Part shown: in pieces, positions 1 through 64,000 of the stretch
Position numbering within the stretch: position 1 is the stretch's first letter
How the letters are laid out: each line of letters starts with the position of its first letter
Translations under genes and position numbers: made by a program
Notes under the pieces: model-generated
What the model saw: the letters and a program-made list of their open reading frames with translations, nothing else
What the model was told of the DNA's origin: nothing
Database searches by the model: none
Assembly (NCBI GenBank): GCA_017411745.1
Contig: JAFQPM010000021.1
Coordinates: forward strand, 1,349 to 65,348
Source: Clostridia bacterium
GTDB taxonomy: Bacteria; Bacillota; Clostridia; Oscillospirales; CAG-272
Length of the DNA stretch: 64,000 bases
Direction of reading: 5' to 3'

Positions 1-1
1 C

Positions 2-199
2 TTGCGAAGCATTTTCAACCTCGCCGGAATCGTTATGCCGCCAATTCTTCTTAACGGCAAGGTGGTAGGCAAATGGAAAAAGAAAAACGCGGATTTCACA
101 TTCACATTGTTTGAAACTGTCAGCGACAAAGAGAAAAAGATTATAAGTAATACCGCAGAAAATCTTTGGGATTCTATTTCAAAGATTACATTCGAATAA
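2..199 (+). CDS. C-terminal part of an AlkZ-like (HTH_42) DNA glycosylase / winged-helix protein, truncated by the window edge
   Basis: GIVMPPILLNGKVVGKWK resembles the AlkZ-family C-terminal motif; the ORF is open at the window start. Confidence 0.55.
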   Translation: MRSIFNLAGIVMPPILLNGKVVGKWKKKNADFTFTLFETVSDKEKKIISNTAENLWDSISKITFE

Positions 200-200
200 A

Positions 201-1130
201 ATGGAGGTAAAACTATTGGTAGAAGAAAGAACAACGCAAGCTCTCCCTATCGAGGAGATTAATCACTTGACTAAAACATTGGTAGATACAATGGCAGACG
301 GGACACCTAAAGAGATTGCCAAAGGCTTGGAATCGCAGTTTGTTGACCGTTCCACCGAACATCTTTACCGCAAGGTTACACCTACCGATCAGAGCGGTTC
401 AACCGAGGTATATAAATACGTAAAAGGCGAGATTGAAGGTGCCTTTATTCCCACTCGGCGCGATATGAAGCTTTCGTTCCCGCCTACGTGCTATTCGTCA
501 AACGATCCGATCACACTTCTCTATGAATCCAACTACAAGCTAATTCAGTATTGGACGCTTGCCATCTTGGAGAATGATGACATTATGGGTGCTTTTCTTG
601 AAGCAATGGCACAAGCAGGCGTTGATGGCAGCAATATCGACGATTTTCTCAATACCGAGTGTGCGGTATTGGCTCATCTTCAGCAAATGCCTATGATTGC
701 GAGCATTCAGCGCAAGATGCCCGACTACGACGATTTCAACCGCTTCAAACCGAACAATTTCAGATATCTTGACGCGCAGAAAAGGATTGAACATACGATG
801 AATGGCGAGCTTGTCACAAAAGTCTCTCTTGAAACCGACGGACCTGCTGACAAGGGTGGCAACTCAACTCCCCTTGAAATCGAGGCTCCCGATATGATTG
901 CAGAAATTACTACCGAAGTATGTATTCAACAGAGTATGAAAGCTCTTTCCGAAAAAGAGCAAAGTATCTTGCGGTTACGCTTACAAGGAAAGAATATGAC
1001 AGAGATTGCCTCTGCGCTTGGTTATCACGATGCAAGTGGTGTCAAGAAAGCAATAAAGCGTATTGGACAGAAGCTCATCGATGCAGGTGTAGTCGATGCC
1101 GAACAGTTGACGGGACGAAAGATTTCATAA
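201..1130 (+). CDS. Sigma-70 region-4-like HTH protein of a mobile element
   Basis: C-terminal LSEKEQSILRLRLQGKNMTEIASALGY..GVKKAIKRI; lies directly upstream of a serine recombinase. Confidence 0.6.
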   Translation: MEVKLLVEERTTQALPIEEINHLTKTLVDTMADGTPKEIAKGLESQFVDRSTEHLYRKVTPTDQSGSTEVYKYVKGEIEGAFIPTRRDMKLSFPPTCYSSNDPITLLYESNYKLIQYWTLAILENDDIMGAFLEAMAQAGVDGSNIDDFLNTECAVLAHLQQMPMIASIQRKMPDYDDFNRFKPNNFRYLDAQKRIEHTMNGELVTKVSLETDGPADKGGNSTPLEIEAPDMIAEITTEVCIQQSMKALSEKEQSILRLRLQGKNMTEIASALGYHDASGVKKAIKRIGQKLIDAGVVDAEQLTGRKIS

Positions 1131-1177
1131 TTGTGTCACCAATGGAGACACAATTTCAAAAAAACAATCTCACACAT

Positions 1178-1206
1178 TTGCAAGAAAATTTAGTATCTGT
1201 TATACT
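1178..1206 (+). promoter_or_regulatory. Sigma-A-type promoter of the recombinase
   Basis: TTGCAA-17 bp-TATACT, followed by AAGGA RBS and ATG at 1230. Confidence 0.6.
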
Positions 1207-1229
1207 CTTGGCAGAAAGGATGTGATATC

Positions 1230-2738
1230 ATGGCAAAAAAGCAAATAAATACTGACAGTTCCCTTCGAGCTGTAATATACGCCCGATATTCAAGTGAGAA
1301 TCAGCGTGAAGAATCTATCGAAGGTCAGCTTCGTGAATGTTATGCCTTCGCACGTAAGAATGATATTTCGGTAGTCGGTGAGTATATCGACCGTGCCTTC
1401 TCTGCCAAGACAGATAAACGCCCCGATTTTCAAAAGATGATTAAAGACAGCGCAAAGCGCAACTTTGATTTGGTCATTGTTTGGAAACTCGACCGTTTTG
1501 CACGTAACCGTTACGACTCCGCAAACTATAAAGCGGTTCTAAAGCGCAATGGCGTTAAGGTTATGTCTGCAACAGAATCCATCTCCGAAGGTTCGGAAGG
1601 TATTCTTTTGGAATCTGTACTTGAAGGTATGGCTGAATACTACTCTGCCGATCTCTCCGAAAAGGTTATTCGCGGACACACCGAAAATGCGCTGAAATGT
1701 AAATATAACGGTGGTACACTTCCTATCGGCTATACAACTGACAAGGATCAGACTTATCATATTGATCCGCTCACCGCACCTTTTGTTTTAGAGGCATATC
1801 AAAATTACGATGAAGGTATGACGATGAGCGAGATTGCAGCGATACTGAATCAGCATGAAGTCAAGAACACACGCGGCGGTCGTATCAGCATTGATAACGT
1901 GGCAAGCCTTTTGAAGAACCGACGTTATACAGGAGAATATATTTACCGCGACATTGTGGTTCCCGACGGTATTCCCTCCATCGTTCCAAAAGATTTGTTT
2001 GATCGAGTTCAAGAAAAGATTGCTAAAAACAAAAAAGCTCCCGCTCGACATAAAGCGGAAGACGATTATATTCTCACAACAAAATTGTTTTGCGGTGAAT
2101 GTAAATCCTTGATGGTGGGAGAATCGGGCACAAGTGCAACCAAGCAGGTGTATCATTATTACAAATGTGTCAGCGCAAAGAAACATACGGGTTGTCATAT
2201 GAAACCGCTACGCAAGGCTTGGATCGAAGATGTTGTAGTAGAGGAAATAAAAAAAGCACTACACGATGATAAACTGATTGACGATATCGTTCATATGTTT
2301 ATGGAGTTTCAGCAAAAAGAAAACACTGTTATTCCCCATCTTGAACACGAGCTTGCCGAAGCAGAAAAAGCAATCAATAATATGCTGAACGCCATTGAGC
2401 AAGGCATCATTACGCCCATGACCAAGAAACGATTGGATGCGCTCGAAGAAAAGCACCGTAACATTGAAACGGAGATTATCAAAGAAAAGATGAAGCGTCC
2501 ACTATTTACCGAAGAACAAGTGAGATTTTGGTTTGAGCGTATGCGCGAATACGACATAACAGTATTGGAGCAACGCAAACGATTGATCGATACCTTCGTC
2601 AATGCTATATTCGTTTATAATGACCGTCTTCTGTTCACATTCAACTACAAACGCGATGCAAAAACAGTTCTGTTTTCAGATCTGAAAAGTTCGGATATAA
2701 CTAAAGGTGTTAGACCAAAAAAGCATTGGAAACATTAG
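1230..2738 (+). CDS. Large serine recombinase (integrase)
   Basis: YARYS catalytic Ser motif, DRPDFQKM, WKLDRFARN, recombinase domain, Zn ribbon (CGEC..YYKC..C), coiled coil. Confidence 0.95.
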   Translation: MAKKQINTDSSLRAVIYARYSSENQREESIEGQLRECYAFARKNDISVVGEYIDRAFSAKTDKRPDFQKMIKDSAKRNFDLVIVWKLDRFARNRYDSANYKAVLKRNGVKVMSATESISEGSEGILLESVLEGMAEYYSADLSEKVIRGHTENALKCKYNGGTLPIGYTTDKDQTYHIDPLTAPFVLEAYQNYDEGMTMSEIAAILNQHEVKNTRGGRISIDNVASLLKNRRYTGEYIYRDIVVPDGIPSIVPKDLFDRVQEKIAKNKKAPARHKAEDDYILTTKLFCGECKSLMVGESGTSATKQVYHYYKCVSAKKHTGCHMKPLRKAWIEDVVVEEIKKALHDDKLIDDIVHMFMEFQQKENTVIPHLEHELAEAEKAINNMLNAIEQGIITPMTKKRLDALEEKHRNIETEIIKEKMKRPLFTEEQVRFWFERMREYDITVLEQRKRLIDTFVNAIFVYNDRLLFTFNYKRDAKTVLFSDLKSSDITKGVRPKKHWKH

Positions 2739-2757
2739 AGTTTTCAATGCTTTTTTT
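2717..2757 (+). terminator. Rho-independent terminator after a tRNA-3'-like AGACCA; left island junction
   Basis: AAAAAAGCATTGGAA..TTTTCAATGCTTTTTTT; near-identical hairpin at 28214-28252. Confidence 0.65.
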
Positions 2758-2763
2758 GTGCTT

Positions 2764-2806
2764 GTTACGCAAAACTTTATGAGGTGTTACGCAATTTGCT
2801 ACGCAG
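2764..2806 (+). repeat. Three GYYACGCA boxes (candidate integrase arm sites, left end)
   Basis: GTTACGCAA at 2764 and 2786, GCTACGCAG at 2798; spacing 22 and 12 bp. Confidence 0.6.
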
Positions 2807-2849
2807 ATTGGGTAACACCTTGCTTTTGGGAGGCATTAGACTATTCCAT

Positions 2850-4106
2850 TTATTCAGTTGTCCATGAACTGTACGAGCTAGTATTAAATAATGCCTCTAA
2901 ATTTGAAATAAGTGCCGGCTGCTTTCTAATTTTAAACAAACTAATGTATGCTTTATACTGTTTTGCTAATTGATCCCGCTTATTTGTACTATATTCATCG
3001 CCTAATATTTCGCGATATAATTCATCATCTATTCCCAAAAAAGACTCCAAATCTTGTGGTATATATTTTATGGATAGCAAATTATTTGATGTCATTACCA
3101 ATTGATTTAAATAAGAATTAATCTCATACGGCAACTTTCCTTCTTTGCCATCATCTCTATCAAACACACCAACAACATGCTTATGTAATGCGACAAACAG
3201 TTTAATCAAAAAAGGTGCTTGATATTTACCATTGCAATAAAACACATTCTGCGTATGTTGAATCAATTTGGGACTCTCCTCTAGAACACATCTCTCGGTA
3301 AGTCCTTCTAAAAGAAAAATCTCATTATAAAACAGCGACCGATAAAACTCTTGTGACGAAAGCAATCTCTTCAAAAACAAATATTCAACCTTTTCGGGTT
3401 TAGAGTACTCCAAAATATCCCCATATCCTGGAAGAGTAGAAAGCTTAATTCCAGATATTTCTGTTCCAGTTGAACGGTAAATATTTTCTATTTGTTGAAA
3501 AGTTAAATTTATATAATCTCCGTACATCTTAGGTAAAAGATAAATAGAGTCTATATCAATTCTCAAAACTTCTAACAATCGGGGATTATGTGTTACAAAG
3601 ACAACGGTTTTATCGTTAATAACAAGAGATTCAAATATTCTTTGAACCAATTTTATTGATTGATCATCCAAAAAATTTTCAGGTTCATCGAAGAAAAAAA
3701 TCTTAATATTGTTTAGGTTAAGAGAAAGAATAATGTCCAAAATATTATTAAGTTTTTTTGAACCGGAAGAAATAAACTTTACGTTCAACTGGCGTTTGCA
3801 GTCCTCCGCAACGGAAATAATTGCTCTTGACGATTCATCAATTTCAACTTGCTCAGCTTCAAAACTATCCTTACCTCTATTCGATTCATCAATATAAAGA
3901 TACTTATTGTCTACGCGTTGTACTTTGCTTCTAGTGATATTGCAAGTATATCCCCCATCTTCGTCAATCAGCAATGACTCTCCATTGCACTGTCCATGCA
4001 TAAATCTTAAAGAATATGACTTGCCAACTGTGTTTGGACCAACAATTGCAAACAATCTCTTCTCGCGAGAAGTACGAATAATATTTAACAATTCATTACT
4101 GTTCAT
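2850..4106 (-). CDS. OLD-like ABC-ATPase + TOPRIM nuclease
   Basis: Walker A GPNTVGKS, Walker B FFFDEPEN, H-loop VTHNP, TOPRIM LLEGLTE and FDRD. Confidence 0.8.
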   Translation of the reverse strand: MNSNELLNIIRTSREKRLFAIVGPNTVGKSYSLRFMHGQCNGESLLIDEDGGYTCNITRSKVQRVDNKYLYIDESNRGKDSFEAEQVEIDESSRAIISVAEDCKRQLNVKFISSGSKKLNNILDIILSLNLNNIKIFFFDEPENFLDDQSIKLVQRIFESLVINDKTVVFVTHNPRLLEVLRIDIDSIYLLPKMYGDYINLTFQQIENIYRSTGTEISGIKLSTLPGYGDILEYSKPEKVEYLFLKRLLSSQEFYRSLFYNEIFLLEGLTERCVLEESPKLIQHTQNVFYCNGKYQAPFLIKLFVALHKHVVGVFDRDDGKEGKLPYEINSYLNQLVMTSNNLLSIKYIPQDLESFLGIDDELYREILGDEYSTNKRDQLAKQYKAYISLFKIRKQPALISNLEALFNTSSYSSWTTE

Positions 4107-5466
4107 TTAGATACCTCAGCAAAACATATGAAAAGCCTTCATAATAATCATGCAACATATCCGCAGATAGTTTCAAAGAATTATCTAATATTTTTTTAAA
4201 TAAATCTTGCTTATCAGGAACCAATCGCAAGTCTTCTAGTTTAATATTGGCAATTTTAAGCGTCTTTGTAATTATTGTTGCTAATTCTTCTGTTGTATTT
4301 GGGATTTCAAAACTTAGCTCTTCTTCAAATGCTATATGTTCATAATGGCTTCTGTAATAATCTGCTAGTTGCTGGTAAAAATTCTCTTTTTCAGTATAAT
4401 CAAACCGTGCCCCAAGCTGCCAAGCGAACATAGCCTCAGATATAAATGGCTTAAAAATATCTTTGATATTAAATGGTTTTAATTCATTCTTCAATTCATC
4501 TGGGAACTTGTTAAACTCTCCCTCCCAAAAAACAATAGCGTTATCCAAGAAATCTACCAATACGCTAGGAAACTCATTACTTTTTGGAATCAACTGTAAA
4601 CCATAAACAAAATAATACTTTTTCAAAACCGTTATAACATCTGTCTTAAACGGAACTAAGCCTGCATTGATATCGTCATTATAATTGTTAGGATTTAGTG
4701 CTCGCATTTCCTGATTATCGAGTGAAATTACTGATATATCGTTGTTAATGTCTTGACTTAAACATGATTTGAGTTTGTCAACATCTAATCTCTTCGAACC
4801 TTGAATCCAAAGTAATGGACCATGTTCTTTAGTAAAAGATGTGTTATCTGAATTAAAAGTAATATGGTACTTCCCGTCCTCTTCTTCATATTCACCAGTT
4901 TCACCATCGTAATTGGCATTGCGTTTTCTATATTCAAAATCAGCATACAAATCAAAACTGTCACTATACGCATCGTTAATTAAGCTTTCTATAGAAAGAA
5001 AAGATAACGTTATCAGTTTCTCTTTCGTGTTTTCCTTTTGCAATATGCGCGGGTTGATTAATTTATTATAAGCATTGTATTCTTGATTAATAATGTCGCC
5101 ATCACCAAAATCAATATATATTAGCTCTTCCGATGACAGTAAAATTGGATTAAAACCATATTTTTTTATTCCATTGCAATTGAACTCCACAATTATGTTA
5201 TGACAACATGAATTAAAATCATCATCGCAACAGTACATAGATGACTGGCTTAAGTTGTTTTGTATCCAGGTTTGTTTTATTTTTTTACCCTTGGGAACCA
5301 AGACTAGTTTTAAATAAAATTCCTCATAGTTAAATTCTTCACCAAAAATGCTACCGCAGTCATAAAGTGCAGGTATTCGTTCTTCAATACACTGTTTGTA
5401 ATATGTGTCAAAAATACTTTCTACAGTTTCTCTCCAATTATTTGATCGTTTAATATCTTTCAGCAT
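4096..5466 (-). CDS. Hypothetical 456-aa protein overlapping the start of the OLD-like gene
   Basis: Long AT-rich ORF with GGAGG RBS; 11-bp overlap with the next gene. Confidence 0.75.
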   Translation of the reverse strand: MLKDIKRSNNWRETVESIFDTYYKQCIEERIPALYDCGSIFGEEFNYEEFYLKLVLVPKGKKIKQTWIQNNLSQSSMYCCDDDFNSCCHNIIVEFNCNGIKKYGFNPILLSSEELIYIDFGDGDIINQEYNAYNKLINPRILQKENTKEKLITLSFLSIESLINDAYSDSFDLYADFEYRKRNANYDGETGEYEEEDGKYHITFNSDNTSFTKEHGPLLWIQGSKRLDVDKLKSCLSQDINNDISVISLDNQEMRALNPNNYNDDINAGLVPFKTDVITVLKKYYFVYGLQLIPKSNEFPSVLVDFLDNAIVFWEGEFNKFPDELKNELKPFNIKDIFKPFISEAMFAWQLGARFDYTEKENFYQQLADYYRSHYEHIAFEEELSFEIPNTTEELATIITKTLKIANIKLEDLRLVPDKQDLFKKILDNSLKLSADMLHDYYEGFSYVLLRYLNEQ

Positions 5467-5508
5467 TTTTAATCCTCCAGTTCGTATTTCTAATTAAACA
5501 CTAGTTCT

Positions 5509-6033
5509 TCAAGCAAAATACCATCGTCCGTTTTCAACAACAATGATTTCCTCGCTAAGTAATAGTTCAACACAAATATATGGTCCGGCCTCTTCGTCAT
5601 CTTCATCAATTTTTACTCGTATCTTGTATTCCAAGTTATTACTGTCATAATAAGAAATAATATCATGATGGTAACAATCAGTATCATCACATAAACAAGC
5701 ATCCCAAACTACTTTATATCCTTCTTCACTTTCAAAATGTCTTGAATCATAAAACACCTTGGTTCTATATGTATCTTCCGTTGCATTTTCAAACGGTTCT
5801 ATACCTTTGTTCGAAAGCTCGGCAAGCTCATTAAGCATATTAACAAATTTTATAGTTTCAATATTGATCATTTTATCTCTCCTTATACTTGTAAATATCA
5901 TTTGGAAAACATACTCGGGAGGGTTTGATATTCCCTGCTCCCAATTTCTTAGAGTTCCAACAGGAATTCCAAAATGCTCGGCAAATTGCCGCTGAGATAG
6001 ACCTGTTATTCGTCTTAATTCGCTGATTTGCAT
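5509..6033 (-). CDS. XRE-family HTH regulator with an acidic C-terminal domain
   Basis: ISELRRITGLSQRQFAEHFGIPVGTLRNWEQG. Confidence 0.85.
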   Translation of the reverse strand: MQISELRRITGLSQRQFAEHFGIPVGTLRNWEQGISNPPEYVFQMIFTSIRRDKMINIETIKFVNMLNELAELSNKGIEPFENATEDTYRTKVFYDSRHFESEEGYKVVWDACLCDDTDCYHHDIISYYDSNNLEYKIRVKIDEDDEEAGPYICVELLLSEEIIVVENGRWYFA

Positions 6034-6059
6034 TTCAATACCTCATTTCTCATTCTCTA

Positions 6060-6113
6060 TACACAATTTGTGTACCTTGACTATATTATACACAGATTGT
6101 GTACTCTTGTCAA
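6060..6113 (-). promoter_or_regulatory. Promoter with two palindromic operators
   Basis: TTGACA-17-TATAAT on the minus strand; TACACA-N3-TGTGTA at 6060-6074 and 6089-6103, the latter lying across the -35/-10 spacer. Confidence 0.7.
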
Positions 6114-6162
6114 TAGTTTTTGGAAAATTTGTATTTTTTTATTAGAAAAATCATAAATTCTA

Positions 6163-6190
6163 TTGACTTTTCAAATATTTTGTGTATAAT
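6163..6190 (+). promoter_or_regulatory. Divergent promoter of the nucleotidyltransferase
   Basis: TTGACT-16-TATAAT, with TG extended -10. Confidence 0.55.
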
Positions 6191-6251
6191 TAAATGATTT
6201 AATGAGAGTTAAATGGACGGTTAGGGAGATTTGAAAAGGAGATATATAGAT

Positions 6252-6893
6252 ATGCAACACGATTTTCGCTATGTATCAAACAATGAAGCAAAAGACGTCA
6301 AGAAAGAATTAATTGAGATAATTCACCAGGTTCAAGACGCTGTTCGAGACCATTTTACTTTCAATTATTGGTTTATCGGAAGTTCTGATCGCAATATGAT
6401 CACCTATGATGCAAAATCAAATATTGGATTTGATTTTGACATTAACATCCAAGTGAATGATGACGAAGAAGATTATTCACCTGAAGAAATAAAACGTATT
6501 CTTCGACTGGCATTTGATAGCGTTGTTCTCAGATATGGCTATGATCATTGCGAGGATTCTACTCGTGTATTAACGATAAAATTCAAAGATAGAGCTCATT
6601 CAAGCATTTTACATAGTTGTGATTTTGCTATAGTATACAACTGTGGAAATGGTAGACAGCAATACATACACTTCAACAAGAAACAAATACAATACAGTTG
6701 GGAATATCAGCCTAAAGGATATCAATTACTTCCCCAAAAGATTGAATGGATAAAAGCGAATGGATTATGGGGTACTCTTCGTGATCTATATATCGAAAAG
6801 AAAAACTATAATGATAATCCTGATAAGCATTCACGAGCAATATTCGCGGAAACTGTTGCTGAAATATGCCAAAAATATGGGTATCATAATTAA
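6252..6893 (+). CDS. Pol-beta-superfamily nucleotidyltransferase (small, CD-NTase/cGAS-like)
   Basis: FIGSSDRNMIT..GFDFDINI (hGS..DxD) and a third acidic residue in SCDFAIV; AGGAG RBS before ATG 6252. Confidence 0.65.
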   Translation: MQHDFRYVSNNEAKDVKKELIEIIHQVQDAVRDHFTFNYWFIGSSDRNMITYDAKSNIGFDFDINIQVNDDEEDYSPEEIKRILRLAFDSVVLRYGYDHCEDSTRVLTIKFKDRAHSSILHSCDFAIVYNCGNGRQQYIHFNKKQIQYSWEYQPKGYQLLPQKIEWIKANGLWGTLRDLYIEKKNYNDNPDKHSRAIFAETVAEICQKYGYHN

Positions 6894-6899
6894 GTAGTA

Positions 6900-6927
6900 A
6901 AGGCGGCTCTTTGTTTGAGTCGCCTTA
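6900..6927 (+). terminator. Terminator hairpin
   Basis: AAGGCGGCTC..GAGTCGCCTT. Confidence 0.5.
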
Positions 6928-7029
6928 TACATTTGATCATTATTTGCAACCTTTCCGCAAACAATTCTCTCCCCCTATTCGCGAACGAGAGATTTCACGA
7001 TATAATTATCTTATCTTAAACAAACAGGA

Positions 7030-7329
7030 GTGATAATTATGAAATCTATTCTTGAAGAATTGTGGTATGGCAACATCTGCCCGAGCGCAAGATGTTTAGA
7101 AGCTACCGCCGAGACAAAACAACTTATTGAGTACATAGCTAATCACCATAACAACCTATCGTCTACGCTCACAGAACAGCAAAAAGAGATTTTGGAGAAG
7201 TTTGATGATTGTAGTTGTGAGCTTATGGATATCAATGAGAGAGATATTTTTCTCTATGCCTTTAAGCTTGGCATGAGGATAGCTATCGAAGTTCTCTCCC
7301 CTTGTTCTGACCAACGAGGTGAGCTATGA
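7030..7329 (+). CDS. DUF6809-like small protein
   Basis: MKSILEELWYGNICP..FLYAFKLGMRIAIEV pattern. Confidence 0.65.
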   Translation: MIIMKSILEELWYGNICPSARCLEATAETKQLIEYIANHHNNLSSTLTEQQKEILEKFDDCSCELMDINERDIFLYAFKLGMRIAIEVLSPCSDQRGEL

Positions 7330-8510
7330 CCGGTTGTATAGCGCAAAGGAAAGACGTTTATTACGTTCGTCTAGTCTACTATGACAAGAATCATTACAGA
7401 AAAGAAAAATGGATCAGCACGGGTCTTTCGGGTCGTGGAGCTAGGCAAAAAGCTACGGCAATGATCGATTCGATGATTGAGAAATACAGCTACCTTGAAA
7501 AGAGTGAGCATCCCGCCAAGATGGCTGACTACCTTAAGATGTGGAAAGAGCTGCAAATAGATGAGGTTGCAGAAACAACTTTTGATGGCTATCACACTTA
7601 CGTTGATCGGCACCTAATTCCCTATTTTAAAGTTCTGAACATAAACATTCAAGATATCACCGCGGGACACGTAATGGATTATCTCAATTATCTTTCAAAG
7701 GACGGCGGTCGGAAGGATAATAAGATCGGTGGTCAGTCCAACAATTCAATCAGAAAGATAATGAGTATTCTGCGCAAGGTATTCGATTATGCGGTTCTGT
7801 ATGGAGACATAAAAATCAATCCCGCGCTTCAAGTTCCTATGCCTCAAAAAGAAAAGAACAAAAGCAAGCGTCAGGTCTTTCTCACCGCTGAAGAAGCTCA
7901 AAAGATGCTCGACGCTTTTCAAAATGAAGAGATTGGTCCCATTGTTTTCGTTACTCTCTACTACGGTCTCCGAAAGTCTGAAGCGCTTGGTCTTCGCTGG
8001 CAAGCGGTTGATTTTGAGAACGATACCATAAGCATTAATCACACAGTTGTAGGCGGCTCTCATATCGTTGCAAAAGACTCTACCAAAACTTATTGCAGCG
8101 AGCGAACCTATCAGCTGCTGCCTGACATCAAAGCTCTACTCTTGAAGTTGAAAGACCAGCAAGCTGACTACAAGCGACGGCTTGGTTCCGGCTACCATAA
8201 TAACGATTATATCTTTAAGAATCCAAACGGTGTGCCCTACCGTCCCGATAGCCTTACGCGGAGTTTTAAGCGTGCCCTGGAGCGTCATGGACTGCCGCAG
8301 ATGCGCTATCACGATCTTCGACATTCAACAGCTAGTATCCTTGTTGACAAGGGTTGGGACATTAACTCAATTAAAGAATGGTTAGGACACGCGGACATTT
8401 CGACTACTGCGAATATTTATGCGCATATGAGTAAAAAGAAGAAGGTTTCCTTGGCAAAAGATTTGGATAAGACACTTACGTTTGAGCAGAAATCGGATTC
8501 TTCAGCTTGA
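7326..8510 (+). CDS. Tyrosine recombinase/integrase
   Basis: GLRKSEALGLRW, HDLRHS, WLGHADISTTANIYAH (R-H-R-H-Y); N-terminal arm-binding-like domain. Confidence 0.95.
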   Translation: MTGCIAQRKDVYYVRLVYYDKNHYRKEKWISTGLSGRGARQKATAMIDSMIEKYSYLEKSEHPAKMADYLKMWKELQIDEVAETTFDGYHTYVDRHLIPYFKVLNINIQDITAGHVMDYLNYLSKDGGRKDNKIGGQSNNSIRKIMSILRKVFDYAVLYGDIKINPALQVPMPQKEKNKSKRQVFLTAEEAQKMLDAFQNEEIGPIVFVTLYYGLRKSEALGLRWQAVDFENDTISINHTVVGGSHIVAKDSTKTYCSERTYQLLPDIKALLLKLKDQQADYKRRLGSGYHNNDYIFKNPNGVPYRPDSLTRSFKRALERHGLPQMRYHDLRHSTASILVDKGWDINSIKEWLGHADISTTANIYAHMSKKKKVSLAKDLDKTLTFEQKSDSSA

Positions 8511-8600
8511 TTGTTTATTCTATCTGCTAAATTATATAGAATGATAATATTTTGTCCTCTGTTATCGTTCAATTATTTACTGATAGAAAGAAGAATTAAA

Positions 8601-8987
8601 ATGGAAATTAAAGAAAAAACTAATGAAAAAACTCCAGAAAAGATTGTTAACAAGACAACTGAAACTCTGGTAAAAGAATTAGAAACTATGAGTGATACAG
8701 GATTACATGATCTGTTTATGTTTTTTTACAAGCTCAACTGCAACCAGTCAAACATGATTTATGGGGATAAGTTTAATGAATTTTTAGCTGCCTTTAACAG
8801 CAATCCATTCAGACATCATGAAGACAAGATGTTTAGAAAAGAACTCATAGAAAACTTGATAAAGTTCAGTTATGACCATATGAGTCTATTGACTGCAACT
8901 CTACTGCTCAAGAAGAAATTCACTATTGATGAAGTAATTCAAAACTACTACTCAACGGTAGATGCTTTTGGATATGATATGTTTTAA
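8601..8987 (+). CDS. Hypothetical protein (weak member of the local paralogue family)
   Basis: ORF from ATG 8601; TLVKELETMSDTGLHDLF resembles a motif in its neighbours. Confidence 0.55.
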   Translation: MEIKEKTNEKTPEKIVNKTTETLVKELETMSDTGLHDLFMFFYKLNCNQSNMIYGDKFNEFLAAFNSNPFRHHEDKMFRKELIENLIKFSYDHMSLLTATLLLKKKFTIDEVIQNYYSTVDAFGYDMF

Positions 8988-9153
8988 ATAAGGACGCTTT
9001 GATAGGACAAAATATCATTGTGTTTACTAATAAAGGTCGGTGTTTGGAACATCGACCTTTTTGTATGCTCAACGCATAAATATGCGCTAAATTAAATGAA
9101 GAATGTAAAAAGCTCAAGATGTAGTTGGGTCAAGAATTGAGAGGAATTAAGAA

Positions 9154-9618
9154 ATGGATAATAAGACAAAGATATTAAAAAGACATTTAAGAAGTAAGTT
9201 AGAAGTGATGGATAAAGAAGAGTTCAAGCTGTTTTATAGCATCTTGGTTCATTACTGGGTTAATAATAAATTCTTTATCAGTAAAATGAATTTCTTTAAT
9301 ATGTGGTGTGAACTGAACAAGCTTTGTCATGAGGTAGATGAAAGCTTTCCTGACCGGTATGATGATCATACTCTGGTCAAGGATTTCTGTATAGCACACC
9401 CCTTCTATTTTGTTGATATACTCAGTCTGAAACTGGTCAAATCTCTCTTCTGGAGGTACATGGATAAGGACCTAGAAGTAATTATTATAGCTATGAAAAA
9501 GCTCCACAGAGAAGGTTTAAGGGCTGCCTATGAGTATATAAATGAGGCTATGGGCTTGTCTGAAAACATTGATGAACTAGTACAAGAAACAGAAGAACAC
9601 ATAAAAGAGTTTTCTTAA
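9154..9618 (+). CDS. Hypothetical protein (local paralogue family)
   Basis: GAGGA RBS; aligns by eye with the C-termini of 12843-13655 and 14284-15147. Confidence 0.7.
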   Translation: MDNKTKILKRHLRSKLEVMDKEEFKLFYSILVHYWVNNKFFISKMNFFNMWCELNKLCHEVDESFPDRYDDHTLVKDFCIAHPFYFVDILSLKLVKSLFWRYMDKDLEVIIIAMKKLHREGLRAAYEYINEAMGLSENIDELVQETEEHIKEFS

Positions 9619-9641
9619 TTTCTACATTTCATATATAACTC

Positions 9642-9692
9642 AAAACAAAGCAACATTGAAATTTCTATGGCTTTCAATGTTGCTTTGTTTTT
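9642..9692. terminator. Bidirectional terminator
   Basis: AAAACAAAGCAACATTGAAA..TTTCAATGTTGCTTTGTTTT. Confidence 0.7.
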
Positions 9693-9713
9693 ACTATGAA
9701 CTGTGTTTATTGT

Positions 9714-9844
9714 TTTACGTTTTACACCTATTGTATAGCTACTTTACATACTCTACATACCATACATTTATTTCTTAACATAATGCTCACTGTCAATGCT
9801 TTTTTTACATTTCAGCATTTACGTTTTACACCTATTGTATAGCT
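9714..9844. repeat. Two exact 27-bp direct repeats (candidate origin)
   Basis: TTTACGTTTTACACCTATTGTATAGCT at 9714 and 9818. Confidence 0.75.
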
Positions 9845-9874
9845 CACTCTACACTACTCACTATACTATAATAC

Positions 9875-11218
9875 TCACTCTCTCCAATACTTTCTCACAA
9901 ACTCATCAAAGTTAAATCTCACACCATTTGAAATCATCTCTTCAAACTGTTCCTTGTCTTCTTTGCCTGTCGAATAGAAACAATCATAAACCTGCCACAC
10001 CATATGCCTAGAAGAAAGCAAATCGTACAGTGTCATAAGATATACACAAGATTCAACGTAAAAGATATCGCTACCGTACAGTTCTCCGCCCTCTGCTTCA
10101 ATAATGGCTTCTCTGAAAGCTTCTATCGTATCGTTTACATCCTGCTTAAGTACACCGTTCTTGTCCATCAGTCTCCAAATATGATGTGCTGTAGCTACGC
10201 TACTTGAGTCAAAGTAAACTCGCATATGAAGCTTTTTGATTGCCTCGCGCATCTCATATGTAAAATCTCCCGAGGGTTCCATAACGCGATAGATAAGTTC
10301 ATACAAGTCAACCGATTCATCTATCCAATGCCCAAAGTTCAAGGACAGTGTCATACGCGGTACTGAAGCATTAATATCCTTCTCAAGTGTAAGACCATAG
10401 TTGTTCAGAATGTTTACTCGGTCAGCCTTTTTCGTGTTTGTTATAGAATTGGTTGCTCGAATGCCAATGCGTTTTACATAGCTTCCATCAACTGACCATT
10501 CAAACTTAGGCTGAAATCTAACTCGAAATTCAGGATAATCCTTATAGTAAAGGTTGTTGATTTCATTGGCCTTAATAATATGGAATCGCAAGCCGGGATA
10601 ATTTTCATAAAGACACAATGTAAGCTGCTTCTCAAACTCAACATTGCTCATATAGCTAGGCTTCATCAACTTCAATTTTGATTTGAAATGCACCTTGGAT
10701 CCATCAATACTACGATCTCTGTTTCGTACATCTTCCATAGAATAAACAATATTTTCAGTCCAATAAGGTTCGATATTATTTCTCTCGCAATATGCTCTAA
10801 GCTTGTCCTCATTCTCCTTGTAGTAACGATAAAGCTTGCATGTATTCTCGTAATCAGTATAAGCATTAAATCTATAATAATTATTCTCGGTACTAATCAA
10901 TCCGATTTCTTTCATATATGCTATGCCATTACTAACTCCCTTTCTGCTCGTCCAAATCATCTGATTCGCCCGTGAGGTAACGCTTATAGGCATAATAGTA
11001 CACCCCTCCTCTGCTCTCATGCTTCTTACGCTGTTGACAAAAGCAAGAACTTTACTAAGCTTCTTCTTCAGCAACGTCTTGGCTCCTTTGGCTGTGCTTT
11101 CATAAATGTTGAACTCAGGCAGCGTGTAGTCGTCCACTGTTTCGGGATTCCATGCTGTCTTTCTGTTATCTTCCGGCTTGCTCTCCAATCTGCCGGCAAT
11201 CTCCTGCAAAGTAATCAT
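9875..11218 (-). CDS. Putative replication protein with a divergent family-A polymerase palm
   Basis: Motif A-like EKDINASVPR, motif B-like REAIKKLHMRVYF, motif C-like WQVYDCFY, in the correct order. Confidence 0.55.
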   Translation of the reverse strand: MITLQEIAGRLESKPEDNRKTAWNPETVDDYTLPEFNIYESTAKGAKTLLKKKLSKVLAFVNSVRSMRAEEGCTIMPISVTSRANQMIWTSRKGVSNGIAYMKEIGLISTENNYYRFNAYTDYENTCKLYRYYKENEDKLRAYCERNNIEPYWTENIVYSMEDVRNRDRSIDGSKVHFKSKLKLMKPSYMSNVEFEKQLTLCLYENYPGLRFHIIKANEINNLYYKDYPEFRVRFQPKFEWSVDGSYVKRIGIRATNSITNTKKADRVNILNNYGLTLEKDINASVPRMTLSLNFGHWIDESVDLYELIYRVMEPSGDFTYEMREAIKKLHMRVYFDSSSVATAHHIWRLMDKNGVLKQDVNDTIEAFREAIIEAEGGELYGSDIFYVESCVYLMTLYDLLSSRHMVWQVYDCFYSTGKEDKEQFEEMISNGVRFNFDEFVRKYWRE

Positions 11219-11272
11219 AAATTATCCTTTCTGTATTATAATAAATCATTCAGTAATCTTTCTAAATCTACA

Positions 11273-12133
11273 CTAGGCATCCATCAATTCTTTATATAGT
11301 TCCTCCATTTCCTTAGGGTATTCTTCCTCATACCATTTTTCAAGTTCGATATACTCTTCTATGGACAAATTTTCTCCCATAATGACTTCACCATTAAAAT
11401 AGTTACCAACAAAAGAGAGTGCATAATAATATCCAAATTTTGCAAAATCATCAGCAATACGTCTAGCCGCTTCAATATTGCGATCAATGTGTTCAAGTAG
11501 AATGGTAATAAATGTTTCCTTGTCTGGCATCTGTTTTTGAAATGTATGTTGCATATACTCCAAACTCTCATCGCCCATAAAACATCGACTTTCGCGCTCC
11601 ATATCTCGGTATTTGAGGTCAGTAATTATGTTGAAATAACGTTTGAAAGTGGTGTCATTAAAACTATTGAGGTGCTTTCTCAAAATGGCATAGTGCAACT
11701 GATCGCTGATAGGCTTGGTGATATCTTTAAAAGGTGGCAAATAATAGCTCTTATAGCGAGGAACACAGTAATAAACGAACGCTCTCAAGAGCTTTGTTTC
11801 TGGGTCCACAGTATGTTTAACTTCTACGACACCAAGGTGTCCTATCCAGTTCTTATAGTGGGACAAGTCCGTGTCTGTAATGTTGAAGGACTCAAAAAAA
11901 GAACCGAGTCTTCTATTGCTTTTTGGGCGGTCCTTGGGATCAAGCGTAAGATTATACCACAACAATCCGTGGCAATTAGACACCTTAAATGTGATTTCGT
12001 AAGCAATCACATCACGGCCATAAGATTTTTTGATCACATTGGTGATTTTTACTCGATGCCAATTTCTTGGAATGGCAAGCATTCCCAACCGCGTGTAATC
12101 ATTAGGATTATGATACTTATATTTTTCCTTCAT
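11273..12133 (-). CDS. DUF669 (phage SSB-like) domain fused to the local paralogue domain
   Basis: N-half aligns with 13745-14236 (RVKI..EI..LWY..N..LG.FF.SF.I..NW.G..G.V...H). Confidence 0.6.
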   Translation of the reverse strand: MKEKYKYHNPNDYTRLGMLAIPRNWHRVKITNVIKKSYGRDVIAYEITFKVSNCHGLLWYNLTLDPKDRPKSNRRLGSFFESFNITDTDLSHYKNWIGHLGVVEVKHTVDPETKLLRAFVYYCVPRYKSYYLPPFKDITKPISDQLHYAILRKHLNSFNDTTFKRYFNIITDLKYRDMERESRCFMGDESLEYMQHTFQKQMPDKETFITILLEHIDRNIEAARRIADDFAKFGYYYALSFVGNYFNGEVIMGENLSIEEYIELEKWYEEEYPKEMEELYKELMDA

Positions 12134-12151
12134 ATAACCATTCCTTTCCGT

Positions 12152-12715
12152 TCAAATTTTGTTTTTCATTCTTTCAAGCAGTTCCAATGCAAAGCTCTTG
12201 TCCTCACGCACTCTTACTATCTCTTCACAAACCTCTTTTACCACGGTCATTGGCAATTTTTCTCTCACATTAAGTGCCAAGAAATAATTTATGTACTCTA
12301 TCGCTGGTGGATAGTTCTGCTTGCAAGCTTTAAGAATCCACTTGGCTTTTTCGGCATACAAGTGCTTTTCAATAGTGAAGAGCCTTGTATCATAGAAATA
12401 ATACCCTATGTCAAACTGCGCAGCTGGCAATCCAGCCTCTGCCATTGGTTGCAAGAGATACATTGCTGCCTCTTTATCCGAACTCCGTGAGTCGCCTTCG
12501 TGTGTCCAATATCCTTTCAGAAGAATATGAGCGTACATATAGCGTATCAAGGGATATCTGAAAAGAATTTCATTATCAACGAGCTCCAGAAGATTCTTTT
12601 CAAGTTCATATGGAAGGACAACACCAGCATGTCCCTGAACCAGATCATTGATACATTCATTAAGAGTTCTGGGATAGCGCGTCTCATATGTGTAATTGCT
12701 CAAATCAAGTTCCAT
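12152..12715 (-). CDS. Sel1/TPR-like repeat protein
   Basis: AEAGLPAAQFDIGYYF, AKWILKACKQNYPPA. Confidence 0.6.
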   Translation of the reverse strand: MELDLSNYTYETRYPRTLNECINDLVQGHAGVVLPYELEKNLLELVDNEILFRYPLIRYMYAHILLKGYWTHEGDSRSSDKEAAMYLLQPMAEAGLPAAQFDIGYYFYDTRLFTIEKHLYAEKAKWILKACKQNYPPAIEYINYFLALNVREKLPMTVVKEVCEEIVRVREDKSFALELLERMKNKI

Positions 12716-12752
12716 AAAATCTCCTTACTGGCTATTAACATAATGGTTGTTT

Positions 12753-12818
12753 GGGGCTATGGATTATAACATAGCCCCACTAACATATAATTGGTACTTA
12801 GAAGGGACAAAGATCGCC
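12753..12818. repeat. Duplicated ~66-bp element with GGGGCTATG/CATAGCCCC hairpin (copy 1)
   Basis: Near-identical to 13699-13765. Confidence 0.75.
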
Positions 12819-12842
12819 TCATTCAAACCGAGGCGGTAAAGC

Positions 12843-13655
12843 TCAAACTTCATCTGAATCGTCTGAATATTCCCATATGTGGATCTCAGGTTTATAGATG
12901 TCCTTTCGGAAAACTCTCTCATAAGTACTAATCAAAGTGATATAGAGATACAGAGAATCGAAGTCATTCGTGTAATAGAATTGGCGTGCCACATGACCGG
13001 CAAGAGTCTTGTTATTGACAATCACGCGCTTAATTGCATCAGCAATCTCATCATGACTCAAATAATCAGCCATATAGTAAGGATGCTCGTCTCGATATGA
13101 CACATGTCGCTTAGAATCATAATGCTCCTTGGGAAGTGCAGAATCCATCTCTCGACAACACTTATGAAGTTCGTCATCGATTTCAAACGCAATGTCTCCA
13201 TCCGAGAACACCGAGTGGCACACGCTATAGCGACATACATTATAGAAAAAATCGCAAAGCTGTTCTTTATTCATAAGATTCAAGTATTTATCGAGGAGGT
13301 TACCGTCGCACTCTTCATCAGGGTCCAGATGTTTTATCTGGTATTCAAAGTATTCGTTATTGAAGGACACTCTCGCATCCTCAAGCAGCTCTTCTGCCAG
13401 GCAAATACGAATACACTCATCAAGAGGACAGCAACCAACGGACTCTTCAATGAACATATTAATCCCTTCAACGGTCCCATTTTCGAGTGCATTGAATACA
13501 TCCATAAAGAAATATTCCGTATCAATTCCGGGTTTAACATAGAGATACTCATGAGCGAGAATGGTATAGACAAGATCTGCATCAAACACCGTGTCCAGCT
13601 CGTTGTTGTTTGAACAATAACTGTTAATGTACTCAATAATTTCACTGTTTTTCAT
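12843..13655 (-). CDS. Hypothetical protein, paralogue of 14284-15147
   Basis: DADLVYTILAHEYLYVKPGIDT vs NADEVFTAVVHGYYYVRPGKDT. Confidence 0.75.
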   Translation of the reverse strand: MKNSEIIEYINSYCSNNNELDTVFDADLVYTILAHEYLYVKPGIDTEYFFMDVFNALENGTVEGINMFIEESVGCCPLDECIRICLAEELLEDARVSFNNEYFEYQIKHLDPDEECDGNLLDKYLNLMNKEQLCDFFYNVCRYSVCHSVFSDGDIAFEIDDELHKCCREMDSALPKEHYDSKRHVSYRDEHPYYMADYLSHDEIADAIKRVIVNNKTLAGHVARQFYYTNDFDSLYLYITLISTYERVFRKDIYKPEIHIWEYSDDSDEV

Positions 13656-13698
13656 TTTTTAATCTCCTTTATATATTTAATTTATTTTATATTTTTGA

Positions 13699-13765
13699 GG
13701 GGCTATGGACTTATAACATAGCCCCATTAACATATGATTAGTGCTTAGAAGGGACAAAGGTCGCC
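13699..13765. repeat. Duplicated ~66-bp hairpin element (copy 2)
   Basis: Includes the GDLCPF-stop end of the DUF669 gene. Confidence 0.75.
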
Positions 13766-14236
13766 AAACTTTCTAGGCACGAAAGTTTCCTTGGGGGACA
13801 TAGCCATATCATTTACATCCACTCTCGTGGGTTGCGTCTCTGTCCAAGCAGGAAGTGATGTCTGCTGATCACGATTCAAACAGAAGGCAACTTTAGCAAT
13901 CTGACGACCCTTGTATACGTCATGCATCACATAAACAGCGCCAGTCTTACCCAGCCAATTCTCGCAGCTACTTCTCTCCCCTGCAGAGATATCAAACGAA
14001 TTGAAGAATTCTCCAAGAAGCTGATTCGTTCGAGCTGCATTCTCACGATTGTACCAGATATAATATCTGAGCTTATTGCTATGCCCATTGACTTCAAGGG
14101 AAATTTCAAGTCCTTCCGTGCCATTCTTCGCCACAGTTTCAATGGCGTTAATGATTCTTACTCGGTACTTGCCCTCATCAAGAAGGTTTGTCTTGTTTGC
14201 ACTGTAGTCGTTAGCGTCGTAATTCCAATTAATCAT
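13745..14236 (-). CDS. DUF669 phage-type ssDNA-binding-like protein
   Basis: LLDEGKYRVRIINA..KNG...LEISLEV..NWLGKTGAVYV and a C-terminal PF tail. Confidence 0.7.
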   Translation of the reverse strand: MINWNYDANDYSANKTNLLDEGKYRVRIINAIETVAKNGTEGLEISLEVNGHSNKLRYYIWYNRENAARTNQLLGEFFNSFDISAGERSSCENWLGKTGAVYVMHDVYKGRQIAKVAFCLNRDQQTSLPAWTETQPTRVDVNDMAMSPKETFVPRKFGDLCPF

Positions 14237-14283
14237 AGTAGAATTCCTTTCAGTTATATATATTTTTATTATTTTCGTTTATT

Positions 14284-15147
14284 TTATTTAGACTTAACTG
14301 CCATAAACTTGCCTGCCTTGTTTCGATGGATAAACTGGGAATCTCCTTCAATACCATTTTCGAGACAAATCTTATCCAGATCAGTAATGGTAGGACTGAA
14401 AATCTCAAGTTCAAACATATCTGTAAACCACAGGGCCAAAGCAGTGTAGTCAGCCGCAGTTGACCTGTCGGTATGCTTGAACACCTTGATCATATGGGCA
14501 AGCATTACCGGATCGTCAATGTACTTGCAAACAACAGTAATGATAGTTTCTCTGGTTATGTACTCAAATGGGAAGTCCCAATTGTTATCAATATAAGAAA
14601 CGTGCTTGTCATAATCCTTCATATACCAAGGATCGTTCTGAATCACCACCATAGAACACTCCTGAAGTTCTTCCATCATCTTGTCAAAGTTTTCGTCACT
14701 AATGAAGGCATCATAATTTCCCTTAAAGGCGAGAATACCCTCAAACACAGAACGGAGTTCTTTTTCGTCCAGCCAATACATATAGCGTTCAAGAAGGGAT
14801 TCGTCGTACTTTTCGCGCATAACCATATGCGCACACTGGGATTCATAGTATGCCTGATCAAACAGCGAACGCGCAACACTGATAGCCTCAGCCGACATTT
14901 TACCATAGAGCCATACATCATACGGAACCCCATGCTTTGTTTCGGAGTGATTCTTGTTCAGGTCTCTCCAAGCTTTATTAAGAATCTCATTAATTTTCGT
15001 CAGAAACCTAGCTGTATCCTTTCCGGGTCTAACGTAATAGTATCCATGCACGACGGCTGTGAATACTTCGTCAGCGTTATAAGCCACGTTCTGCTTACTC
15101 GGGTACATGAACCTGTTGATAATGTTAATTACGTCTTTGTTAGTCAT
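14284..15147 (-). CDS. Hypothetical protein, paralogue of 12843-13655
   Basis: AGGAG RBS; similarity to 12843-13655 visible along most of its length. Confidence 0.75.
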   Translation of the reverse strand: MTNKDVINIINRFMYPSKQNVAYNADEVFTAVVHGYYYVRPGKDTARFLTKINEILNKAWRDLNKNHSETKHGVPYDVWLYGKMSAEAISVARSLFDQAYYESQCAHMVMREKYDESLLERYMYWLDEKELRSVFEGILAFKGNYDAFISDENFDKMMEELQECSMVVIQNDPWYMKDYDKHVSYIDNNWDFPFEYITRETIITVVCKYIDDPVMLAHMIKVFKHTDRSTAADYTALALWFTDMFELEIFSPTITDLDKICLENGIEGDSQFIHRNKAGKFMAVKSK

Positions 15148-15242
15148 TTGAATTTTCTCCTTAAAATTATATTGATTTTATTTATAATCAGGGGCGCCTC
15201 CTGATTTTAACAAATTTAGCCCACTAGGTAAGGGGGGTTAAT

Positions 15243-15477
15243 TTGATTGTGTTTATATTATCCCATAAACCAACATACAATTTCAGAATTGGCAATACGG
15301 AATTTTAACACTTTCATTTTTATTTGCTTGATTGTGTTTATATTATCTCATAAGTTGCAATTTTATTTCAGAATTGGCAATACGGAATTCTAACACTTTT
15401 AATTTTTTGTTTGCTTGATTGTGTTTATATTATCTCATAAACCGAAATGCAATTTCAGAATTGGCAATACGGAATTT
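15243..15477 (-). repeat. Three tandem ~86-bp repeats
   Basis: Units start at 15243, 15328 and 15415; conserved blocks TTGATTGTGTTTATATTATC.CATAA and ATTTCAGAATTGGCAATACGGAATT. Confidence 0.85.
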
Positions 15478-15486
15478 AAAAACAAA

Positions 15487-15522
15487 AAGAAGGCAAGTGA
15501 CTTTTCATCACTTGCCCTCTTT
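15487..15522 (-). terminator. Terminator of the 15527 gene
   Basis: AAGAAGGCAAGTGA..TCACTTGCCCTCTT. Confidence 0.55.
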
Positions 15523-15526
15523 GTAT

Positions 15527-16348
15527 TCATTTCTCATCTTCATCGTTTGGAGGATCTGTCCAGAATAAAACCGATTCATTACTTTCTAATAAATCAGAAT
15601 CAATAAGAATCGTATCATAAGAATAACAAATCTTTTCTATATATTTTCCTTTTACTTTTTCTCTGTTCACATCCGCTTTTTGTGGTCCCTTTCGCAAGAA
15701 AAACTCTACCACTTCATCAAGCACAGAATCATCTCGAAAAGCATATCCACCACTTCTTATTAGTTTAACTGCTTCATCGTAATTTAATCTAAGACCGAAA
15801 CACAACCTATAAACATTTTCTCTGTCGACTTTTTTATACTTACCACGTAAAATTGCAGAGTATGTTTCTTGCTTCATTCCAACGTCTCTGTATATTCTAG
15901 TTTTAGGTCTTATGATGCTAGCGTCGATATAATCACTTAGTACATAATTAAATGGCTTGCCTTTGGCTGTATGCACCATATGCAGAGGCTCATCAGAATT
16001 ATTATATAAATAACTAAGATCATCATCAACTACTATTCGTTTGCATTGCCTTTTCTCATTTAGGTAAGCTTGCAACTCGGCGACATGCTTTTTGTGGCTT
16101 TCGTCATTAAAGGTTTCGACTATCGCTTTGATTTGTTTTGAAACGCGTGACACGTCCCATCCACGGAGCAAATATGTAAAATCACGTGCTCGTTTATAAA
16201 CAGCAGGGCCACTTCTTTCCGCAAAGCCCGCCTGCGTCAATTTATTTATTAACTGATTTAGCGATTCATATTCTATATCCATATACTCTTGCTCACAGCA
16301 AAATTTATACACTATATAGTCTTCTTCAAATGTCCATCTTTGTGCCAT
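15527..16348 (-). CDS. Putative transcriptional regulator with a C-terminal XRE-like HTH
   Basis: IYRDVGMKQETYSAILRG..LCFGLRLNYDEAVKLIRSGGYAF; GGAGG RBS before ATG 16348. Confidence 0.6.
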   Translation of the reverse strand: MAQRWTFEEDYIVYKFCCEQEYMDIEYESLNQLINKLTQAGFAERSGPAVYKRARDFTYLLRGWDVSRVSKQIKAIVETFNDESHKKHVAELQAYLNEKRQCKRIVVDDDLSYLYNNSDEPLHMVHTAKGKPFNYVLSDYIDASIIRPKTRIYRDVGMKQETYSAILRGKYKKVDRENVYRLCFGLRLNYDEAVKLIRSGGYAFRDDSVLDEVVEFFLRKGPQKADVNREKVKGKYIEKICYSYDTILIDSDLLESNESVLFWTDPPNDEDEK

Positions 16349-16531
16349 AATACACCTCCCACAAAATTGGTACAAGCATAGTATAGCATACTTTTGCTAT
16401 TGTTTCAAGCACCAAAACAAAGTTTGCGAAAGTTATACCAAAAGTTAGTGCCATATTAGCATTTTCACGGCATAATTAAAGCATCAAAAGAAACTAAAGT
16501 TACTTTTAATACTAATAAGGAAGGTTTTATT

Positions 16532-17230
16532 ATGATTTATGCCTATTGTCGTGTATCCACACCTCACCAGCGACTCGAACGCCAGATTACCAACATCACT
16601 GAACTTTATCCCAAAGCAACTATCTTTAGAGAGTTCTACACCGGCACCACACAGAACCGTCCCAACTGGGAACGACTCATGACACAAATTAAAAAGGAAG
16701 ACACTATAGTTTTCGATAGCGTCTCCCGTATGAGCCGTAATGCAGCAGAAGGATTTAAAGATTATAAAATGCTCTATGAGTCCGGCGTCAATCTCATTTT
16801 CCTCAATGAGCCGCTAATCAACACTTCCGTCTTTGACTCTACTAAGAACAATCTTCTCAATATTAATATAGAAACCGGTAATACTGCCGTTGATGATTTC
16901 TTTAAAGGCAACGTCCAGCTTATAAATAATTTTATGATGGCGTTAGCCGAGCAGCAAATCAAAGCAGCATTTGAGCAATCAGAGAAAGAAGTTACCGACC
17001 TTCACTCTAGAATCTCACAGGGCATGAGAGAAGCTAAGAAGAATGGTGTCAAGATTGGTCTTCCTCAAGGAACCACCCTTACCACTAAAAAATCTCTAGA
17101 GTGCATCGCTATCATCAAGAAGCACTCAAAGGACTTTGGGGGTAGTCTGGAAGATCCAGATGTAATCAAACTTTGTGGTTGCTCTAGGAACTCTTATTAC
17201 AAATATAAAAAGGAAGCAAAGTCAAATTAA
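16532..17230 (+). CDS. Small serine resolvase/invertase
   Basis: YAYCRVST, NRPNW, FDSVSRMSRN, C-terminal HTH. Confidence 0.9.
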   Translation: MIYAYCRVSTPHQRLERQITNITELYPKATIFREFYTGTTQNRPNWERLMTQIKKEDTIVFDSVSRMSRNAAEGFKDYKMLYESGVNLIFLNEPLINTSVFDSTKNNLLNINIETGNTAVDDFFKGNVQLINNFMMALAEQQIKAAFEQSEKEVTDLHSRISQGMREAKKNGVKIGLPQGTTLTTKKSLECIAIIKKHSKDFGGSLEDPDVIKLCGCSRNSYYKYKKEAKSN

Positions 17231-17240
17231 GGAGGACATT

Positions 17241-17429
17241 ATGGGCAAGGTTAAAATTGGAGACACTATCAAAATCATCAAGATGGAAGGCGAACCTCAA
17301 TACACCGACCGAGAGGGTGTTGTCACTCATATCGACGATGCCGGTCAAATTCATGGTACATGGGGAGGTTGTGCTATCATTCCTGAAGTCGATAAATTCA
17401 TTATCTTAGACCACGCAACCAATCAGTAA
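17241..17429 (+). CDS. DUF4314-like small protein
   Basis: GVVTHIDDAGQIHGTW; GGAGG RBS. Confidence 0.65.
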   Translation: MGKVKIGDTIKIIKMEGEPQYTDREGVVTHIDDAGQIHGTWGGCAIIPEVDKFIILDHATNQ

Positions 17430-17439
17430 TATCAAACAC

Positions 17440-17479
17440 AAAAAGGTGAGTCTTTGCATTGAGCAATACTCACCTTTTT
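17440..17479. terminator. Bidirectional terminator
   Basis: AAAAAGGTGAGT..ACTCACCTTTTT. Confidence 0.65.
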
Positions 17480-17491
17480 ATTTAATATGCG

Positions 17492-18178
17492 TTACCATTC
17501 ACTGTTTTCAGCAGCTTTAAGTAATTTTTCAGCCAATCCTATGTCCTGTTCAACACCCCAGCCGTTCTTATACATCTCAGCCAACATGTAGTGAACCTTT
17601 GCAGGTGCCTCGTCCGCAAACATCTCATCGAATTCATCTTCAAAGTACTTAAGATATTTTACGGCCTCATCATAGCTTTGTTCTAATCCCAAACCATAAT
17701 AATACATTTCACCGATTTTGTATGCCGCATACTCATAGCAATCATCTTCAAGAGACTTACGATAGCACGCCAGAGCTAGTTCATAATTTTGATCAACATG
17801 GAAATACATATCGCCACGAATATAGTTAGGAATATCGTAAAAGCCATCTTTACTAAACCAATAGTAAGCTTCTTTATAATCCTGTTCTACATCATCACCA
17901 CGATAAAACAAATATCCCAGATAATATATAGCCTCTTTGTCTCCGCTTTCTGCCGCTAATTTGTACCACTTAATAGCTTCATCCAAACTGGCTTCAACCC
18001 ACTTGCCATCATCATACATATCACCTAACTGAGATTGAGCTGACATATTACCTTGTTCGGCAGCAAGTATAAAGCATTTCATGGCATTATCAATGTCACC
18101 ATTATCCAAGAAAATACAGCCAAAATCGTAGATTTCTTCACTATCCATAAATTCAAAATCTATTTCATTAAATTCCAT
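17492..18178 (-). CDS. Sel1-repeat protein
   Basis: Multiple AQ.LG.MY..G...A.KWY..AA..G repeats. Confidence 0.9.
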   Translation of the reverse strand: MEFNEIDFEFMDSEEIYDFGCIFLDNGDIDNAMKCFILAAEQGNMSAQSQLGDMYDDGKWVEASLDEAIKWYKLAAESGDKEAIYYLGYLFYRGDDVEQDYKEAYYWFSKDGFYDIPNYIRGDMYFHVDQNYELALACYRKSLEDDCYEYAAYKIGEMYYYGLGLEQSYDEAVKYLKYFEDEFDEMFADEAPAKVHYMLAEMYKNGWGVEQDIGLAEKLLKAAENSEW

Positions 18179-18201
18179 TTCAAACCCCTTATAAATATCT
18201 A

Positions 18202-18627
18202 TTAGATCAAAACCCCATTACAATGATCCACCTCGTGCTGAATGATCTGTGCCGTCCAGCCGGTGAAGTTTTTTGTGCGCGTTTGCATCTCCAAGGTCTG
18301 ATACTGCACCTTGATGGTCTTATAGCGCTTGCACTTACGGGGGCCGCCGAGAAGTGACAGACAGCCTTCCTCGGTGTCGTACGCGCCGTCCTTCTTGATA
18401 ATCTCGGGATTGAGCATCACCGTGTATGTAGGAGCTCGTCCGCTCTCATCGAGAAAAGCGATGATTCGCTTGCGCACGCCAATCATATTCGCCGCCATTC
18501 CGACACAACTTTCTCTATGCGTCATCAGCGTGTCAAGCAGGTCCTGTGCGACCTGCAAATCTTCTTTAGTCGCAATCTCCGTCTTCCCTGCCAGAAATAT
18601 CGGATCGTGCACTAGTTCCCTCACCAT
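18202..18627 (-). CDS. def: Peptide deformylase (short type)
   Basis: GMAANMIG, EGCLS, QHEVDH motifs. Confidence 0.85.
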   Translation of the reverse strand: MVRELVHDPIFLAGKTEIATKEDLQVAQDLLDTLMTHRESCVGMAANMIGVRKRIIAFLDESGRAPTYTVMLNPEIIKKDGAYDTEEGCLSLLGGPRKCKRYKTIKVQYQTLEMQTRTKNFTGWTAQIIQHEVDHCNGVLI

Positions 18628-20140
18628 TATTCTTCTCTCCCATATGCTTTATCATTATTAACTTTTCATATAACTCTGGATTATCTATTACAATAATTTT
18701 AAGCTCATTAATCGCGCGAGTCACAATTTGATATAGCATTCCCTTTAAACTATAATAAGTTACTCTACCTATCAATCTGTTCTTATCGTTATATGAAAAA
18801 ACAGAATCCATTGCAAATACAACGCGCTCAAATTCTTGTCCTATAACCCCGTGTGCCTTTAACTCACAAATTCCTGAAAGAGAATCAACAGGTTCGGATG
18901 AATATTGCGAAGCAGTAAATGTAATTGCTTTCCACTCACCTGTAGAATCCAGATATTTCATATAATCATGAGCATCTTGGACATTGCTAAAGTAATCTAT
19001 AGTTATGCCCTCATAATCCATATTATCATTACTGCTGCCAATAGCTAACATATTATTTATGAATGAAGCCATTTTCTTATTTGTACGTATTTTGGTGCTA
19101 AGTTTGCGCAATGGTGAAACATCATCAGGATATTTTTCAATTAGGTATTTATTAATATCTTTTGCCTCACTATCCCTTAAATATTGCTTGGGATCATATG
19201 AAAATAATATTATAATCTTTTTCCCTACCGTATAGTTGACAAGAGAATCTAATTGATGCTTTCTCATACGGTGCGCTTCATCGACGACAATTAAATCTGG
19301 TTCTTCAATAACGGGATCTAGTTTTGATGCTTTAAGTACTCTGACAGATTTAATATTCCAATTATATTTCGTATTTAATTCTAGTTGCCCTTCATTTAAT
19401 GTTGCGCAATGCAAAATCAGTACTGACTTTCCTTCCTTTTGCATTGTTTTGGCAATGTCATATGTGAGCAAAGTTTTTCCTGTTCCGGCATCTGCAGAAA
19501 TACAAAAAAACAAATACTCTTTCTTATCTATAGAGTCAATTATTTCTTTCTTTTTCTTTGCTTGATCAGTAGTCAAGAAATATTCACCTGATATGAAACG
19601 CTCTACTTTGTTGAATGGAGAAACCAGATAGTTTGATGGTCTAAATAGTTTCTCAGGATCTACATCAAAATCTACTTTTTGTTTTAGAAGAGTAATTACA
19701 ACAACTCGAGTATCAATAGACTGAACACAATCTTCCTTAGCATCAAAACAATAAAAGCCATCATCTTCTATGTATGTAAATACTTTTACTTCCTTTTCAA
19801 GGAATTTTAGATAATAATGTTGCTTTTTCATCTGTGTGTAGATGGTATCGATTTTTCTGCTCTCAGGGAGCTTTCCTTTCATCTCGATATTAACAATATA
19901 TTCTGTACCAAATCTAAGCAAATCAAATTCATTTGCAATTTGTGGTATAGAAAACCCAACATAATACCCATCTAAAATTTGAAGTGGTTTAGTTGTACGG
20001 CTTACTAATAGATCACACATTTTCTTCAAAGATATGACCTCATTTTTCTTTAATTTTAATTGCGAGTTATCAATTATAATTTTACCATCATAGTGAGCCT
20101 CATGAGTCTGGCAAACCGAAGGCAGATATTGTGCTTTCAT
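18566..20140 (-). CDS. DUF2075-type (Schlafen group 3-like) DNA/RNA helicase with an N-terminal nuclease-like domain
   Basis: EFDLLR..NIEMK (PD-D/ExK-like), AGTGKT, VVDEAHR, IGQEFE, IVTRA. Confidence 0.75.
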   Translation of the reverse strand: MKAQYLPSVCQTHEAHYDGKIIIDNSQLKLKKNEVISLKKMCDLLVSRTTKPLQILDGYYVGFSIPQIANEFDLLRFGTEYIVNIEMKGKLPESRKIDTIYTQMKKQHYYLKFLEKEVKVFTYIEDDGFYCFDAKEDCVQSIDTRVVVITLLKQKVDFDVDPEKLFRPSNYLVSPFNKVERFISGEYFLTTDQAKKKKEIIDSIDKKEYLFFCISADAGTGKTLLTYDIAKTMQKEGKSVLILHCATLNEGQLELNTKYNWNIKSVRVLKASKLDPVIEEPDLIVVDEAHRMRKHQLDSLVNYTVGKKIIILFSYDPKQYLRDSEAKDINKYLIEKYPDDVSPLRKLSTKIRTNKKMASFINNMLAIGSSNDNMDYEGITIDYFSNVQDAHDYMKYLDSTGEWKAITFTASQYSSEPVDSLSGICELKAHGVIGQEFERVVFAMDSVFSYNDKNRLIGRVTYYSLKGMLYQIVTRAINELKIIVIDNPELYEKLIMIKHMGEKNNGEGTSARSDISGREDGDCD

Positions 20141-20538
20141 TTATTCTCCTTTTGGGCTTGTATGAGCTTTATTTTTTTAATTACTTCTTCATCCGCCGGG
20201 CAGAACTCGTAGTTTGATATCTCGGTCGGTGTGATCCATTGAATATCGTTATGTTCGAGTTTTTGCGGTTCACCCTCGGCAATGGTGGCGTTAAACAATG
20301 TCAAATGTACCGTCAAATCGGGATATTCATAGATGACATCCATAAATACGTCACCAACGGACAGCGTCACGGCCAGTTCTTCCTGACATTCGCGGATAAG
20401 GGCTTGCTCCTTTGTTTCGCCCAGTTCTACTTTACCACCAACGAATTCCCAAAGGAGTCCTCTCGTCTTGTGTGCAGGGCGTTGGCAGATCATAAATCTA
20501 TTGTTTTTCCATATAAGAGCTGCAACAACTTCGATCAT
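20137..20538 (-). CDS. MutT/NUDIX nucleoside triphosphate pyrophosphohydrolase
   Basis: WEFVGGKVELGETKEQALIRECQEEL Nudix box. Confidence 0.9.
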   Translation of the reverse strand: MIEVVAALIWKNNRFMICQRPAHKTRGLLWEFVGGKVELGETKEQALIRECQEELAVTLSVGDVFMDVIYEYPDLTVHLTLFNATIAEGEPQKLEHNDIQWITPTEISNYEFCPADEEVIKKIKLIQAQKENK

Positions 20539-20548
20539 TTTGCTTTCC

Positions 20549-21304
20549 TTATTTACTTGATATTATAGCTTTCTGTTGCTCTGTAATAACATCTACAAGT
20601 TCAACATATTCTAATGCATCTAACATACTAACACTTGCATAGCAACTTATATTAGATGGGACCTTACTTCTGAATTTATCACTCTTGAAAAGAGAGCTTT
20701 TATTATTATTAATAATTCCCTGAACAAATGCACGTAATATTGCAGGATTTTTACTCATTGTTCGTTCTAATATTGCTTTTACAGGATCTACGAATTCAAA
20801 GGCAGTGTGTGTTATTTCGAAATCGTCTTCAGATTCAAGGCGATCCACCATTACCCATAAAAAAAGCAATCCTGTACGAGATATTTCGCCCGCATTGAAA
20901 TAAAACTGTTTTATCTTGTTCTCAGTAAGTTTTTCATCATCTTTCAAACGTAATTCTTTAACGATATTCTTAAAAGACGTCATCGAAAGATATGCCCACA
21001 CCTCTTTTTCATAAAAGAGGTTCCTCGGTATATCTATTGATTCGTGCTTCAAATCTTTATGTAACTGCATACCAACCTTTGAAAACTTTGTATATCCAAA
21101 AACATTTTCGTTCAAGATATCTTCATATTTTTCAAAATCTATGTTTAATTCAATTTCTTGACCGTTAATGATGATTGGCTCCGCATAGGAATTGATAACA
21201 TCATCAGAAAAAGCTACACTTCCAGATTGATTAAACTGACACAGAACAATATCTCTAAGATCATCATATTTATCTTTTTTAATTCTACAAAGTTTGATGT
21301 TCAT
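20549..21304 (-). CDS. DUF6339-like protein (possible Azaca ZacC)
   Basis: EVWAYLS..FY..SRTGLLFLW pattern; last gene of the trio. Confidence 0.45.
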   Translation of the reverse strand: MNIKLCRIKKDKYDDLRDIVLCQFNQSGSVAFSDDVINSYAEPIIINGQEIELNIDFEKYEDILNENVFGYTKFSKVGMQLHKDLKHESIDIPRNLFYEKEVWAYLSMTSFKNIVKELRLKDDEKLTENKIKQFYFNAGEISRTGLLFLWVMVDRLESEDDFEITHTAFEFVDPVKAILERTMSKNPAILRAFVQGIINNNKSSLFKSDKFRSKVPSNISCYASVSMLDALEYVELVDVITEQQKAIISSK

Positions 21305-22170
21305 TATCTGTCCCCCATCTTGCTAACGTTTATCACAGAAGTTTCGAGAGAATTGCTGATCATAAGTTGAGCCATTTCAAAAACATACGCCATATCTACC
21401 GATTCGTCATATGCTTTTTCTATAAAATCTTCAAGGGTTTCTCCCGTTGACAAAAAAGCTTGTGAAAAAAGACGATACCATTCTTTTTGGCTATAATCTT
21501 CCCTCTTTTGTGCTATTTCAGTCAAAGTATAGACTATTGCCTCAAAGACAATATGGCTGTTTAATATTGGAGCAACCATAGGCGCATATCGTTGCCCTTT
21601 GATAGTTGCATAAGCATGCTTAAATTCATTTCCGACCAAAACCTCTATATGATTATCATTATTAAGGCGTATCTTCAAACCATAACCATCTCGCTCAGCA
21701 GAACTTGTAATTTTAATAAAATCATTATTCGTTGTATTATAATTTAGCTTCTCGTCATTGGAAATGGCCAAAACATCACCTTTTCTAAGATTTATACTAT
21801 AGTCTTGACCAAAATAATCTTTTATTTCTTCATTTGTTTCCAAAGAAAAAGGTTTTTTTACCAATACAAACGCTGTGAGTTTAATTGTATCATTAGCCCT
21901 AACATTTTCACCATCGATTTCTATTTCAATTTTTTCATTAAACTCTTTTTTAAAAATCATAGAGCGAATATCTGATATAGCTTTAACAACAAATTCTGCA
22001 TTGCCACAACTAAGTTGTTCTATCAGATATGAAGAATTCAGATCAACAGTTATATGTAATTTAACTTTGTTGTCAAGGCATTCATATTTGCTGAACTCAA
22101 TATTAAAATGAATGTTATCTATATAAGATGAGTCTATATCCGTAAGTACGGGGTATGGATATCCGTTCAT
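21304..22170 (-). CDS. Hypothetical YPYPVL-start protein (possible Azaca ZacB)
   Basis: MNGYPYPVL N-terminus; abuts or overlaps both neighbours. Confidence 0.45.
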   Translation of the reverse strand: MNGYPYPVLTDIDSSYIDNIHFNIEFSKYECLDNKVKLHITVDLNSSYLIEQLSCGNAEFVVKAISDIRSMIFKKEFNEKIEIEIDGENVRANDTIKLTAFVLVKKPFSLETNEEIKDYFGQDYSINLRKGDVLAISNDEKLNYNTTNNDFIKITSSAERDGYGLKIRLNNDNHIEVLVGNEFKHAYATIKGQRYAPMVAPILNSHIVFEAIVYTLTEIAQKREDYSQKEWYRLFSQAFLSTGETLEDFIEKAYDESVDMAYVFEMAQLMISNSLETSVINVSKMGDR

Positions 22171-24027
22171 TTATGCCTCCTTATACCACAGTTCTGTTGT
22201 TAGTCTGTATCGTATCTCTCTGCTAGTTTTAATTTGAAGTTCATACACTTCGTTTTTGTTTAGCTTGATTTTCGAAATGCAACCATCTACAACCTTGTAT
22301 TTTTTCTTGTTGTCGTATGCAGAAACCAATATATCTGCAATGGAATTATCTACTTTTTCGTCAGAGTTTATTGAATGTATACGGAACTCACAATCTTTCA
22401 TATCGTGCTTTACTTGAACACGCAACAAATACCCTTCTTCGTTTTTAAGCAAAACAGGTGCAAGAGCGTATGTATTGTACATTTTCTCTGTTTTTACTTT
22501 TCTCTTCTTAGGTTCAGTAGATGGAGTGGGTTCTGATGGCGTAGGTGTAGTGGGAGTTTGGGGATTGGGTGCATTAGGTTCTCTTTTCTTTTTCTTGTTA
22601 ACCTTGTTTCGCCTTACACTGGTTCTGGGATCTTTTTTTGTGATTTTGGGAGTAAACCCAGGAATAGCCAACATATCATAGAGCCCATCTATTGTTTGAT
22701 CTTCGCCATCATCAATCTTAGTATTGTTTACAATGTATTCTTCAATCGATTCCTTGACAAGCCTCAATGCCTTCAATGCATCGGGATTTAAATCCATATC
22801 ATCATCTGATGTTACAAATGTATCGTGAGCAGCATTTTCCAATTCAGACAAAAGCGTATTAATATTCTCGCCTTTAATCACAGCAATAGCAGAAAACGCC
22901 TTATCAGCTTTATTTATTCTGTATTCACAGATTTTCATTCCATGCTCTCGAATCACAGTATAGTATTTTCTGTTCATCTCACTGCTGTCTTGAAAATACA
23001 AATCAATATGGCCAATAAGCTCGCCATCCTTCTTAACAGGAATTGATTGAGGCTCTGTAGAGTAAATCTTGAGCAAATCGTTCAATGAGTTATGTAAAGC
23101 ATCTGTAGGATTATACCATTTGGCAAAAGCCTTTTCAACACTATTCTCATTTGCATCAATTTTTTCGCCAAAAATATTCACTTTTAAAGTTCCTTCTTTT
23201 ATTGCTACGAAAAAATTCTCAAGTATGGAACTAATAATCGTTTGCTTAATCTTTTCTTCTGAGTCATAGGCATTTACGCCAACCATAATAACATCTGTTC
23301 CAAACCGGTCTTTTCTAACAAAATAGGGATTAAGTTCATTTGTTTCTTGGTTTGAAACAGGAAGAATCCTATTCTTAGGCGAGTTGTCCTGCTCGTTGAT
23401 TTTTCCAAACCATCCCTTAGGGCTTTTTCTATTACCGTTCTCGTCATCCCAGTTAATCAAGGTGGTTTTTCCTTGAACAAGCATATCACTATGTTCTGTT
23501 TCTTCGACCATATATTTATTTTTTGTTGCGTAAAAAACAGTATTACAGGTACTGATAATAAAAGGAACTTTTTTACCAACTCCGTGACTTCCAGCGGAGC
23601 CCGGGCGCTGTTTTACTGAAACACCTTCGTCAAAAACAAATGCTCCCCAAGCCTTATCTCTTCCGGTTTCAACACCTTTGGTATTATAATCTGAAACTTT
23701 CAAACAATAAACAAACATTTTGTCGAGGATTTCTATTCCTTTATTATATGCTTGTTTTGTCTGTCTATTGGTTGCTTTTTTGGCGCAGTTTGTAAGGACA
23801 TCTCTTATGTATTCACCACCAGGTATATCTTGCAGTGTTAAGTCCTTATTTAGATCAAAAACTACTTCCACAGGTTTATTATAATCGTCACGCGCGTCAA
23901 GCGAGTTTTGAATTATTTCTCTTGAAAAGGACGTCCATTTATCCATACCAAATTTTGAGTCAGCAAATTTATCAACTAATTCATCGGATGGACTCAATTC
24001 ATCATTAAAATACCAACGATAAGCCAT
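22171..24027 (-). CDS. GHKL/MORC-like ATPase (possible Azaca ZacA)
   Basis: REIIQNSLDA (N box), VSDYNTKG (G1), GSAGSHGVGK (G2). Confidence 0.65.
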   Translation of the reverse strand: MAYRWYFNDELSPSDELVDKFADSKFGMDKWTSFSREIIQNSLDARDDYNKPVEVVFDLNKDLTLQDIPGGEYIRDVLTNCAKKATNRQTKQAYNKGIEILDKMFVYCLKVSDYNTKGVETGRDKAWGAFVFDEGVSVKQRPGSAGSHGVGKKVPFIISTCNTVFYATKNKYMVEETEHSDMLVQGKTTLINWDDENGNRKSPKGWFGKINEQDNSPKNRILPVSNQETNELNPYFVRKDRFGTDVIMVGVNAYDSEEKIKQTIISSILENFFVAIKEGTLKVNIFGEKIDANENSVEKAFAKWYNPTDALHNSLNDLLKIYSTEPQSIPVKKDGELIGHIDLYFQDSSEMNRKYYTVIREHGMKICEYRINKADKAFSAIAVIKGENINTLLSELENAAHDTFVTSDDDMDLNPDALKALRLVKESIEEYIVNNTKIDDGEDQTIDGLYDMLAIPGFTPKITKKDPRTSVRRNKVNKKKKREPNAPNPQTPTTPTPSEPTPSTEPKKRKVKTEKMYNTYALAPVLLKNEEGYLLRVQVKHDMKDCEFRIHSINSDEKVDNSIADILVSAYDNKKKYKVVDGCISKIKLNKNEVYELQIKTSREIRYRLTTELWYKEA

Positions 24028-24035
24028 ATGGCACC

Positions 24036-24260
24036 TCACAATTTAAATTTTGTGTTTTTCTGAGAAGAGCTATAAGTTCTTTCAAGATCTGCAACCGCAG
24101 TCTTTAGAGTTTTAATAATTTTAGCGGCATCCGCCTCGGTGTATTCGTAGTTGCTAGTGTTTGCAAGATTACCCAGAAGGCTAATACCCTTAAGAACATT
24201 CTCCATTCTTTTTTCAGTTAGTCTAACAAATTTATCTCTCTTAGTTTCGTTATTACTCAT
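24036..24260 (-). CDS. Small helical protein leading the defence operon
   Basis: GGAGG RBS; KRDKFVRLTEKRMENVL..LGNLANTSNYEYT. Confidence 0.65.
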   Translation of the reverse strand: MSNNETKRDKFVRLTEKRMENVLKGISLLGNLANTSNYEYTEADAAKIIKTLKTAVADLERTYSSSQKNTKFKL

Positions 24261-24284
24261 ATAGAAACACCTCCCTTTTTTTAC

Positions 24285-24446
24285 AGTATACAACATTTTT
24301 TGAATATTGTCAATATGTTTTGCAAATTTTTTCAACATATTTTTACAATATTTTCAAAATGTAGAGAACGGGTGAGAAGCCAAAAGCAAATAAATTGTAA
24401 AATTCTCACCTTCCCCGTTGACAAATGGACAAAAATCATGTATAAT
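24285..24446. promoter_or_regulatory. Divergent sigma-A promoters
   Basis: Minus strand TTGACA-17-TATACT (24313-24285); plus strand TTGACA-17-TATAAT (24418-24446) overlapped by an AATGGACA direct repeat. Confidence 0.7.
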
Positions 24447-24474
24447 GGACACATATCGCTTTTGGAGGGTTATT

Positions 24475-25755
24475 ATGGAGTTTTATTCAATCGCAGAAGT
24501 AGCAGAAATGTCTGGACAAAGTCAAAAAACAATACGCAGGCATATTGCTTCTGGCAAGCTTAAAGCTGATAGAGTTGGAAATAGATATCGCATTACCAAG
24601 GATCAATACGAAAAATGGTTAATATCTGATCTTGATCCCGAAAAAGATAATATCTTTAATGAAACCATTGTTGGAGAAGAAAATGGTGACTCAGTTAATT
24701 GGATAGACATAACTGATAAATGGGTTTACGATGGTTGGTCCAACACCAATTATAGAAATGGCTTTAATTTTATTGATTTGTTTTCTGGCGCTGGTGGTCT
24801 TAGTTGCGGCTTAACTATGGCAGGATTTACACCTATAGGAAGCGTGGAAATTATGCCTGAAGCGGTGTCTACTTATCGATATAACTTTGTTGAAACTAAA
24901 GGATTTGACGAGAATGTTGAAACAAGAGACATAAGAGAAGAAAATGTTAAGCAAGAATTGTATAAATCCGTTAAAGACAAACACGTGCATCTGATAGTAG
25001 GCGGCTTCCCTTGCCAAGGCTTTAGTATGGCTGGTCATCGTGTTGTTACTGACCCAAGAAACAGCTTATATCTTGAAATGCTTGAAATAGTAAAAAACAT
25101 TCAACCCGACTATGTAGTTATGGAAAATGTCGAAGGTCTTAGATCAATGTTAGATGGTAAGGTTGAAGCAAAAATTATCAGTGACTATAAGGAAGCAGGA
25201 TATGATATCAACGTAACTGTTCTTAATAGCGCAGATTATGGTGTCCCTCAGATTAGACGAAGGGTAATTTTTATTGGAAACAAACACGGTCTAACCAATT
25301 TCCATCCAAAGCCTATATACTCACCCGATAATTATGTCACTTTAGGTGAGGGCATAAAAAGATTTATGGCTATTCCCGAAAACAAACAAGTTAATCACAT
25401 CTTCACAAGGCATTCTGAAAAAATGATAGCACAAATGGAAGCTCTTCCCGAAGGTCAAAGTCTCTATGGAAATTATTCTGATGCTTGGAAAAAATCTCCC
25501 TGGGACAAGCCTTCTTGTACAGTCAAAGAAAATCATGGTGGTGTAAATATTCATCCCAAGCTTCCTAGAGTTTTGACCCCCAGAGAATTAGCTGCTCTTC
25601 AGTCATTTCCTGACGACTTTATTTTCCAAGGTTCTAAGAAGTGGCAACTTGTTCAAATTGGAAATGCAGTTCCCGCTTTGCTTGGAAAAGCAATCGGTGT
25701 AGCTGTTATGAAGGGCTTACAACAAATTGATGAAGATATCGAAAACAAAGGATAA
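24475..25755 (+). CDS. C5-cytosine DNA methyltransferase with an N-terminal excisionase-like HTH
   Basis: DLFSGAGG, GGFPCQGFS, MENVEG, PQIRRR, QIGNAVP. Confidence 0.95.
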   Translation: MEFYSIAEVAEMSGQSQKTIRRHIASGKLKADRVGNRYRITKDQYEKWLISDLDPEKDNIFNETIVGEENGDSVNWIDITDKWVYDGWSNTNYRNGFNFIDLFSGAGGLSCGLTMAGFTPIGSVEIMPEAVSTYRYNFVETKGFDENVETRDIREENVKQELYKSVKDKHVHLIVGGFPCQGFSMAGHRVVTDPRNSLYLEMLEIVKNIQPDYVVMENVEGLRSMLDGKVEAKIISDYKEAGYDINVTVLNSADYGVPQIRRRVIFIGNKHGLTNFHPKPIYSPDNYVTLGEGIKRFMAIPENKQVNHIFTRHSEKMIAQMEALPEGQSLYGNYSDAWKKSPWDKPSCTVKENHGGVNIHPKLPRVLTPRELAALQSFPDDFIFQGSKKWQLVQIGNAVPALLGKAIGVAVMKGLQQIDEDIENKG

Positions 25756-25760
25756 CAAGT

Positions 25761-26546
25761 ATGTCTCGCTATAATGATTTAGATATGCAAAGATGGCACG
25801 AATATGAAGACGTGCTAACTACATCGTTTTGGACCTTTCAAAGAGAAAATTCAGGTGTACATAACGCTAGCTATCATGGTAATTTTATTCCTCAAGTTCC
25901 GCGTCAACTTTTCACTAGATATACAAAAAAAGGTGACTGGATCTTAGATCCCTTTATGGGAAGTGGCACTTCATTAATAGAAGCTCAAAGAATGGGCCGC
26001 AACTCAATTGGAATAGAACTACAACCAGAAGTAGCTAAAGAAGTTGTTGGACGACTAAGACAAGAAATGAATCCTGACTGTTCAACAAATGTTTTGGTTG
26101 GAGATAGCAAAACTATTGATATAGAGAATGTCTTAAGAACCCATAACATTAAAAAATACCAATTCGTAATTTTTCATCCGCCCTACTGGGACATCATTAA
26201 GTTTTCCGAAAATGAGAACGATCTTTCTAATACAAAAACCTTGGATGAATTTTTAGATTCATTTGGGCAAGTAATAGATAACACAACTCAGCACCTTGAG
26301 AAAAACCGATACTGTGCAGTTGTAATTGGCGATAAGTATGCAAATAGTCAAATCGTTCCGCTTGGCTTTCATTGTATGAACCTTTTCCTACAACGTGGAT
26401 TTATGATGAAAGCTATTCTCGTCAAGAATTTCGATAAGACTCGTGGAAAGATGAATCAAAAAGCAATTTGGCGTTATAGAGCTCTTGCTAGTGATTTTTA
26501 CGTTTTTGACCACGAATACATCTTTATATTCAAAAAGGTGAAGTAG
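25761..26546 (+). CDS. Amino (N4-C/N6-A) DNA methyltransferase
   Basis: YHGNFIPQ, LDPFMGSGT, FHPPYW. Confidence 0.85.
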   Translation: MSRYNDLDMQRWHEYEDVLTTSFWTFQRENSGVHNASYHGNFIPQVPRQLFTRYTKKGDWILDPFMGSGTSLIEAQRMGRNSIGIELQPEVAKEVVGRLRQEMNPDCSTNVLVGDSKTIDIENVLRTHNIKKYQFVIFHPPYWDIIKFSENENDLSNTKTLDEFLDSFGQVIDNTTQHLEKNRYCAVVIGDKYANSQIVPLGFHCMNLFLQRGFMMKAILVKNFDKTRGKMNQKAIWRYRALASDFYVFDHEYIFIFKKVK

Positions 26547-26550
26547 AAAC

Positions 26551-27210
26551 CTACTTCACCTTTTCATTTATTACTCTGTTAAGTTCTTTTCTCCATTTTG
26601 ACGGATTATACCAAAAACAGCCTTCGCATCCGTTTTTATCGTCATATTTTTTGTTTCCAACATACCAAAACTCAATATCTCGATAACCGTTCGCTCTGTT
26701 CCCTGTTTTTTTGCATTCTTCGCAGTATCTTGATTTTAAAAGATTGTTTTTCTCCGTCAGGAGCATAAACTTATCTACTATCTGCTCGTCACTTAAGCCC
26801 GTATTATCATCTTCACTCCCAACCCACCTGACCTGTGGAATTCTATGGTCAAGTTCCAAATCTTTAGCTGGCTCTACGCGAAGAGTATATTCATCAACAC
26901 AACCAAACAACTTCTTTGCTCGAATGATAACATCTTCTGGAATATTAGATCTAGCTTTTATTCCAGAGAGATCTAGTTCAGTTGTTTTTAGTTTTCTGTG
27001 TATAGTTTGGGTTCCACAAGTAGGACAATTAATTTTCTTGAACCAATTACCATTTTCATCTTGATCTAATTGAATTCCCTTTTCTTGTCTCCAAACCTGC
27101 CACGTTTTAGCCTGACCACTTTTCAGCTCACATTTAGTGCAATGCCAATTGCAGTCAGACATCGTTTCAAAATCCAAATATTGATTGCTTCCTTTTTTGA
27201 AGGGGTTCAT
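26551..27210 (-). CDS. HNH-type restriction endonuclease subunit
   Basis: ELDHRIP..LLTEKNNLLKSRYCEECK..CEGCFWYNP. Confidence 0.7.
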   Translation of the reverse strand: MNPFKKGSNQYLDFETMSDCNWHCTKCELKSGQAKTWQVWRQEKGIQLDQDENGNWFKKINCPTCGTQTIHRKLKTTELDLSGIKARSNIPEDVIIRAKKLFGCVDEYTLRVEPAKDLELDHRIPQVRWVGSEDDNTGLSDEQIVDKFMLLTEKNNLLKSRYCEECKKTGNRANGYRDIEFWYVGNKKYDDKNGCEGCFWYNPSKWRKELNRVINEKVK

Positions 27211-27228
27211 TTATTCACTCCTGATCAC

Positions 27229-27831
27229 TTAATTCTTCTTTGTGAGGTGTTTCTTAAATTCCAGCGGATCATACCAATAACACCCAACGCAGGCATTTTC
27301 CTCTCCGTGATGCTCTGCACCACCTGCATAGTAAGACATAGGATATCCTAACTTTTTTGCATCATATCTTATGCCGCTTCTGCGACACTCCTTGCAGTAC
27401 TGACGTTTTGCATCATTTGCTGCCTTGCTGAGAGGCTGAAAATCTGAAAGTCTCTGATCTTCATTTCTCATTACTCGAGCCTCATTCTTCATACCATTCT
27501 TATGGTCTACTTCAGGATTTGAGGTTCCTAAAACAACACAACGTTGAGCTCTGATGACACGTTTAATTTCTGGACTAATGTTCTGGGAGAAATCGCCGTC
27601 GTTGAAACCATTCAACCGTACTCTGTCGATTCCATTTCCAGATGTGATGCTTTTATCAAATTCAACTATGTACCTTTTAGCAAGAGTAGATTCTTTTCTT
27701 GCCCAAGAAGCACCATTACCAAACTTGAGTTCTGCATACTCCCCAACAAACTCGGTAGTATTCACCCATCTGCTGACTCCATTTTCATTTGGCTGAGCAA
27801 GTTGAAGAAACAGTTCTGTTTTAGTAGCCAT
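27229..27831 (-). CDS. IceA1/NlaIII-like HNH restriction endonuclease
   Basis: LFLQLAQPNENGVSRWV..GNGASWAR; EVDHKNG..FQPLSKAANDAKRQYCKEC..CVGCYWYDP. Confidence 0.75.
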   Translation of the reverse strand: MATKTELFLQLAQPNENGVSRWVNTTEFVGEYAELKFGNGASWARKESTLAKRYIVEFDKSITSGNGIDRVRLNGFNDGDFSQNISPEIKRVIRAQRCVVLGTSNPEVDHKNGMKNEARVMRNEDQRLSDFQPLSKAANDAKRQYCKECRRSGIRYDAKKLGYPMSYYAGGAEHHGEENACVGCYWYDPLEFKKHLTKKN

Positions 27832-28004
27832 AATAGCACCTCCAAAAGCAAATCATTTATCTGTATCCTCATTGTACCACTTTTTTTGACAAAAATCAAG
27901 TACCCTATATTATTTTTTCATTTACCGATGTTGGCACAGATATATTTGATCCCCTATCAATAAAAACGCTGGTCTAGGCTTTGAACTTGAAGCTGCAAGT
28001 TCGT

Positions 28005-28047
28005 GCCACGCAATCACTCAAGCTTTGTTACGCAAGCTGCCACGCAA
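28005..28047 (+). repeat. Three GYYACGCA boxes (candidate integrase arm sites, right end)
   Basis: GCCACGCAA at 28005, GTTACGCAA at 28027, GCCACGCAA at 28039; spacing 22 and 12 bp, as at the left end. Confidence 0.6.
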
Positions 28048-28143
28048 AGCGATTTGACAAAGCAAAAGCGCGCCATCAGAATCGTCTAGATTCTGTGGCA
28101 CGCTCAGGCTTGAAGCTGTGCGATAAAGCTAAAAACAAGGTTT

Positions 28144-28216
28144 CTGGGTGTGGCGCAGCTGGTAGCGCGCTACCTTGGGGTGGTAGAGGCAGCAAGTTCG
28201 AGCTTTGTCGCTCAAA
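28144..28216 (+). tRNA. tRNA-Pro(GGG), probably degenerate/pseudo
   Basis: Perfect D arm (GCGC) and anticodon arm (CTACC-TTGGGGT-GGTAG); T arm has G53-U61, acceptor has C1-A72, no CCA. Confidence 0.7.
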
Positions 28217-28252
28217 AAAAGCATTGAAACCATTAAAGTTTCAATGCTTTTT
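28214..28252. terminator. Terminator after the tRNA remnant
   Basis: AAAAAAAGCATTGAAAC..GTTTCAATGCTTTTT. Confidence 0.65.
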
Positions 28253-28273
28253 CTCTTCCCCACACTCGTACGA

Positions 28274-29221
28274 TTATATATCAGAACGAGCCTCCCAGAC
28301 AGCATAAAGCTGCATTTTGCGGCTCACGTTGATCGTCTCGCCGAGAGCGTACTTGACCTCACCGTCGGGAACGTCGCTCCAACCGACAAGTGTGTAGCCT
28401 TCCCTTTCAAATCCGCCCTCAAGCAATTTCAGGTCGCATCTGGTCGTGCCGTAAAGCTTTTTTACGCCCTTTGCGCGAGCTGATAAGCCTCCGTTGCCAA
28501 CGAGCAGTATCGTGCGCGTAAACGGCAGAGAGAGCAAAAAGAAGAATATGACTACGATAACGAACGCGGGCGCCAGATGCCAGTACGGCACTCCTATCAG
28601 CTTATGGAAGGTGCTGAGGATCGGTATACCGTCGGTGTTGTAGATATACGAAAAGCTCTGATTCTCCGCCATTATTCCCGCGCTCTTGAGTATTTCGGAT
28701 ATAACGTATACGAGAGTGAAATACCCAAAAACACAGCCGCTGACGGGCAAAATATACTTTCTCTCGGGGCGAAGTCTGCCCGAAGCGAACATCCAAAGCG
28801 GGCATATCATAGCAAAGCTGTGATAGAGCCAGGAGTTGAACACGATAGGCTCGTACCAATTAGCGCCTCCCCAGCGTGGATTGAGCGCAACGAGCGTGGT
28901 AGCCGCGGCAAACATCGAAAAGTAGAATGAATATTGCCTTGCCAGCTTGAATTTCGGTATAAGCATAAGCGGCAGTAGAATAAAGTTAAAATTACAGACC
29001 TGAAGCTGCTGCATAAGCAGAGTTTTAAGGTCAAGACCTCCCTTCCATGATAGCCCCATAGCAAAGCGATAAAATATCGCGCTTGAGCATATCACAACGG
29101 AGATGACTATCAACAAGTCCTGCCACTTTCTCGGCAGCTTTGCCACAGCCAAGCAGCTCAAAACCATAAACGCCGCCGTGGCAAGAAATAAAACTATGTG
29201 TTGTATGCTTCCTGGTGTCAT
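28274..29221 (-). CDS. YwaF-like integral membrane protein with a C-terminal InlB B-repeat-like domain
   Basis: About 7 hydrophobic segments; FEREGYTLVGWS..LYAVWE. Confidence 0.6.
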   Translation of the reverse strand: MTPGSIQHIVLFLATAAFMVLSCLAVAKLPRKWQDLLIVISVVICSSAIFYRFAMGLSWKGGLDLKTLLMQQLQVCNFNFILLPLMLIPKFKLARQYSFYFSMFAAATTLVALNPRWGGANWYEPIVFNSWLYHSFAMICPLWMFASGRLRPERKYILPVSGCVFGYFTLVYVISEILKSAGIMAENQSFSYIYNTDGIPILSTFHKLIGVPYWHLAPAFVIVVIFFFLLSLPFTRTILLVGNGGLSARAKGVKKLYGTTRCDLKLLEGGFEREGYTLVGWSDVPDGEVKYALGETINVSRKMQLYAVWEARSDI

Positions 29222-29222
29222 A

Positions 29223-30149
29223 TTATTCTGTAATTGTTATTTCGTAGGTTGTTTCGACTAAAATGCCGCCTTCCTTGTATTTGACCGTAAGCGTGTAGGG
29301 GCCTTTTTCCCCTTTCTCAAATGCCGCTTGTGCCGCTTCCCAACCGTAAACGTAACTGTTTACAAGACTGATGCGTTTGGTTGTACCGTCCTTGTATTCG
29401 CGAACGATAACTCCGCCGCTGGTATCAAGCCATTCGTCAGCCTTATATTCGATTTTAGGAAGCTCCTCAAGATAAATTCCTACCAATGTCGACGTAGGCT
29501 TTGGCGTCTCCTTTACCGTGATAGAAAAAGTCGCAATAAAGCCCTCGTACTGTACGCTTATAGTCTGCTTTTCCGCAGGTTCGGTATTATCAAATCCGGT
29601 TATTATACATTTGGAGATCGGAACTGTAGTTTGCTTGCCGTTTCTGCGAGTAACAGTTATCTTCAAGCCCTCATAATCCGCTTCTTCGCCAACGTAATAT
29701 GTCGTTTTGTTAGGTGTAGAGGAAATTGAGATATGACCGATCTCGTTTCCCTGCTTATTGGCACCTATGACTATCACTAAAAGCATGGAAATAAGCGCTA
29801 TTACCACGACAAGAGAGATTGAAATACCAATTATCGACTTGACGTTTTTAGGCTTACGAGCGCCCGAACCGCTATTCTTTTTTAAATTAACCGTATTCAG
29901 AGGCTGTGCGCCCTTCGGCTGCCTCTGCTGTTTTATTTTTACGTGCGATTCCTGCTTGACCTTTACGGGCTTTTCCCGCTTAACCTTGACAAGTCTTTCT
30001 GCCTTGGGGGTTTTAGGAGCCTTCGCGGGCTTGCTTATTTTCAAATTTACGGTATTGTCCTTCTTTGAAGGTCTGGGGGCTTTTGGTTCTTTAGGAGCCT
30101 TAACTTGCTTTTCTTTTTTTGGTTTTGTAGGCTTAAAATTAACAGCCAT
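29223..30149 (-). CDS. Membrane-anchored bacterial Ig-like (Big_3) protein
   Basis: Lys/Pro-rich N-terminus, one TM helix, two P.KT.Y..GE..D..G Ig repeats. Confidence 0.7.
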   Translation of the reverse strand: MAVNFKPTKPKKEKQVKAPKEPKAPRPSKKDNTVNLKISKPAKAPKTPKAERLVKVKREKPVKVKQESHVKIKQQRQPKGAQPLNTVNLKKNSGSGARKPKNVKSIIGISISLVVVIALISMLLVIVIGANKQGNEIGHISISSTPNKTTYYVGEEADYEGLKITVTRRNGKQTTVPISKCIITGFDNTEPAEKQTISVQYEGFIATFSITVKETPKPTSTLVGIYLEELPKIEYKADEWLDTSGGVIVREYKDGTTKRISLVNSYVYGWEAAQAAFEKGEKGPYTLTVKYKEGGILVETTYEITITE

Positions 30150-30182
30150 AGTTTTCCTCCAAAATAAAGGTTATAATGGTGA

Positions 30183-30208
30183 TCCACCCACCCCGAGAGG
30201 GTGGGTGG
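30183..30208 (-). terminator. GC-rich hairpin after the giant pilin gene
   Basis: CCACCCACCC-CGAGA-GGGTGGGTGG; no long U-tract, so it may be an attenuator or stabiliser. Confidence 0.4.
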
Positions 30209-30240
30209 CAGAAAATTTTAATTAGGAAATAATTACATAA

Positions 30241-33200
30241 TTATTTCCACAGGCCATTCTTGAAGGCAAGCATCTTCTCAAGGAAGTAGACCAAGTCATC
30301 ATAAGTAATAATACCCTTACTAACAGCGACCTTAAAGTATTGAGCATTGAGAGCCACGAACTCATCCTCTGTCATAATATCAGCGAGGTCAGCATAGGTA
30401 TATAGGCCATATAGTTCAATGTCAGTCTGCATTTGAACCTTATCAAATGCCATATCTTGGGTAACATCAAACGGCATATAGAAATTACCCAATCCCTCTG
30501 TGGGAGTCAAAGTAAGCATGCCCTCTAGGAAGCAGTTGTAATGCTTGTCAGACAAAACAGAATAACTATCTGTTACCTGAATTTCAGAATGACAATCAAC
30601 CATTTTTACTTTGCTGAGGCCAGATTCTCCCGCTCTGATGAAGTTATGGCCAACATAATCTTTTGCATTTTCTGCATTAAGGAATACAAATTCACCAAGA
30701 TCCGCGTCGAAGATGCCATGTTCGCCAATAATGTTTATTACAGTTCCGTCATCAAAATACAGAGCGGTTACAATCTGCTCAGCTACACCGTGATTACCAA
30801 TAGCAGAAGCGGGGACAACATCATATTTACCATCATAGAAGTTCCAAACCAGCAACATATCCTCGTATGTTACATATTGAATTTCCTTCTGAGTACCGTC
30901 GGCCAATGTTACCAGAGTGTCAGGAGTAACACAACTATTCTTCTTTGCGAGAGTAAATGTAGCCGTATTCTTAACAGTCGTACCATTCTTTCCAGTATAG
31001 GAATATGTGAATGTAACAGTCTTATCTGTAGAATCATCATCCGCCTTACTATCATACATCCAATAGTTAGTACCGTCAACTTGTGTTCCGGTCACCTCAC
31101 TATCGCTAGCCTTAATAGACAAACCATTCAGATTAGATGCGGAAATAGATACTGTGAAGCTTGTGCCATCATCATTATAATCGGTAATTACCAAGCCTCC
31201 CAAAACTTCATAGTATGCCGAATAGTCCTTGTCAAATACCGAACCACTTTCTACCCACTTGGAGGTCTTGGTAAGACCGTCTACGTTTATTACTGCACTA
31301 GGATGGTTGCTGTTCGATACAACCACCGTAACCTCATACGTGTATTCATTGTTTGCGGTCTGCTTGGAACCATCATTATTAAAGAACCAGTTATCCGTAA
31401 CCACATAAGTAAGCGTATATGTGCCTGCCTTATTAAAGGTGACCTTTTTGCCATTCACAGTGCCGCCAGTGCAGGAAATGTTGACAGCAATAGTCTGACC
31501 TGAATATTTAGATACAGTATATACAGATGCATCCAACGTGCACGTTTCACCCGCGGGAATATCTATTTTGTACTGAACTACACCATTCGTAAGTGTAAGA
31601 TTATGCTTGAATACAGGCTTCAATACCGCCTGTGTGTTAGGAACATAACTGTTGTCGTAGCTGGGAATAGCGCTTACAGCAGGGCTAGGTATATGCGTAT
31701 AAATAGTAGCATCGTACGTCTCACCCATCACTTTCACAGAAGCATCAGTAGTGCTATAGGGCACAGAAGCCTTGTTTGTACGATTATCATTCACTGCCTT
31801 AGTTCTCGTTCCAAGGAACAGAATACCTGTGTTGATGTACTTTGTTCCACCAACCTCGTGGTAAAGGCTGGAATTATTTACTAAGTTGCTGGCAATAGAC
31901 TGAATGTCACTATCCAAATACTGCTTATCACTCTCTGATACCCAGTTATACTGGTTGAGTGTGCCTTCCAACGTAACATCACACGTATTACTAATACCGG
32001 ATTCCACAATTACACCTGCACCAAGAACCGTACCGGAACCAATGGTAGCGGTTGTAGGCACCTGCACCGTTGTAACATCCTTCAGGGTAAGAGAACCGGT
32101 TTGCAACCAAAGGTTACAATAGTTACCACCCACCAGAGTAGTATTTTCAACGTACAAGGACGTACCGTTAGCCATAACGGGCTCACGGAAACCGGAAATA
32201 TAAGAGTTAGAAATTGTTGCATTTCCGGTCGTATAAATTCCCGCAACATAATAAGGCTTGCTGGAAGAAACCTCGCTCTGATAGATCAGCTCAGGATATA
32301 CAGGACCATTGATCACAACATTATCAATAGTACCACCATTCAAATAGAACAGCGCGTTGTTAGAGTTAGTTGTAGCACTAGTAAAGCTCTGCGCATTGAT
32401 CGCAAATCCGTTACCGTAAATAGTACCGGAAATAGCAGTCTTGTTAGCAGTTCCCCAAGTAATATCATTAAGCAGAACGTAGTTAGTAGCGCCGCTGAAA
32501 TCACTCGCAGAGGTCACGTTCTTACCGTTTACGACCTCAACTGCAAGGGTTGCTGTTCCCTGTTCCGTAGTTACTTCTATGATCGCAACACCCGTGCCGC
32601 TGAATTTAATGGTACTGCTTGCCCAAGTATCCTTTGTCAAGTCGGAGGTATAGGTTGCCGTGAAGCCACTGCCGCTTGTTGCGATCGCGTTGAGGGTTCC
32701 CGTACCTGAGGTCTTGGAAGCATCGAAGATATTCAACGTAATGGAATCAGGTGCCTTCTCCGTATTGAACAGCTTATCCAAAGTAAAGGCATTTCCGTTA
32801 CCCACGCGGAAGAGATAGGTCGCACCCATCTTAACGTCCTCGGTAATATCGTTGACCTCGAACGGACTCGAGGAATTATCAACTACCTCAATTGCAACGG
32901 TATCGGTAATGTATTCACCGACCTTGATCGTCAAATTCTGTGTGCCAAATTCTTCTTTCGTAAGCACAAGATTGTTGCCGTCGATGGTAAATACATTTCC
33001 CTCACCCAATTCAAAACTAAGAGTATCGTCAAGCTCGATTCCCTCGATGGTGTAGTTATATGAATAAGCAGAAATGCTGCCCAGCGAGTACGAATCCTTT
33101 GTTCCGTCGTACGTTATCGTAGAAGCGAGTACATCGCCCGCATTGTCGAGCTCAATAGAACCAAACTCAGTATCGAGAGTAACTGCGTTTATACGGACAA

Positions 33201-34176
33201 TGGCAATAGTTTTCGTTAAAGATTTAGGCTCACTTTCGCCTACGGTAGCTGTAGCCGTAATAACGACCTCGGAATCTGCTCCAACAGCAGGAAGCGCGAG
33301 AGTTACCTTTCCGGACTCATCAACAGTAGCAAGAGCATTCGAAGATCCCCAAGTTACAGTAACTTCTCCAAGCTCTCCACCGTTATCGGATACGAAACCG
33401 CCCGCTGTCAAAGTAAACGTTTTTACGTCGTACGGAACGTAGATCGTATCACCTGCGGAGATTCCCTTGTCTGCAGTAACCGTGAAGGACTCTAATTTTG
33501 CTAACTCGCCAAGTCTTAAATCAAGGGCATCTGCAATAGCCTGAAAATGCTCGGCTGCCTTGTTGAATGCTTGTGCTGCCTCTGTTAACACTTCTTTCGC
33601 TGCTTCAATGGCAGTTGTATCACCGCTTTCCATTGCAACCAACATATCGCCAATTATTCCACTCAGATCAAGGCAAAAATAGCGGTCTTTATGCATTCTT
33701 ATGTCGTCTTTATGAGCATCATAAAAAAGACTGTTTCTGGTCGTTTCATTCACATCAGGTTCTGCCTGCTCTGTGGTAGCACCAAGCAAAATGACCTTGT
33801 TTGCAGTTTTGTTTTCTGCCTCAGGACTGTTCTGAGGTGTGGCATCCAAATCTGAATACGTACTAAGAACGATTTGATTTTTTTCAACGTCATAGTAATA
33901 GCTCAAACCGTACTTCGCGCTTCGGGGCGCAAAATTGTTTGCCTTTGCCTCACCGTATGTCTCCTTAATCAAGGCATACAGATCATCCGCATTTTCGACC
34001 TCGTTGATAGCCAGCTGCGTATTAAGCGAGGTTATCTCCGCCTCATCAGCAGAGATGTTCGCCTTTTCGACCAAAGCTCCGAACGTAGGGATCATTACCG
34101 CCGCAAGCACAGCTACAACCGCGATAACGATTACAAGCTCTACAACGGTAAAGGCTTTAACGTTTCTCTTTTTCAT
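30241..34176 (-). CDS. Giant type IV pilin-like adhesin with a C-terminal Hint (Hedgehog/intein) domain
   Basis: Class III signal KKRNVKA|FTVVELVIVIAVVAVLAAV; Ig-like/beta-rich middle; S-CVTPDTLVTLADG, IIGEHGIF, YSVLSDKHYNCFLEGMLT. Confidence 0.85.
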   Translation of the reverse strand: MKKRNVKAFTVVELVIVIAVVAVLAAVMIPTFGALVEKANISADEAEITSLNTQLAINEVENADDLYALIKETYGEAKANNFAPRSAKYGLSYYYDVEKNQIVLSTYSDLDATPQNSPEAENKTANKVILLGATTEQAEPDVNETTRNSLFYDAHKDDIRMHKDRYFCLDLSGIIGDMLVAMESGDTTAIEAAKEVLTEAAQAFNKAAEHFQAIADALDLRLGELAKLESFTVTADKGISAGDTIYVPYDVKTFTLTAGGFVSDNGGELGEVTVTWGSSNALATVDESGKVTLALPAVGADSEVVITATATVGESEPKSLTKTIAIVRINAVTLDTEFGSIELDNAGDVLASTITYDGTKDSYSLGSISAYSYNYTIEGIELDDTLSFELGEGNVFTIDGNNLVLTKEEFGTQNLTIKVGEYITDTVAIEVVDNSSSPFEVNDITEDVKMGATYLFRVGNGNAFTLDKLFNTEKAPDSITLNIFDASKTSGTGTLNAIATSGSGFTATYTSDLTKDTWASSTIKFSGTGVAIIEVTTEQGTATLAVEVVNGKNVTSASDFSGATNYVLLNDITWGTANKTAISGTIYGNGFAINAQSFTSATTNSNNALFYLNGGTIDNVVINGPVYPELIYQSEVSSSKPYYVAGIYTTGNATISNSYISGFREPVMANGTSLYVENTTLVGGNYCNLWLQTGSLTLKDVTTVQVPTTATIGSGTVLGAGVIVESGISNTCDVTLEGTLNQYNWVSESDKQYLDSDIQSIASNLVNNSSLYHEVGGTKYINTGILFLGTRTKAVNDNRTNKASVPYSTTDASVKVMGETYDATIYTHIPSPAVSAIPSYDNSYVPNTQAVLKPVFKHNLTLTNGVVQYKIDIPAGETCTLDASVYTVSKYSGQTIAVNISCTGGTVNGKKVTFNKAGTYTLTYVVTDNWFFNNDGSKQTANNEYTYEVTVVVSNSNHPSAVINVDGLTKTSKWVESGSVFDKDYSAYYEVLGGLVITDYNDDGTSFTVSISASNLNGLSIKASDSEVTGTQVDGTNYWMYDSKADDDSTDKTVTFTYSYTGKNGTTVKNTATFTLAKKNSCVTPDTLVTLADGTQKEIQYVTYEDMLLVWNFYDGKYDVVPASAIGNHGVAEQIVTALYFDDGTVINIIGEHGIFDADLGEFVFLNAENAKDYVGHNFIRAGESGLSKVKMVDCHSEIQVTDSYSVLSDKHYNCFLEGMLTLTPTEGLGNFYMPFDVTQDMAFDKVQMQTDIELYGLYTYADLADIMTEDEFVALNAQYFKVAVSKGIITYDDLVYFLEKMLAFKNGLWK

Positions 34177-34212
34177 AATTTCCTCCTAAATAATTAACTG
34201 CACTTAAACGTA

Positions 34213-35904
34213 TTACTCTACGTTCAAGGTCATCAACTCCTGAATACTAGTCACGCCGTTTACCACAAGATTGCGGCAGGAGCTCCAAAGAGTTACCATT
34301 CCGTTTTGTCTTGCGAGGTCGCGAAGCACCTCAAGATTCTTTTCGTGCGATACGGCATTTCGCATATTTTCGTTCATATACATGATCTCGTGCACCGCTA
34401 TTCTGCCCTTGTATCCCGTGTGATTACAGAACTGACAGCCCTGCGGACGATAAATACTGATAGGCTCGTCTATACCGAGTATTTGCATTTCCTTTGGTGT
34501 GGTCTTGCTCCTTCTTCGGCACTCGGGACAAAGTCTCTTGACAAGACGCTGAGCGATAACACCCACAAGCGCGTCTGCAACGAGGTAATCCGCGATACCC
34601 ATATCCTCAAGACGCGTGATCGCTCCCGTCGCGTCGTTAGTATGCAGAGTACTGAATACAAGGTGTCCCGTAATAGCTGCTCTGACGGCGATCTCCGCGG
34701 TCTCCTCATCTCGCATCTCACCGATCATTATGATATCGGGGTCCTGACGGAGTATGGAACGGAGCGCGGTTGCAAAGGTCATATTCGCCTTTGCGTTCAC
34801 CTGAGTCTGATTTATTCCGTGCATAACGTACTCAACGGGGTCTTCAACTGTGACAATATTCACCGCAGAGGTGTTCACTTCCTTGAGGAACGAGTAAAGA
34901 GTCGTGGATTTTCCGCAACCCGTAGGTCCTGTCAGAAGTATGATTCCGTGAGGCTTCGAGAGCATTTTGTTTATATACACGTTTTCATGCTCAGTAAATC
35001 CAAGGTCCTCACGCGTGAAGCGGAAGGACGTTTTATCAAGTACTCTGATAACGAACTTTTCTCCGAACATAGTGGGAAGCGAGGACACACGGAAGTCAAA
35101 TTCCTTGCCACCGATCACCATATCGATTCTTCCGTCCTGAGGTATTCGACGTTCGGCAATATCAAGTCCTGCCATTATCTTGATTCGCGCGCATATTGCG
35201 GAATAAGAATTTATCGGAAACTCTGCTCTTTCCTGAAGGTCACCGTCAATACGGTAACGCACCTTAACGACCTTCTCAAAGGGCTCGATATGTATATCAC
35301 TCGCACGATACGGCACTGCCTCTCTGATGATTGAGTCGACCAGACGAACCGACGGGTTGTTGACGACGTCGTTTTCGGCTACAACATCCTCATCTGCGGC
35401 TGCCTTCTTATTTGAGAACATCTCCGCCTCACCCTCGGTATTGAGGTCGTTAAGCGCCGCTGACGTTGACATAACTACCGCGATCGAGTCTATATATCGA
35501 TCGATCTGTCCGGGCGGAACGAGAACGTAATCGGTCGGGCAAACTATCTGCGAGGAGATAGCTGACATAGCCGCGCAATCAAGCGGATTGCCCGTTGCTA
35601 TAAGCAGCTTCCCTTCGGGGCTCATGCTGACGGGAATTATCTTGTAACGCTTCATAAACTCGAACGTAAACATATCGAACAACGATTTGTCTATGTCAAG
35701 CATATCTATTTCCACGTAAGGCAAGCAATAATATCCGCCTAAAACGGGTAATTCCTTGACCTCGGTCGTGTACTCCTTGGTAAGCATATAATCACGTACC
35801 GAAACCTTAAGTCTCTCACAATCCTCAAGGATCTGGTTCGCTTGCTTTTTCTTTATTATCTTTTTGTAAATGTAAAATTGCAGCAGATCTCTATTTATAT
35901 TCAT
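34213..35904 (-). CDS. pilB: Type IV pilus assembly ATPase (PilB/GspE)
   Basis: ASDIHIEP, GPTGCGKST, TVEDPVE, LRQDPD, STLHTN, Zn cysteines. Confidence 0.93.
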   Translation of the reverse strand: MNINRDLLQFYIYKKIIKKKQANQILEDCERLKVSVRDYMLTKEYTTEVKELPVLGGYYCLPYVEIDMLDIDKSLFDMFTFEFMKRYKIIPVSMSPEGKLLIATGNPLDCAAMSAISSQIVCPTDYVLVPPGQIDRYIDSIAVVMSTSAALNDLNTEGEAEMFSNKKAAADEDVVAENDVVNNPSVRLVDSIIREAVPYRASDIHIEPFEKVVKVRYRIDGDLQERAEFPINSYSAICARIKIMAGLDIAERRIPQDGRIDMVIGGKEFDFRVSSLPTMFGEKFVIRVLDKTSFRFTREDLGFTEHENVYINKMLSKPHGIILLTGPTGCGKSTTLYSFLKEVNTSAVNIVTVEDPVEYVMHGINQTQVNAKANMTFATALRSILRQDPDIIMIGEMRDEETAEIAVRAAITGHLVFSTLHTNDATGAITRLEDMGIADYLVADALVGVIAQRLVKRLCPECRRRSKTTPKEMQILGIDEPISIYRPQGCQFCNHTGYKGRIAVHEIMYMNENMRNAVSHEKNLEVLRDLARQNGMVTLWSSCRNLVVNGVTSIQELMTLNVE

Positions 35905-35920
35905 TCAGTCACCTCCTAAA

Positions 35921-37132
35921 TCAAGCAAGGGTGCTCATAATGGCAAGCATAGGGGAGTAAACCGCAAAAAACAGCACTCCGACTATAAGACCCATTATCA
36001 CAAGCATTGTGGGTTGGATCTTGGAGGTCAGCGAAGTGAGCGAGGTATCGACCTGATCATCAAAGAACGCGCAAGAACGGGAAAGCACTTCCTCCAAGGA
36101 AGCCGTTTGCTCTCCGACGGCAAGCATCTGGAGAAGCATGGGGGGAAACAGCTTTTGCTTTTGGAACGCATCCGTAAGCGTGACACCGTTGTGTACGTCG
36201 GTTGCCGCTTCCTCAAATCGTTCCTTAACGTAACTGTTACCAAGAATAATAGTTACGGCATCAAGCGCGCTGGCAAGATCCATTCCGCTTGAAAGCAAGA
36301 TGCTGAATGCACGCGCAAAACGCGCGGTTATCAAGTTGACCTGAATGCGTCCGATAAGAGGCGCTTTGATCTTTATTACGTCTATGACTCGCTTTCCCTT
36401 TGCAGTTCTGGAAAGCAAGAAGATCACACCGCCAAGAATAATGATCGCGGCAATCACAAGGCCACCGTAAACCAAGAAGAAATCCGAAATATCATATACC
36501 GCTTTCGTTAATCCCGTGATCTCAACGTCAAGGGACGCGAGCGATTCTCGAAAAGTAGGAACGACGAACGCAAGCATCAGTATAGCTATGGCAACCGTCA
36601 TAAGCGCAAGCATAGACGGATACGATAGCGCAGATTTTACCTTTCTTTTTATAGCGGAATCCTTCTCATAATAGTCCGCGAGGGAGACAAACACCGTATC
36701 GAGCTTTCCGCTTGCTTCTCCAACGTGAACCATGCTGCAGAAAAAATCAGGAAAGATCTTCTTATGCTTGTCAAGAGCCTCGGAAAGCATTGCTCCGCCC
36801 TTTATGTCCTCACTGATTACCTGAAGTACGGACTTAAAATACGCAGAGTAAGGCTGAGTTTTCAGAATGTCGATACATTCGAGCAACGTAATGCCCGTAG
36901 ATAGCATAATAGCGAACTGTCTGCAGAAGGTAGTAAGCTCACTCAGCTTTACCTTTCCCGTACCGAGCGTGAAGAAAGCGGACGGCGTGCCTCCCTTGTA
37001 GACGGAGGCAGAAACAAGATACAAGTTTTGCTTTGTAAGCTGAACGGCAAGATCCTGTTCATCTTCGGCAATAAAAATGCCCTTATATTTTTTCTTCTGC
37101 AAATTTACCGCTACGTATTTGTATGTAGGCAT
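35921..37132 (-). CDS. pilC: Type IV pilus platform protein (PilC/GspF)
   Basis: FCRQFAIMLSTG, VGEASGKLD; two T2SSF domains. Confidence 0.92.
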   Translation of the reverse strand: MPTYKYVAVNLQKKKYKGIFIAEDEQDLAVQLTKQNLYLVSASVYKGGTPSAFFTLGTGKVKLSELTTFCRQFAIMLSTGITLLECIDILKTQPYSAYFKSVLQVISEDIKGGAMLSEALDKHKKIFPDFFCSMVHVGEASGKLDTVFVSLADYYEKDSAIKRKVKSALSYPSMLALMTVAIAILMLAFVVPTFRESLASLDVEITGLTKAVYDISDFFLVYGGLVIAAIIILGGVIFLLSRTAKGKRVIDVIKIKAPLIGRIQVNLITARFARAFSILLSSGMDLASALDAVTIILGNSYVKERFEEAATDVHNGVTLTDAFQKQKLFPPMLLQMLAVGEQTASLEEVLSRSCAFFDDQVDTSLTSLTSKIQPTMLVIMGLIVGVLFFAVYSPMLAIMSTLA

Positions 37133-37157
37133 AACCTTTCACCTCACTCTCTTTTTA

Positions 37158-37943
37158 TCATCTAAGAAACGACAGATACCAATTAAGTATCTGCGTTCCA
37201 AAAAGTATTGCAACGCTGAAACCAATGATCAGGAACGGCGCAAAGGGAAATTCCCTATCTTCCCCTTCTTTGCCTTTGGTTGCGATCGACATAATTATTG
37301 CGGCAGGCACGGTTGCGATGATCAACGAAAGGATCAAACGCTCCCAACCAAGCAATAATCCCGCCACGAGTGCGAGCTTGACGTCGCCACCGCCCAGTCC
37401 TTCTCTCCCTGTCACCTTTTCGAATACCCAAGCAACGAGGAAAAAGACTGCAAATCCGGAAGCCGCGCCAATAATATGCGACAGCCAACCATAATCCTTA
37501 TCAAAGAAAATATTTATTATTCCAAGCACGAGCAAAATTATCTGAAAACGATCAAATATCAGCTTATGCTCAAGATCAATGAAAAATATACAGATAAAGA
37601 CCGAAAAAACCAACGCATAAATGCAGGTCAATGCGATGCTCTTTTCCCAAAAAAGATGAACGCAAAGGACCCACAAAACCGCGTTTGCGATCTCAACTGC
37701 CGTGTATCTGAAGGATATATGACCCTTACAGCTTCGGCATTTACCGCCAAGGATCAAATAAGAGATCACGGGGATATTGTCGTACCAGCGGAGCTCGTAA
37801 TTACACGCGGGACAATGCGAGTTGGGCTTTGCAATGCTCATTTTGTTGGGCACGCGGTATATGACCACGTTAAGAAAGCTTCCGACGCATAAGCCTACGA
37901 TCCCCGCAAGAATATAGGCTACCGCCAAATAATACTTATCCAT
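37158..37943 (-). CDS. pilD: Prepilin peptidase
   Basis: GSFLNVVIYRVP, CPAC..CRSC, GLGGGDVKL, PFAPF. Confidence 0.93.
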   Translation of the reverse strand: MDKYYLAVAYILAGIVGLCVGSFLNVVIYRVPNKMSIAKPNSHCPACNYELRWYDNIPVISYLILGGKCRSCKGHISFRYTAVEIANAVLWVLCVHLFWEKSIALTCIYALVFSVFICIFFIDLEHKLIFDRFQIILLVLGIINIFFDKDYGWLSHIIGAASGFAVFFLVAWVFEKVTGREGLGGGDVKLALVAGLLLGWERLILSLIIATVPAAIIMSIATKGKEGEDREFPFAPFLIIGFSVAILFGTQILNWYLSFLR

Positions 37944-37953
37944 AAGCTTTCCC

Positions 37954-39186
37954 TTAGAATCTGTTTGCCGAGTTTATCTGGCTCGGGAACAGACCGCCGT
38001 ACAGTTCAAGGTTTTGGCAAACGATTGGGAGATCAGCAACACCGTTCAAATGGGTAAACGTGATCCCGTTCTCGCTTGATTCCTTGTTCGCCACGTCTAC
38101 GACGAACGAGAGATCTTCGGGCAGATTCACGCATACGAAGCGAGGCTTATCGATCTCAGTGATTTTTTCGTTGCTATGTATAAGAGTCAACGCCCATTTC
38201 ATGAAAACTCTGAAGTTTTCATAAGCAATTCCGTCTTTTGTTTCGGGGATCTCACGAAGCATGAATTTGGGAAGATTGCGCTGACTCTTTCTGGAGAAGA
38301 TCTTCAAATTATGCCCCTCTTTTTCGGGAACGACCTCCTCGGGTGCATCCTCCTCATCACCCTCGGGATCGTAATTCTCAGAAAGATCATCACGATTATC
38401 CGAATACTGATCCCAAGCATCTTGATAGGAATCTGATCCCATAACAGTCAGCTTTTTGGATTGTGCCCTTTCCCTTGCGTTAAGAACCGTAAGCTCAGCA
38501 TAGGAATGGTCAAACAGAGCGTCCTCACGCACTACTTTGGGATTTCTCAAAAATTCAACGCCAAACGGGAGCGTATAGAATCCCATGACCTTACCGCCCA
38601 CAACGAATACGAATCTCGAATATATATCCTTTACGTCGAGGAATACGTAAGAAGCGTTTTTAAGCTTGGGATTAAAAAGCGTTGCCGCCGCAACCGACGA
38701 AGCAGACGCAAAGGAAAGCGTGTCGACCAAAAGCTTGTTTTCAGAGCAAGCGGAATAGATCGACGAAACGATACTGTTCTGCACCGCAGCTATACCGATG
38801 GTCGAATATTGCTTATTCTGATCTGCCATCTGAGCGATAATATGCAGATCCTTGTAGTTTCGGTAAAGACCGCCAAGAGTTGTATCAAGCATCTTTTGAG
38901 TCTGTGCCGAGCCCTTGACCGTAGGTATCCTTACCGTGTCGGTAAGAACTGCCGAATCGGGCAGAATTACCGTGACCTTGCGGATAGACTCGGAAGGAGT
39001 ATTAGCCGCAAAATCCTTCACGGCATCCTTGAACTTATCAAAAAAGTTCTCGTCGAGCTTTACCCCCGCATAGCTTTTTATATTATGAGTGATCGAGCTC
39101 TTATCGTTACCGACCATTGAATAAAAGTGAATGGCGGAACGATTGGTATCGATCGCTATTGTTGTCATATAGTTAGATTTTGCCAT
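37954..39186 (-). CDS. PilM-like cytoplasmic pilus protein with an acidic insertion
   Basis: IAID N-terminal strand and FLDV motif of the actin-like fold; position in the pil operon. Confidence 0.5.
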   Translation of the reverse strand: MAKSNYMTTIAIDTNRSAIHFYSMVGNDKSSITHNIKSYAGVKLDENFFDKFKDAVKDFAANTPSESIRKVTVILPDSAVLTDTVRIPTVKGSAQTQKMLDTTLGGLYRNYKDLHIIAQMADQNKQYSTIGIAAVQNSIVSSIYSACSENKLLVDTLSFASASSVAAATLFNPKLKNASYVFLDVKDIYSRFVFVVGGKVMGFYTLPFGVEFLRNPKVVREDALFDHSYAELTVLNARERAQSKKLTVMGSDSYQDAWDQYSDNRDDLSENYDPEGDEEDAPEEVVPEKEGHNLKIFSRKSQRNLPKFMLREIPETKDGIAYENFRVFMKWALTLIHSNEKITEIDKPRFVCVNLPEDLSFVVDVANKESSENGITFTHLNGVADLPIVCQNLELYGGLFPSQINSANRF

Positions 39187-39215
39187 TGTTTTTCTCCATA
39201 TCGCAAAATGTTAAA

Positions 39216-39590
39216 TCAGTTCGGAGATGAATAACGCCAAACCATCACGTTGCCGGTGTCATCAACCTCAACGTATAGCATTACGTTTTTTTCTGCGTCA
39301 TTTTTATGCCAAACCGTCAACACGCGGTTTTCCGCTTTGCAAGTGTAATTTCCCAATGTTGTCGGCTGCTCTGTAAATGAGCTTGCGTCTGCTGATCTTG
39401 CGTCTGCAATGAAATTCTCACCTATCTGATCAAGCTCGGCTCTTTGAGCTATCTTGATATTCTCTATTTCACCTTGATAGTGTCCTATCAAAGCAAAAGA
39501 TGAGACCAAGAAGCAAAGTGAAAATATGACCATCATAAAAAGGAGCGCATTTTCAAGCGCTATTCCCTTTTTGCTTTTAAGTATCTTCAT
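39216..39590 (-). CDS. Minor pilin-like protein
   Basis: KSKKG|IALENALLFMMVI. Confidence 0.65.
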   Translation of the reverse strand: MKILKSKKGIALENALLFMMVIFSLCFLVSSFALIGHYQGEIENIKIAQRAELDQIGENFIADARSADASSFTEQPTTLGNYTCKAENRVLTVWHKNDAEKNVMLYVEVDDTGNVMVWRYSSPN

Positions 39591-39988
39591 TATTTCGCCC
39601 CCTTTTCGTATGAGAACGAAATTATTACTTCGTCTTTATTGTTTCTTATATCAATTTCAAATTCGCTACTTGTAAAATCGGCATTTAATACTGCTGCAAA
39701 TTTATTTTCGGCTACGTAACGGTATTTTGAGCCTCCCGAATACTCCAAACCTTCGATACCTGCAAACTCAACGTTGTCTGTAAATTGACCGGAATTCTCC
39801 GACGCCTTGAAGCACTCGAGGATATTGTGCGCAAAATCCTGCGCTTCGCTGATGTTGGCTTGCTTGACTCTCGCGGAAATAGCTGACAGAACTACGGAAA
39901 GTGCCGCGATCGTCACGATTGCGATCATCGCCAGAGCTATGACCGTTTCCATTACGGAAAAGCCGCTGTTTCTTTTAGTTTTTCTCAT
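39590..39988 (-). CDS. Minor pilin
   Basis: KRNSG|FSVMETVIALAMI. Confidence 0.8.
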   Translation of the reverse strand: MRKTKRNSGFSVMETVIALAMIAIVTIAALSVVLSAISARVKQANISEAQDFAHNILECFKASENSGQFTDNVEFAGIEGLEYSGGSKYRYVAENKFAAVLNADFTSSEFEIDIRNNKDEVIISFSYEKGAK

Positions 39989-40004
39989 TCTCGCTGCCTC
40001 CTTA

Positions 40005-40463
40005 TCAGTTTGCACAGCGCAGAGCAAAAACAAAGCTCTTGTCAGCACTGTCGGAGCCAACTCGGGTAATTTCGCATTTTATCAGATTGTCTTGGATCAC
40101 AAATTTGATCTTGCTGATCGTATGCAGATTATCAATCTGTTTGCCGCCGAGATCAATCGTGCCGTTTGATACGGTAAAACCTTGATCCCCTGTTATGTCC
40201 GAGAAATCAGCGCTCGGATTATCTCTTTCCGCTATCCATTTGTATAGCTCCTCTTTGACGACGGCACAATCCTCCAAAAAGTCATATTCTTCCTTGTTGG
40301 AGGTTGAAAATTCCTTCATAGATGCAGAAAACGAAACTATCATAGCGGAAACTATTGCCACGATCGCCAAGACGATGCAAAGCTCGGCAAGAGTAAATCC
40401 ACCCTTGCCTCGTGCAGCAATATTATGCTCTGATAGCGTATTTATCCTACGTTTTCTGCCCAT
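40005..40463 (-). CDS. Minor pilin
   Basis: KGG|FTLAELCIVLAIV. Confidence 0.8.
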   Translation of the reverse strand: MGRKRRINTLSEHNIAARGKGGFTLAELCIVLAIVAIVSAMIVSFSASMKEFSTSNKEEYDFLEDCAVVKEELYKWIAERDNPSADFSDITGDQGFTVSNGTIDLGGKQIDNLHTISKIKFVIQDNLIKCEITRVGSDSADKSFVFALRCAN

Positions 40464-40494
40464 ATTTTGCCAACCTTTTCTAAAAAAAGTATCA

Positions 40495-40530
40495 AAGCAC
40501 TCTACACCCGCAAGGAGTGCAGAGTGCTTG
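40495..40530 (-). terminator. Hairpin between the major pilin and minor pilin genes
   Basis: AAGCACTCT.CAC..GTG.AGAGTGCTT. Confidence 0.55.
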
Positions 40531-40575
40531 CGTTTTACATTTTAAAAGTTAAATTCTAGATTATTTGTTTTCGTC

Positions 40576-41181
40576 TTAGGGAGTTACTTTCTCTACTGTC
40601 CAAACACCGTTGTTAAATTTGAATTCGTATCCAGTAGGCGCCTCAGCACCAGCAGTGATCTCACAAGTTGTAGCATTAGCGCCAAACTTAAAGGTTATGC
40701 CTTCAGCAGTACCTTCTTCATCAGCGGCGATAGTTTCATCAGCGTTAGCCAAATCGTAAGCTTTCTCGTAAGCATAGTTAACCTTTGCCTCGAGCACTGC
40801 AGCCTTATCGGCATCAGTAGATTTTTCTGTATTCCAAGCGTTGTCCTTAAGTGTAGATGTATAGTCCTTGTTTTCATCAACGTAAGTAAAACTAATATTA
40901 GCCTTACCATATTCATCATATTCTACATCATATACTACGAAAGAATCTCCAACTTTGTAAATGTCGTCTTCTCCGTCCTTGCCATCAAGGTTACCGTCTG
41001 CAAGGTCAAGAGCGTAAGCTTCCTTATAAAGCGATGTTGCTGCCTGCTGCACTGCACTCTTGTTTGCCTTCTCGATAACACCACCGAAAGTAGGAATCAT
41101 AACTGCTGCAAGAATTGCAATAACTGCGATTACGATTACAAGCTCTACGATTGTAAAGCCCTTCTTGTTAGACTTTTTCAT
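40576..41181 (-). CDS. pilA: Major type IV pilin
   Basis: KKG|FTIVELVIVIAVIAILAAV; first gene, consensus promoter, followed by a hairpin. Confidence 0.85.
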   Translation of the reverse strand: MKKSNKKGFTIVELVIVIAVIAILAAVMIPTFGGVIEKANKSAVQQAATSLYKEAYALDLADGNLDGKDGEDDIYKVGDSFVVYDVEYDEYGKANISFTYVDENKDYTSTLKDNAWNTEKSTDADKAAVLEAKVNYAYEKAYDLANADETIAADEEGTAEGITFKFGANATTCEITAGAEAPTGYEFKFNNGVWTVEKVTP

Positions 41182-41241
41182 AACTTTTCTCCTTTTTAGA
41201 GTTTAATATTTTCACGTGGTCTTACACCGCGTATCGTCGAC

Positions 41242-41270
41242 ATTATATCACAGCAATCGTCATTTGTCAA
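41242..41270 (-). promoter_or_regulatory. Consensus promoter of the pil operon
   Basis: TTGACA-17-TATAAT with TG extension. Confidence 0.75.
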
Positions 41271-41743
41271 CCCCCTTTACCGTTTTTCGTACAAAGTCCA
41301 CTATAAGCCCACCCAAATCAACACGCTTTTTGTGTTTTTCGAGGTCACATTGCACAATTTCAAGCCCTCGAATATGTGCAACTTTTCCATAATTCTTTGC
41401 GATCATCAGTAAAAACGCGTTTTTTGTTCACCTCCACGTACACATTATATGAAATATATGAAGATTAGCGACAAAACAGAAGCTCCGTACGTTAATTCTT
41501 TCCCCTGCCCAATAAAGCTGATGAATAAAATGAGGATTTTGGTTTATTTGACGAAAAACATTCTCCCCCAAAAATTACTAAAAACACATTTTTCCCCACC
41601 TCCAAAATCCTCTGCGGCATATCCTCGCATAGCCGATTTTTATCAAATTAAAGTTTTTAAAAGGATTTACAACATTCGTTCGATTTTTTGATTGGTCAAA
41701 ACGCCGAAAATAATCGTTTTTTGTTAGAAAAACAGATTAACTC

Positions 41744-41772
41744 TTGCATTTGCGGATTAATAATGCTATAAT
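41744..41772 (+). promoter_or_regulatory. Promoter of the RDD/ABC operon
   Basis: TTGCAT-17-TATAAT with TG extension. Confidence 0.6.
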
Positions 41773-41823
41773 AATTGTGTATGTGTGTAATGTTGTGTTT
41801 ATTTTGTGAAAGGACCCCGCAAT

Positions 41824-42585
41824 ATGGTAAACGATATCCAAAAAGCAAGTTTTTTTAAAAGACTGTCCGCTTTTATGCTTGACAGTATCATTCTGATATT
41901 GGTGGCAGTTGCGGTAGCAGTGCCGATATCTGCTATTCTCAACTATCCCGACACAGTAGAGGCATTTGAAACACACTATAAAAAATATGAAGAAAAGTAT
42001 GCGATTGATACAAACATGTCTGCCGACGAGTACGACAAATTAACTCCCGAGCAAAAGGAACGCTACGAGGAAGCAACCAAGGAATTGGCAAAAGACAAAG
42101 AAATAGTAAAGCTCTACACCACGCTTATGAACAAAACGATTTTGGTAGTGATCATTTCCCTTTTCTTTGCGTTTGTCATAACGGAATTGGCGATACCGCT
42201 GTTTTTCAAAAACGGTCAGACGCTTGGAAAGAAGATGATGTCGATCGGCGTTATGCGCGTGGACAGCGTCAGGATCTCAAGCTTCCAGTTGTTCGTTCGC
42301 TCTGTATTTGGCAAATTCTTGATGGAAACTATGATCCCCCTTCTCGTTATCATGCTGGAATTCTTCGGAGTGATGGCAGGCATGGGCGTTATAATCACCG
42401 TTTTGATCTTCATTATTCAGGTAGTACTCCTGATAGTAACGAAAAACAACTCCACAATACACGACTACTTTGCAGTTACCGTCGTCGTTGATATGAACGA
42501 CCAGACGATGTTCGACTCCCCCGAGGATCTTATAGAATACAAGAAAAAGCTACACGAGGAGGAAGTACGCAACGCGCCGTACTGA
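41824..42585 (+). CDS. RDD-family membrane protein
   Basis: ASFFKRLSAFMLD, GQTLGKK, IHDYFA. Confidence 0.85.
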   Translation: MVNDIQKASFFKRLSAFMLDSIILILVAVAVAVPISAILNYPDTVEAFETHYKKYEEKYAIDTNMSADEYDKLTPEQKERYEEATKELAKDKEIVKLYTTLMNKTILVVIISLFFAFVITELAIPLFFKNGQTLGKKMMSIGVMRVDSVRISSFQLFVRSVFGKFLMETMIPLLVIMLEFFGVMAGMGVIITVLIFIIQVVLLIVTKNNSTIHDYFAVTVVVDMNDQTMFDSPEDLIEYKKKLHEEEVRNAPY

Positions 42586-42673
42586 TACCTATTTCAACCC
42601 GTCTTAAAAAAATATTACATAAACTGCAGCTTGGCGCAAAACGCCGAGATTGCTTAAACTTTCAGGAGGTAAT

Positions 42674-43777
42674 ATGAAAGTCGAATTGCAAAACTTAACA
42701 AAAATCTTCCCCAGCCGTAACAAAAAGTCGGGTGGAGAGGTGACAGCGGTAAATGATTTTACCTTCACCATTCCCGACGGTAAGCTGGTCGGTCTGCTCG
42801 GTCCCTCCGGATGCGGAAAGAGTACCACTCTTTACATGATCAGCGGACTTCAGAAGCCCTCGTCGGGTAAGATCTTCTTCGGTGACGAGGACGTTACCGA
42901 GCTTTCCCCCGAGAACAGAGGAGTTGGTCTGGTCTTCCAGAACTATGCACTCTATCCTCACCTTACGGTTAAGCAAAACATTATGTTCCCTTTGCAGAAT
43001 CTCAGGGGTGCAGACAAGCTCTCAAAGCAGGAAATGCAGGAAAGAGCGCTTGAGGCGGCAAAGCTCGTTCAGATCGACGAGCTCATGGACCGTAAGCCCA
43101 GCGAGCTTTCGGGAGGTCAGCAGCAGAGAGTTGCTATCGCCCGCGCACTCGTTAAAATGCCTCGCGTTTTGCTTCTCGACGAGCCGCTTTCCAACCTCGA
43201 CGCACGTCTTCGTCTTCAGACCCGTGAGGAGATCAGAAGAATTCAGAAGGAAACGGGCATCACCACCGTTTTCGTTACGCACGACCAAGAGGAGGCTATG
43301 TCGATCTCCGATATGATCGTAGTTATGAAGCTCGGTGTGCTTCAGCAGATCGGTAAGCCTCAGGATATCTACGACGACCCCACAAATCTGTTCGTTGCCA
43401 AGTTCTTGGGAACACCTCCCATCAACGTTTTCAACGGAAAGGTTGAAAACGGCACGCTTTACATAGGAAGCGACGCTGTTCTTGAAGTTGGCGGTGTGTC
43501 CGATCAGCCCGTTTGGGTAGGTATTCGCCCCGAAGGCTTTACTCCCGACGATAACGGTGCTCTCGTTTGTAAGCTTAACAACGTAGAGGTTATGGGTAGA
43601 GACGTTAGCGTTGTTTCAACGCACGAGGCATCTGCTAACCCCATCGTACGCTCGATCGTCAATGCAGACAACAAGATCGACGTAACCGCAGAAAACATCA
43701 AGTATTCCTTAAAGCCTCATAAGGTGTTCATCTTCAACAAGGAAACCGAAGAAAGAATTTATTTTGAGGTGAAGTAA
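42674..43777 (+). CDS. CUT1 ABC transporter ATP-binding subunit (MalK-like)
   Basis: GPSGCGKST, LSGGQQQR, LLLDEPLSNLD. Confidence 0.95.
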   Translation: MKVELQNLTKIFPSRNKKSGGEVTAVNDFTFTIPDGKLVGLLGPSGCGKSTTLYMISGLQKPSSGKIFFGDEDVTELSPENRGVGLVFQNYALYPHLTVKQNIMFPLQNLRGADKLSKQEMQERALEAAKLVQIDELMDRKPSELSGGQQQRVAIARALVKMPRVLLLDEPLSNLDARLRLQTREEIRRIQKETGITTVFVTHDQEEAMSISDMIVVMKLGVLQQIGKPQDIYDDPTNLFVAKFLGTPPINVFNGKVENGTLYIGSDAVLEVGGVSDQPVWVGIRPEGFTPDDNGALVCKLNNVEVMGRDVSVVSTHEASANPIVRSIVNADNKIDVTAENIKYSLKPHKVFIFNKETEERIYFEVK

Positions 43778-45639
43778 TGGTAGATAGTAAGCATCAATGG
43801 AAGGCTTGGATATATTTGCTTCCCGCAATTATTCTGCTGATCATATTCACGCTATGGCCCATAATCAATACGGTCACCACAGCGTTTATATATAATGTAG
43901 AATACAAGCCTGTAATCATACAAGTTGAAGCCGTGGAAAACGCAGATGAAGAATATCTCTTCACGTACGTTGACTCGGTAGAGGGAAATAAGTACTATAT
44001 GAGCGCAGTCGTCGAGGAGGACGGCAGCGTTGACCTTGAGTACGTAAGCACTCCCGACGGCACAAACGGCAACTTTAAATACGACAATGACATCATGGCA
44101 TGGACCGTTACCGTTGGAGAAAAGCAGTATTTTATCGGTGCGACCGACGATTCCGACGCTTCCCTGTTTGAAGTCACAGAGGATAACGTTTCAAAGCTCG
44201 GCTCGTCCATATATCCCGCAAGTCTTTTCACAGAATCAGCCAATAAGCACGCCACAAGCGAGCTTGATCCCAAGGCGGGTTACAACTTTGGAATTTTCAA
44301 GGGTGTTTCCGAGGCAGTAAGATACGTTCTTGCATCCTCCGAGGAAGGCTACCTCAACACCACGGATTATCTTAACGAGTCCGCGATGCTCTGGCCTGAA
44401 AAATGCAAGGTCGGAGAAAAGAACGGCTTCAAGTTCTACTATGAGGACGAGGACTACAATTATCTCTACCTTAACACAGTAGTGAACGAGGAAGGCGAGG
44501 CTTCAATAGAGTATACGCTTGATCAGGGTGTCGGATTCTATTATAACAGCACTCACAAAGCGTGGGTCTGCCTCATTAACGATACCGAGTATTATCTCGG
44601 GCTTGACGGTATCAATAGAATAGGTGTCTATTCCCTTGCCGACATCGGCGCTGAAAACGCTCCTACACCCGCAGTAATGTATATGCACAGAGGAGAGGCG
44701 TCTGCAGCCGTTGAAATGACCAATCTCAGCGAGGATGATGCATACCGTATAGGTGCACATCGCGCGGCAGACGGAACTCAGACCTATATCACTACCGGTG
44801 CAGCCGTAGGTGGCGGTCTTATGCTGACCGAGGACTTTGTAAACGGTGAGGTCTTCTCCAAGTTTGGTATGAACAACTTTACCTACGTTCTTACCAGCAG
44901 AGGAAGTGACTTCATAGTCTGCTTGAAGAACACTCTCATTCTTACGGTCATCACAGTTCCGATCTCCACAATTCTTGCTCTCCTTATCGCAGTAGGACTT
45001 AACTCTATCAAGCCTCTGCAGAAGCTTTTGCAAACTATATTCTTCCTGCCCTACGTTACCAACTCCATCGCAATAGGAATGGTATTCGCGGCAATGTTCA
45101 ACATAGTCGGTATCAACTCCACGCAGGAGTCTGTAGGTATCATCAATAATATACTGGGACTATTCGGAGTAGAGAGGATCAACTGGATCAACTACGGCGC
45201 AGAGACCTGGGCAAGCTTCACAGCACTTATCGTCTACATCATATGGAATGCTCTGCCCTTCAAGATACTTATTCTTCTTGGCGGTCTGCAGAGTATCAAC
45301 AAACAGTACTACGACGCTGCAAAGATCGACAGCACTCCCAAGTGGCGCGTTCTTACCAGAATCACCGTTCCGTTGCTTTCTCCCATGCTCACGTACACTG
45401 TCATCACCAGCTTTATCGGCGGATTCAAGGAATACTCCAGCGTCGTCGGTATCTTCGGTGAGGATAAAGCCGTTGCGGGCGGTGCGAATATGAACACCAT
45501 AGTAGGACATATTCAGAACCACCTTACCATCACCCGTGACTACGGTCTTGCGGGCGCGGCAGCACTTATGCTGTTCGTAATAATCTTTATCGTAACCATG
45601 ATCAACTTGCGTATAAGCAAGAAGAGCACTCATTATTAA
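43777..45639 (+). CDS. CUT1 ABC permease with a ~320-aa extracellular insertion
   Basis: YLLPAII N-terminal TM; EAA loop YDAAKIDST; large beta-rich loop. Confidence 0.9.
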   Translation: MVDSKHQWKAWIYLLPAIILLIIFTLWPIINTVTTAFIYNVEYKPVIIQVEAVENADEEYLFTYVDSVEGNKYYMSAVVEEDGSVDLEYVSTPDGTNGNFKYDNDIMAWTVTVGEKQYFIGATDDSDASLFEVTEDNVSKLGSSIYPASLFTESANKHATSELDPKAGYNFGIFKGVSEAVRYVLASSEEGYLNTTDYLNESAMLWPEKCKVGEKNGFKFYYEDEDYNYLYLNTVVNEEGEASIEYTLDQGVGFYYNSTHKAWVCLINDTEYYLGLDGINRIGVYSLADIGAENAPTPAVMYMHRGEASAAVEMTNLSEDDAYRIGAHRAADGTQTYITTGAAVGGGLMLTEDFVNGEVFSKFGMNNFTYVLTSRGSDFIVCLKNTLILTVITVPISTILALLIAVGLNSIKPLQKLLQTIFFLPYVTNSIAIGMVFAAMFNIVGINSTQESVGIINNILGLFGVERINWINYGAETWASFTALIVYIIWNALPFKILILLGGLQSINKQYYDAAKIDSTPKWRVLTRITVPLLSPMLTYTVITSFIGGFKEYSSVVGIFGEDKAVAGGANMNTIVGHIQNHLTITRDYGLAGAAALMLFVIIFIVTMINLRISKKSTHY

Positions 45640-45658
45640 GAGAGGAGGCACGTCTAAT

Positions 45659-46711
45659 ATGGAAAAAATCGATAATAATTCTAACTCCTCCTTGAAGGTA
45701 ATGAAGGAAAGAGATATCCAAAAGGTTGCCTCCGGTCAGAAGGTCGCTAAGGTATTCGGTCAGATCCTCGTTTATACCTTCCTCGGTATCATGGCTCTGA
45801 TAGTGCTTTTCCCCTTCTACTTCATGATCATTTCATCACTGAAATCTCTTGAAGAATATAGATTGGCTGTTCCCACGCTGATCCCTCAGTCCTGGAAATT
45901 CCAAAACTATACCGACATACTTATCCCCTTTGACGTTGCAGAGGCTAACGGTTGGGTTGGATCTATCGTTTCTCCCGAAGCGGCAACCAACGATTTCGAC
46001 CTTTTCACACTTTTCAGAAATACGATGTTCGTAGGTATAGTTTCTACGATACTGTCGTTAGTCATCACCGTGCTTTCCGCATTTGCATTCGCTCGACTTA
46101 ACTTCAAGGGCAAGAACGCACTCTTTGCGGCGCTTCTCGGCACTATGATGATCCCCGGTGAACTTTTCACCATCACCAACTACGCAACCGTTATGACCAA
46201 GGGCGGATGGTTCCCAAGGTTCTTTAACGGGCTTGGAAATATGTTCGGTCTCTTTGGCCCCGATTTCCATATCCCGTTCGTCGATTCGAGCTTTGCTGCT
46301 CTGATCGTTCCCTTCCTTGTAAGTGTATTCTACATTTACCTTCTCAGACAGAACTTCTTGCAGATACCCAACGAGCTTTACCTCGCCGCTAAGGTAGACG
46401 GTACCAGCGACCTCAAGTATCTCTGGAAGGTTATGATCCCCCTTGCGCTCCCCACCATTATTTCTATCACGATACTCAAGATGATGGGCGCATGGAACTC
46501 TTACATGTGGCCCCGACTCGTTGCAAACGACGACGCTCACAGACTTATTACGAACGGTCTGAGAAACGCGTTTAACGACGTTTCAGGTAACACAGACTAC
46601 CCCCGTCAGATGGCGGCAGTCGCACTCGTTTCACTTCCGCTTTTCCTTGTATTTATCTTCTTCAGAAAATACATCATGAAGGGCGTAAGCCGAAGCGGCA
46701 TCAAAGGTTAA
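45659..46711 (+). CDS. CUT1 ABC permease
   Basis: LYLAAKVDG EAA loop, WNSYMWP. Confidence 0.92.
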   Translation: MEKIDNNSNSSLKVMKERDIQKVASGQKVAKVFGQILVYTFLGIMALIVLFPFYFMIISSLKSLEEYRLAVPTLIPQSWKFQNYTDILIPFDVAEANGWVGSIVSPEAATNDFDLFTLFRNTMFVGIVSTILSLVITVLSAFAFARLNFKGKNALFAALLGTMMIPGELFTITNYATVMTKGGWFPRFFNGLGNMFGLFGPDFHIPFVDSSFAALIVPFLVSVFYIYLLRQNFLQIPNELYLAAKVDGTSDLKYLWKVMIPLALPTIISITILKMMGAWNSYMWPRLVANDDAHRLITNGLRNAFNDVSGNTDYPRQMAAVALVSLPLFLVFIFFRKYIMKGVSRSGIKG

Positions 46712-46775
46712 TCGCTTTTTCAAAAAAGAAAGGGCTTAACACAAATATAATTTTATTATATGGAGGACAAAAACC

Positions 46776-48302
46776 ATGAAAATGAGAATTCTTGCGCTTT
46801 TAATGGCAGTATTTTGCTGTTTTGGTTGCTTCTCATTCGTAGCGTGCGATAACGGCGGTTCTTCCGAGACCACCACCGCAGCTCCCGAAAAAGAAGAAAC
46901 GACCACAGGCGAAGAAACCACCAAGGGTGAAGAAACCACCAACGATGTCGAAACCACCAAGGGTGAAGAAACTACCGCAGCTCCCGAAGTTCAGGACGAG
47001 GGTTACGACGGCAGTGCAGTAACCATCACCTTCTATCACACCATGGGTCAGAACCTGCGTGAAGTTCTCGATGCTTACATCGTAGAATTCAACAAGCTCT
47101 ATCCCAACATCACCATCGTTCACGAGCAGGTTGGCGGCTACGACGACGTTCGTGACCAGATCAGTACCGAGATCACCGTTGGTAACCAGCCCAACATCGC
47201 ATACTGCTATCCCGACCACGTTGCAGTCTACAACATCTCCAAGGCAGTTTATCCGCTTGACGCGCTCATCGACAACATGGCAGAGGTAACCCGCGCAGAC
47301 GGCACTACCGAGCGTATGGGTCTTACACAGAAGCAGATCAACGACTTTATCCCCGGCTACTACGCTGAGGGTAAGCAGTTCGGCGACGGCAAGATGTATA
47401 CACTTCCTCTCTCCAAGTCCACCGAGGTTCTTTACTACAACGCTACCTTCTTTGCAGAGCACGGTCTCACTCCTCCTACCACTTGGGAAGAGATGGAAGA
47501 GCTTTGCAATAAGATCAAAGAGATCGACCCCACCTGTATCCCTCTTGGATACGACAGCGAGGCTAACTGGTTCATCACTATGACCGAGCAGCTCGGTACT
47601 CCCTACACCAGCGCAACAGGCGAACACTTCCTCTTCAACACTCCCGAAAACAGAGCGTTTGTTAAGGAATTCAGAAGCTGGTTCGAGGCTGGCTACGTAA
47701 CCACTCAGGATATCTTCGGCGCGTACACCTCCGGACTCTTTGTAGAGCCCGATCCTTCCAAGCAGAGAAGCTATATGTCCATCGGATCCTCTGCGGGTGC
47801 TACCCACCAGCGTCCCGCAAAGGTTAACAACGAATATCCCTTTGAGGTTGGAATCACAAGCATTCCTCAGGCTAACCCCGATCAGCCCAAGGTTATTTCT
47901 CAGGGACCCTCGCTCTGTATCTTTGACAAGGCAAACAAGCAGGAGGTTTATGCTTCTTGGCTCTTTATGAAGTACCTCACCACTACCGTTGAGTTCCAGG
48001 CTGAATTCTCCATGGAATCGGGTTACGTTCCCGTTCTTAAGTCCGTTGCTAAGAACGAGATGTATGCTGCTTGGCTCGATAAGGCTAACGGTGGCGATAA
48101 CATCGCAGCACTTTCCGCAAAGGTTTGTCTTGATCAGGCAGACGCATACTACACCTCCCCCGCATTCAACGGCTCCTCCGTTGCTCGTGACGAGGTTGGA
48201 AAGCTCATCAAGGATTGCTTCTCCGCAGAAACCGACGACGTTGATGCTATGATCAACAAGGCATTCGAGGATGCGGTAGAAAAGTGCAAGTACCTCTCTT
48301 AA
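46776..48302 (+). CDS. ABC solute-binding lipoprotein
   Basis: Lipobox FVAC, Thr/Glu linker, ITFYH..FNKLYPNI, LPLSKSTEVLYYN. Confidence 0.9.
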   Translation: MKMRILALLMAVFCCFGCFSFVACDNGGSSETTTAAPEKEETTTGEETTKGEETTNDVETTKGEETTAAPEVQDEGYDGSAVTITFYHTMGQNLREVLDAYIVEFNKLYPNITIVHEQVGGYDDVRDQISTEITVGNQPNIAYCYPDHVAVYNISKAVYPLDALIDNMAEVTRADGTTERMGLTQKQINDFIPGYYAEGKQFGDGKMYTLPLSKSTEVLYYNATFFAEHGLTPPTTWEEMEELCNKIKEIDPTCIPLGYDSEANWFITMTEQLGTPYTSATGEHFLFNTPENRAFVKEFRSWFEAGYVTTQDIFGAYTSGLFVEPDPSKQRSYMSIGSSAGATHQRPAKVNNEYPFEVGITSIPQANPDQPKVISQGPSLCIFDKANKQEVYASWLFMKYLTTTVEFQAEFSMESGYVPVLKSVAKNEMYAAWLDKANGGDNIAALSAKVCLDQADAYYTSPAFNGSSVARDEVGKLIKDCFSAETDDVDAMINKAFEDAVEKCKYLS

Positions 48303-48332
48303 TTCTGAAATTATTTACAGGACAAATTAATA

Positions 48333-49805
48333 ATGAAGAAGATCATTAGCAATTTGCTTGTGGTTGCATTGCTGATAGGCTCCCTTCTCGGCTGCCTGTC
48401 AGCGTGCGACGCTTCAGGCAATACAAACGAAACAACCGGCACCGAGGATCCGACCACCGAATCCACAGCGCAAAGCGGAGACAACTCCACGGAGGAAGAT
48501 CAAAGCACTACCGAGAGTGAAAGTGAAAGCGAGAGCGAGAGCGAAAGTGAAACTACACCTCCCGACGTTCACGTTGACTACGCATCTGAGGTAAAGCTGG
48601 ATATGAACTCTGATACTCTTAAACAAGAGGTAACGGTAAAAGCGTTCATAGACGGTGACACCACTCACTTCAACGTGCCTACCTCACTTATTGAGACAGG
48701 CGTTATCAAAGCGAGATATCTCGCTATCAATACCCCCGAGTCCACGGGTAAGATTGAGGAGTGGGGCAAAACGGCAGCCGCATTTACCAAGGAAAAGCTT
48801 TCTTCTGCTACGTCTATCATTATCGAGTCGGACACCGAAACGCTCAACGCGGATTCCACGGGAGACAGATATATGCTCTGGATCTGGTACAAGACTGCCG
48901 AAAGTGACGAGTATCGCAATCTCAATATCGAGATCCTGCAGAATGGATTGGCGATCGCCTCCAACTCCTCAAACAACCGATACGGCGAAACCTGTATGGC
49001 GGCAATCAATCAGGCGAGAGCCGAAAAGCTGTGTGTTTATTCGGGAGTAAAGGATCCCAACTTCTATTATGGCGAATCGATAGAGCTCACTCTCAAGGAG
49101 CTTCGTTGCAACATCGAAAGCTATAACGGAATGAAGGTTGCCTTCAACGGAATCGTAACTCAGGATCACGACAACGCAGTTTACGTCGAAAGCTACGACG
49201 AGGAGACTGACGTTTGGTACGGAATGTATATTTACTACGGCTTCAATATGAATGGCACCGCCCTTGAGATCCTTTCCGTAGGAAACGAAGTAAGGATCGT
49301 TGGCACCGTGTCCTACTATGAAACTGGCAATACTTATCAGGTCTCGGGACTTTCTTACCGTATGATGAAGCCCGACGATCCCTCTAACATCCAGAAAATA
49401 AGCGATGGTCACGAGCCCGTATATCTTCCCACTTCCCCCGAGCGTTATGCAAACGGTAAGGTTGACGTAACACTCACGGACAGCGAAGACAACGCAACCA
49501 CGACCACCTACGATTACGCCGCCCTCGCGATATACTCCTCCATCTCTATGGAAGGACTTTACGTAAAGAGCGCGTATACTACCACCAATCCGGCAAGTGA
49601 CGATTTCGGCGCTATGACTCTTATCTGCGAAGCAAACGGTGTGACTATTCAGATCCGCACCACTGTCTTCCGAGATGAGAACGGCGAACTCATCACTACC
49701 GACCACTATGAAGGCAAGACCATTGACGTAAAAGGAATCATTGAATATTTCAGCGGTGACTATCAGATCAAGGTCTTCAATCAGAACGATATTATTATCA
49801 AGTAA
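48333..49805 (+). CDS. Thermonuclease (SNase) lipoprotein with C-terminal OB folds
   Basis: Lipobox LSAC; IDGDT, RYLAINTPES, DSTGDRY, NIEILQNGLA. Confidence 0.85.
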   Translation: MKKIISNLLVVALLIGSLLGCLSACDASGNTNETTGTEDPTTESTAQSGDNSTEEDQSTTESESESESESESETTPPDVHVDYASEVKLDMNSDTLKQEVTVKAFIDGDTTHFNVPTSLIETGVIKARYLAINTPESTGKIEEWGKTAAAFTKEKLSSATSIIIESDTETLNADSTGDRYMLWIWYKTAESDEYRNLNIEILQNGLAIASNSSNNRYGETCMAAINQARAEKLCVYSGVKDPNFYYGESIELTLKELRCNIESYNGMKVAFNGIVTQDHDNAVYVESYDEETDVWYGMYIYYGFNMNGTALEILSVGNEVRIVGTVSYYETGNTYQVSGLSYRMMKPDDPSNIQKISDGHEPVYLPTSPERYANGKVDVTLTDSEDNATTTTYDYAALAIYSSISMEGLYVKSAYTTTNPASDDFGAMTLICEANGVTIQIRTTVFRDENGELITTDHYEGKTIDVKGIIEYFSGDYQIKVFNQNDIIIK

Positions 49806-49838
49806 TAATATAAAATAAAAACTCTAAAAGGAGACGTT

Positions 49839-52703
49839 ATGAAAAAGCTAATTGCATTTTGTTTAGCAATGCTCTTGTGCCTTTCTGTTTTTGCGGCTTG
49901 TGATACCGGTAAGGGTAACGAAGAAACAACCGCAGGCAAGGAAGAAACCACTGCAGGTAAAGAAGAAACCACTGCAGGCAAGGAAGAAACCACTACAGGC
50001 AAGGAAGAAACTACCACCGAGGGTACTGAAGAGACCACGACAGAGGAAACTACTACTCCCGGATCCGCGTACGATGTAGAAGCAGCTGCTGCATTCCTTG
50101 ACGCTCAGTATAAGAACGCAGACACGATTACCCCGGTTGACTATGAGGTGTTCGGTCAAGTAATGGTCGGTCTCGACAAATACATGGTTTCTTGGACAAC
50201 TGACAGCGATAAGGTCACTGCAGTTGAGGGTAGCCCCAAGTGGACCATCCAGGTTGACGAGCTCTCTCTTGAGACTGTTAACTATAAGATCATCGGTACA
50301 ATTACTGCTCCCGACGGAACGACTGCTACCGTTTCTTACGATCGCGTAGTTCCTAAATTTGAAGTTACCTCCTTCGAGGACTATATGGCGGCTGAAGAGG
50401 GCACATCCGTTACCGTTGCAGGTATCGTTGTCGGTATCAACGCTAAGAGCGCAGGCAATACCAGAAACCACCTCTTTCTCGCTGACGTTGACGGCAAGGG
50501 CGGTTACTACTGCTACCAGCTCGAGCAGGATCCCCTTGAGGAAGGTGTTGCACTCGGTATGACCGTAGCCGTTACTGCTCCCGTAACTCCCTACAACGGA
50601 ATGCAGGAGACTAAGGGCGGCGGTTTCGTAATCATTGATGAGACCATCAAGGAAGTTTCCGTTCATGATATCACCGACAAGTTCGCAGCAGGCGAGGACC
50701 TTTGGAATTACGTAGGTCTCGTAGTAACCATTAAGGGCGTTACCATTGGAGCCCAGGAGCTTGAGAAGGATACTTCTCAATATCTCTGGTTTGCTATCGG
50801 CGAAAAGACCGGATACGTAAGAACCTACGTAACCGACTTCCCCACCACTCTTAAGGCAGAAGACAAGTCTACCATCGACGAAGCGCATGCAGCAAACTTC
50901 GGTAACACTGCAGACGCTACCGGTATCCTTATTTTCTACGGCACTCAGCCCTACCTCATTCCTGTTAGCACCGATTGCTTCTCTAACTACCAGGTAGTTA
51001 CCAAGACCGATGCTGAAAAGGTTGAGGCTGAAAAGGAAGCTGTTTCCGTAAATGATCGTATCACTGAAGATACAACCATTACTCTCCCCTCAGTTGGTCA
51101 GTATTATGATGACGTTACTATTACTTGGACCGTAGATAACGAGGCATACACCATCACTGACGGCAAGCTGGTAATTGCTCTCGGTGAAGAGCAGGCAACT
51201 CTTAAGCTTACTGCAACTATCACCTGTGGTGAAGTTGCCGAAACCAAGGAGTTTGAACTTAAGATCGATGCAGCAGCTACCGATATTTATGTTGCTAAAC
51301 CCGTAACTACTCCCGAAGCAGATACCGCATACAAATTCTTCCTCGTACAGGGAAATCTTGGCCAGACCCTCTACCTCACAGGTGAGGTTAGCGGCAGATA
51401 CCTTGTTACTACCGACAAGGCTGCTCAGGCTGTTGACGTTTACGCAGAAGCAGTTGAAGGCGGCTTCAAGTTCTACATTCTCGTTGACGACGCAAAGCAG
51501 TACATCACCGTTTACAACAACGCAGATAATAAGCTTTCCGTTAAGTTTGACGCAGAGGGCACGTCCGTATACGCTTACAACGCAACCGTTAATGCTTGGG
51601 TAACCAACATGGACGGAACCGACTACTATCTCGGTACGTACAACACATACAACACTGTAAGTGCTTCCAAGCTTTCTTATATCACCGCTGAGAACACCGG
51701 CGTAAGCCAGTTCCCCGCAGGTGTCGGTTCCTTCGAGCTCGCGACAGAAAAAGAAGAGCACGTTTGCGAGTTTGCAGATGCTACCTGCACTTCCCCCAAG
51801 ACCTGCGCATGCGGCAAGACTGAGGGAGAGGCTCTCGGTCATAACATCGTTGAGAATGTTTGCCAAAACTGTGGTGCAAAGGTTGTAACCGTTACCGAGG
51901 CAGCGGCTCTTGAGGACGGAACTCTCGTTCTTATCAACGCCACCGTTTCTAAGATTACCTACAACTGGAGCGATTCCAGCAAGAACATGTCCGTTGATAT
52001 CACCGACGGCACTACTACCCTTAACGCATATAAGCTTGGTTCCAAGGTTGGCGCAGGCGATGTAATTATCGTTTACGGTAAGGTTGGCTCCTACAAGGAC
52101 AATAAGCAGATCGTTGATGCAACAGCTGAAGTCGTTACCGCTCACACCTGCACCGAGTTCACCGATGCTACTTGTGACGCTCCCAAGACCTGCACAGTTT
52201 GCGGTGCAACCGAGGGCGAAGCTCTTGGACACAACTACGTAGACGGTATTTGTGACCGTGATGGTTGTGGCGCAGAGAAGCCTGCTTCCACCACCTACAC
52301 CTTTGCTGACTATGAAGCAGGCGAGCAGTACGCAGCAGGCGAAGTCCATAAGCTCGACGATAACGTAACCGTTACCACCACTGACTGTCACTTCACCACT
52401 CAACTTAGACTTTACTACAGCGAAGTTAACGATTGGAATCCTAACGGACGCAACGGCGTTGCAGTATTTGCAATGACCTCTGCAGTAAAGAGCCTTTCCC
52501 TTAATGCTGGCGAAAAGGCTGGCCCCATGGCAGTTTACGGTTCTACTGATGGTGAGACCTGGACTCTTATCACTACTATCGATGTAACCTCTACCTACAC
52601 CGACTACAATGTAGAGCTTGGCGAAACCGCTTATACATTCATTAAGCTCGCTGCTACTGAGAAGCAAGTAAGAGTTGCATCTATAACCATCGAGCTTGCA
52701 TAA
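49839..52703 (+). CDS. Large surface lipoprotein with OB-fold, Ig-like and Cys/His-rich repeat domains
   Basis: Lipobox FAAC; KEETTAG repeats; VTVAGIVV..LFLAD..GGYY and VGAGDVIIVYGKVGSY OB-like segments; ATCT.PKTC..CG.TEGEALGH repeats. Confidence 0.7.
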   Translation: MKKLIAFCLAMLLCLSVFAACDTGKGNEETTAGKEETTAGKEETTAGKEETTTGKEETTTEGTEETTTEETTTPGSAYDVEAAAAFLDAQYKNADTITPVDYEVFGQVMVGLDKYMVSWTTDSDKVTAVEGSPKWTIQVDELSLETVNYKIIGTITAPDGTTATVSYDRVVPKFEVTSFEDYMAAEEGTSVTVAGIVVGINAKSAGNTRNHLFLADVDGKGGYYCYQLEQDPLEEGVALGMTVAVTAPVTPYNGMQETKGGGFVIIDETIKEVSVHDITDKFAAGEDLWNYVGLVVTIKGVTIGAQELEKDTSQYLWFAIGEKTGYVRTYVTDFPTTLKAEDKSTIDEAHAANFGNTADATGILIFYGTQPYLIPVSTDCFSNYQVVTKTDAEKVEAEKEAVSVNDRITEDTTITLPSVGQYYDDVTITWTVDNEAYTITDGKLVIALGEEQATLKLTATITCGEVAETKEFELKIDAAATDIYVAKPVTTPEADTAYKFFLVQGNLGQTLYLTGEVSGRYLVTTDKAAQAVDVYAEAVEGGFKFYILVDDAKQYITVYNNADNKLSVKFDAEGTSVYAYNATVNAWVTNMDGTDYYLGTYNTYNTVSASKLSYITAENTGVSQFPAGVGSFELATEKEEHVCEFADATCTSPKTCACGKTEGEALGHNIVENVCQNCGAKVVTVTEAAALEDGTLVLINATVSKITYNWSDSSKNMSVDITDGTTTLNAYKLGSKVGAGDVIIVYGKVGSYKDNKQIVDATAEVVTAHTCTEFTDATCDAPKTCTVCGATEGEALGHNYVDGICDRDGCGAEKPASTTYTFADYEAGEQYAAGEVHKLDDNVTVTTTDCHFTTQLRLYYSEVNDWNPNGRNGVAVFAMTSAVKSLSLNAGEKAGPMAVYGSTDGETWTLITTIDVTSTYTDYNVELGETAYTFIKLAATEKQVRVASITIELA

Positions 52704-52744
52704 TTTTACATAACTTAACAGTTTGTTCGGATAAAACCGAGTAA

Positions 52745-52788
52745 AACAAGCCATCCGCGGCAAATTGCCGCGGATGGCTTGTTTTTTT
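52745..52788 (+). terminator. Rho-independent terminator
   Basis: AAACAAGCCATCCGCGGCAA-A-TTGCCGCGGATGGCTTGTTTTTTT. Confidence 0.85.
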
Positions 52789-52860
52789 GACAAAAGTATT
52801 GAAAAAAAACAATTATTGTGGTATAATGACTCGTGAAATTTAACTTCGAAAGGTCAAAAT

Positions 52861-54114
52861 ATGAAATCGTACAATAAGATCCTGTCGCTTTTGCTGGCAT
52901 TAGCGATTTTTGTCACCGCTTTTACAAGCTGTGATCTGTTTTCTGATTCGGGCAGCTTGTCGGGTGAGACCACTACCGAAAGCTCAAGCGACAACTCTAC
53001 CACCTTCCCTGCCGAGGACACTTCGGACGAATACATATCCACCGAGCAACCGACAGAAAGCATCACAAACGAAAACGTATCGACGCAGGAAACCGAAACG
53101 ACAGAAGCTGGCAGCTCCGAAACAGAGCCGCCGGAAACAACGGAATCCTCCGAAATCGGATCAACCGAAGCAACGGAGGCTGACAGTTCCGAAACCGAGT
53201 CAACCGAAACCGAGCGAGGCGAGCTTGAAAAGCGGCCTCTTGAGGAGATCATTGAGGCGGTCAACTCTCCTTCGGATTATGCCCCTGCGGGAAGCTACGA
53301 GGAGGCGTTGGATCGCTCTCAAAACGGCGAGCTTTCGGGTTATCCGTTCGTTCCCGACCAAGCACCCATTATCTCGGAGTACCAACCTACAAAAGACGGA
53401 AAACTCATCAAAAACAACGATTCATATTACCTTGATCATAATACGTACGTTGTAATCGATGCCTACGGTCGCGAGGTCTTTCGTATCTATCGCGGAGGCG
53501 CGTATATAACGCTTGAGGAGGTTGCCGCATACGTCTACGCTTTCGGCACCTACCCCGCTAATCACACCGCGAAAAAGGCCACAAGTGTTTCAGGCAACAT
53601 CTGGGGGATATATCTGCGCTCCAATCATTCAAGATTCAGCGGCAACACCTCAAAATATCCCTACGAGCCCGAGCTTCCGCGTATCAGTGGCTGTGGCGGA
53701 GATCTTCAATACTGGGAGATGGACATCGGAACAACGGGCACAGATTGCGATCCGGGTTACCCTTCCACGATATATAACAACGGTACTAAGATCACTCGCG
53801 GCGCCGCAAGGATCGTTTATACGTGGAATGACCTCAACAATAACGGCATAAACGACGGTAACGACGTGGTTTTCGTCTTCTACACCTACAACCACTACAA
53901 TGATTTCCAAGAATATCTGAATTATTACGGCGGCTGGGGAGAAATGTTCGGAAACATTACGGGAGGCGGTAAGATCTCGAGCAAGACCGACTACAATCCC
54001 ACCGAGTACGTGCCCGTATATACGGGGAGCCTTAAGGACGGTATCGCCAAGACCGAATATATTATGTTCGCTTGGGTAGACCGCCGCGCATTCGAGCTTC
54101 TCTTGAACGCATAA
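52861..54114 (+). CDS. Barnase/T1-like ribonuclease lipoprotein
   Basis: Lipobox FTSC; EVAAYV..FGTYPAN, YWEMDI, RGAARIVY, FYTYNHYNDF; own promoter TTGAAA-17-TATAAT at 52799-52827. Confidence 0.75.
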   Translation: MKSYNKILSLLLALAIFVTAFTSCDLFSDSGSLSGETTTESSSDNSTTFPAEDTSDEYISTEQPTESITNENVSTQETETTEAGSSETEPPETTESSEIGSTEATEADSSETESTETERGELEKRPLEEIIEAVNSPSDYAPAGSYEEALDRSQNGELSGYPFVPDQAPIISEYQPTKDGKLIKNNDSYYLDHNTYVVIDAYGREVFRIYRGGAYITLEEVAAYVYAFGTYPANHTAKKATSVSGNIWGIYLRSNHSRFSGNTSKYPYEPELPRISGCGGDLQYWEMDIGTTGTDCDPGYPSTIYNNGTKITRGAARIVYTWNDLNNNGINDGNDVVFVFYTYNHYNDFQEYLNYYGGWGEMFGNITGGGKISSKTDYNPTEYVPVYTGSLKDGIAKTEYIMFAWVDRRAFELLLNA

Positions 54115-54126
54115 CCGCATAACATT

Positions 54127-54163
54127 AAAAATACCGACGAGTTGTGTTCGTCGGTATTTTTTT
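54127..54163. terminator. Bidirectional terminator
   Basis: AAAAATACCGACGA..TCGTCGGTATTTTT. Confidence 0.8.
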
Positions 54164-54164
54164 A

Positions 54165-54887
54165 TCATAAGTTCAAATCTTTCAGTTTTTCATAAACCGC
54201 AAAGTCAGTCTTATGCGGAGTGATCGGAGTAACCGATATCCAACCGTTACAGATCGCGTTGATATCGCTGTTGGGATTTACCTCGTCGGACGTCACGGGC
54301 GCGCCTACCTGAATATACATATCCTCCCCTCTGCACTCAAAAGCATCGGAAAAATACATGCCTCCCTGATGAGTGACCTTGAATTCACTGCTTCCAAGCG
54401 GGATATTGACGTTATAGAGCCCGTTCAGCTCAAAAAGACGGTTTTTGCAGATATATTCCCAAACCGCATCCAAGCGTTCTACCGAGTCGTCAAAGCTTTG
54501 CGGATCGGTAGAGAGCGCCAATCCCTTGACACCGAGCCTTGAGCCCTCCAAAATTGCCGCAACCGTACCCGAATAAGATATGTCGTGTCCAACGTTGAAT
54601 CCACGGTTAATTCCGGATATAACAAGGTCATATTCCCTGCCAAGTCCTAAAACTCCAAATCTCACACAATCTGCGGGAGTAGAATCCATAGCATAAGCCT
54701 CGATATCGCCGCCGATCAACACCTTTTTGATCTCAACGGCATTTCGTATCTCTATTCCCTGACTCTTGGCACTCTGCTCGACCTTAGGTGCGACTATGAC
54801 TACCTCGCCAAGCTTTTGCGCCCACCTTACAAGACGCGGTAAAACGGGCGAGAATATGCCGTCATCGTTTGTAATAAGTATTCTCAT
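54165..54887 (-). CDS. surE: 5'/3'-nucleotidase SurE
   Basis: ILITNDDG, TPADCV, ISGINRGFN, YSGTVAA. Confidence 0.92.
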   Translation of the reverse strand: MRILITNDDGIFSPVLPRLVRWAQKLGEVVIVAPKVEQSAKSQGIEIRNAVEIKKVLIGGDIEAYAMDSTPADCVRFGVLGLGREYDLVISGINRGFNVGHDISYSGTVAAILEGSRLGVKGLALSTDPQSFDDSVERLDAVWEYICKNRLFELNGLYNVNIPLGSSEFKVTHQGGMYFSDAFECRGEDMYIQVGAPVTSDEVNPNSDINAICNGWISVTPITPHKTDFAVYEKLKDLNL

Positions 54888-55864
54888 AGCCACCCCGTAT
54901 TGTTTGCCTTATATTCGCCAAGTCGCTTATCAGCCTCTTTCAAAAGCTTCTTTGCCTCATCAATGCTGTACACAGTAGCGCCCGCCGCACAGGCATGTCC
55001 TCCGCCGTGATAGCGCTCTGCAAGCTCGCTTATCGTAACGAATCTCGAGCGCAAACGGACACGGATCGAACCGTCATCACTTTCAATGAAAGCGATCCAT
55101 ATAAGACTACCCTTGATAGAGTCCATATACGACACCGCCGTGCACGCTTGCTCAAACGTCAGCCCAAATTTTTCCTGCATCGCACGGTCTACGTACATAT
55201 ACGCGACCTTGTTTTTTGTGAGTTTTATTTTTCCGTAAACGTAGCTCTTAAACTTCAGCTCCTCAAACGGATCAAGATAAAGATTGGCGTAAATAATGTC
55301 GGTATCTATGCCAACGTCAAGCATAGTTCCCGCATAGCGCATAGTATCTCCCGAAACGGATCTGAATCTGAAGCGTCCCGAATCGGTCACCATTCCCGTA
55401 TAAATATACGTCGCCGCCTCTTTGTTGATCTTCAACTCGTCATGGAACGTATCGTAAAACTTCGCGATCATTTCGCAAGAAGACGACCTCTCCTCCTCTA
55501 CCCACATATAATCTCCGTAAGGAGCGATGTCGATATGATGGTCGATCTTGACCAGCTCCTTGCAAAGAGAGTACTTAGGATTGGATATACGCTCCACCGT
55601 GGCAGTGTCTATAACGATACCGAGAGCATCCTTGTAAAAATCATCGTCTCTCGGCTCATCCTCGTCGCCAAGAAACGCCATATAATCGGAATAGTCGTTA
55701 TTAAGCAAGCATACTTCCTTTTCGGGATAGGTAATTCTCAATATCTCGCGCAACCCCTTGGTCGAGCCTACGGCGTCTCCATCAGGGCGCTTATGGCGAA
55801 AAATGATTATACGATCATATTCCTTGATCTTCTCAAGTATGACCCTCATCTTCTCTAAACTCAT
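54884..55864 (-). CDS. nrnA: DHH/DHHA1 oligoribonuclease/pAp phosphatase
   Basis: HKRPDGDA, IDHH, TDSGRF, GGGHACAAG. Confidence 0.88.
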   Translation of the reverse strand: MSLEKMRVILEKIKEYDRIIIFRHKRPDGDAVGSTKGLREILRITYPEKEVCLLNNDYSDYMAFLGDEDEPRDDDFYKDALGIVIDTATVERISNPKYSLCKELVKIDHHIDIAPYGDYMWVEEERSSSCEMIAKFYDTFHDELKINKEAATYIYTGMVTDSGRFRFRSVSGDTMRYAGTMLDVGIDTDIIYANLYLDPFEELKFKSYVYGKIKLTKNKVAYMYVDRAMQEKFGLTFEQACTAVSYMDSIKGSLIWIAFIESDDGSIRVRLRSRFVTISELAERYHGGGHACAAGATVYSIDEAKKLLKEADKRLGEYKANNTGWL

Positions 55865-56805
55865 ATTCTTCCCTCCGTAACGTCCTTAAGATCGGACAGC
55901 ATCTGCATAGCTTCTTCGCGATCCTTCAAGGTAGCACCGCTTGCCTTTGCGTGACCGCCTCCGCCGTATTTTTTAGCTATCGGATTGATATTGTGAACAC
56001 TTGAGCGTATTTCGGTCAAAACGCCCTCCTCGGCTTCGGTAAAGTTGACCCATACCTCTACTCCGCGGATCTCACCCATCGTGTTGACCATTCCGCGCGA
56101 AAGCGTAAAGCTGTCAGCCTCATACCCTTCCGCTTCCTCTCGTGTAGTGTATATGTACGCGACCTTGCCGCCCTCGCAGATCTGAATTTTCAATACAAAC
56201 TGCGCGCGCAGCTTTATAAAGCGGAAGTCGTCCGTATAAAGATTTCTGTATATATCCTCGGTGCTGAATTTCTGCTCCATAAGGAACGCCGCCAGCCTGA
56301 ACGTCTGCGACGACGTAGAATCGTAGCGGAATCTGCCCGAATCGGTGATCATACCCGTGTAAAGCGACTTTGCCGCAAGAGGACTTAATTTCCAACCGCA
56401 CTCCATAGCAAGCGCCGTGATCAAGCCACAGCAGCTTTCGTACGAGGTGTCGGTAACCTCAATCTCTGCGATCTCCTCACAGAAAATATGATGGTCAATA
56501 CGCACTACCCTATCAGCCATAGTATATCTTTCGTCGCTTATCAAAGCCTTTGCAGAGGTGTCAAGAATGATCGCCAGAGCGCCGCTGTAATCGGCATCTG
56601 ACACGTCGTCCATTATAGAATCCTCCATAAATCCAAAGCGCTCGGACGCGTCACCGACGCACAATACGCGTTTTTGAGGATAGTTATCTTTAATTAGATT
56701 CTTAAGACCTATCTGGCTGCCCAAAGCATCACCGTCGGGCTTTTTGTGACGGTGTATTATGATAGTATCGTACGATTCGATACAGTTTAATATCTGTTCA
56801 AACAT
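55861..56805 (-). CDS. nrnA: DHH/DHHA1 oligoribonuclease/pAp phosphatase (second copy)
   Basis: HKKPDGDA, IDHH, TDSGRF, GGGHAKASG. Confidence 0.88.
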   Translation of the reverse strand: MFEQILNCIESYDTIIIHRHKKPDGDALGSQIGLKNLIKDNYPQKRVLCVGDASERFGFMEDSIMDDVSDADYSGALAIILDTSAKALISDERYTMADRVVRIDHHIFCEEIAEIEVTDTSYESCCGLITALAMECGWKLSPLAAKSLYTGMITDSGRFRYDSTSSQTFRLAAFLMEQKFSTEDIYRNLYTDDFRFIKLRAQFVLKIQICEGGKVAYIYTTREEAEGYEADSFTLSRGMVNTMGEIRGVEVWVNFTEAEEGVLTEIRSSVHNINPIAKKYGGGGHAKASGATLKDREEAMQMLSDLKDVTEGRI

Positions 56806-56817
56806 ATTTTTCTCCTA

Positions 56818-58017
56818 TTATTCAAAGTATCCTCGATATTTCACCTGAAGCGTGCTGTTCGGGAACATATACTGATACAGATCGATAAAATAGTCGTCGG
56901 TCATACTTGCGATATAATCTATTACGATCTGATTAGGCTCACACGCCTCATAAGGAGTTGAGCGCTTGTAGTGCGCGGAATTCACGTAATCAATGTGATG
57001 CGTGAAGATCGGCGAGGATCTGCGCTCGTTTTTGAGATCATCAAGCAACTGGTCGTATATCTCACTCATCATAGGACGCACCGTCGCACCAAGATTAGCC
57101 ATAGGTGCGGCATTGTTGTATATCATCTGATAATTTTCACGCTTTGACTTCTGCAAAGCCTTAAAATGCTTGCTATCAAGCTTGATATACGGCTTTCCGT
57201 AGCTGTTTTCAATAACGTTGACCACAAGATTATTTATAATCTCCGCATTTATCGACCCTATGTCCTCGTTAAAGAACATACTCTCGTGCGCTATATTGGC
57301 GCGTATAGCGTCCTGGCGATCCTTGCCAAGATACGCAATTATATCGGCAAGACGAACGACGGCAGCCTCCATAGTAGACGGCATCAGCGAGGCGTGGAAG
57401 GAGCTATCCGTATAGCAGCGCTCGATCATTTTATCGAATTCTGCAAAGCTGTTTACGGGAACCGGATGATACTCCTCACATTCTATCTCACCGTTGTGGC
57501 TGGCTATACCGTTCAAGGTCTGCAAGCTGATATTGTACGGAAATATCCCATCCAATACACGAACCGATTGCAGATTGTGGGCGAATATTCGTCCCGTGTG
57601 CGCCAAGCTTAATTCATTCAAATAAGCCTCCCCCGTATGAGCAAACGGCGGGTGACCGATATCATGACCCAAGGCGATAGCTTCTATAAGATCGACGTTG
57701 AGATGCAAAGCCGCGCCTATCGTTCTCGATATTCGTGAAACTAGCTGAACGTGCAGACTTCTGCGTGTTATATCGTCATTTTTACAAAGCGAAAAGACCT
57801 GGGTCTTGTCCGTATATCGATTATAGTACGGGCAGTGCAGAATTTTATCAATATCATGCACAAACGTCGGGCGCCAAACGGTCGCGTTGTCCTTCGCGAT
57901 ATTTTTTCGCCTGATTACAAGATCGTCCTTAAAGGAAACGTCGTTATATATACCCGTTTTCTTCGCCTCGGTTATCTGATTTGTTATCTCCTGTGACAAA
58001 GCTTCGTATTTTGGCAT
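56818..58017 (-). CDS. HD-domain dNTP triphosphohydrolase (dGTPase-like)
   Basis: DKTQVF, TRRSLH, GHDIGHPPFAHTGE, IASMTDDY. Confidence 0.88.
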   Translation of the reverse strand: MPKYEALSQEITNQITEAKKTGIYNDVSFKDDLVIRRKNIAKDNATVWRPTFVHDIDKILHCPYYNRYTDKTQVFSLCKNDDITRRSLHVQLVSRISRTIGAALHLNVDLIEAIALGHDIGHPPFAHTGEAYLNELSLAHTGRIFAHNLQSVRVLDGIFPYNISLQTLNGIASHNGEIECEEYHPVPVNSFAEFDKMIERCYTDSSFHASLMPSTMEAAVVRLADIIAYLGKDRQDAIRANIAHESMFFNEDIGSINAEIINNLVVNVIENSYGKPYIKLDSKHFKALQKSKRENYQMIYNNAAPMANLGATVRPMMSEIYDQLLDDLKNERRSSPIFTHHIDYVNSAHYKRSTPYEACEPNQIVIDYIASMTDDYFIDLYQYMFPNSTLQVKYRGYFE

Positions 58018-58038
58018 TATGCCTCCTATATATCACTG

Positions 58039-58689
58039 TTATTTCCAAATAAAATTATAATTTATCGACTCTCCGCCATCTACGAGTATGCTCTGCCCCG
58101 TACAGAAGCCGTTGACAGCCGTCAGAAAATATGCCCACTCGGCGATCTCCTCGGGTGTCGCCCATCTTTTCAGCGGAGTTTCTTCCATTATCTCCGCCCA
58201 AAGCTCAGGATCGTTAATAACACACTCGTTAAGCGGCGTAAGAACTCCCCCGGGGTCAAGACTGTTACAGGTCGCTCCGTATTTTGCGACCCTCATAGCC
58301 ACGTTTTTTGTGTAAGCAAGAACTCCGCCCTTGCTCGCGCAGTATTCGGGAAATTCCGCGCCCGTGTGCGCGCTCGCAGAGCCGATGCTGAGTATTGACT
58401 TGATACCCTCGCGAACACCGTATTTTTCGGTAATATGGATCAAAGCCTTGAGATTTATATCGATATCAGCCTCATTCTGTGTGCCGGCATTGTTGATAAG
58501 TATCTCGACGTCGTCAACCTCGGGCAGATTATCGTAATCGCGCACGTCGCAAACGTAATGGGTATATTTCTCACACGATATCGTGCTCTCCTGTCTATCT
58601 ATGCCAATGACCTCGTGCCCTCTATCCAAGAATATCTCAGATATCGCCTTGCCGATTCCCTGCGAAGTGCCCGTAATCAAAACCTTCAT
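58039..58689 (-). CDS. SDR-family oxidoreductase
   Basis: TGTSQGIG, NNAG, YCASK. Confidence 0.9.
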   Translation of the reverse strand: MKVLITGTSQGIGKAISEIFLDRGHEVIGIDRQESTISCEKYTHYVCDVRDYDNLPEVDDVEILINNAGTQNEADIDINLKALIHITEKYGVREGIKSILSIGSASAHTGAEFPEYCASKGGVLAYTKNVAMRVAKYGATCNSLDPGGVLTPLNECVINDPELWAEIMEETPLKRWATPEEIAEWAYFLTAVNGFCTGQSILVDGGESINYNFIWK

Positions 58690-58690
58690 T

Positions 58691-59437
58691 TCAGCTTTTT
58701 CCCCCTTCAATATACTCCAAATATTCGTATCCGACGCGGTTCGCCCTCCACTTTTTGACCAAACGGTATCCAATAGGTGAGAAGGCTATCTCCATTATCA
58801 ACTCCGCAACAGCACCCGTGAGCGCACAGGTCGCACACTGGAGCACCGTCCAATGAAATCCATCCCAGAAGATCGGTGCGAAGCCGACAAAAACGATTAT
58901 AGAAAAAATAAAATTATCCAAGAACTGACCGATGAAGGTCGAAATGTAGGACTGCATAGCATAAGCCAGCTTGCCGTCGGGATTTTTTCTGAACGCTTTG
59001 CCGATAGTCCAATTCAGCATATTATTAATTACCGCGGAGGACAAAAACGCGATAGTGCTTCCAAGCAGAATGAACCACGTTCCGCCGAAAATAGAGTTGA
59101 ACGCGCTGTAATCATCGGCATTTGACGGAATAACGCTCGCCACAAAAAATATAAGGCAGGTCAACAGATTTATCATAGCCGCGAGTATCGAGATCTTGTT
59201 TGACGCCTTCGGGCCGAAATGCTTGGTGATGATATCCATACACATAAACGACAGCCACGAGATCAGAATACCGCCGTCAAGCGCGATCCAATCGAGCTGT
59301 AAAAGCGTTTTGTTCGCAAGCAGATTCATGCAAACAACGCTCACAACAAAAAGAGTCACGACCGTCGCGGGAATGCACCGCAGCAGGATCGCCGTCTCCT
59401 CTTTTTCCTTACGTATCCAATTCTTTATCTTAATCAT
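58691..59437 (-). CDS. VUT (YhhQ/QPTR-like) membrane transporter
   Basis: NLLANK..DGG..MDIITKHFG, ISTFIGQFLDNFIF. Confidence 0.8.
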   Translation of the reverse strand: MIKIKNWIRKEKEETAILLRCIPATVVTLFVVSVVCMNLLANKTLLQLDWIALDGGILISWLSFMCMDIITKHFGPKASNKISILAAMINLLTCLIFFVASVIPSNADDYSAFNSIFGGTWFILLGSTIAFLSSAVINNMLNWTIGKAFRKNPDGKLAYAMQSYISTFIGQFLDNFIFSIIVFVGFAPIFWDGFHWTVLQCATCALTGAVAELIMEIAFSPIGYRLVKKWRANRVGYEYLEYIEGGKS

Positions 59438-59641
59438 TATAAATAAACTCTCCCACGAAGAGATTTGATTAGTGCAAACTATTACATTTTATTATACCAT
59501 ATAATCAGACTTTTTTCAACCCAAAATTGTTCAAACTCCGCCTTTTTCAAATAAAATTTGTTTTTTTACCCTTTTTCTCTTGCCCCCAAAGCGCTTGTAT
59601 GGTATAATTAACCTTGTAAACACTCTATACGGAGGCATAAT

Positions 59642-60856
59642 ATGACGATCAGTGAAAGATTTTTAAAATACGTATCCTTCCCGACAATGTCGGATGAAAA
59701 TTCCGAAACCGTGCCCAGCACGGATAAGCAGCTTGTCCTCAGCCGTTATCTTGCCGAGGAATTGAAATCCCTCGGACTTATAGATGTCGAGCTCGACGAC
59801 AAGGGTTACCTCTACGCCACTCTCCCCGCAAATGCCGAAAGCAGCGTTATCGTAGGTCTTATAGCGCACGTTGACACCTCGGATGCCGTCAGCGACGGAC
59901 CTATCAACACAAAAATTGTAAAATACGAGGGCAAAAGGATCTGCCTCAACGAAGAAAAGAATATCTGGCTTTCGCCCGATGAATATCCCTCCCTCAACAG
60001 ATATGTCGGCAATAACCTTATAGTCACCGACGGAACTACCCTGCTCGGCGCAGACGATAAGGCAGGCGTATGCGCAATAGTATCCGCCGTTGAGAAGGTC
60101 ATAAAGAACAATCTCCCTCACGGATGTATAAAGATCTGCTTTACTCCCGACGAGGAGATCGGCAGAGGCGCAGACCACTTCGACGTTAAGAAATTCGACG
60201 CGGATTATGCCTACACCGTGGACGGCGGCGGACTTGGCGAGCTTGAATACGAAAACTTCAACGCCGCATCGGCAAAGGTCGAGCTCAGAGGTGTCTCGAT
60301 CCACCCGGGAAGCGCAAAGGACAAGATGAAAAACGCGCAGCTTATGGCAATGGAGTTCAATTCTCTGCTTCCCGCAGACCAGACTCCCGCTAATACCGAG
60401 GGCTACGAGGGATTTTTCCACCTCATCGAATCCCACGGCGACTGCGAATACGCCGAGCTGATCTATATCATCCGCGACCACGACAGAGCAAAGTTTGAAG
60501 AAAAGAAAGCACTCCTTTCTGAAATCTCCAAGAAGATAGAAGAAAAATACGGCGCAGGCTCCTGCACCGTAGCTATCAGAGACTCCTACTACAACATGAA
60601 GGAGATCATCGACCAAAATATGTACACCGTCGAGCGCGCAGTTGCCGCGATGAAGGCGGTCGGAGTCGAGCCCGAGATAGTTCCCATCAGAGGCGGAACA
60701 GACGGAGCGCGCCTCTCCTTTATGGGCTTGCCCTGCCCCAATATCTGCACGGGTGGCGAGAATTTCCATTCAAGATTCGAGTATATCCCGATAGAATCTC
60801 TTGAGAAGGTAGTAGATATCGTCGAAAGACTTATTCTCGACACCGCATCATTCTGA
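59642..60856 (+). CDS. pepT: Peptidase T
   Basis: AHVDTS, LGADDKAG, TPDEEIGRG, IRGGTDG. Confidence 0.95.
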   Translation: MTISERFLKYVSFPTMSDENSETVPSTDKQLVLSRYLAEELKSLGLIDVELDDKGYLYATLPANAESSVIVGLIAHVDTSDAVSDGPINTKIVKYEGKRICLNEEKNIWLSPDEYPSLNRYVGNNLIVTDGTTLLGADDKAGVCAIVSAVEKVIKNNLPHGCIKICFTPDEEIGRGADHFDVKKFDADYAYTVDGGGLGELEYENFNAASAKVELRGVSIHPGSAKDKMKNAQLMAMEFNSLLPADQTPANTEGYEGFFHLIESHGDCEYAELIYIIRDHDRAKFEEKKALLSEISKKIEEKYGAGSCTVAIRDSYYNMKEIIDQNMYTVERAVAAMKAVGVEPEIVPIRGGTDGARLSFMGLPCPNICTGGENFHSRFEYIPIESLEKVVDIVERLILDTASF

Positions 60857-60931
60857 CCGCTATGGCTACTTGACAAAAAGCCACCCAAGGATGTATAATA
60901 AAATCAATAATAACAGAAAAGAGGTCAAAAA

Positions 60932-62047
60932 ATGGCTTTTGAAAACGTAAAAAAGAATTTTGGGTTCGGCTGCATGCGCTTGCCTATGAACGGCGACGAG
61001 GTCGATTACGCCGAATTTACCCGTATGGTAGACACGTTTATTGAAAACGGATTTAACTATTTCGACACCGCGCACGGCTATCTCCGCGGAACAAGTGAGA
61101 TCGCGCTCGAAAAATGCCTCACCTCCCGCTATCCCAGAGATAGCTATATCCTCACCAATAAGCTCTCGGTCAACTATTTCGACTCGAATGAGGAAATAAG
61201 ACCCCTCTTTGAAGAGCAACTCAAAATATGCGGCGTCGACTATTTTGACTTCTACCTTATGCACGCGCAGAACCGCGGCTCTTACGAAAAATACAAGAGA
61301 TGCCGCGCATATGAGACCGCCTTTGAGCTTAAGGCAGAGGGCAAGGTCAAGCACGTAGGACTTTCCTTCCACGATACCGCCGACGTTCTCGATCAGATCC
61401 TCACCGAATACCCTGAGCTTGAGGTCGTTCAGATACAGTTCAATTACCTCGACTACGACGATGCCGCAGTGCAGTCGCGCCTCTGCCTCGAGGTCTGCCA
61501 AAAGCACGGCAAGCCCGTCATCGTTATGGAGCCCGTAAAGGGCGGTAGCCTCGTCAATCTCCCCGACGATGCAAAGGCAGTGCTCGATGCACTCGAGGGT
61601 GGAAGCTATGCAAGCTACGCGATCAGATTTGCCGCAAGCTTCGACGGAATAAAGATGGTTCTTTCTGGCATGGGCGATATGAATATGATGAACGACAACC
61701 TCAGCTACATGAAGGACTTTAAGCCCCTCGACGAGCGTGAGCGCAAGGCCATCGACAAGGTCTGCGCAATTCTCCGCGGCAAAGGACTTATCGCCTGTAC
61801 AGGATGTAGCTACTGCACCGAGGGTTGCCCCAAGCAGATCCCGATACCCAACCTTTTCGCGTGTATGAATGACAAAAAGATCTGGCAGAACTGGAACTCA
61901 GATTATTATTACGGCATACATACCAAAGACAAGGGCAAGGCAAGTGACTGCATCGGCTGCGGCAAGTGCGAAAAGATCTGCCCTCAGGGCCTCCCCATCA
62001 GAGAGCTTCTCAAGCAGGTCGCCGAGGAATTTGATAAGAAAAACTAA
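60932..62047 (+). CDS. Aldo/keto reductase with a C-terminal 4Fe-4S domain
   Basis: GFGCMRLP, YFDTAHGY, MEPVKGG, CTGCSYC, CIGCGKCEKICP. Confidence 0.92.
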   Translation: MAFENVKKNFGFGCMRLPMNGDEVDYAEFTRMVDTFIENGFNYFDTAHGYLRGTSEIALEKCLTSRYPRDSYILTNKLSVNYFDSNEEIRPLFEEQLKICGVDYFDFYLMHAQNRGSYEKYKRCRAYETAFELKAEGKVKHVGLSFHDTADVLDQILTEYPELEVVQIQFNYLDYDDAAVQSRLCLEVCQKHGKPVIVMEPVKGGSLVNLPDDAKAVLDALEGGSYASYAIRFAASFDGIKMVLSGMGDMNMMNDNLSYMKDFKPLDERERKAIDKVCAILRGKGLIACTGCSYCTEGCPKQIPIPNLFACMNDKKIWQNWNSDYYYGIHTKDKGKASDCIGCGKCEKICPQGLPIRELLKQVAEEFDKKN

Positions 62048-62084
62048 TACATTAGTAAAAAAGCCTTGAAAGGATCGAGTTTTT

Positions 62085-62756
62085 ATGAAAAAAGTATTAT
62101 GTTTTGTTTTAACAGTTATTTTGTCGTTATCGACTTTTTGTAGCTGCGAAATCCTTGATATTAAAGACTCGAAGGAAACCGTAGAGCCAAGCAGCGAAGA
62201 ATCAAAGGAAACCGTAGAGTCAAGCAGCGAAGAATCAAAGGAAACCACAAAGCAAAATTTCTCCACTGCTTCATATAACGTTGGCAAGGGTAATATTAAT
62301 AAAGTTCCGGCCGACAGGTACGAGGAATATCCAAATCTGCACAATATTCCCCTTTCGGCAACGCTGTATAAAAACGGCGAGACTATAACTATCGACGTAA
62401 ACGATCCGAGACTGATCCGATTGATCAATTTGTTCAACAACGCGCTTTACTGTAATGATTGTGCGTACTTACTGGGTTACTTATATGATGAGGATATCGA
62501 AGAAGGTGAACTCAACGGAGAATTCAGACTTGAATTAAAATACGAGCCTTACGGAGAAAAAGGCTCCCTGCCCGGTCCATACGAAAATGACCCAACTCTA
62601 TTTGATACCATAATAATAACGGACGATAAATTTATCCTTATCAATCATGACCTTCCGGTTTATATGGGAGATGAACAAATTTGTTCGATCTGGGCTGCAG
62701 TGTATTATCCGTATGATTGGAATCAGGTTTCTTGGCTTGCTCTGTTTGGTTTTTAA
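62085..62756 (+). CDS. Hypothetical lipoprotein
   Basis: Signal peptide ending FCSC; 33-bp tandem repeat encoding KETVE.SSEES. Confidence 0.7.
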   Translation: MKKVLCFVLTVILSLSTFCSCEILDIKDSKETVEPSSEESKETVESSSEESKETTKQNFSTASYNVGKGNINKVPADRYEEYPNLHNIPLSATLYKNGETITIDVNDPRLIRLINLFNNALYCNDCAYLLGYLYDEDIEEGELNGEFRLELKYEPYGEKGSLPGPYENDPTLFDTIIITDDKFILINHDLPVYMGDEQICSIWAAVYYPYDWNQVSWLALFGF

Positions 62757-62787
62757 TATCGCATCACAGTTATAATATTCTAACCGC

Positions 62788-62825
62788 AAAAACAAGAGAA
62801 CGGCTCTCGCCGTTCTCTTGTTTTT
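62788..62825. terminator. Bidirectional terminator
   Basis: AAAACAAGAGAACGGC..GCCGTTCTCTTGTTTT. Confidence 0.8.
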
Positions 62826-62827
62826 AT

Positions 62828-64000
62828 TTACTTGGCACTTCTTTTCTCCGCCCTTACGATCTTGTAAAGCTCCTCTGCGGCAAGACGCGTCTTCGCAACC
62901 ACGTCACCGCAATCCTTCGGGAAGCAGTAATAAAGCATCTTCTTGTCGCCAATGCAGATTATATCGCCAAGCTTGTACCAATAATAATCGGCATATAAGC
63001 TGTACGACGAAAGCGGCGACTGAACATAATCAAGCTCACCGTCACATCCGACGAGGTGGAATCCCTCGCGGTTGTGTGTCAGCCTACCCTCTCCAATCGA
63101 GTAAATGCAATCGGTATCCACCATAGCGTAAATATCCACCGCTACGTCGAGCGAATAAGTGCCGTCCACAAGCTCGCGTCTTACGTTATCGCGCTCCCAA
63201 GCGTACCAATCGGGAATATGATCAAATTCGGTCTCTCCCTCAATAGCGCGCATAAATCCGTCCTCTGTGAGCTCGTATTGCTTGCCGCAGGCGTGGCAGG
63301 TCAAGGTAGTTCCCTTGCCCTCGGTCTGACCCTCGGCAAGACAGTGCGGACACTTGTAAAGCACACGGTTGAGATGATCCGCACGGAAATCCTCGTCTAT
63401 CTTAACACCCTTTTGCTGCTGGGCGCGGAAGTTGTCAAACGAGAACTTCTCGCGCAACAGCTCGTTGATCTGACGGGGCGTCATTTCCTTTATCTGCTCG
63501 GGAGACAAAAGATACTCAACCTCAGCCGTCACCTGAGTTTTGCGAAGCTGAAGATTGTTGTAAAGCGGATCGCGCAAAAAAGCGCCGTCAGTCCTTATAG
63601 TCACCACGGGAAGACCAAACATCTTCACGCACCGCCCAAGACTCTCGGGCAGAGGCGTAGCAGTTCCGTCAAAGCTGTAGCTCGCCTCGGGGTACATAAG
63701 TATCGACGAATTGTATCGCTTTACGGCATAAAGCATATCGTGAAGCAATGAAACCTCGCTGACAAATTTCTTCGTGGGTATACAGCCGATCTGTCTCATA
63801 AGCCAATTCTTGCCAATAAAGCCGTCGGAGGTGCAAACGATATTATATTTTCTCGGATATAGTATCCTCGAGGCTATCTTCAGATCGATAAAGCTCGAGT
63901 GATTCATCAGAATAAAGCAAGGCTCCTTTTTTGAGAGCTTCTCCATTCCGACAGAGGTATATTTGAATTTTGTCGCGACAAGATCGGGAATCGAGAGCGT
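62828..64000 (-). CDS. Lysophospholipid acyltransferase-family protein, 5' end outside the window
   Basis: NHSSFID (HxxxxD), YPEA; frame is open to the window end. Confidence 0.85.
   Translation of the reverse strand, partial: TLSIPDLVATKFKYTSVGMEKLSKKEPCFILMNHSSFIDLKIASRILYPRKYNIVCTSDGFIGKNWLMRQIGCIPTKKFVSEVSLLHDMLYAVKRYNSSILMYPEASYSFDGTATPLPESLGRCVKMFGLPVVTIRTDGAFLRDPLYNNLQLRKTQVTAEVEYLLSPEQIKEMTPRQINELLREKFSFDNFRAQQQKGVKIDEDFRADHLNRVLYKCPHCLAEGQTEGKGTTLTCHACGKQYELTEDGFMRAIEGETEFDHIPDWYAWERDNVRRELVDGTYSLDVAVDIYAMVDTDCIYSIGEGRLTHNREGFHLVGCDGELDYVQSPLSSYSLYADYYWYKLGDIICIGDKKMLYYCFPKDCGDVVAKTRLAAEELYKIVRAEKRSAK

Follow-up and report, generated by a model that had tools for sequence, protein, structure and literature searches.

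A Hint domain with a conserved tail at the C terminus of a giant type IV pilin and of other large surface proteins of Clostridia

Hint domains are, to our knowledge, the only protein modules able to make a thioester from a peptide bond of the backbone, and besides inteins we know of a defined use of that thioester only in Hedgehog, where cholesterol is transferred. Hint domains that begin with a cysteine and lack a terminal asparagine, such as the Hog module of Hedgehog, form the thioester at their N-terminal junction and can ligate the upstream protein to a nucleophile (cholesterol in Hedgehog). The A-type BIL domains and PT-HINT domains end in His-Asn, cleave at their back end and are followed by a variable toxin domain.

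BIL domains of the A and B types are presented, in the passages of PMC5874633 that cover them (citing Amitai 2003 and Dassa 2004), as self-cleaving, non-splicing Hints in variable regions of bacterial secreted and surface proteins. The relevant section of Burglin 2008 (PMC2362128) and work of Dassa and Pietrokovski describe bacterial secreted proteins whose C terminus is a divergent Hint-like domain outside the intein, Hog and BIL types; as characterized there, those proteins come from Proteobacteria and Myxococcus and share a Cys-containing upstream region, and this description sets them apart from the proteins reported here. In modular type IV pilins, functional modules are grafted behind the pilin module and are expected at the pilus tip, the extreme case having 860 residues (Raynaud et al. 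2021, PMC8179133). Here, we describe a pilin of 1,311 residues that ends in a Hint domain followed by a tail.

The giant pilin gene and its neighbors

The window analyzed is a stretch of 64,000 nucleotides of Clostridia DNA from an uncultured gut bacterium. The open reading frame at 30241..34176 on the minus strand encodes a prepilin-type protein of 1311 aa and is the last gene of a type IV pilus operon. A sequence-only reading of the window had proposed such a protein, with a prepilin N-methylation signal and within a pil operon, and the translation, the pilin matches and the neighboring genes agree with it; the Cys codon at 30931-30933 and the motifs that it quoted are likewise present in the translation. 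The operon and the regions of the pilin upstream of the C-terminal module are as follows.

34213..41181, minus strand: type IV pilus genes upstream of the giant pilin, namely PilB, PilC, prepilin peptidase, two others (410 aa and 124 aa) and three small pilins (Pfam)
34213-35904, minus strand: PilB (Pfam T2SSE, E 2.6e-139)
35921-37132, minus strand: PilC (Pfam T2SSF, E 4.8e-58)
37158-37943, minus strand: prepilin peptidase, PilD (Pfam Peptidase_A24, E 3e-19; A24_N_bact, E 3.2e-35)
34153..34176, minus strand: class III (prepilin) leader, residues 1-8, MKKRNVKA, with a predicted cut before Phe9 (from alignment to mature pilins)
33457..34152, minus strand: pilin carrier module, residues 9 to ~240, comprising the alpha1 helix (9-56) and a globular part (PDB pilin alpha1, E 3.4e-8)
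31315..32817, minus strand: conserved passenger core, residues ~454-954, with Ig-like parts and a GNGF-rich, probably beta-helical part (tblastn)

The peptidase, ATPase and platform that accompany a pilin were found directly upstream on the same strand (PilD, PilC and PilB), and the three small pilin ORFs carry Pfam N_methyl. The N terminus of the giant pilin, MKKRNVKA|FTVVELVIVIAVVAVLAAV, aligned with the alpha1 helices of solved pilins, placing residue 9 on residue 1 of the mature proteins, with Geopilin domain 1 at E 3.4e-8 in the PDB search. MKKRNVKA|FTVVE... fits a class III signal peptide: the leader is short and basic, Ala (of the permitted Gly/Ala) stands at -1 and Phe (of Phe/Met) at +1, and Glu5 and a hydrophobic alpha1 follow. 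The Pfam N_methyl match was weak (E 6.9e-4; 19.5 bits, with a cutoff of 21.2), and the NCBIfam pilin models matched at 4.8e-6 to 1e-4, every one below its cutoff. Among the 36 prepilin-class carriers of the C-terminal module, position -1 of the leader holds Ala in 23 cases and Gly in the other 13; the Ala of the giant pilin differs from the canonical Gly, a point that we count against the explanation preferred below. Over residues 1-248, the protein shares 43% identity with a second giant pilin (locus L074), which has another passenger and no Hint.

The span of the passenger core was matched in 60 to 65 of 81 loci (tblastn, E<=1e-5), and a shared core of ~500 aa usually precedes the module. 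Searches of the core against Pfam and solved structures gave no relative except an Ig-like piece; an Atlas feature search returned GLUG-motif clusters at 0.87-0.90, which we take as a lead only. In metatranscriptome run X19, a 322-nt contig of 96% likeness fell in the passenger (32659-32980) and other pieces were scattered at 85-90%, with most of the gene uncovered; such libraries can contain DNA.

Two genes downstream of the giant pilin were compared between loci.

29223..30149, minus strand: bitopic membrane protein carrying two Ig-like Big_3 domains (Pfam Big_3, E 1e-18)
28274..29221, minus strand: integral membrane acyltransferase of TMEM164-like type, carrying a Flg_new repeat at its C terminus (Pfam TMEM164, E 4.3e-10; NCBIfam TIGR02206, E 7e-5, below cutoff)

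In 8 loci, every one with a prepilin-class giant gene or a truncated copy of it, a Big_3 homologue is the next gene downstream. These 8 also contain the TMEM164-like gene, and in 4 of them the vicinity lacks pilus machinery. Among the loci compared, there was no partner gene common to the Sec, SipW and prepilin classes of module carrier described below, and the nonpilin classes had no Big_3 neighbor.

Fold and conserved residues of the C-terminal module

Sequence profiles and structure modeling confirm that the last 230 residues of the giant pilin form a genuine Hedgehog/intein-type Hint domain followed by a conserved tail. The sizes of ~141 aa and ~89 aa given by the sequence-only reading proved close to those delimited here, 143 aa (1082-1224) and 87 aa (1225-1311).

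30505..30933, minus strand: Hint domain, residues 1082-1224 (AlphaFold pLDDT mostly >94; VIA-align; Foldseek E 1.6e-9)
30931..30936, minus strand: predicted scissile junction Ser1081|Cys1082 (Cys conservation; the Cys aligns with intein residue 1 and Hedgehog Cys258)
30718..30720, minus strand: block-B His1153 (invariant in 243 of 243 relatives)
30244..30504, minus strand: conserved tail of five helices, residues 1225-1311 (modeled at high confidence)

An AlphaFold model built with the alignment behind a 26-sequence profile presented Hint and tail as one unit, with a pLDDT of 92.1 and a pTM of 0.88; a single-sequence model reached a pLDDT of only 34. Foldseek returned 62 PDB matches at E<=0.001, and among the 50 matches listed all were intein, BIL or Hedgehog structures. 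VIA-align matched the NpuDnaB intein (Z 18.0), BIL2 (17.9), Hedgehog 1at0 (17.8) and a Clostridium thermocellum BIL (17.6), with rmsd values of 1.8-2.9 Å over 134-144 residues, and each of the 30 chains that scored Z>=8 has a Hint fold. The Hedgehog superposition paired model residues 15..159 with Hedgehog 258..402 (rmsd 2.0 Å, 138/145 residues); the Hint/Hog fold anticipated from the sequence is the one predicted.

The 26-sequence profile matched the Tetrahymena BIL2 domain (E 6e-4), its best profile match in the PDB; the match begins at Cys1 and takes in the block-B His. Searched alone, the module of the giant pilin matched no Pfam family at E<=10 (Hint_2, PF13403, included), gave only chance globin and repressor matches by phmmer against the PDB (E>=0.18), and reached intein_Nterm of NCBIfam at E 0.092. 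Among the 26 relatives, the commonest Pfam model was PF01079, the Hedgehog-type Hint, matched by 9 at E<=0.01 over only about profile positions 8-97 of 213; it is through these relatives, and not the giant pilin itself, that the Hedgehog-type assignment of the sequence-only reading is borne out. One relative, P0233, reached the PF01079 gathering score (30.2 bits, with a cutoff of 29.7), which the giant pilin module did not. Hint_2 was matched by one of the 26 (E 0.0014), and PF07591 also by one.

In an alignment of 243 relatives that are otherwise only 25-55% identical, Cys1082 is kept in 242, T1087 in 240 and G1094 in 241. The residue before the cysteine is small in 198 of 237 sequences (S97/G84/T17). 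A linear offset from the 1at0 alignment puts His1153 on what we take to be Hedgehog His329. Position -3 to this His (1150), where the TxxH motif of intein block B has its Thr, is I168/V46/L24, so that this Thr is not conserved. By the same kind of linear offset, on which the equivalence solely depends (a PDB search with P0233 returned no Hedgehog chain), Hedgehog Asp46 falls on the variable residue 1127, beside a conserved N-H-G at 1128-1130.

At the other end of the Hint, residue 1224 lies structurally at the last residue of inteins and is T177/D24/S20 in the 243 relatives, never Asn, as the sequence-only reading had remarked of the giant pilin. Pro follows in 150 of 207. A true intein was rejected because of the residues at 1224, the Pro that mostly follows, and the lack of a terminal Asn and a C-extein nucleophile; an intein inserted in a conserved host site was rejected because the module stands at the extreme C terminus, within 30 residues of the end, in 239 of 243 proteins. 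Thr or Ser occurs at 1222 in 240 of 243 and at 1224 in 197 of 243 sequences. The equivalent of Hedgehog Cys143, presented as a second nucleophile in the account we drew on, is Thr, Ser or Asp in the module; by analogy, Thr/Ser at 1222 and 1224 could act as a second nucleophile, which would imply chemistry beyond a simple cut.

The tail is present in 242 of the 243 relatives and is conserved as strongly as the Hint, with D1252, Y1256, G1257, Y1261, K1282 and G1288 each kept in at least 233 of 242. The sequence-only reading had made a conserved tail among homologues a point on which it stood or fell, and on this point it stands. Taken within the whole-module model, the tail had no fold match (best VIA-align Z 3.2); in the Atlas feature search, residues 1226-1311 scored 0.82-0.85, within the range of shuffled controls. 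No likeness to the Hedgehog sterol-recognition region was detected, the PF01079 matches stopping at about profile position 97. By eye, the tail is acidic and not amphipathic-hydrophobic.

The module resembles Hedgehog in its C-terminal place on a secreted protein, the small residue before the Cys, the block-B His, the lack of a terminal Asn and the possession of an additional C-terminal region, which in Hedgehog is required for transfer. It differs in being bacterial, in being carried by giant adhesin-like proteins, and in its tail. BIL domains (PDB 2lwy and 6tmm/6y75) are equally close in fold, but neither their A nor their B type includes the invariably attached 87-aa tail, and unlike the A-type BIL and PT-HINT (PF07591) domains, the module has no Asn, and its tails are homologous.

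Distribution and exchange of the module

At 50% clustering of a library of 1.84 billion proteins, the module was found in at least 3055 cluster representatives, and it was present in 14 of 399 genomes drawn evenly from the class, several species having multiple copies. Within gut and rumen Clostridia, it is carried by the largest of the surface proteins. By regex rules, the 243 proteins were assigned to a Sec/anchor class (93), a SipW class (52) and a prepilin class (36), with 62 fragments or unclear N termini. The SipW (SipW/TasA-type) class was checked with TIGR04088, which scored above cutoff in 2 of 3 proteins tested, and a SipW peptidase is encoded nearby. On the tree of the module, the N-terminal class changes at least 50 times over 181 labeled rows, with a mean of 75 after shuffling and a least possible number of 2.

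Exchange is also seen among close relatives of the giant pilin. P0088 is 93-100% identical to it in most 60-residue segments up to residue 720 (73-85% in four segments) but only 25-41% identical within residues 1141-1311. A metagenome contig from another study bridges positions 30149 to 30837, with 650 unlike letters replacing 687, and run X5 shows a replaced module beside a Big_3 gene that is still ~93% alike. These comparisons indicate that the module is swapped between alleles of the giant pilin gene. The sequence-only reading had treated the module as a special property of a pilus subunit, and this did not hold: the same cap occurs on Sec-, SipW- and prepilin-led giants and is shuffled among them, so its role must be independent of pilus assembly. 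As judged from sequence, the cap is not a device of pili; it serves giant surface proteins of gut Clostridia in general and can be exchanged among them. In the openly accessible literature searched, on pilins and minor pilins, bacterial cholesterolysis and Clostridia surface proteins, we found no paper on such a Hint module and no biochemical test of any member of the family. As far as that literature shows, the Hint and tail cap, which has no Pfam annotation, is an undescribed Hog-like variant.

Predicted processing and alternative explanations

The modeled Hint fold and the near-invariance of Cys1082 and His1153 make thioester formation and cleavage at the front end, Ser1081|Cys1082, a well-supported prediction. 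We propose that the giant pilin is a modular type IV pilin with a 230-residue self-processing C-terminal cap that by default would serve as a disposable pro-domain, an explanation to which we give about an even chance. After export, the prepilin peptidase would remove the 8-residue leader, and Hint and tail would fold into one compact unit. Cys1082, aided by His1153, would then attack the carbonyl of Ser1081 and convert the peptide bond into a thioester. Because the back-end Asn of inteins is absent, only the front junction is expected to break, Hint and tail staying joined. Resolution of the thioester by water or a small thiol would release a pilin of ~1073 residues with the C terminus ...KKNS. 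Such a pro-domain would allow the protein to be matured only when its full length is outside the cell, and the tail may dock the precursor or time the cut.

The alternative closest to the sequence-only reading is that the cap is a bacterial counterpart of Hog. Here the tail would be an adduct-recognition region that selects an acceptor, such as a cell wall amine, a lipid (in the pilin class possibly with the TMEM164-like acyltransferase), a host or dietary glycan, or a partner protein, and brings its nucleophile to the thioester at Cys1082. Transfer by the Hint would let the passenger leave with a covalent C-terminal adduct. The secreted N-terminal part, small residue|Cys, Hint without terminal Asn and C-terminal extension form a Hog-type architecture, as the Hog domain is defined in the relevant part of PMC2362128, and PF01079 is the commonest Pfam match of the relatives. 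The tail, conserved equally with the Hint and modeled with it as a single unit, is conserved beyond the need of plain self-cleavage, which favors ligation; BIL domains cleave without such a tail, according to the review passages on them. The acyltransferase homologue that follows prepilin-class genes, at four loci without pilus machinery, points the same way. Against transfer, the tail resembles no known acceptor-binding region in sequence or fold and lacks an amphipathic-hydrophobic character, the three N-terminal classes share no partner gene, and a second covalent anchor at the C terminus of a pilin held by its N terminus would fit pilus extension poorly. We therefore regard this transfer as possible but rather doubtful, and both the mechanism and its assignment as a Hog counterpart are put forward tentatively.

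The same Cys1, block-B His and Hint fold could also arm an uncut, displayed precursor: amines or hydroxyls of a host or food surface would react with the thioester at its junction, and the passenger would be bound covalently. The module is carried by giant surface proteins of gut bacteria that are Ig-like and beta-helix-like, and internal thioesters of Gram-positive adhesins do bind the host covalently. However, Hint junction thioesters in inteins and Hedgehog are short-lived equilibria and not stored bonds, and the data point to no target, so that we consider this quite unlikely. A catalytically dead Hint, retained as a structural or binding domain, might be suspected from the loss of the TxxH Thr and from the sub-threshold Pfam scores of the giant pilin module, but Cys1 and the block-B His are kept almost without exception in such divergent sequences, which makes it very unlikely. 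We rejected, as extremely unlikely, a polymorphic-toxin system in which a pre-toxin HINT frees the tail as an effector and the downstream membrane protein confers immunity. The C-terminal region does differ between alleles, and between two relatives with flanking genes that agree at 90-94%, the Big_3 gene reaches only 61% identity. Nevertheless, the Asn for a back-end cut is absent, all 242 tails are homologous with none swapped for an unrelated domain, PF07591 is touched by a single relative, the nonpilin classes have no Big_3 neighbor, and in run X5 the Big_3 gene stayed alike although the module was replaced.

If the disposable pro-domain is the whole function and the cap only cleaves, it would represent a common maturation step for adhesin-like proteins and would offer a compact, naturally diverse set of N-cleaving Hints for protein engineering. 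With the giant pilin, the known modular type IV pilins also gain a module predicted to process itself. If ligation is true, it would be a new bacterial protein attachment chemistry and a handle on the origin of Hog-type transfer, giving thousands of proteins of uncultured gut Clostridia a sortase-independent route to covalent attachment or lipidation.

Hint fold, catalytic residues and tail of the C-terminal module

By computation, the C-terminal module of the giant pilin (residues 1082 to 1311) was shown to have a Hint fold with conserved residues and a missing terminal Asn, to end in a conserved tail, to lie C-terminally in its carriers, and to be mobile. The last 244 residues alone gave no Pfam match at E ≤ 10 and only chance matches in the PDB, and the fold predicted from the single sequence had a pLDDT of 34. 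A module search covering 1.84 billion cluster representatives returned at least 3055 related proteins with E ≤ 1e-3, 1149 of them reaching E ≤ 1e-30, with matches that nearly always span query residues of about 10 to 235 and lie at the extreme end of proteins that range from 230 to 5800 residues. The module sequence was aligned with 25 short relatives, and this alignment served as input for a profile search and for AlphaFold. The PDB profile search matched the Tetrahymena BIL2 domain (BIL, bacterial intein-like) at E 6e-4, in register from Cys1 to the block-B His, and the AlphaFold model reached a pLDDT of 92.1 and a pTM of 0.88. Foldseek gave 62 matches at E ≤ 0.001, and the 50 matches listed were without exception inteins, BIL domains or Hedgehog. 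Of 48,161 chains compared by VIA-align, 30 had Z ≥ 8, every one a Hint fold, and the top scores were tied (NpuDnaB intein, 18.0; BIL2, 17.9; Hedgehog 1at0, 17.8; C. thermocellum BIL, 17.6). The Hint fold proposed by the sequence-only reading was recovered in this structure prediction at Z 17.6-18.0. Because model residues 15 to 157/159 correspond to an intein from its first residue to its last and to Hedgehog residues 258-402, we place the Hint at residues 1082-1224 and the tail at 1225-1311. Modelled joined to the Hint, the tail folds with high confidence into five short helices and has no structural match by VIA-align (best Z, 3.2).

For conservation counts, the module was excised from 243 proteins and then aligned. 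Cys1082 is present in 242 of these, with Ser in the remaining one, and His1153 in all 243, as is Phe1141; Thr1087 (240/243), Gly1094 (241/243) and Asn1214 (238/243) are nearly as constant. Cys1082 is preceded by Ser in 97, Gly in 84 and Thr in 17 of 237 proteins. Position 1224, the intein terminal-Asn site, holds Thr (177), Asp (24) or Ser (20), with no Asn among the residues listed for the 243 proteins, and is followed by Pro in 150 of 207. Since Cys1082 and His1153 are kept and position 1224 lacks Asn, the front junction keeps the residues needed for an N-to-S acyl shift, and the set for back-end cleavage is missing. Conservation of the tail equals that of the Hint core: D1245 is found in 226 of 241 proteins, and D1252 (233), Y1256 (237), G1257 (242), Y1261 (240), K1282 (236) and G1288 (239) among 242. 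The earlier claim of a Hint lacking the terminal Asn is borne out. The lack of a conserved tail among homologues, which would have counted against the earlier reading, is contradicted by six residues kept in 233 to 242 of 242 proteins.

In the 1at0 alignment, a linear offset sets His1153 exactly on Hedgehog His329. The same offset, as a lead only, puts Asp303, the general base of Hedgehog, on variable residue 1127, which adjoins a conserved Asn-His-Gly at 1128-1130 (His in 220 of 243), and Cys400 (C143) on Thr1224. As reported in a 2025 paper, Hedgehog C143 bears a branched thioester intermediate. By analogy, the module would work like a Hedgehog autoprocessing (Hog) domain or a BIL domain. 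In membership tests it grouped neither with inteins nor with A-type BIL/PT-HINT domains (polymorphic-toxin Hint, PF07591), nor with the Pfam Hedgehog Hint at the gathering score. A full-text literature search found no paper coupling a Hint domain with a type IV pilin or describing the Hint-tail module; Burglin 2008 (PMC2362128) places other bacterial proteins with a C-terminal Hint-like domain in a further subgroup.

The giant pilin and its locus

ORF 30241-34176 (-) encodes 1311 residues and is the final large gene in a type IV pilus operon.

Genes upstream of the giant pilin, and the linked pair downstream
40576-41181, -, small pilin gene
40005-40463, -, small pilin gene
39590-40060, -, small pilin gene
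39216-39590, -, 124-aa pilus-operon gene
37954-39186, -, 410-aa pilus-operon gene
37158-37943, -, prepilin peptidase
35921-37132, -, PilC
34213-35904, -, PilB
29223-30149, -, bitopic membrane protein with two Big_3 domains, directly downstream of the giant pilin
28274-29221, -, TMEM164-like integral membrane acyltransferase homologue, after the Big_3 gene

The 410-aa and 124-aa genes have no match in Pfam or NCBIfam; judged by position, they may be PilM/N/O-like alignment parts, and the 410-aa gene is kept in three related operons at 36-78% identity. The N-terminus of the giant pilin, MKKRNVKA followed by FTVVELVIVIAVVAVLAAV, is a class III signal peptide, and matches to the alpha1 helices of solved pilins (best E, 3.4e-8) place query residue 9 at mature residue 1; short pilin-motif models gave weak scores, below their cut-offs. 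ORF length, alpha1 matches and the upstream PilB, PilC and peptidase genes agree with the original description of a 1311-aa prepilin in a pil operon. Over residues 1-248, the giant pilin shares 43% identity with a second giant prepilin from the related locus L074 (12883-15759 (+), about 960-980 aa, directly after the TMEM164-like gene). The identity is confined to the first ~250 residues, and that protein has an unrelated passenger and no Hint-tail module. Therefore, the first ~240 residues represent a reusable pilin carrier that shows differing cargos, like the modular pilins described by Raynaud et al. 2021 (PMC8179133).

The Big_3 and TMEM164-like pair follows a module gene in eight loci, all with a prepilin-class giant gene or its truncated copy: seven of the eight prepilin-class loci (the exception is L071) and L002. 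The fetched flanks of four of these loci (L011, L013, L040 and L047) contain no PilB, PilC or PilD, and in a relative whose PilB is 78% identical the operon ends at that gene, without giant pilin or pair. The three genes thus act like a cassette that was added to pilus loci.

GC content is about 35-38% below 28 kb and 44-50% in the region with the pilus cassette, and a tRNA-Pro(GGG) lies exactly at the boundary. A restriction-modification cluster occupies 24418-27831.

Features beside the pilus cassette
24418-25755, +, HTH-fused C5 cytosine methylase
25761-26546, +, N6/N4 methylase
26551-27210, -, IceA-family gene matching the C-terminal half of the family model only (E 3.4e-7)
27229-27831, -, full-length IceA-family gene (E 5.5e-69)
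28143-28217, +, tRNA-Pro(GGG)

Contigs from four metagenome runs share the tRNA, with unlike sequence before position 28139-28144. This divergence and the GC boundary suggest that the restriction-modification block is a strain-specific island inserted beside the tRNA.

Carriers, distribution and exchange of the module

The Hint-tail module is not a pilus device. Regex rules assigned 36 of the 243 module proteins to a prepilin class (-1 residue Ala in 23, Gly in 13), 52 to a SipW/TasA-type class (...TFAWFTD) and 93 to a Sec signal or N-terminal anchor; the remaining 62 are fragments or have an unclear N-terminus. TIGR04088 scored above cut-off in two of three SipW/TasA-type proteins tested, and a SipW peptidase gene is nearby in 10 loci. 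The 88 module genes at 80 genome loci (L007 and L080 being overlapping parts of a single contig) comprise 8 prepilin, 17 SipW, 35 with a hydrophobic N-terminus, 23 cut short by a contig end and 5 others. A FastTree built from the 243 modules (181 labelled rows) shows at least 50 changes of N-terminal class (shuffled mean, 75; minimum possible, 2), and well-supported branches force at least nine changes for the prepilin class. Class is clustered on the tree, yet reassorted many times, and the idea of a pilus-subunit-specific device gives way to a module also borne by SipW- and Sec-led proteins. No neighbour common to all N-terminal classes was found among the 80 loci, which argues that the Hint-tail unit is self-sufficient. 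The module usually travels within a larger unit: passenger residues of about 454-954 match 60-65 of 81 loci at ~27-33% identity. Save for one Ig-like piece, the core matches no Pfam family and no solved structure; scores of 0.87-0.90 in an Atlas feature search point weakly, as a lead only, towards beta-helix proteins with GLUG motifs. Four of the 243 proteins carry the module internally, ahead of 240-520 residues of Ig-like repeats.

The source genome (1.84 Mb, 97% complete) has one copy. The module occurs in 3 of 24 same-genus genomes and none of 16 from the order's other families, many of these genomes being incomplete, and in 14 of 399 genomes (8 of 217 genera) drawn evenly from the class, with at most three copies per genome. 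Relatives are encoded in at least 407 of 599 candidate genome-contig stretches. The 78 loci retained are all from metagenome-assembled genomes, mostly animal gut, rumen or feces, and most are labelled Oscillospiraceae, Faecousia, Acutalibacteraceae, Eubacteriales or Clostridia. At a share of ≥0.41, DNA of the giant-pilin gene is present in metagenomes that at least two studies obtained from gut and feces. A few module contigs carry other labels: L006 (uncultured Alistipes; 3.2 kb) may be a binning error, and L064 (Bacilli) and L070 (Anaeroplasmataceae) may be real spread.

One relative, P0088, is evidently an allele of the giant-pilin gene. Up to residue 720, most 60-residue windows are 93-100% identical and four are 73-85% identical; identity is 61-73% by 781-1020 and 25-41% in 1141-1311. 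A 4196-nt feces-metagenome contig from another study matches 28940-30149 and 30837-33178 (likeness about 93-96%), with 650 unlike letters replacing the intervening 687, which are most of the module. For the same-genus genome G006 and the near-identical L074, identity is 93-94% in PilB and 90-91% in the TMEM164-like gene but falls to 61% in the Big_3 gene, 51% in the passenger and 48-49% in the module. Two module-bearing giant genes stand in tandem in 8 of 80 loci (L005, L007, L008, L014, L030, L066, L076 and L080), an arrangement that would favour the recombination seen between modules.

Fate of the predicted thioester

In the proposed mechanism, the prepilin peptidase would remove the leader, and a thioester would form at Ser1081-Cys1082. 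We give about an even chance to the Hint-tail being a disposable self-cleaving pro-domain, its thioester resolved by hydrolysis or thiolysis. A discarded cutter has no obvious need of an invariant 87-residue partner domain, and this is the strongest point for Hog-like transfer to a specific acceptor picked by the tail; however, there is no recognisable acceptor site and no universal partner, and we regard such transfer as possible but doubtful. That the protein displays its thioester as a warhead appears improbable, that the Hint is dead more improbable still, and that the module serves as a toxin-release device the least probable of these readings. Cleavage at the front junction would release a mature pilin of about 1073 residues.

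Follow-up and report, generated by a model that had tools for sequence, protein, structure and literature searches.

An ABC importer of the sugar (CUT1) type lies beside genes for nuclease lipoproteins in the window, that is, the whole stretch of 64,000 nucleotides analysed here, which raises the question of what this importer carries. A first-pass annotation had proposed a complete, PUL-like pathway for DNA and RNA, an interpretation that our results partly support. We favour, at a probability of about 0.6, a nucleic-acid scavenging locus of a Gram-positive gut anaerobe that would cut polymers at the surface, import the fragments and digest them in the cytoplasm. It is highly likely that extracellular nucleic acid is broken down by this locus and its products taken up, and an even bet that the cargo consists specifically of di- or oligonucleotides. 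If the main reading is true, an importer that databases label "sugar" probably carries nucleic-acid fragments.

Gene content and transcription units

The plus-strand operon runs in the order RDD, ATPase, two permeases, substrate-binding protein (SBP), SNase lipoprotein and OB-fold lipoprotein, followed by a separate barnase-like gene, and these genes converge on a minus-strand block of SurE, NrnA, NrnA, HD, SDR and VUT (Table 1). The hairpin at the end of the ABC operon is terminator-like on both strands and, together with the promoter-like site behind it, indicates that the barnase-like gene is its own transcription unit. All genes named in the first-pass annotation were present, but it had listed the barnase-like gene together with the importer and had overlooked the RDD gene, an internal ATG of which it took as the start of the region (41824). 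The RDD protein, the first gene product of the operon, is a membrane protein with four hydrophobic segments. A Pfam scan of the 14 locus proteins found no glycoside hydrolase family, in agreement with the earlier statement, and there was no sugar kinase near the importer. A regulator, riboswitch or conserved leader was looked for at the locus and not found.

Table 1. Features of the locus, with positions in the window
Feature	Position	Strand	Evidence or remark
RDD-family membrane protein	41806-42585	+	PF06271 3.7e-13; first operon gene
ABC ATPase, MalK/UgpC type	42650-43777	+	PF00005 8.9e-38; OB_MalK 1.8e-5
MalF/UgpA-like permease	43777-45639	+	BPD_transp_1 at residues 398-615
Unnamed ~130-aa domain in permease insert	44269-44661	+	homologous to 954-aa lipoprotein residues 492-619
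MalG/UgpE-like permease	45659-46711	+	BPD_transp_1 8.2e-14
Lipoprotein SBP, UgpB/dinucleotide-binder branch of CUT1	46776-48302	+	SBP_bac_8 5e-36
SNase (thermonuclease-fold) lipoprotein, OB-like C-terminal half	48333-49805	+	PF00565 35.9 bits, cut-off 21
954-aa multidomain lipoprotein	49839-52703	+	aBig_2 8.8e-10, 38.7 bits; tRNA_anti-codon 6.4e-6, 26.5 bits, cut-off 27
Perfect hairpin, 20-bp stem	52743-52785		flanked by A and T runs
Promoter-like site TTGAAA-17-TATAAT	52799-52827	+	3' of hairpin, ahead of barnase-like gene
Barnase-family RNase-like lipoprotein, 417 aa	52861-54114	+	PF00545 18.9 bits, below cut-off 24
SurE 5'/3'-nucleotidase, cytoplasmic	54165-54893	-	TIGR00087 148.7 bits, cut-off 135.1
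NrnA-like DHH/DHHA1 nanoRNase, paralogue 1	54884-55864	-	DHH 6.5e-15; DHHA1 2.7e-14
NrnA-like DHH/DHHA1 nanoRNase, paralogue 2	55861-56805	-	DHH/DHHA1
HD-domain dGTPase-like phosphohydrolase	56818-58017	-	HD 3.5e-10; HD_assoc 2.2e-5
SDR oxidoreductase	58039-58773	-	adh_short_C2 1.8e-25
Vut_1/YhhQ-like transporter	58691-59437	-	PF02592 1.5e-27; TIGR00697 50.7 bits, cut-off 50.95
Promoter-like site ahead of Vut_1 gene	59519-59491	-	

The ATPase gene, whose stop overlaps the start of the MalF-like permease gene, gave UgpC as its best NCBIfam match (7e-104), and the MalG/UgpE-like permease matched UgpE (9.9e-25) and MalG (7.4e-22), all under the cut-offs. The MalF/UgpA-like permease has hydrophobic segments at 12-30 and 388-406 and carries an extracytoplasmic insert of about 350 aa between its first two membrane segments. 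This insert is limited to the subclade of the window (genomes G000, G017, G007, G015, G018 and G009); orthologues outside it measure 312-356 aa. The domain within the insert is 29% identical over 133 aa to part of the 954-aa lipoprotein (BLASTP, E 2e-8) and matched no Pfam family at E up to 1. Proteins of the same 90%-identity clusters are named "sugar ABC transporter permease", "extracellular solute-binding protein" or "hypothetical protein" at NCBI, the first of which is the mislabelling that had been predicted.

In each of the four extracytoplasmic proteins, a lipobox-like signal at the start leads into a linker rich in Thr, Glu and Ser. With a crude regular expression, such signals were detected in 53/69 SBP, 58/65 SNase, 57/66 OB and 13/14 RNase homologues, and in 0/33 SurE, 0/34 NrnA1, 0/29 NrnA2 and 0/12 HD homologues. 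The SNase domain looks catalytically competent from its residues: D107, D109, T110, R128, E136 and R179 are kept in 64/64 homologues, and R179 falls on the canonical Y-x-R-L-L-A motif when a stronger SNase homologue is aligned. Less in favour of activity, position 133 (canonical D40) is N in 57/64 and D in 7/64. Residues 245-490 of the same protein match tRNA_anti_2 weakly (0.0045). The 954-aa lipoprotein comprises a double-OB module (~168-377), aBig_2, an unnamed domain (~480-640) and an OB fold (697-759) with Cys-rich motifs on either side; OB-fold Pfam matches in the window proteins lie at or under cut-off.

To place the 417-aa lipoprotein, its family (15 members) was aligned with 20 bona fide PF00545 proteins by hhalign, which gave a probability of 99.0% (E 2.8e-18, 110 columns) and aligned E286, R313, R317 and H345 with the conserved E/R/R/H of PF00545. 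The core spans about residues 206-351 with two loop insertions. PF00545 itself was matched by 13 of the 15 members, at best at 2.7e-4, with none shown above cut-off. At the level of profile comparison, homology to barnase is solid. A search of the genome, which is 97% complete, detected no member of the barstar family.

On the cytoplasmic side, NrnA paralogue 1 matched NF053633 NrnA at 4e-71 and the HD protein matched NF002327 at 3.6e-55, both under cut-off. The two NrnA paralogues are 37% identical, and the DHH and GGGH motifs are visible in both. By these motifs, by the SurE score and by the retained E/R/R/H set, the NrnA pair, SurE and the barnase-like protein look competent too.

Recurrence of the gene grouping in relatives

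We compared the loci of the best 80 of at least 591 SBP relatives, on contigs with one genome per species; all of these come from related gut and rumen MAGs, and shared ancestry of the gene order makes the counts higher than independent cases would. This synteny survey, which the first-pass annotation had proposed, showed that a SNase homologue directly follows the SBP gene in 79 of the 80 best loci (the 80th contig ends there) and in 11/12 same-genus loci. Among the same 80 best loci, an RDD homologue lies upstream of the ATPase in 65, and the importer genes were found in 70 (ATPase), 74 (MalF) and 77 (MalG). ORFs homologous to the 954-aa protein occur in 52 by blastp and in 38 by tblastn at a coverage of at least 25%. 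The barnase-like gene is present in 8/80, and in 6/12 same-genus loci.

The NrnA pair is present in 36 of the 80 best loci; among the 53 that have at least 8 kb downstream, it occurs in 33 and is absent nearby in 20. Its order (NrnA2, NrnA1, then SurE where present) is constant in all 36, and its orientation to the ABC operon is convergent in 29 and co-directional in 7, indicating that the block stayed close through rearrangements. SurE adjoins the pair in 28 of these 36 loci and was found in 29 of the 80 overall. The HD gene adjoins in 11/80 and seems only loosely tied to the system. An SDR was matched weakly (25-26% identity) in 2/80, and VUT had no match in these best 80 loci; both are probably outside the system, although they had been counted as parts of it. 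With such figures, and with the barnase-like gene in so few loci, calling the locus complete was an overstatement. TK occurs in 8, and DeoB and DeoC in 5 each, of the 80 best loci.

A paralogous importer, whose SBP is ~30% identical, is followed by a two-module OB-fold lipoprotein in 6/8 loci (tRNA_anti-codon 3e-9 to 7e-6), and residues 168-377 of the 954-aa protein are 24% identical to each half of this lipoprotein (E 6e-5 and 1e-4). His_Phos_1 lies upstream of the paralogous importer in three loci, and DeoC, PNP and DeoB lie downstream in L030. The NrnA pair sits between both paralogous ABC systems in L044, and L091 holds both ABC systems, RNase, TK, NrnA2, NrnA1 and SurE in one array. When 400 genomes spread evenly over the phylum were surveyed, only two others carried the family, and both showed a link to nucleic-acid proteins. 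Genome G367 carries ATPase, MalF, MalG, SBP and OB lipoprotein; in G396, from a different family, an SBP 34% identical is followed by a canonical SNase (PF00565, 8.4e-20). Outside this survey, an SBP domain is fused to an OB/aBig_2 region in a single 1477-aa ORF of G021. The co-location is thus conserved for the importer and surface nucleic-acid proteins, also at 30% and 34% SBP identity, and fails for VUT and SDR. The SNase and NrnA counts and the recurrence in the paralogous and the 34%-identical systems indicate that the grouping of importer and nucleases is not due to chance.

The 1.84-Mb genome has one copy each of the genes for SNase, the barnase-like protein, SurE and the SBP, and no NrnA-type genes other than these two, and it is unlikely that all of them would fall within ~11 kb by chance.

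The binding protein, its likely cargo and competing explanations

A profile of the SBP family was compared with the PDB. The top match was 7c0x/7c0f (5e-27), followed by G3P binders from 2e-23 (9lff) to 8e-21, including E. coli UgpB (7.6e-21); sugar binders reached 4e-14 or weaker. The dinucleotide binder scored 97.7 bits against 85.8 for 9lff and 77.3 for E. coli UgpB, a margin of ~12 to 20, over a partial match of about residues 201-435 of 508 (~235 residues). Entries 7C0F-7C1B, listed as "sugar ABC transporter", are presumably the Thermus dinucleotide binder, and we take the 7C0F series to be the T. thermophilus protein of Chandravanshi et al. (2021, FEBS J). In the alignment, SBP residues Y122, S215, Y417, R471 and G377 correspond to E. 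coli UgpB Y42, S121, Y323, R374 and G284, and the glycerol clamp (W169, W172) and E66 of UgpB are lost, with A263, F266 and P146 in their places. Y122, S215 and Y417 are invariant in orthologues and paralogues alike; S335 is Ser in four orthologue rows (the window and three others) and Ala in three paralogue rows. In UgpB, the GPC binder and the T. thermophilus U3G binder, but not in glucose binders, the phosphate is described as held by a strictly conserved set of two Tyr and two Ser (PMC12718374). The U3G binder belongs to CUT1, was deposited under the name "sugar-binding protein" and binds uridylyl-3'-5'-guanosine (PMC12718374). Taken as the 7C0F protein, it is the solved relative with the best score, and it has this Tyr/Ser set in common with the SBP. 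Judged by profile and residues, the SBP appears closest to the phosphate/phosphodiester-binding branch of CUT1.

A pathway can be proposed as follows. Membrane-tethered lipoproteins on long Thr/Glu/Ser linkers would capture DNA and RNA, the 954-aa protein with its several OB folds and the SNase protein with its OB-like half, and the Ca-type SNase domain and the barnase-type RNase would cut the polymers. Enzymes of these two families yield 3'-phosphorylated, 5'-OH mono-, di- and oligonucleotides. The SBP, with its phosphate set intact and its glycerol clamp gone, would pass small phosphorylated fragments to the importer, most likely di- or short oligonucleotides and perhaps 3'-nucleotides too. 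In the cytoplasm, the two NrnA nanoRNases would split the fragments, SurE would strip phosphates, and nucleosides would enter the deoD/deoB/deoC and tdk routes, genes of which flank the locus in several relatives. The sequences themselves show which genes are present, their homologies and conserved residues, and a neighbourhood that is conserved; surface capture, the division of labour between the two NrnA and the cargo, oligonucleotides as opposed to nucleotides or another organophosphate, are what we infer.

An unlikely alternative keeps nucleic-acid scavenging but has the importer take nucleosides or free mononucleotides made outside, with no oligonucleotide import and the NrnA pair as a housekeeping neighbour. 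The two NrnA, the genome's only enzymes of their type, probably have a housekeeping role as well and are absent nearby in 20/53 loci, and 5'-nucleotidase genes lie near the locus in some relatives (L014, L046 and L110). For similar loci of Izemoplasmatales, the importers were read by Wasmund et al. as "probable nucleoside or nucleobase transporters" (PMC8289736), and single-nucleotide import was proposed for a mycoplasma operon (PMC4045577). Plain nucleosides fit poorly, however, with an SBP that retains phosphate-holding residues, and cytoplasmic phosphatases (SurE, His_Phos_1) would be idle if nucleosides entered. The closeness of the NrnA pair despite inversion, and its place between two importers in L044, also speak against this alternative. 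To our knowledge, known nucleoside ABC importers use BMP-family binding proteins. P48 appears to be one such (PMC12892991).

It is distinctly unlikely that the cargo is some other organophosphate (glycerophosphodiesters, for example, or pieces of teichoic acid or of phospholipid head groups) and that the cluster serves to acquire phosphate, its nucleases doing no more than freeing phosphate esters. UgpC, UgpE and UgpB gave the best NCBIfam matches, and the SBP shares phosphate-binding residues with UgpB and the GPC binder (PMC12718374). D147, beside the lost Glu66 position, could stand in for it and bind a glycerol or sugar hydroxyl, so glycerophosphodiesters may still be ligands of the SBP. 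Against this, the Trp clamp is gone, M. tuberculosis UgpB-type GPC binders matched at only 4e-10, much worse than the 7c0x group, no GDPD or alkaline phosphatase was found among the 14 locus proteins or in the scanned neighbourhoods of relatives, and each of the three diverged versions of the system has nucleic-acid proteins as its conserved partners.

The surface nucleases might also serve a non-nutritional purpose (biofilm DNA remodelling, escape from host DNA traps, competition with an RNase as weapon), with the transporter recycling by-products or being separate, which we consider very improbable. Secreted barnase-type RNases and SNases have such roles in biofilms, trap escape and competition elsewhere, and the barnase-like gene is patchy and separately transcribed. 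The genome is no nucleotide auxotroph either: it keeps pyrimidine synthesis markers (pyrB and pyrF, above cut-offs) and partial purine markers (genes resembling purF and purH). Auxotrophy thus does not compel uptake, and the suggested link to lost de novo synthesis fails in the source genome. Speaking against a non-nutritional purpose, the SNase gene starts 30 bp past the SBP gene within the operon, an order almost constant in the 80 best loci, the locus has deo and tdk genes of catabolism and genes for cytoplasmic nucleotidases on its flanks, and an SBP-OB fusion exists. An ordinary sugar importer beside unrelated nucleases by coincidence, as public annotation and the transporter Pfam families (all those of sugar importers) would have it, is strongly disfavoured by the SBP-SNase pairing, the recurrence of the association at 30-34% SBP identity in other lineages, the lack of a glycoside hydrolase or sugar kinase nearby and an SBP whose nearest matches bind phosphate esters, with every sugar binder further away.

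Published counterparts

Comparable loci have already been described in mycoplasmas, Izemoplasmatales and gut Bacteroidales (PMC4045577, PMC8289736, PMC12478041). The mycoplasma counterparts are M. bovis MBOVPG45_0307-0311, M. hyopneumoniae mhp379 and M. gallisepticum MslA. The M. bovis genes, annotated as an "oligosaccharide ABC transporter" with a nuclease lipoprotein and P81/MslA, are discussed as a nucleotide transporter operon (PMC4045577). As in our locus, a polynucleotide-binding surface lipoprotein, an SNase-type lipoprotein and a CUT1-type transporter annotated for oligosaccharides share one operon, which was proposed to supply the cell with nucleic-acid precursors (PMC4045577; PMC12115388). 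In our locus, by contrast, there is a dedicated SBP of the UgpB branch, multi-OB lipoproteins take the place of MslA/P81, and a barnase-like RNase and adjoining NrnA, NrnA and SurE genes are present; the host is a walled gut Clostridia member that keeps pyr and pur-like genes. Nucleotide recycling in M. bovis depends on the tandem DHH pair Mbov_0328/0327, which likewise consists of two adjacent DHH/DHHA1 paralogues with nanoRNase activity tied to external nucleotide supply (PMC7373297); here the pair is followed by SurE beside an importer, and the likeness is one of description that implies no orthology.

The "DNA-degradation loci" of Ca. Izemoplasmatales (Wasmund et al. 2021, PMC8289736) also co-locate extracellular nucleases, further nucleases, phosphohydrolases and an ABC transporter. 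The analogy to PULs was made in that study, and nucleases also lie near relatives of the SBP from those loci. They differ in their hosts, wall-less Bacilli of marine sediment, and in content, as they encode phosphate transporters and a nuclease protein of 1,049 aa that bears a lamin-tail domain, and their transporter was read as a nucleoside/nucleobase importer; their likeness to ours is by description only (PMC8289736).

DNA utilization through gut Bacteroidales ddbABCDEF was shown experimentally, and this system shares surface lipoprotein nucleases, a dedicated transporter, internal breakdown and PUL-like logic (Sharan et al. 2025, PMC12478041). The terms ABC transporter, Firmicutes, Bacillota and Clostridia are all absent from the text of that report. 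Ours would be a Gram-positive counterpart of that system, built from unrelated parts. E. coli UgpBAEC belongs to the same transporter family, with the same subunit set and the five shared UgpB positions given above; unlike it, the present locus is without the Trp169/Trp172 clamp, Glu66 and a UgpQ-type phosphodiesterase, and its partners are nucleases.

Gene layout and conservation of the locus

The window belongs to a 1.84-Mb genome that is 97% complete. The ATPase, the two BPD_transp_1 permeases and the substrate-binding protein (SBP) encoded by the locus are contiguous and co-oriented, as is characteristic of a CUT1 (TC 3.A.1.1) importer, and no glycoside hydrolase was found among the locus proteins. 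Gene order and gene families were confirmed, so that the description of the genes in the first-pass annotation was accurate; the layout it gave named these genes but omitted the RDD gene and did not note that the RNase-like gene forms a transcription unit of its own, parted from the seven-gene operon by a hairpin and a promoter-like site. A sequence resembling this hairpin also occurs in two loci fetched from relatives (L011 and L096). As listed, the SDR ORF has a TTG start and overlaps the gene of the Vut_1 transporter (VUT) by 83 nt; the ATG 28 codons in (MKVLITG...) is the likelier start, giving the usual few-base overlap.

Features of the locus and its surroundings, with their occurrence in the best 80 of at least 591 loci of SBP relatives
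Feature	Position in window	Strand	Evidence or remark	Loci of 80
Low-GC region	1-28000		GC 0.32-0.40, against 0.44-0.51 further on	
1311-aa ORF	30241-34176	-	downstream of pilus genes	
Type IV pilus/T2SS-like operon	34213-41181	-	divergent from the locus	
Promoter-like site	41270-41242		perfect consensus	
Intergenic region, pilin gene to RDD gene	41182-41805			
Seven-gene run	41806-52703	+	co-oriented, gaps 0-64 nt	
RDD-family membrane protein	gene 1 of seven	+		65
MalK/UgpC-type ABC ATPase	gene 2 of seven	+	PF00005 8.9e-38, OB_MalK 1.8e-5	70
MalF/UgpA-like permease	gene 3 of seven	+	BPD_transp_1 1.8e-15	74
Insert of MalF-like permease	43870-44940		residues ~31-387	
Core of domain in permease insert	44269-44661		residues 165-294	
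MalG/UgpE-like permease	gene 4 of seven	+	BPD_transp_1 8.2e-14	77
Lipoprotein SBP	gene 5 of seven	+	SBP_bac_8 5e-36	
SNase-domain lipoprotein	gene 6 of seven	+	PF00565	
954-aa lipoprotein	gene 7 of seven	+	OB-fold and Ig-like domains	38 (tblastn), 52 (blastp on called ORFs)
Cys/His-rich motifs of 954-aa protein	51750-52260		residues ~638-806	
Perfect palindromic hairpin	52743-52785		20-bp stem, 11 G-C pairs, A and T runs on flanks	
417-aa barnase-like lipoprotein	52861-54114		own unit behind hairpin and promoter-like site	8
SurE		-	tightly packed with the next four rows, convergent	29
NrnA pair		-		36; 33 of the 53 loci with at least 8 kb downstream
HD dGTPase-like enzyme		-		11
SDR		-		2, weak
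Vut_1 transporter		-	promoter-like site upstream	0
Overlap of SDR ORF and Vut_1 gene	58689-58773			
Thymidine kinase				8
DeoB and DeoC				5 each

The gap that separates the pilin and RDD genes is unusually long (about 625 nt), holds an 80-codon ORF without a family and is conserved in the closest relative alone (78% over 296 nt). Conservation of the 649-nt stretch upstream of the RDD gene, and of two other intergenic regions, was limited to the nearest relatives, giving no sign of a shared leader. An Rfam search (E up to 1) of 40500-60500 returned hairpin look-alikes alone, and no regulator, riboswitch or conserved leader was found at the locus. Three sequencing runs, comprising two RNA-library runs from one study and one run of unspecified kind, contained 7-23% of the sampled words. 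Short contigs from the RNA libraries matched the ATPase, SBP and 954-aa genes in part, some of them free of mismatches; since such libraries may contain DNA, these matches were not counted as evidence of expression.

Among 24 other species of the same genus, 11 carried an orthologue at 57% identity or more. The SNase gene adjoins the SBP gene in 11 of the 12 loci fetched from this genus, the twelfth encoding a fusion protein, and six of the 12 retain the whole array through SurE, NrnA and NrnA. In two species of the genus, DeoB, DeoC and thymidine kinase follow the array instead (seen in the scan of locus L017, and by tblastn in L090 for the L019/L090 species). We then scanned one genome per species and found SBP relatives in at least 591 species genomes, mostly of uncultured gut and rumen Clostridia, and examined the best 80 (50-75% identical), all of which are gut or rumen Clostridia MAGs. 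The results showed that the SNase gene directly follows the SBP gene in 79 of these best 80 loci, and that the contig ends at this point in the other one, indicating that the co-location is conserved; the 80 species are kin, so the counts overstate independence. In the same loci, the block of NrnA2, NrnA1 and, in some, SurE is convergent in 29 and co-directional in 7. VUT and SDR had been regarded as parts of the system, and their absence or weak presence in the best 80 loci marks them as neighbours that are not conserved; the HD enzyme is indeed in the operon of the window but is only occasional elsewhere.

Substrate-binding protein, nucleases and cytoplasmic enzymes

We compared the SBP with the PDB both as a single sequence and as a 19-member family profile. 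The results showed that its closest solved relatives are the 7c0f-7c1b group (1.2e-20 for the single sequence, 5e-27 for the profile), followed by glycerol-3-phosphate binders (9lff at 2e-23, E. coli UgpB at 7.6e-21), and that every sugar binder in the search scored 4e-14 or weaker. The 7C0F series, which bears the database name of sugar-binding protein, is probably the U3G dinucleotide binder of Thermus thermophilus; in work by Chandravanshi et al. from 2021, a T. thermophilus protein reportedly binds the dinucleotide uridylyl-3'-5'-guanosine (U3G). An SBP of this kind is characterised by a 3'-5' dinucleotide bound in the cleft between its lobes. A 2025 study places the U3G binder, the M. tuberculosis glycerophosphocholine (GPC) binder and UgpB in one CUT1 branch, and describes two Tyr and two Ser residues that hold the phosphate as common to the UgpB/GPC/U3G branch and missing from glucose binders (PMC12718374).

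In the window SBP, Y122, S215, Y417, R471 and G377 align with UgpB Y42, S121, Y323, R374 and G284, and are invariant both in the orthologues and in the SBPs of a paralogous importer. S335 would be the fourth phosphate ligand if the numbering of the paper is shifted by a constant offset; this position is Ala in the paralogous tier. The glycerol clamp of UgpB (Trp169/Trp172) and its Glu66 correspond to A263, F266 and P146, so the residues that mark UgpB proper are absent, and the UgpB model NF008211 gave 71 bits against a cut-off of 411. Since the phosphate residues are kept and the glycerol clamp is replaced, the residue pattern is suggestive, but not decisive, of an SBP built for a phosphate ester other than glycerol-3-phosphate. 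D147, beside the lost Glu, could bind a hydroxyl. A match to the NCBIfam 'P68 surface lipoprotein' family (3.3e-6) was rejected, as it comprised the signal peptide and a low-complexity linker alone.

The SNase domain scored above the Pfam gathering threshold (PF00565, 35.9 bits against 21, and 38.9 bits when the genome was scanned). When the window protein and 63 homologues were aligned (n = 64), D107, D109, T110, R128, E136 and R179 were invariant (64/64) and T134 was present in 63 of 64; we take these to be the classical D19, D21, T22, R35, E43, R87 and T41, respectively. The catalytic set of the family comprises D21, R35, D40, T41, E43 and R87; the position presumed to be D40 is Asn in 57 of the 64 sequences and Asp in 7. 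A pairwise phmmer alignment had placed Leu (L182) opposite R87; with the more canonical homologue from locus L141 (PF00565 8.4e-20), the position was assigned by eye to the invariant R179, within the Y-x-R-L-L-A motif. This pattern points to a domain that is probably active with an atypical metal ligand.

The 417-aa protein fell below the Pfam cut-off for PF00545 (18.9 against 24 bits), and 13 of the 15 members of its family, which comprises this protein and all 14 homologues found, match weakly. A sample of 300 genomes of the phylum yielded 27 PF00545 matches, and 20 of them served as bona fide proteins with which this family was compared; left out were two without a locus, four whose loci were unprocessed and one protein with an internal duplication. 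The hhalign comparison gave a probability of 99.0% and an E-value of 2.8e-18 over 110 columns. All 15 members share E286, R313, R317 and H345, which coincide with the Glu, Arg, Arg and His columns conserved in PF00545, presumably barnase E73, R83, R87 and H102. By this profile comparison, the 417-aa protein appears to be a barnase-family domain that has acquired two loop insertions and is extended at both the N and the C terminus. Searching the PDB with the family profile returned no match at E up to 1, and the single-sequence search gave a chance match; in the nearest ESM Atlas clusters, PF00545 occurs in 10-17% of the members, which we treat as a lead. Barstar (PF01337) was not found in the window's genome (97% complete) at E up to 0.1, while the control was positive in 3 of 14 genomes. 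A barstar-type inhibitor partner is not universal in the barnase / RNase N1-T1 family.

Both NrnA-like proteins carry DHH and DHHA1 domains with the DHH and GGGH motifs, and scored 239.5 and 250.1 bits against the NrnA equivalog model NF053633, below its 350-bit cut-off; judged from these scores, they are members of the family and not proven equivalogs. This pair constitutes the sole NrnA-type genes of the genome and therefore probably serves housekeeping RNA turnover as well. SurE scored above its equivalog cut-off (TIGR00087, 148.7 against 135.1 bits).

Diverged systems and a domain shared by permease and lipoprotein

The paralogous importer (~30% SBP identity; L023-L030 and L140, also L044 and L091) is absent from the window's genome. 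An OB lipoprotein of 476-529 aa follows it in 6 of 8 loci and consists of two OB-fold modules (tRNA_anti-codon, 3e-9 to 7e-6), each 24% identical to residues 168-377 of the 954-aa protein. A histidine phosphatase (His_Phos_1) precedes this system in three loci, and DeoC, a nucleoside phosphorylase (deoD) and DeoB come after it in one scanned locus. In L044 the two paralogous importers flank the NrnA pair, and L091 brings both importers, the RNase, thymidine kinase, the NrnA pair and SurE together in one array.

Among 400 genomes sampled evenly across the phylum, the SBP family occurred in two others, one of which has the OB-lipoprotein version of the system. Within this sample, G396, a genome of a different family, encodes a 34%-identical SBP followed by a canonical SNase lipoprotein, with a convergent 290-aa protein that matches DHHA1 weakly (1.8e-4); in its order, one of seven genomes carries the SBP family, namely G396 itself. 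The fusion protein at the twelfth same-genus locus is encoded by a 1477-aa ORF (G021, contig C12; L022:4154-8587) that fuses an SBP domain, 57% identical to the window SBP, to the OB/aBig_2 region of the 954-aa lipoprotein, behind an unassigned N-terminal part of 470 aa. No permease genes are adjacent to this ORF; purF-like and purD genes lie a few kb downstream.

The MalF-like permease has an extracytoplasmic insert of ~350 aa between its first two membrane segments, which was found in the window's subclade alone. The core of this insert resembles residues 492-619 in the 954-aa lipoprotein (29% identity, E 2e-8), and the domain common to both has no Pfam family. A permease that bears a copy of its partner lipoprotein's domain in an outer loop is unusual. 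The domain occurs in 1484 cluster representatives (E up to 1e-3) among 1.84 billion proteins, often in 2-7 copies within proteins of 600-2500 aa; scanning 16 of these revealed OB folds in 6, aBig_2 in 6 and Endonuclease_1 in 2. We regard it as a candidate new nucleic-acid-handling module. Two similar Cys/His-rich motifs of the type C-x-C-G ... H ... C-x2-C-G flank the OB fold at residues 697-759 of the 954-aa protein; they gave no confident Pfam family and may be zinc-binding knuckles.

Proposed pathway and comparison with published loci

We assessed de novo nucleotide synthesis in the host by four markers, all located on contig C7. The results showed that pyrB (337 bits) and OMP decarboxylase (208.9 bits) exceed their cut-offs, and that purF-like (167 bits) and purH-like (280.5 bits) genes are present but below theirs. 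By these markers the host is not a nucleotide auxotroph, contrary to the proposed link of such a locus with loss of de novo purine/pyrimidine synthesis.

In the proposed pathway, tethered OB-fold lipoproteins would capture nucleic acid, which would be cut by the SNase protein and, in loci that have one, by the barnase-type lipoprotein. SNase and barnase families leave 3'-phosphorylated fragments. The UgpB-branch SBP would hand small phosphorylated fragments to the importer; after import, NrnA1 and NrnA2 would split them and SurE, described as a 5'/3'-nucleotidase, would strip the phosphate, a role that a histidine phosphatase may take in the paralogous system. The resulting nucleosides would feed the deo and tdk routes. 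We consider it likely that the locus scavenges nucleic acids. That the cargo consists of phosphorylated di- or oligonucleotides has about even odds, and is favoured mainly because cytoplasmic nanoRNases and nucleotidases are present and surface phosphatases are absent from the core set. To the joint reading we assign a probability of roughly 0.4: a large, unrecognised CUT1 importer family would take up short 3'-phosphorylated di-/oligonucleotides, which tethered SNase and barnase-type lipoproteins would make at the surface and which modular OB-fold domains and the new domain would capture; in one subclade this new domain would have been grafted into the extracellular loop of the permease.

The logic of nuclease-transporter loci is already published for other lineages. 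Two reports on mycoplasmas describe operons in which an 'oligosaccharide' ABC transporter is encoded together with a nuclease lipoprotein and a lipoprotein that binds polynucleotides (PMC4045577, PMC12115388). Nuclease and nucleic-acid-binding lipoproteins likewise accompany a CUT1-type transporter here, a match that is architectural, by gene layout; the mycoplasma-type host is unable to make nucleotides de novo, whereas the host of the window keeps pyrB, OMP decarboxylase and purF-/purH-like genes. In M. bovis, nucleotide recycling depends on a tandem DHH pair (PMC7373297), and a study on Izemoplasmatales presents 'DNA-degradation loci' with an analogy to PULs (PMC8289736). In gut Bacteroidales, the ddbABCDEF DNA-utilization loci are experimentally defined (PMC12478041), in a text that makes no mention of ABC transporters or Firmicutes/Clostridia. 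The Bacteroidota SusCD-type loci rely on a TonB-dependent SusC/SusD-like pair, which is not among the 14 locus proteins here, and the likeness is functional alone. No description of the system in Clostridia was found in the literature library searched. The present locus differs from the published ones in having a dedicated UgpB-branch SBP, modular OB lipoproteins, a barnase-type lipoprotein and an NrnA-NrnA-SurE block, in a host that has pyrimidine and partial purine synthesis markers, and in its breadth of at least 591 species with relatives.

If the joint reading is true, the family would be the first outside Mollicutes to import oligonucleotides, an activity poorly documented in bacteria, and would be the equivalent in Gram-positive bacteria of the DNA-utilization loci of Bacteroidales; nucleic acid from the diet, the host and microbes would be a routine source of C, N and P for bacteria that still make nucleotides. 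Gut nucleic acids are abundant but little studied as a nutrient, the sole experimentally defined gut system being the Bacteroidales ddb locus (PMC12478041). A Gram-positive, ABC-based equivalent would show which Clostridia compete for nucleic acids, would put right the label 'sugar transporter', which is systematically misapplied in hundreds of species, and suggests DNA or RNA digests as a growth supplement for still-uncultured relatives.

The type IV pilus/T2SS-like operon beside the locus encodes a PilB ATPase, PilC, a prepilin peptidase, a 410-aa protein, three small pilin-like ORFs and an N_methyl pilin; it was rejected as part of the system, since the adjacency was seen in 0 of 100 other loci. 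The 1311-aa ORF has no Pfam family at E up to 1e-4, and its neighbours carry Big_3 and Listeria-Bacteroides repeat domains. The low-GC region contains two serine recombinases, a tyrosine integrase, an OLD-like ATPase, a helicase, a NUDIX gene, C5 and N6/N4 DNA methylases and ICEA-like genes, and looks like a mobile or defence island.
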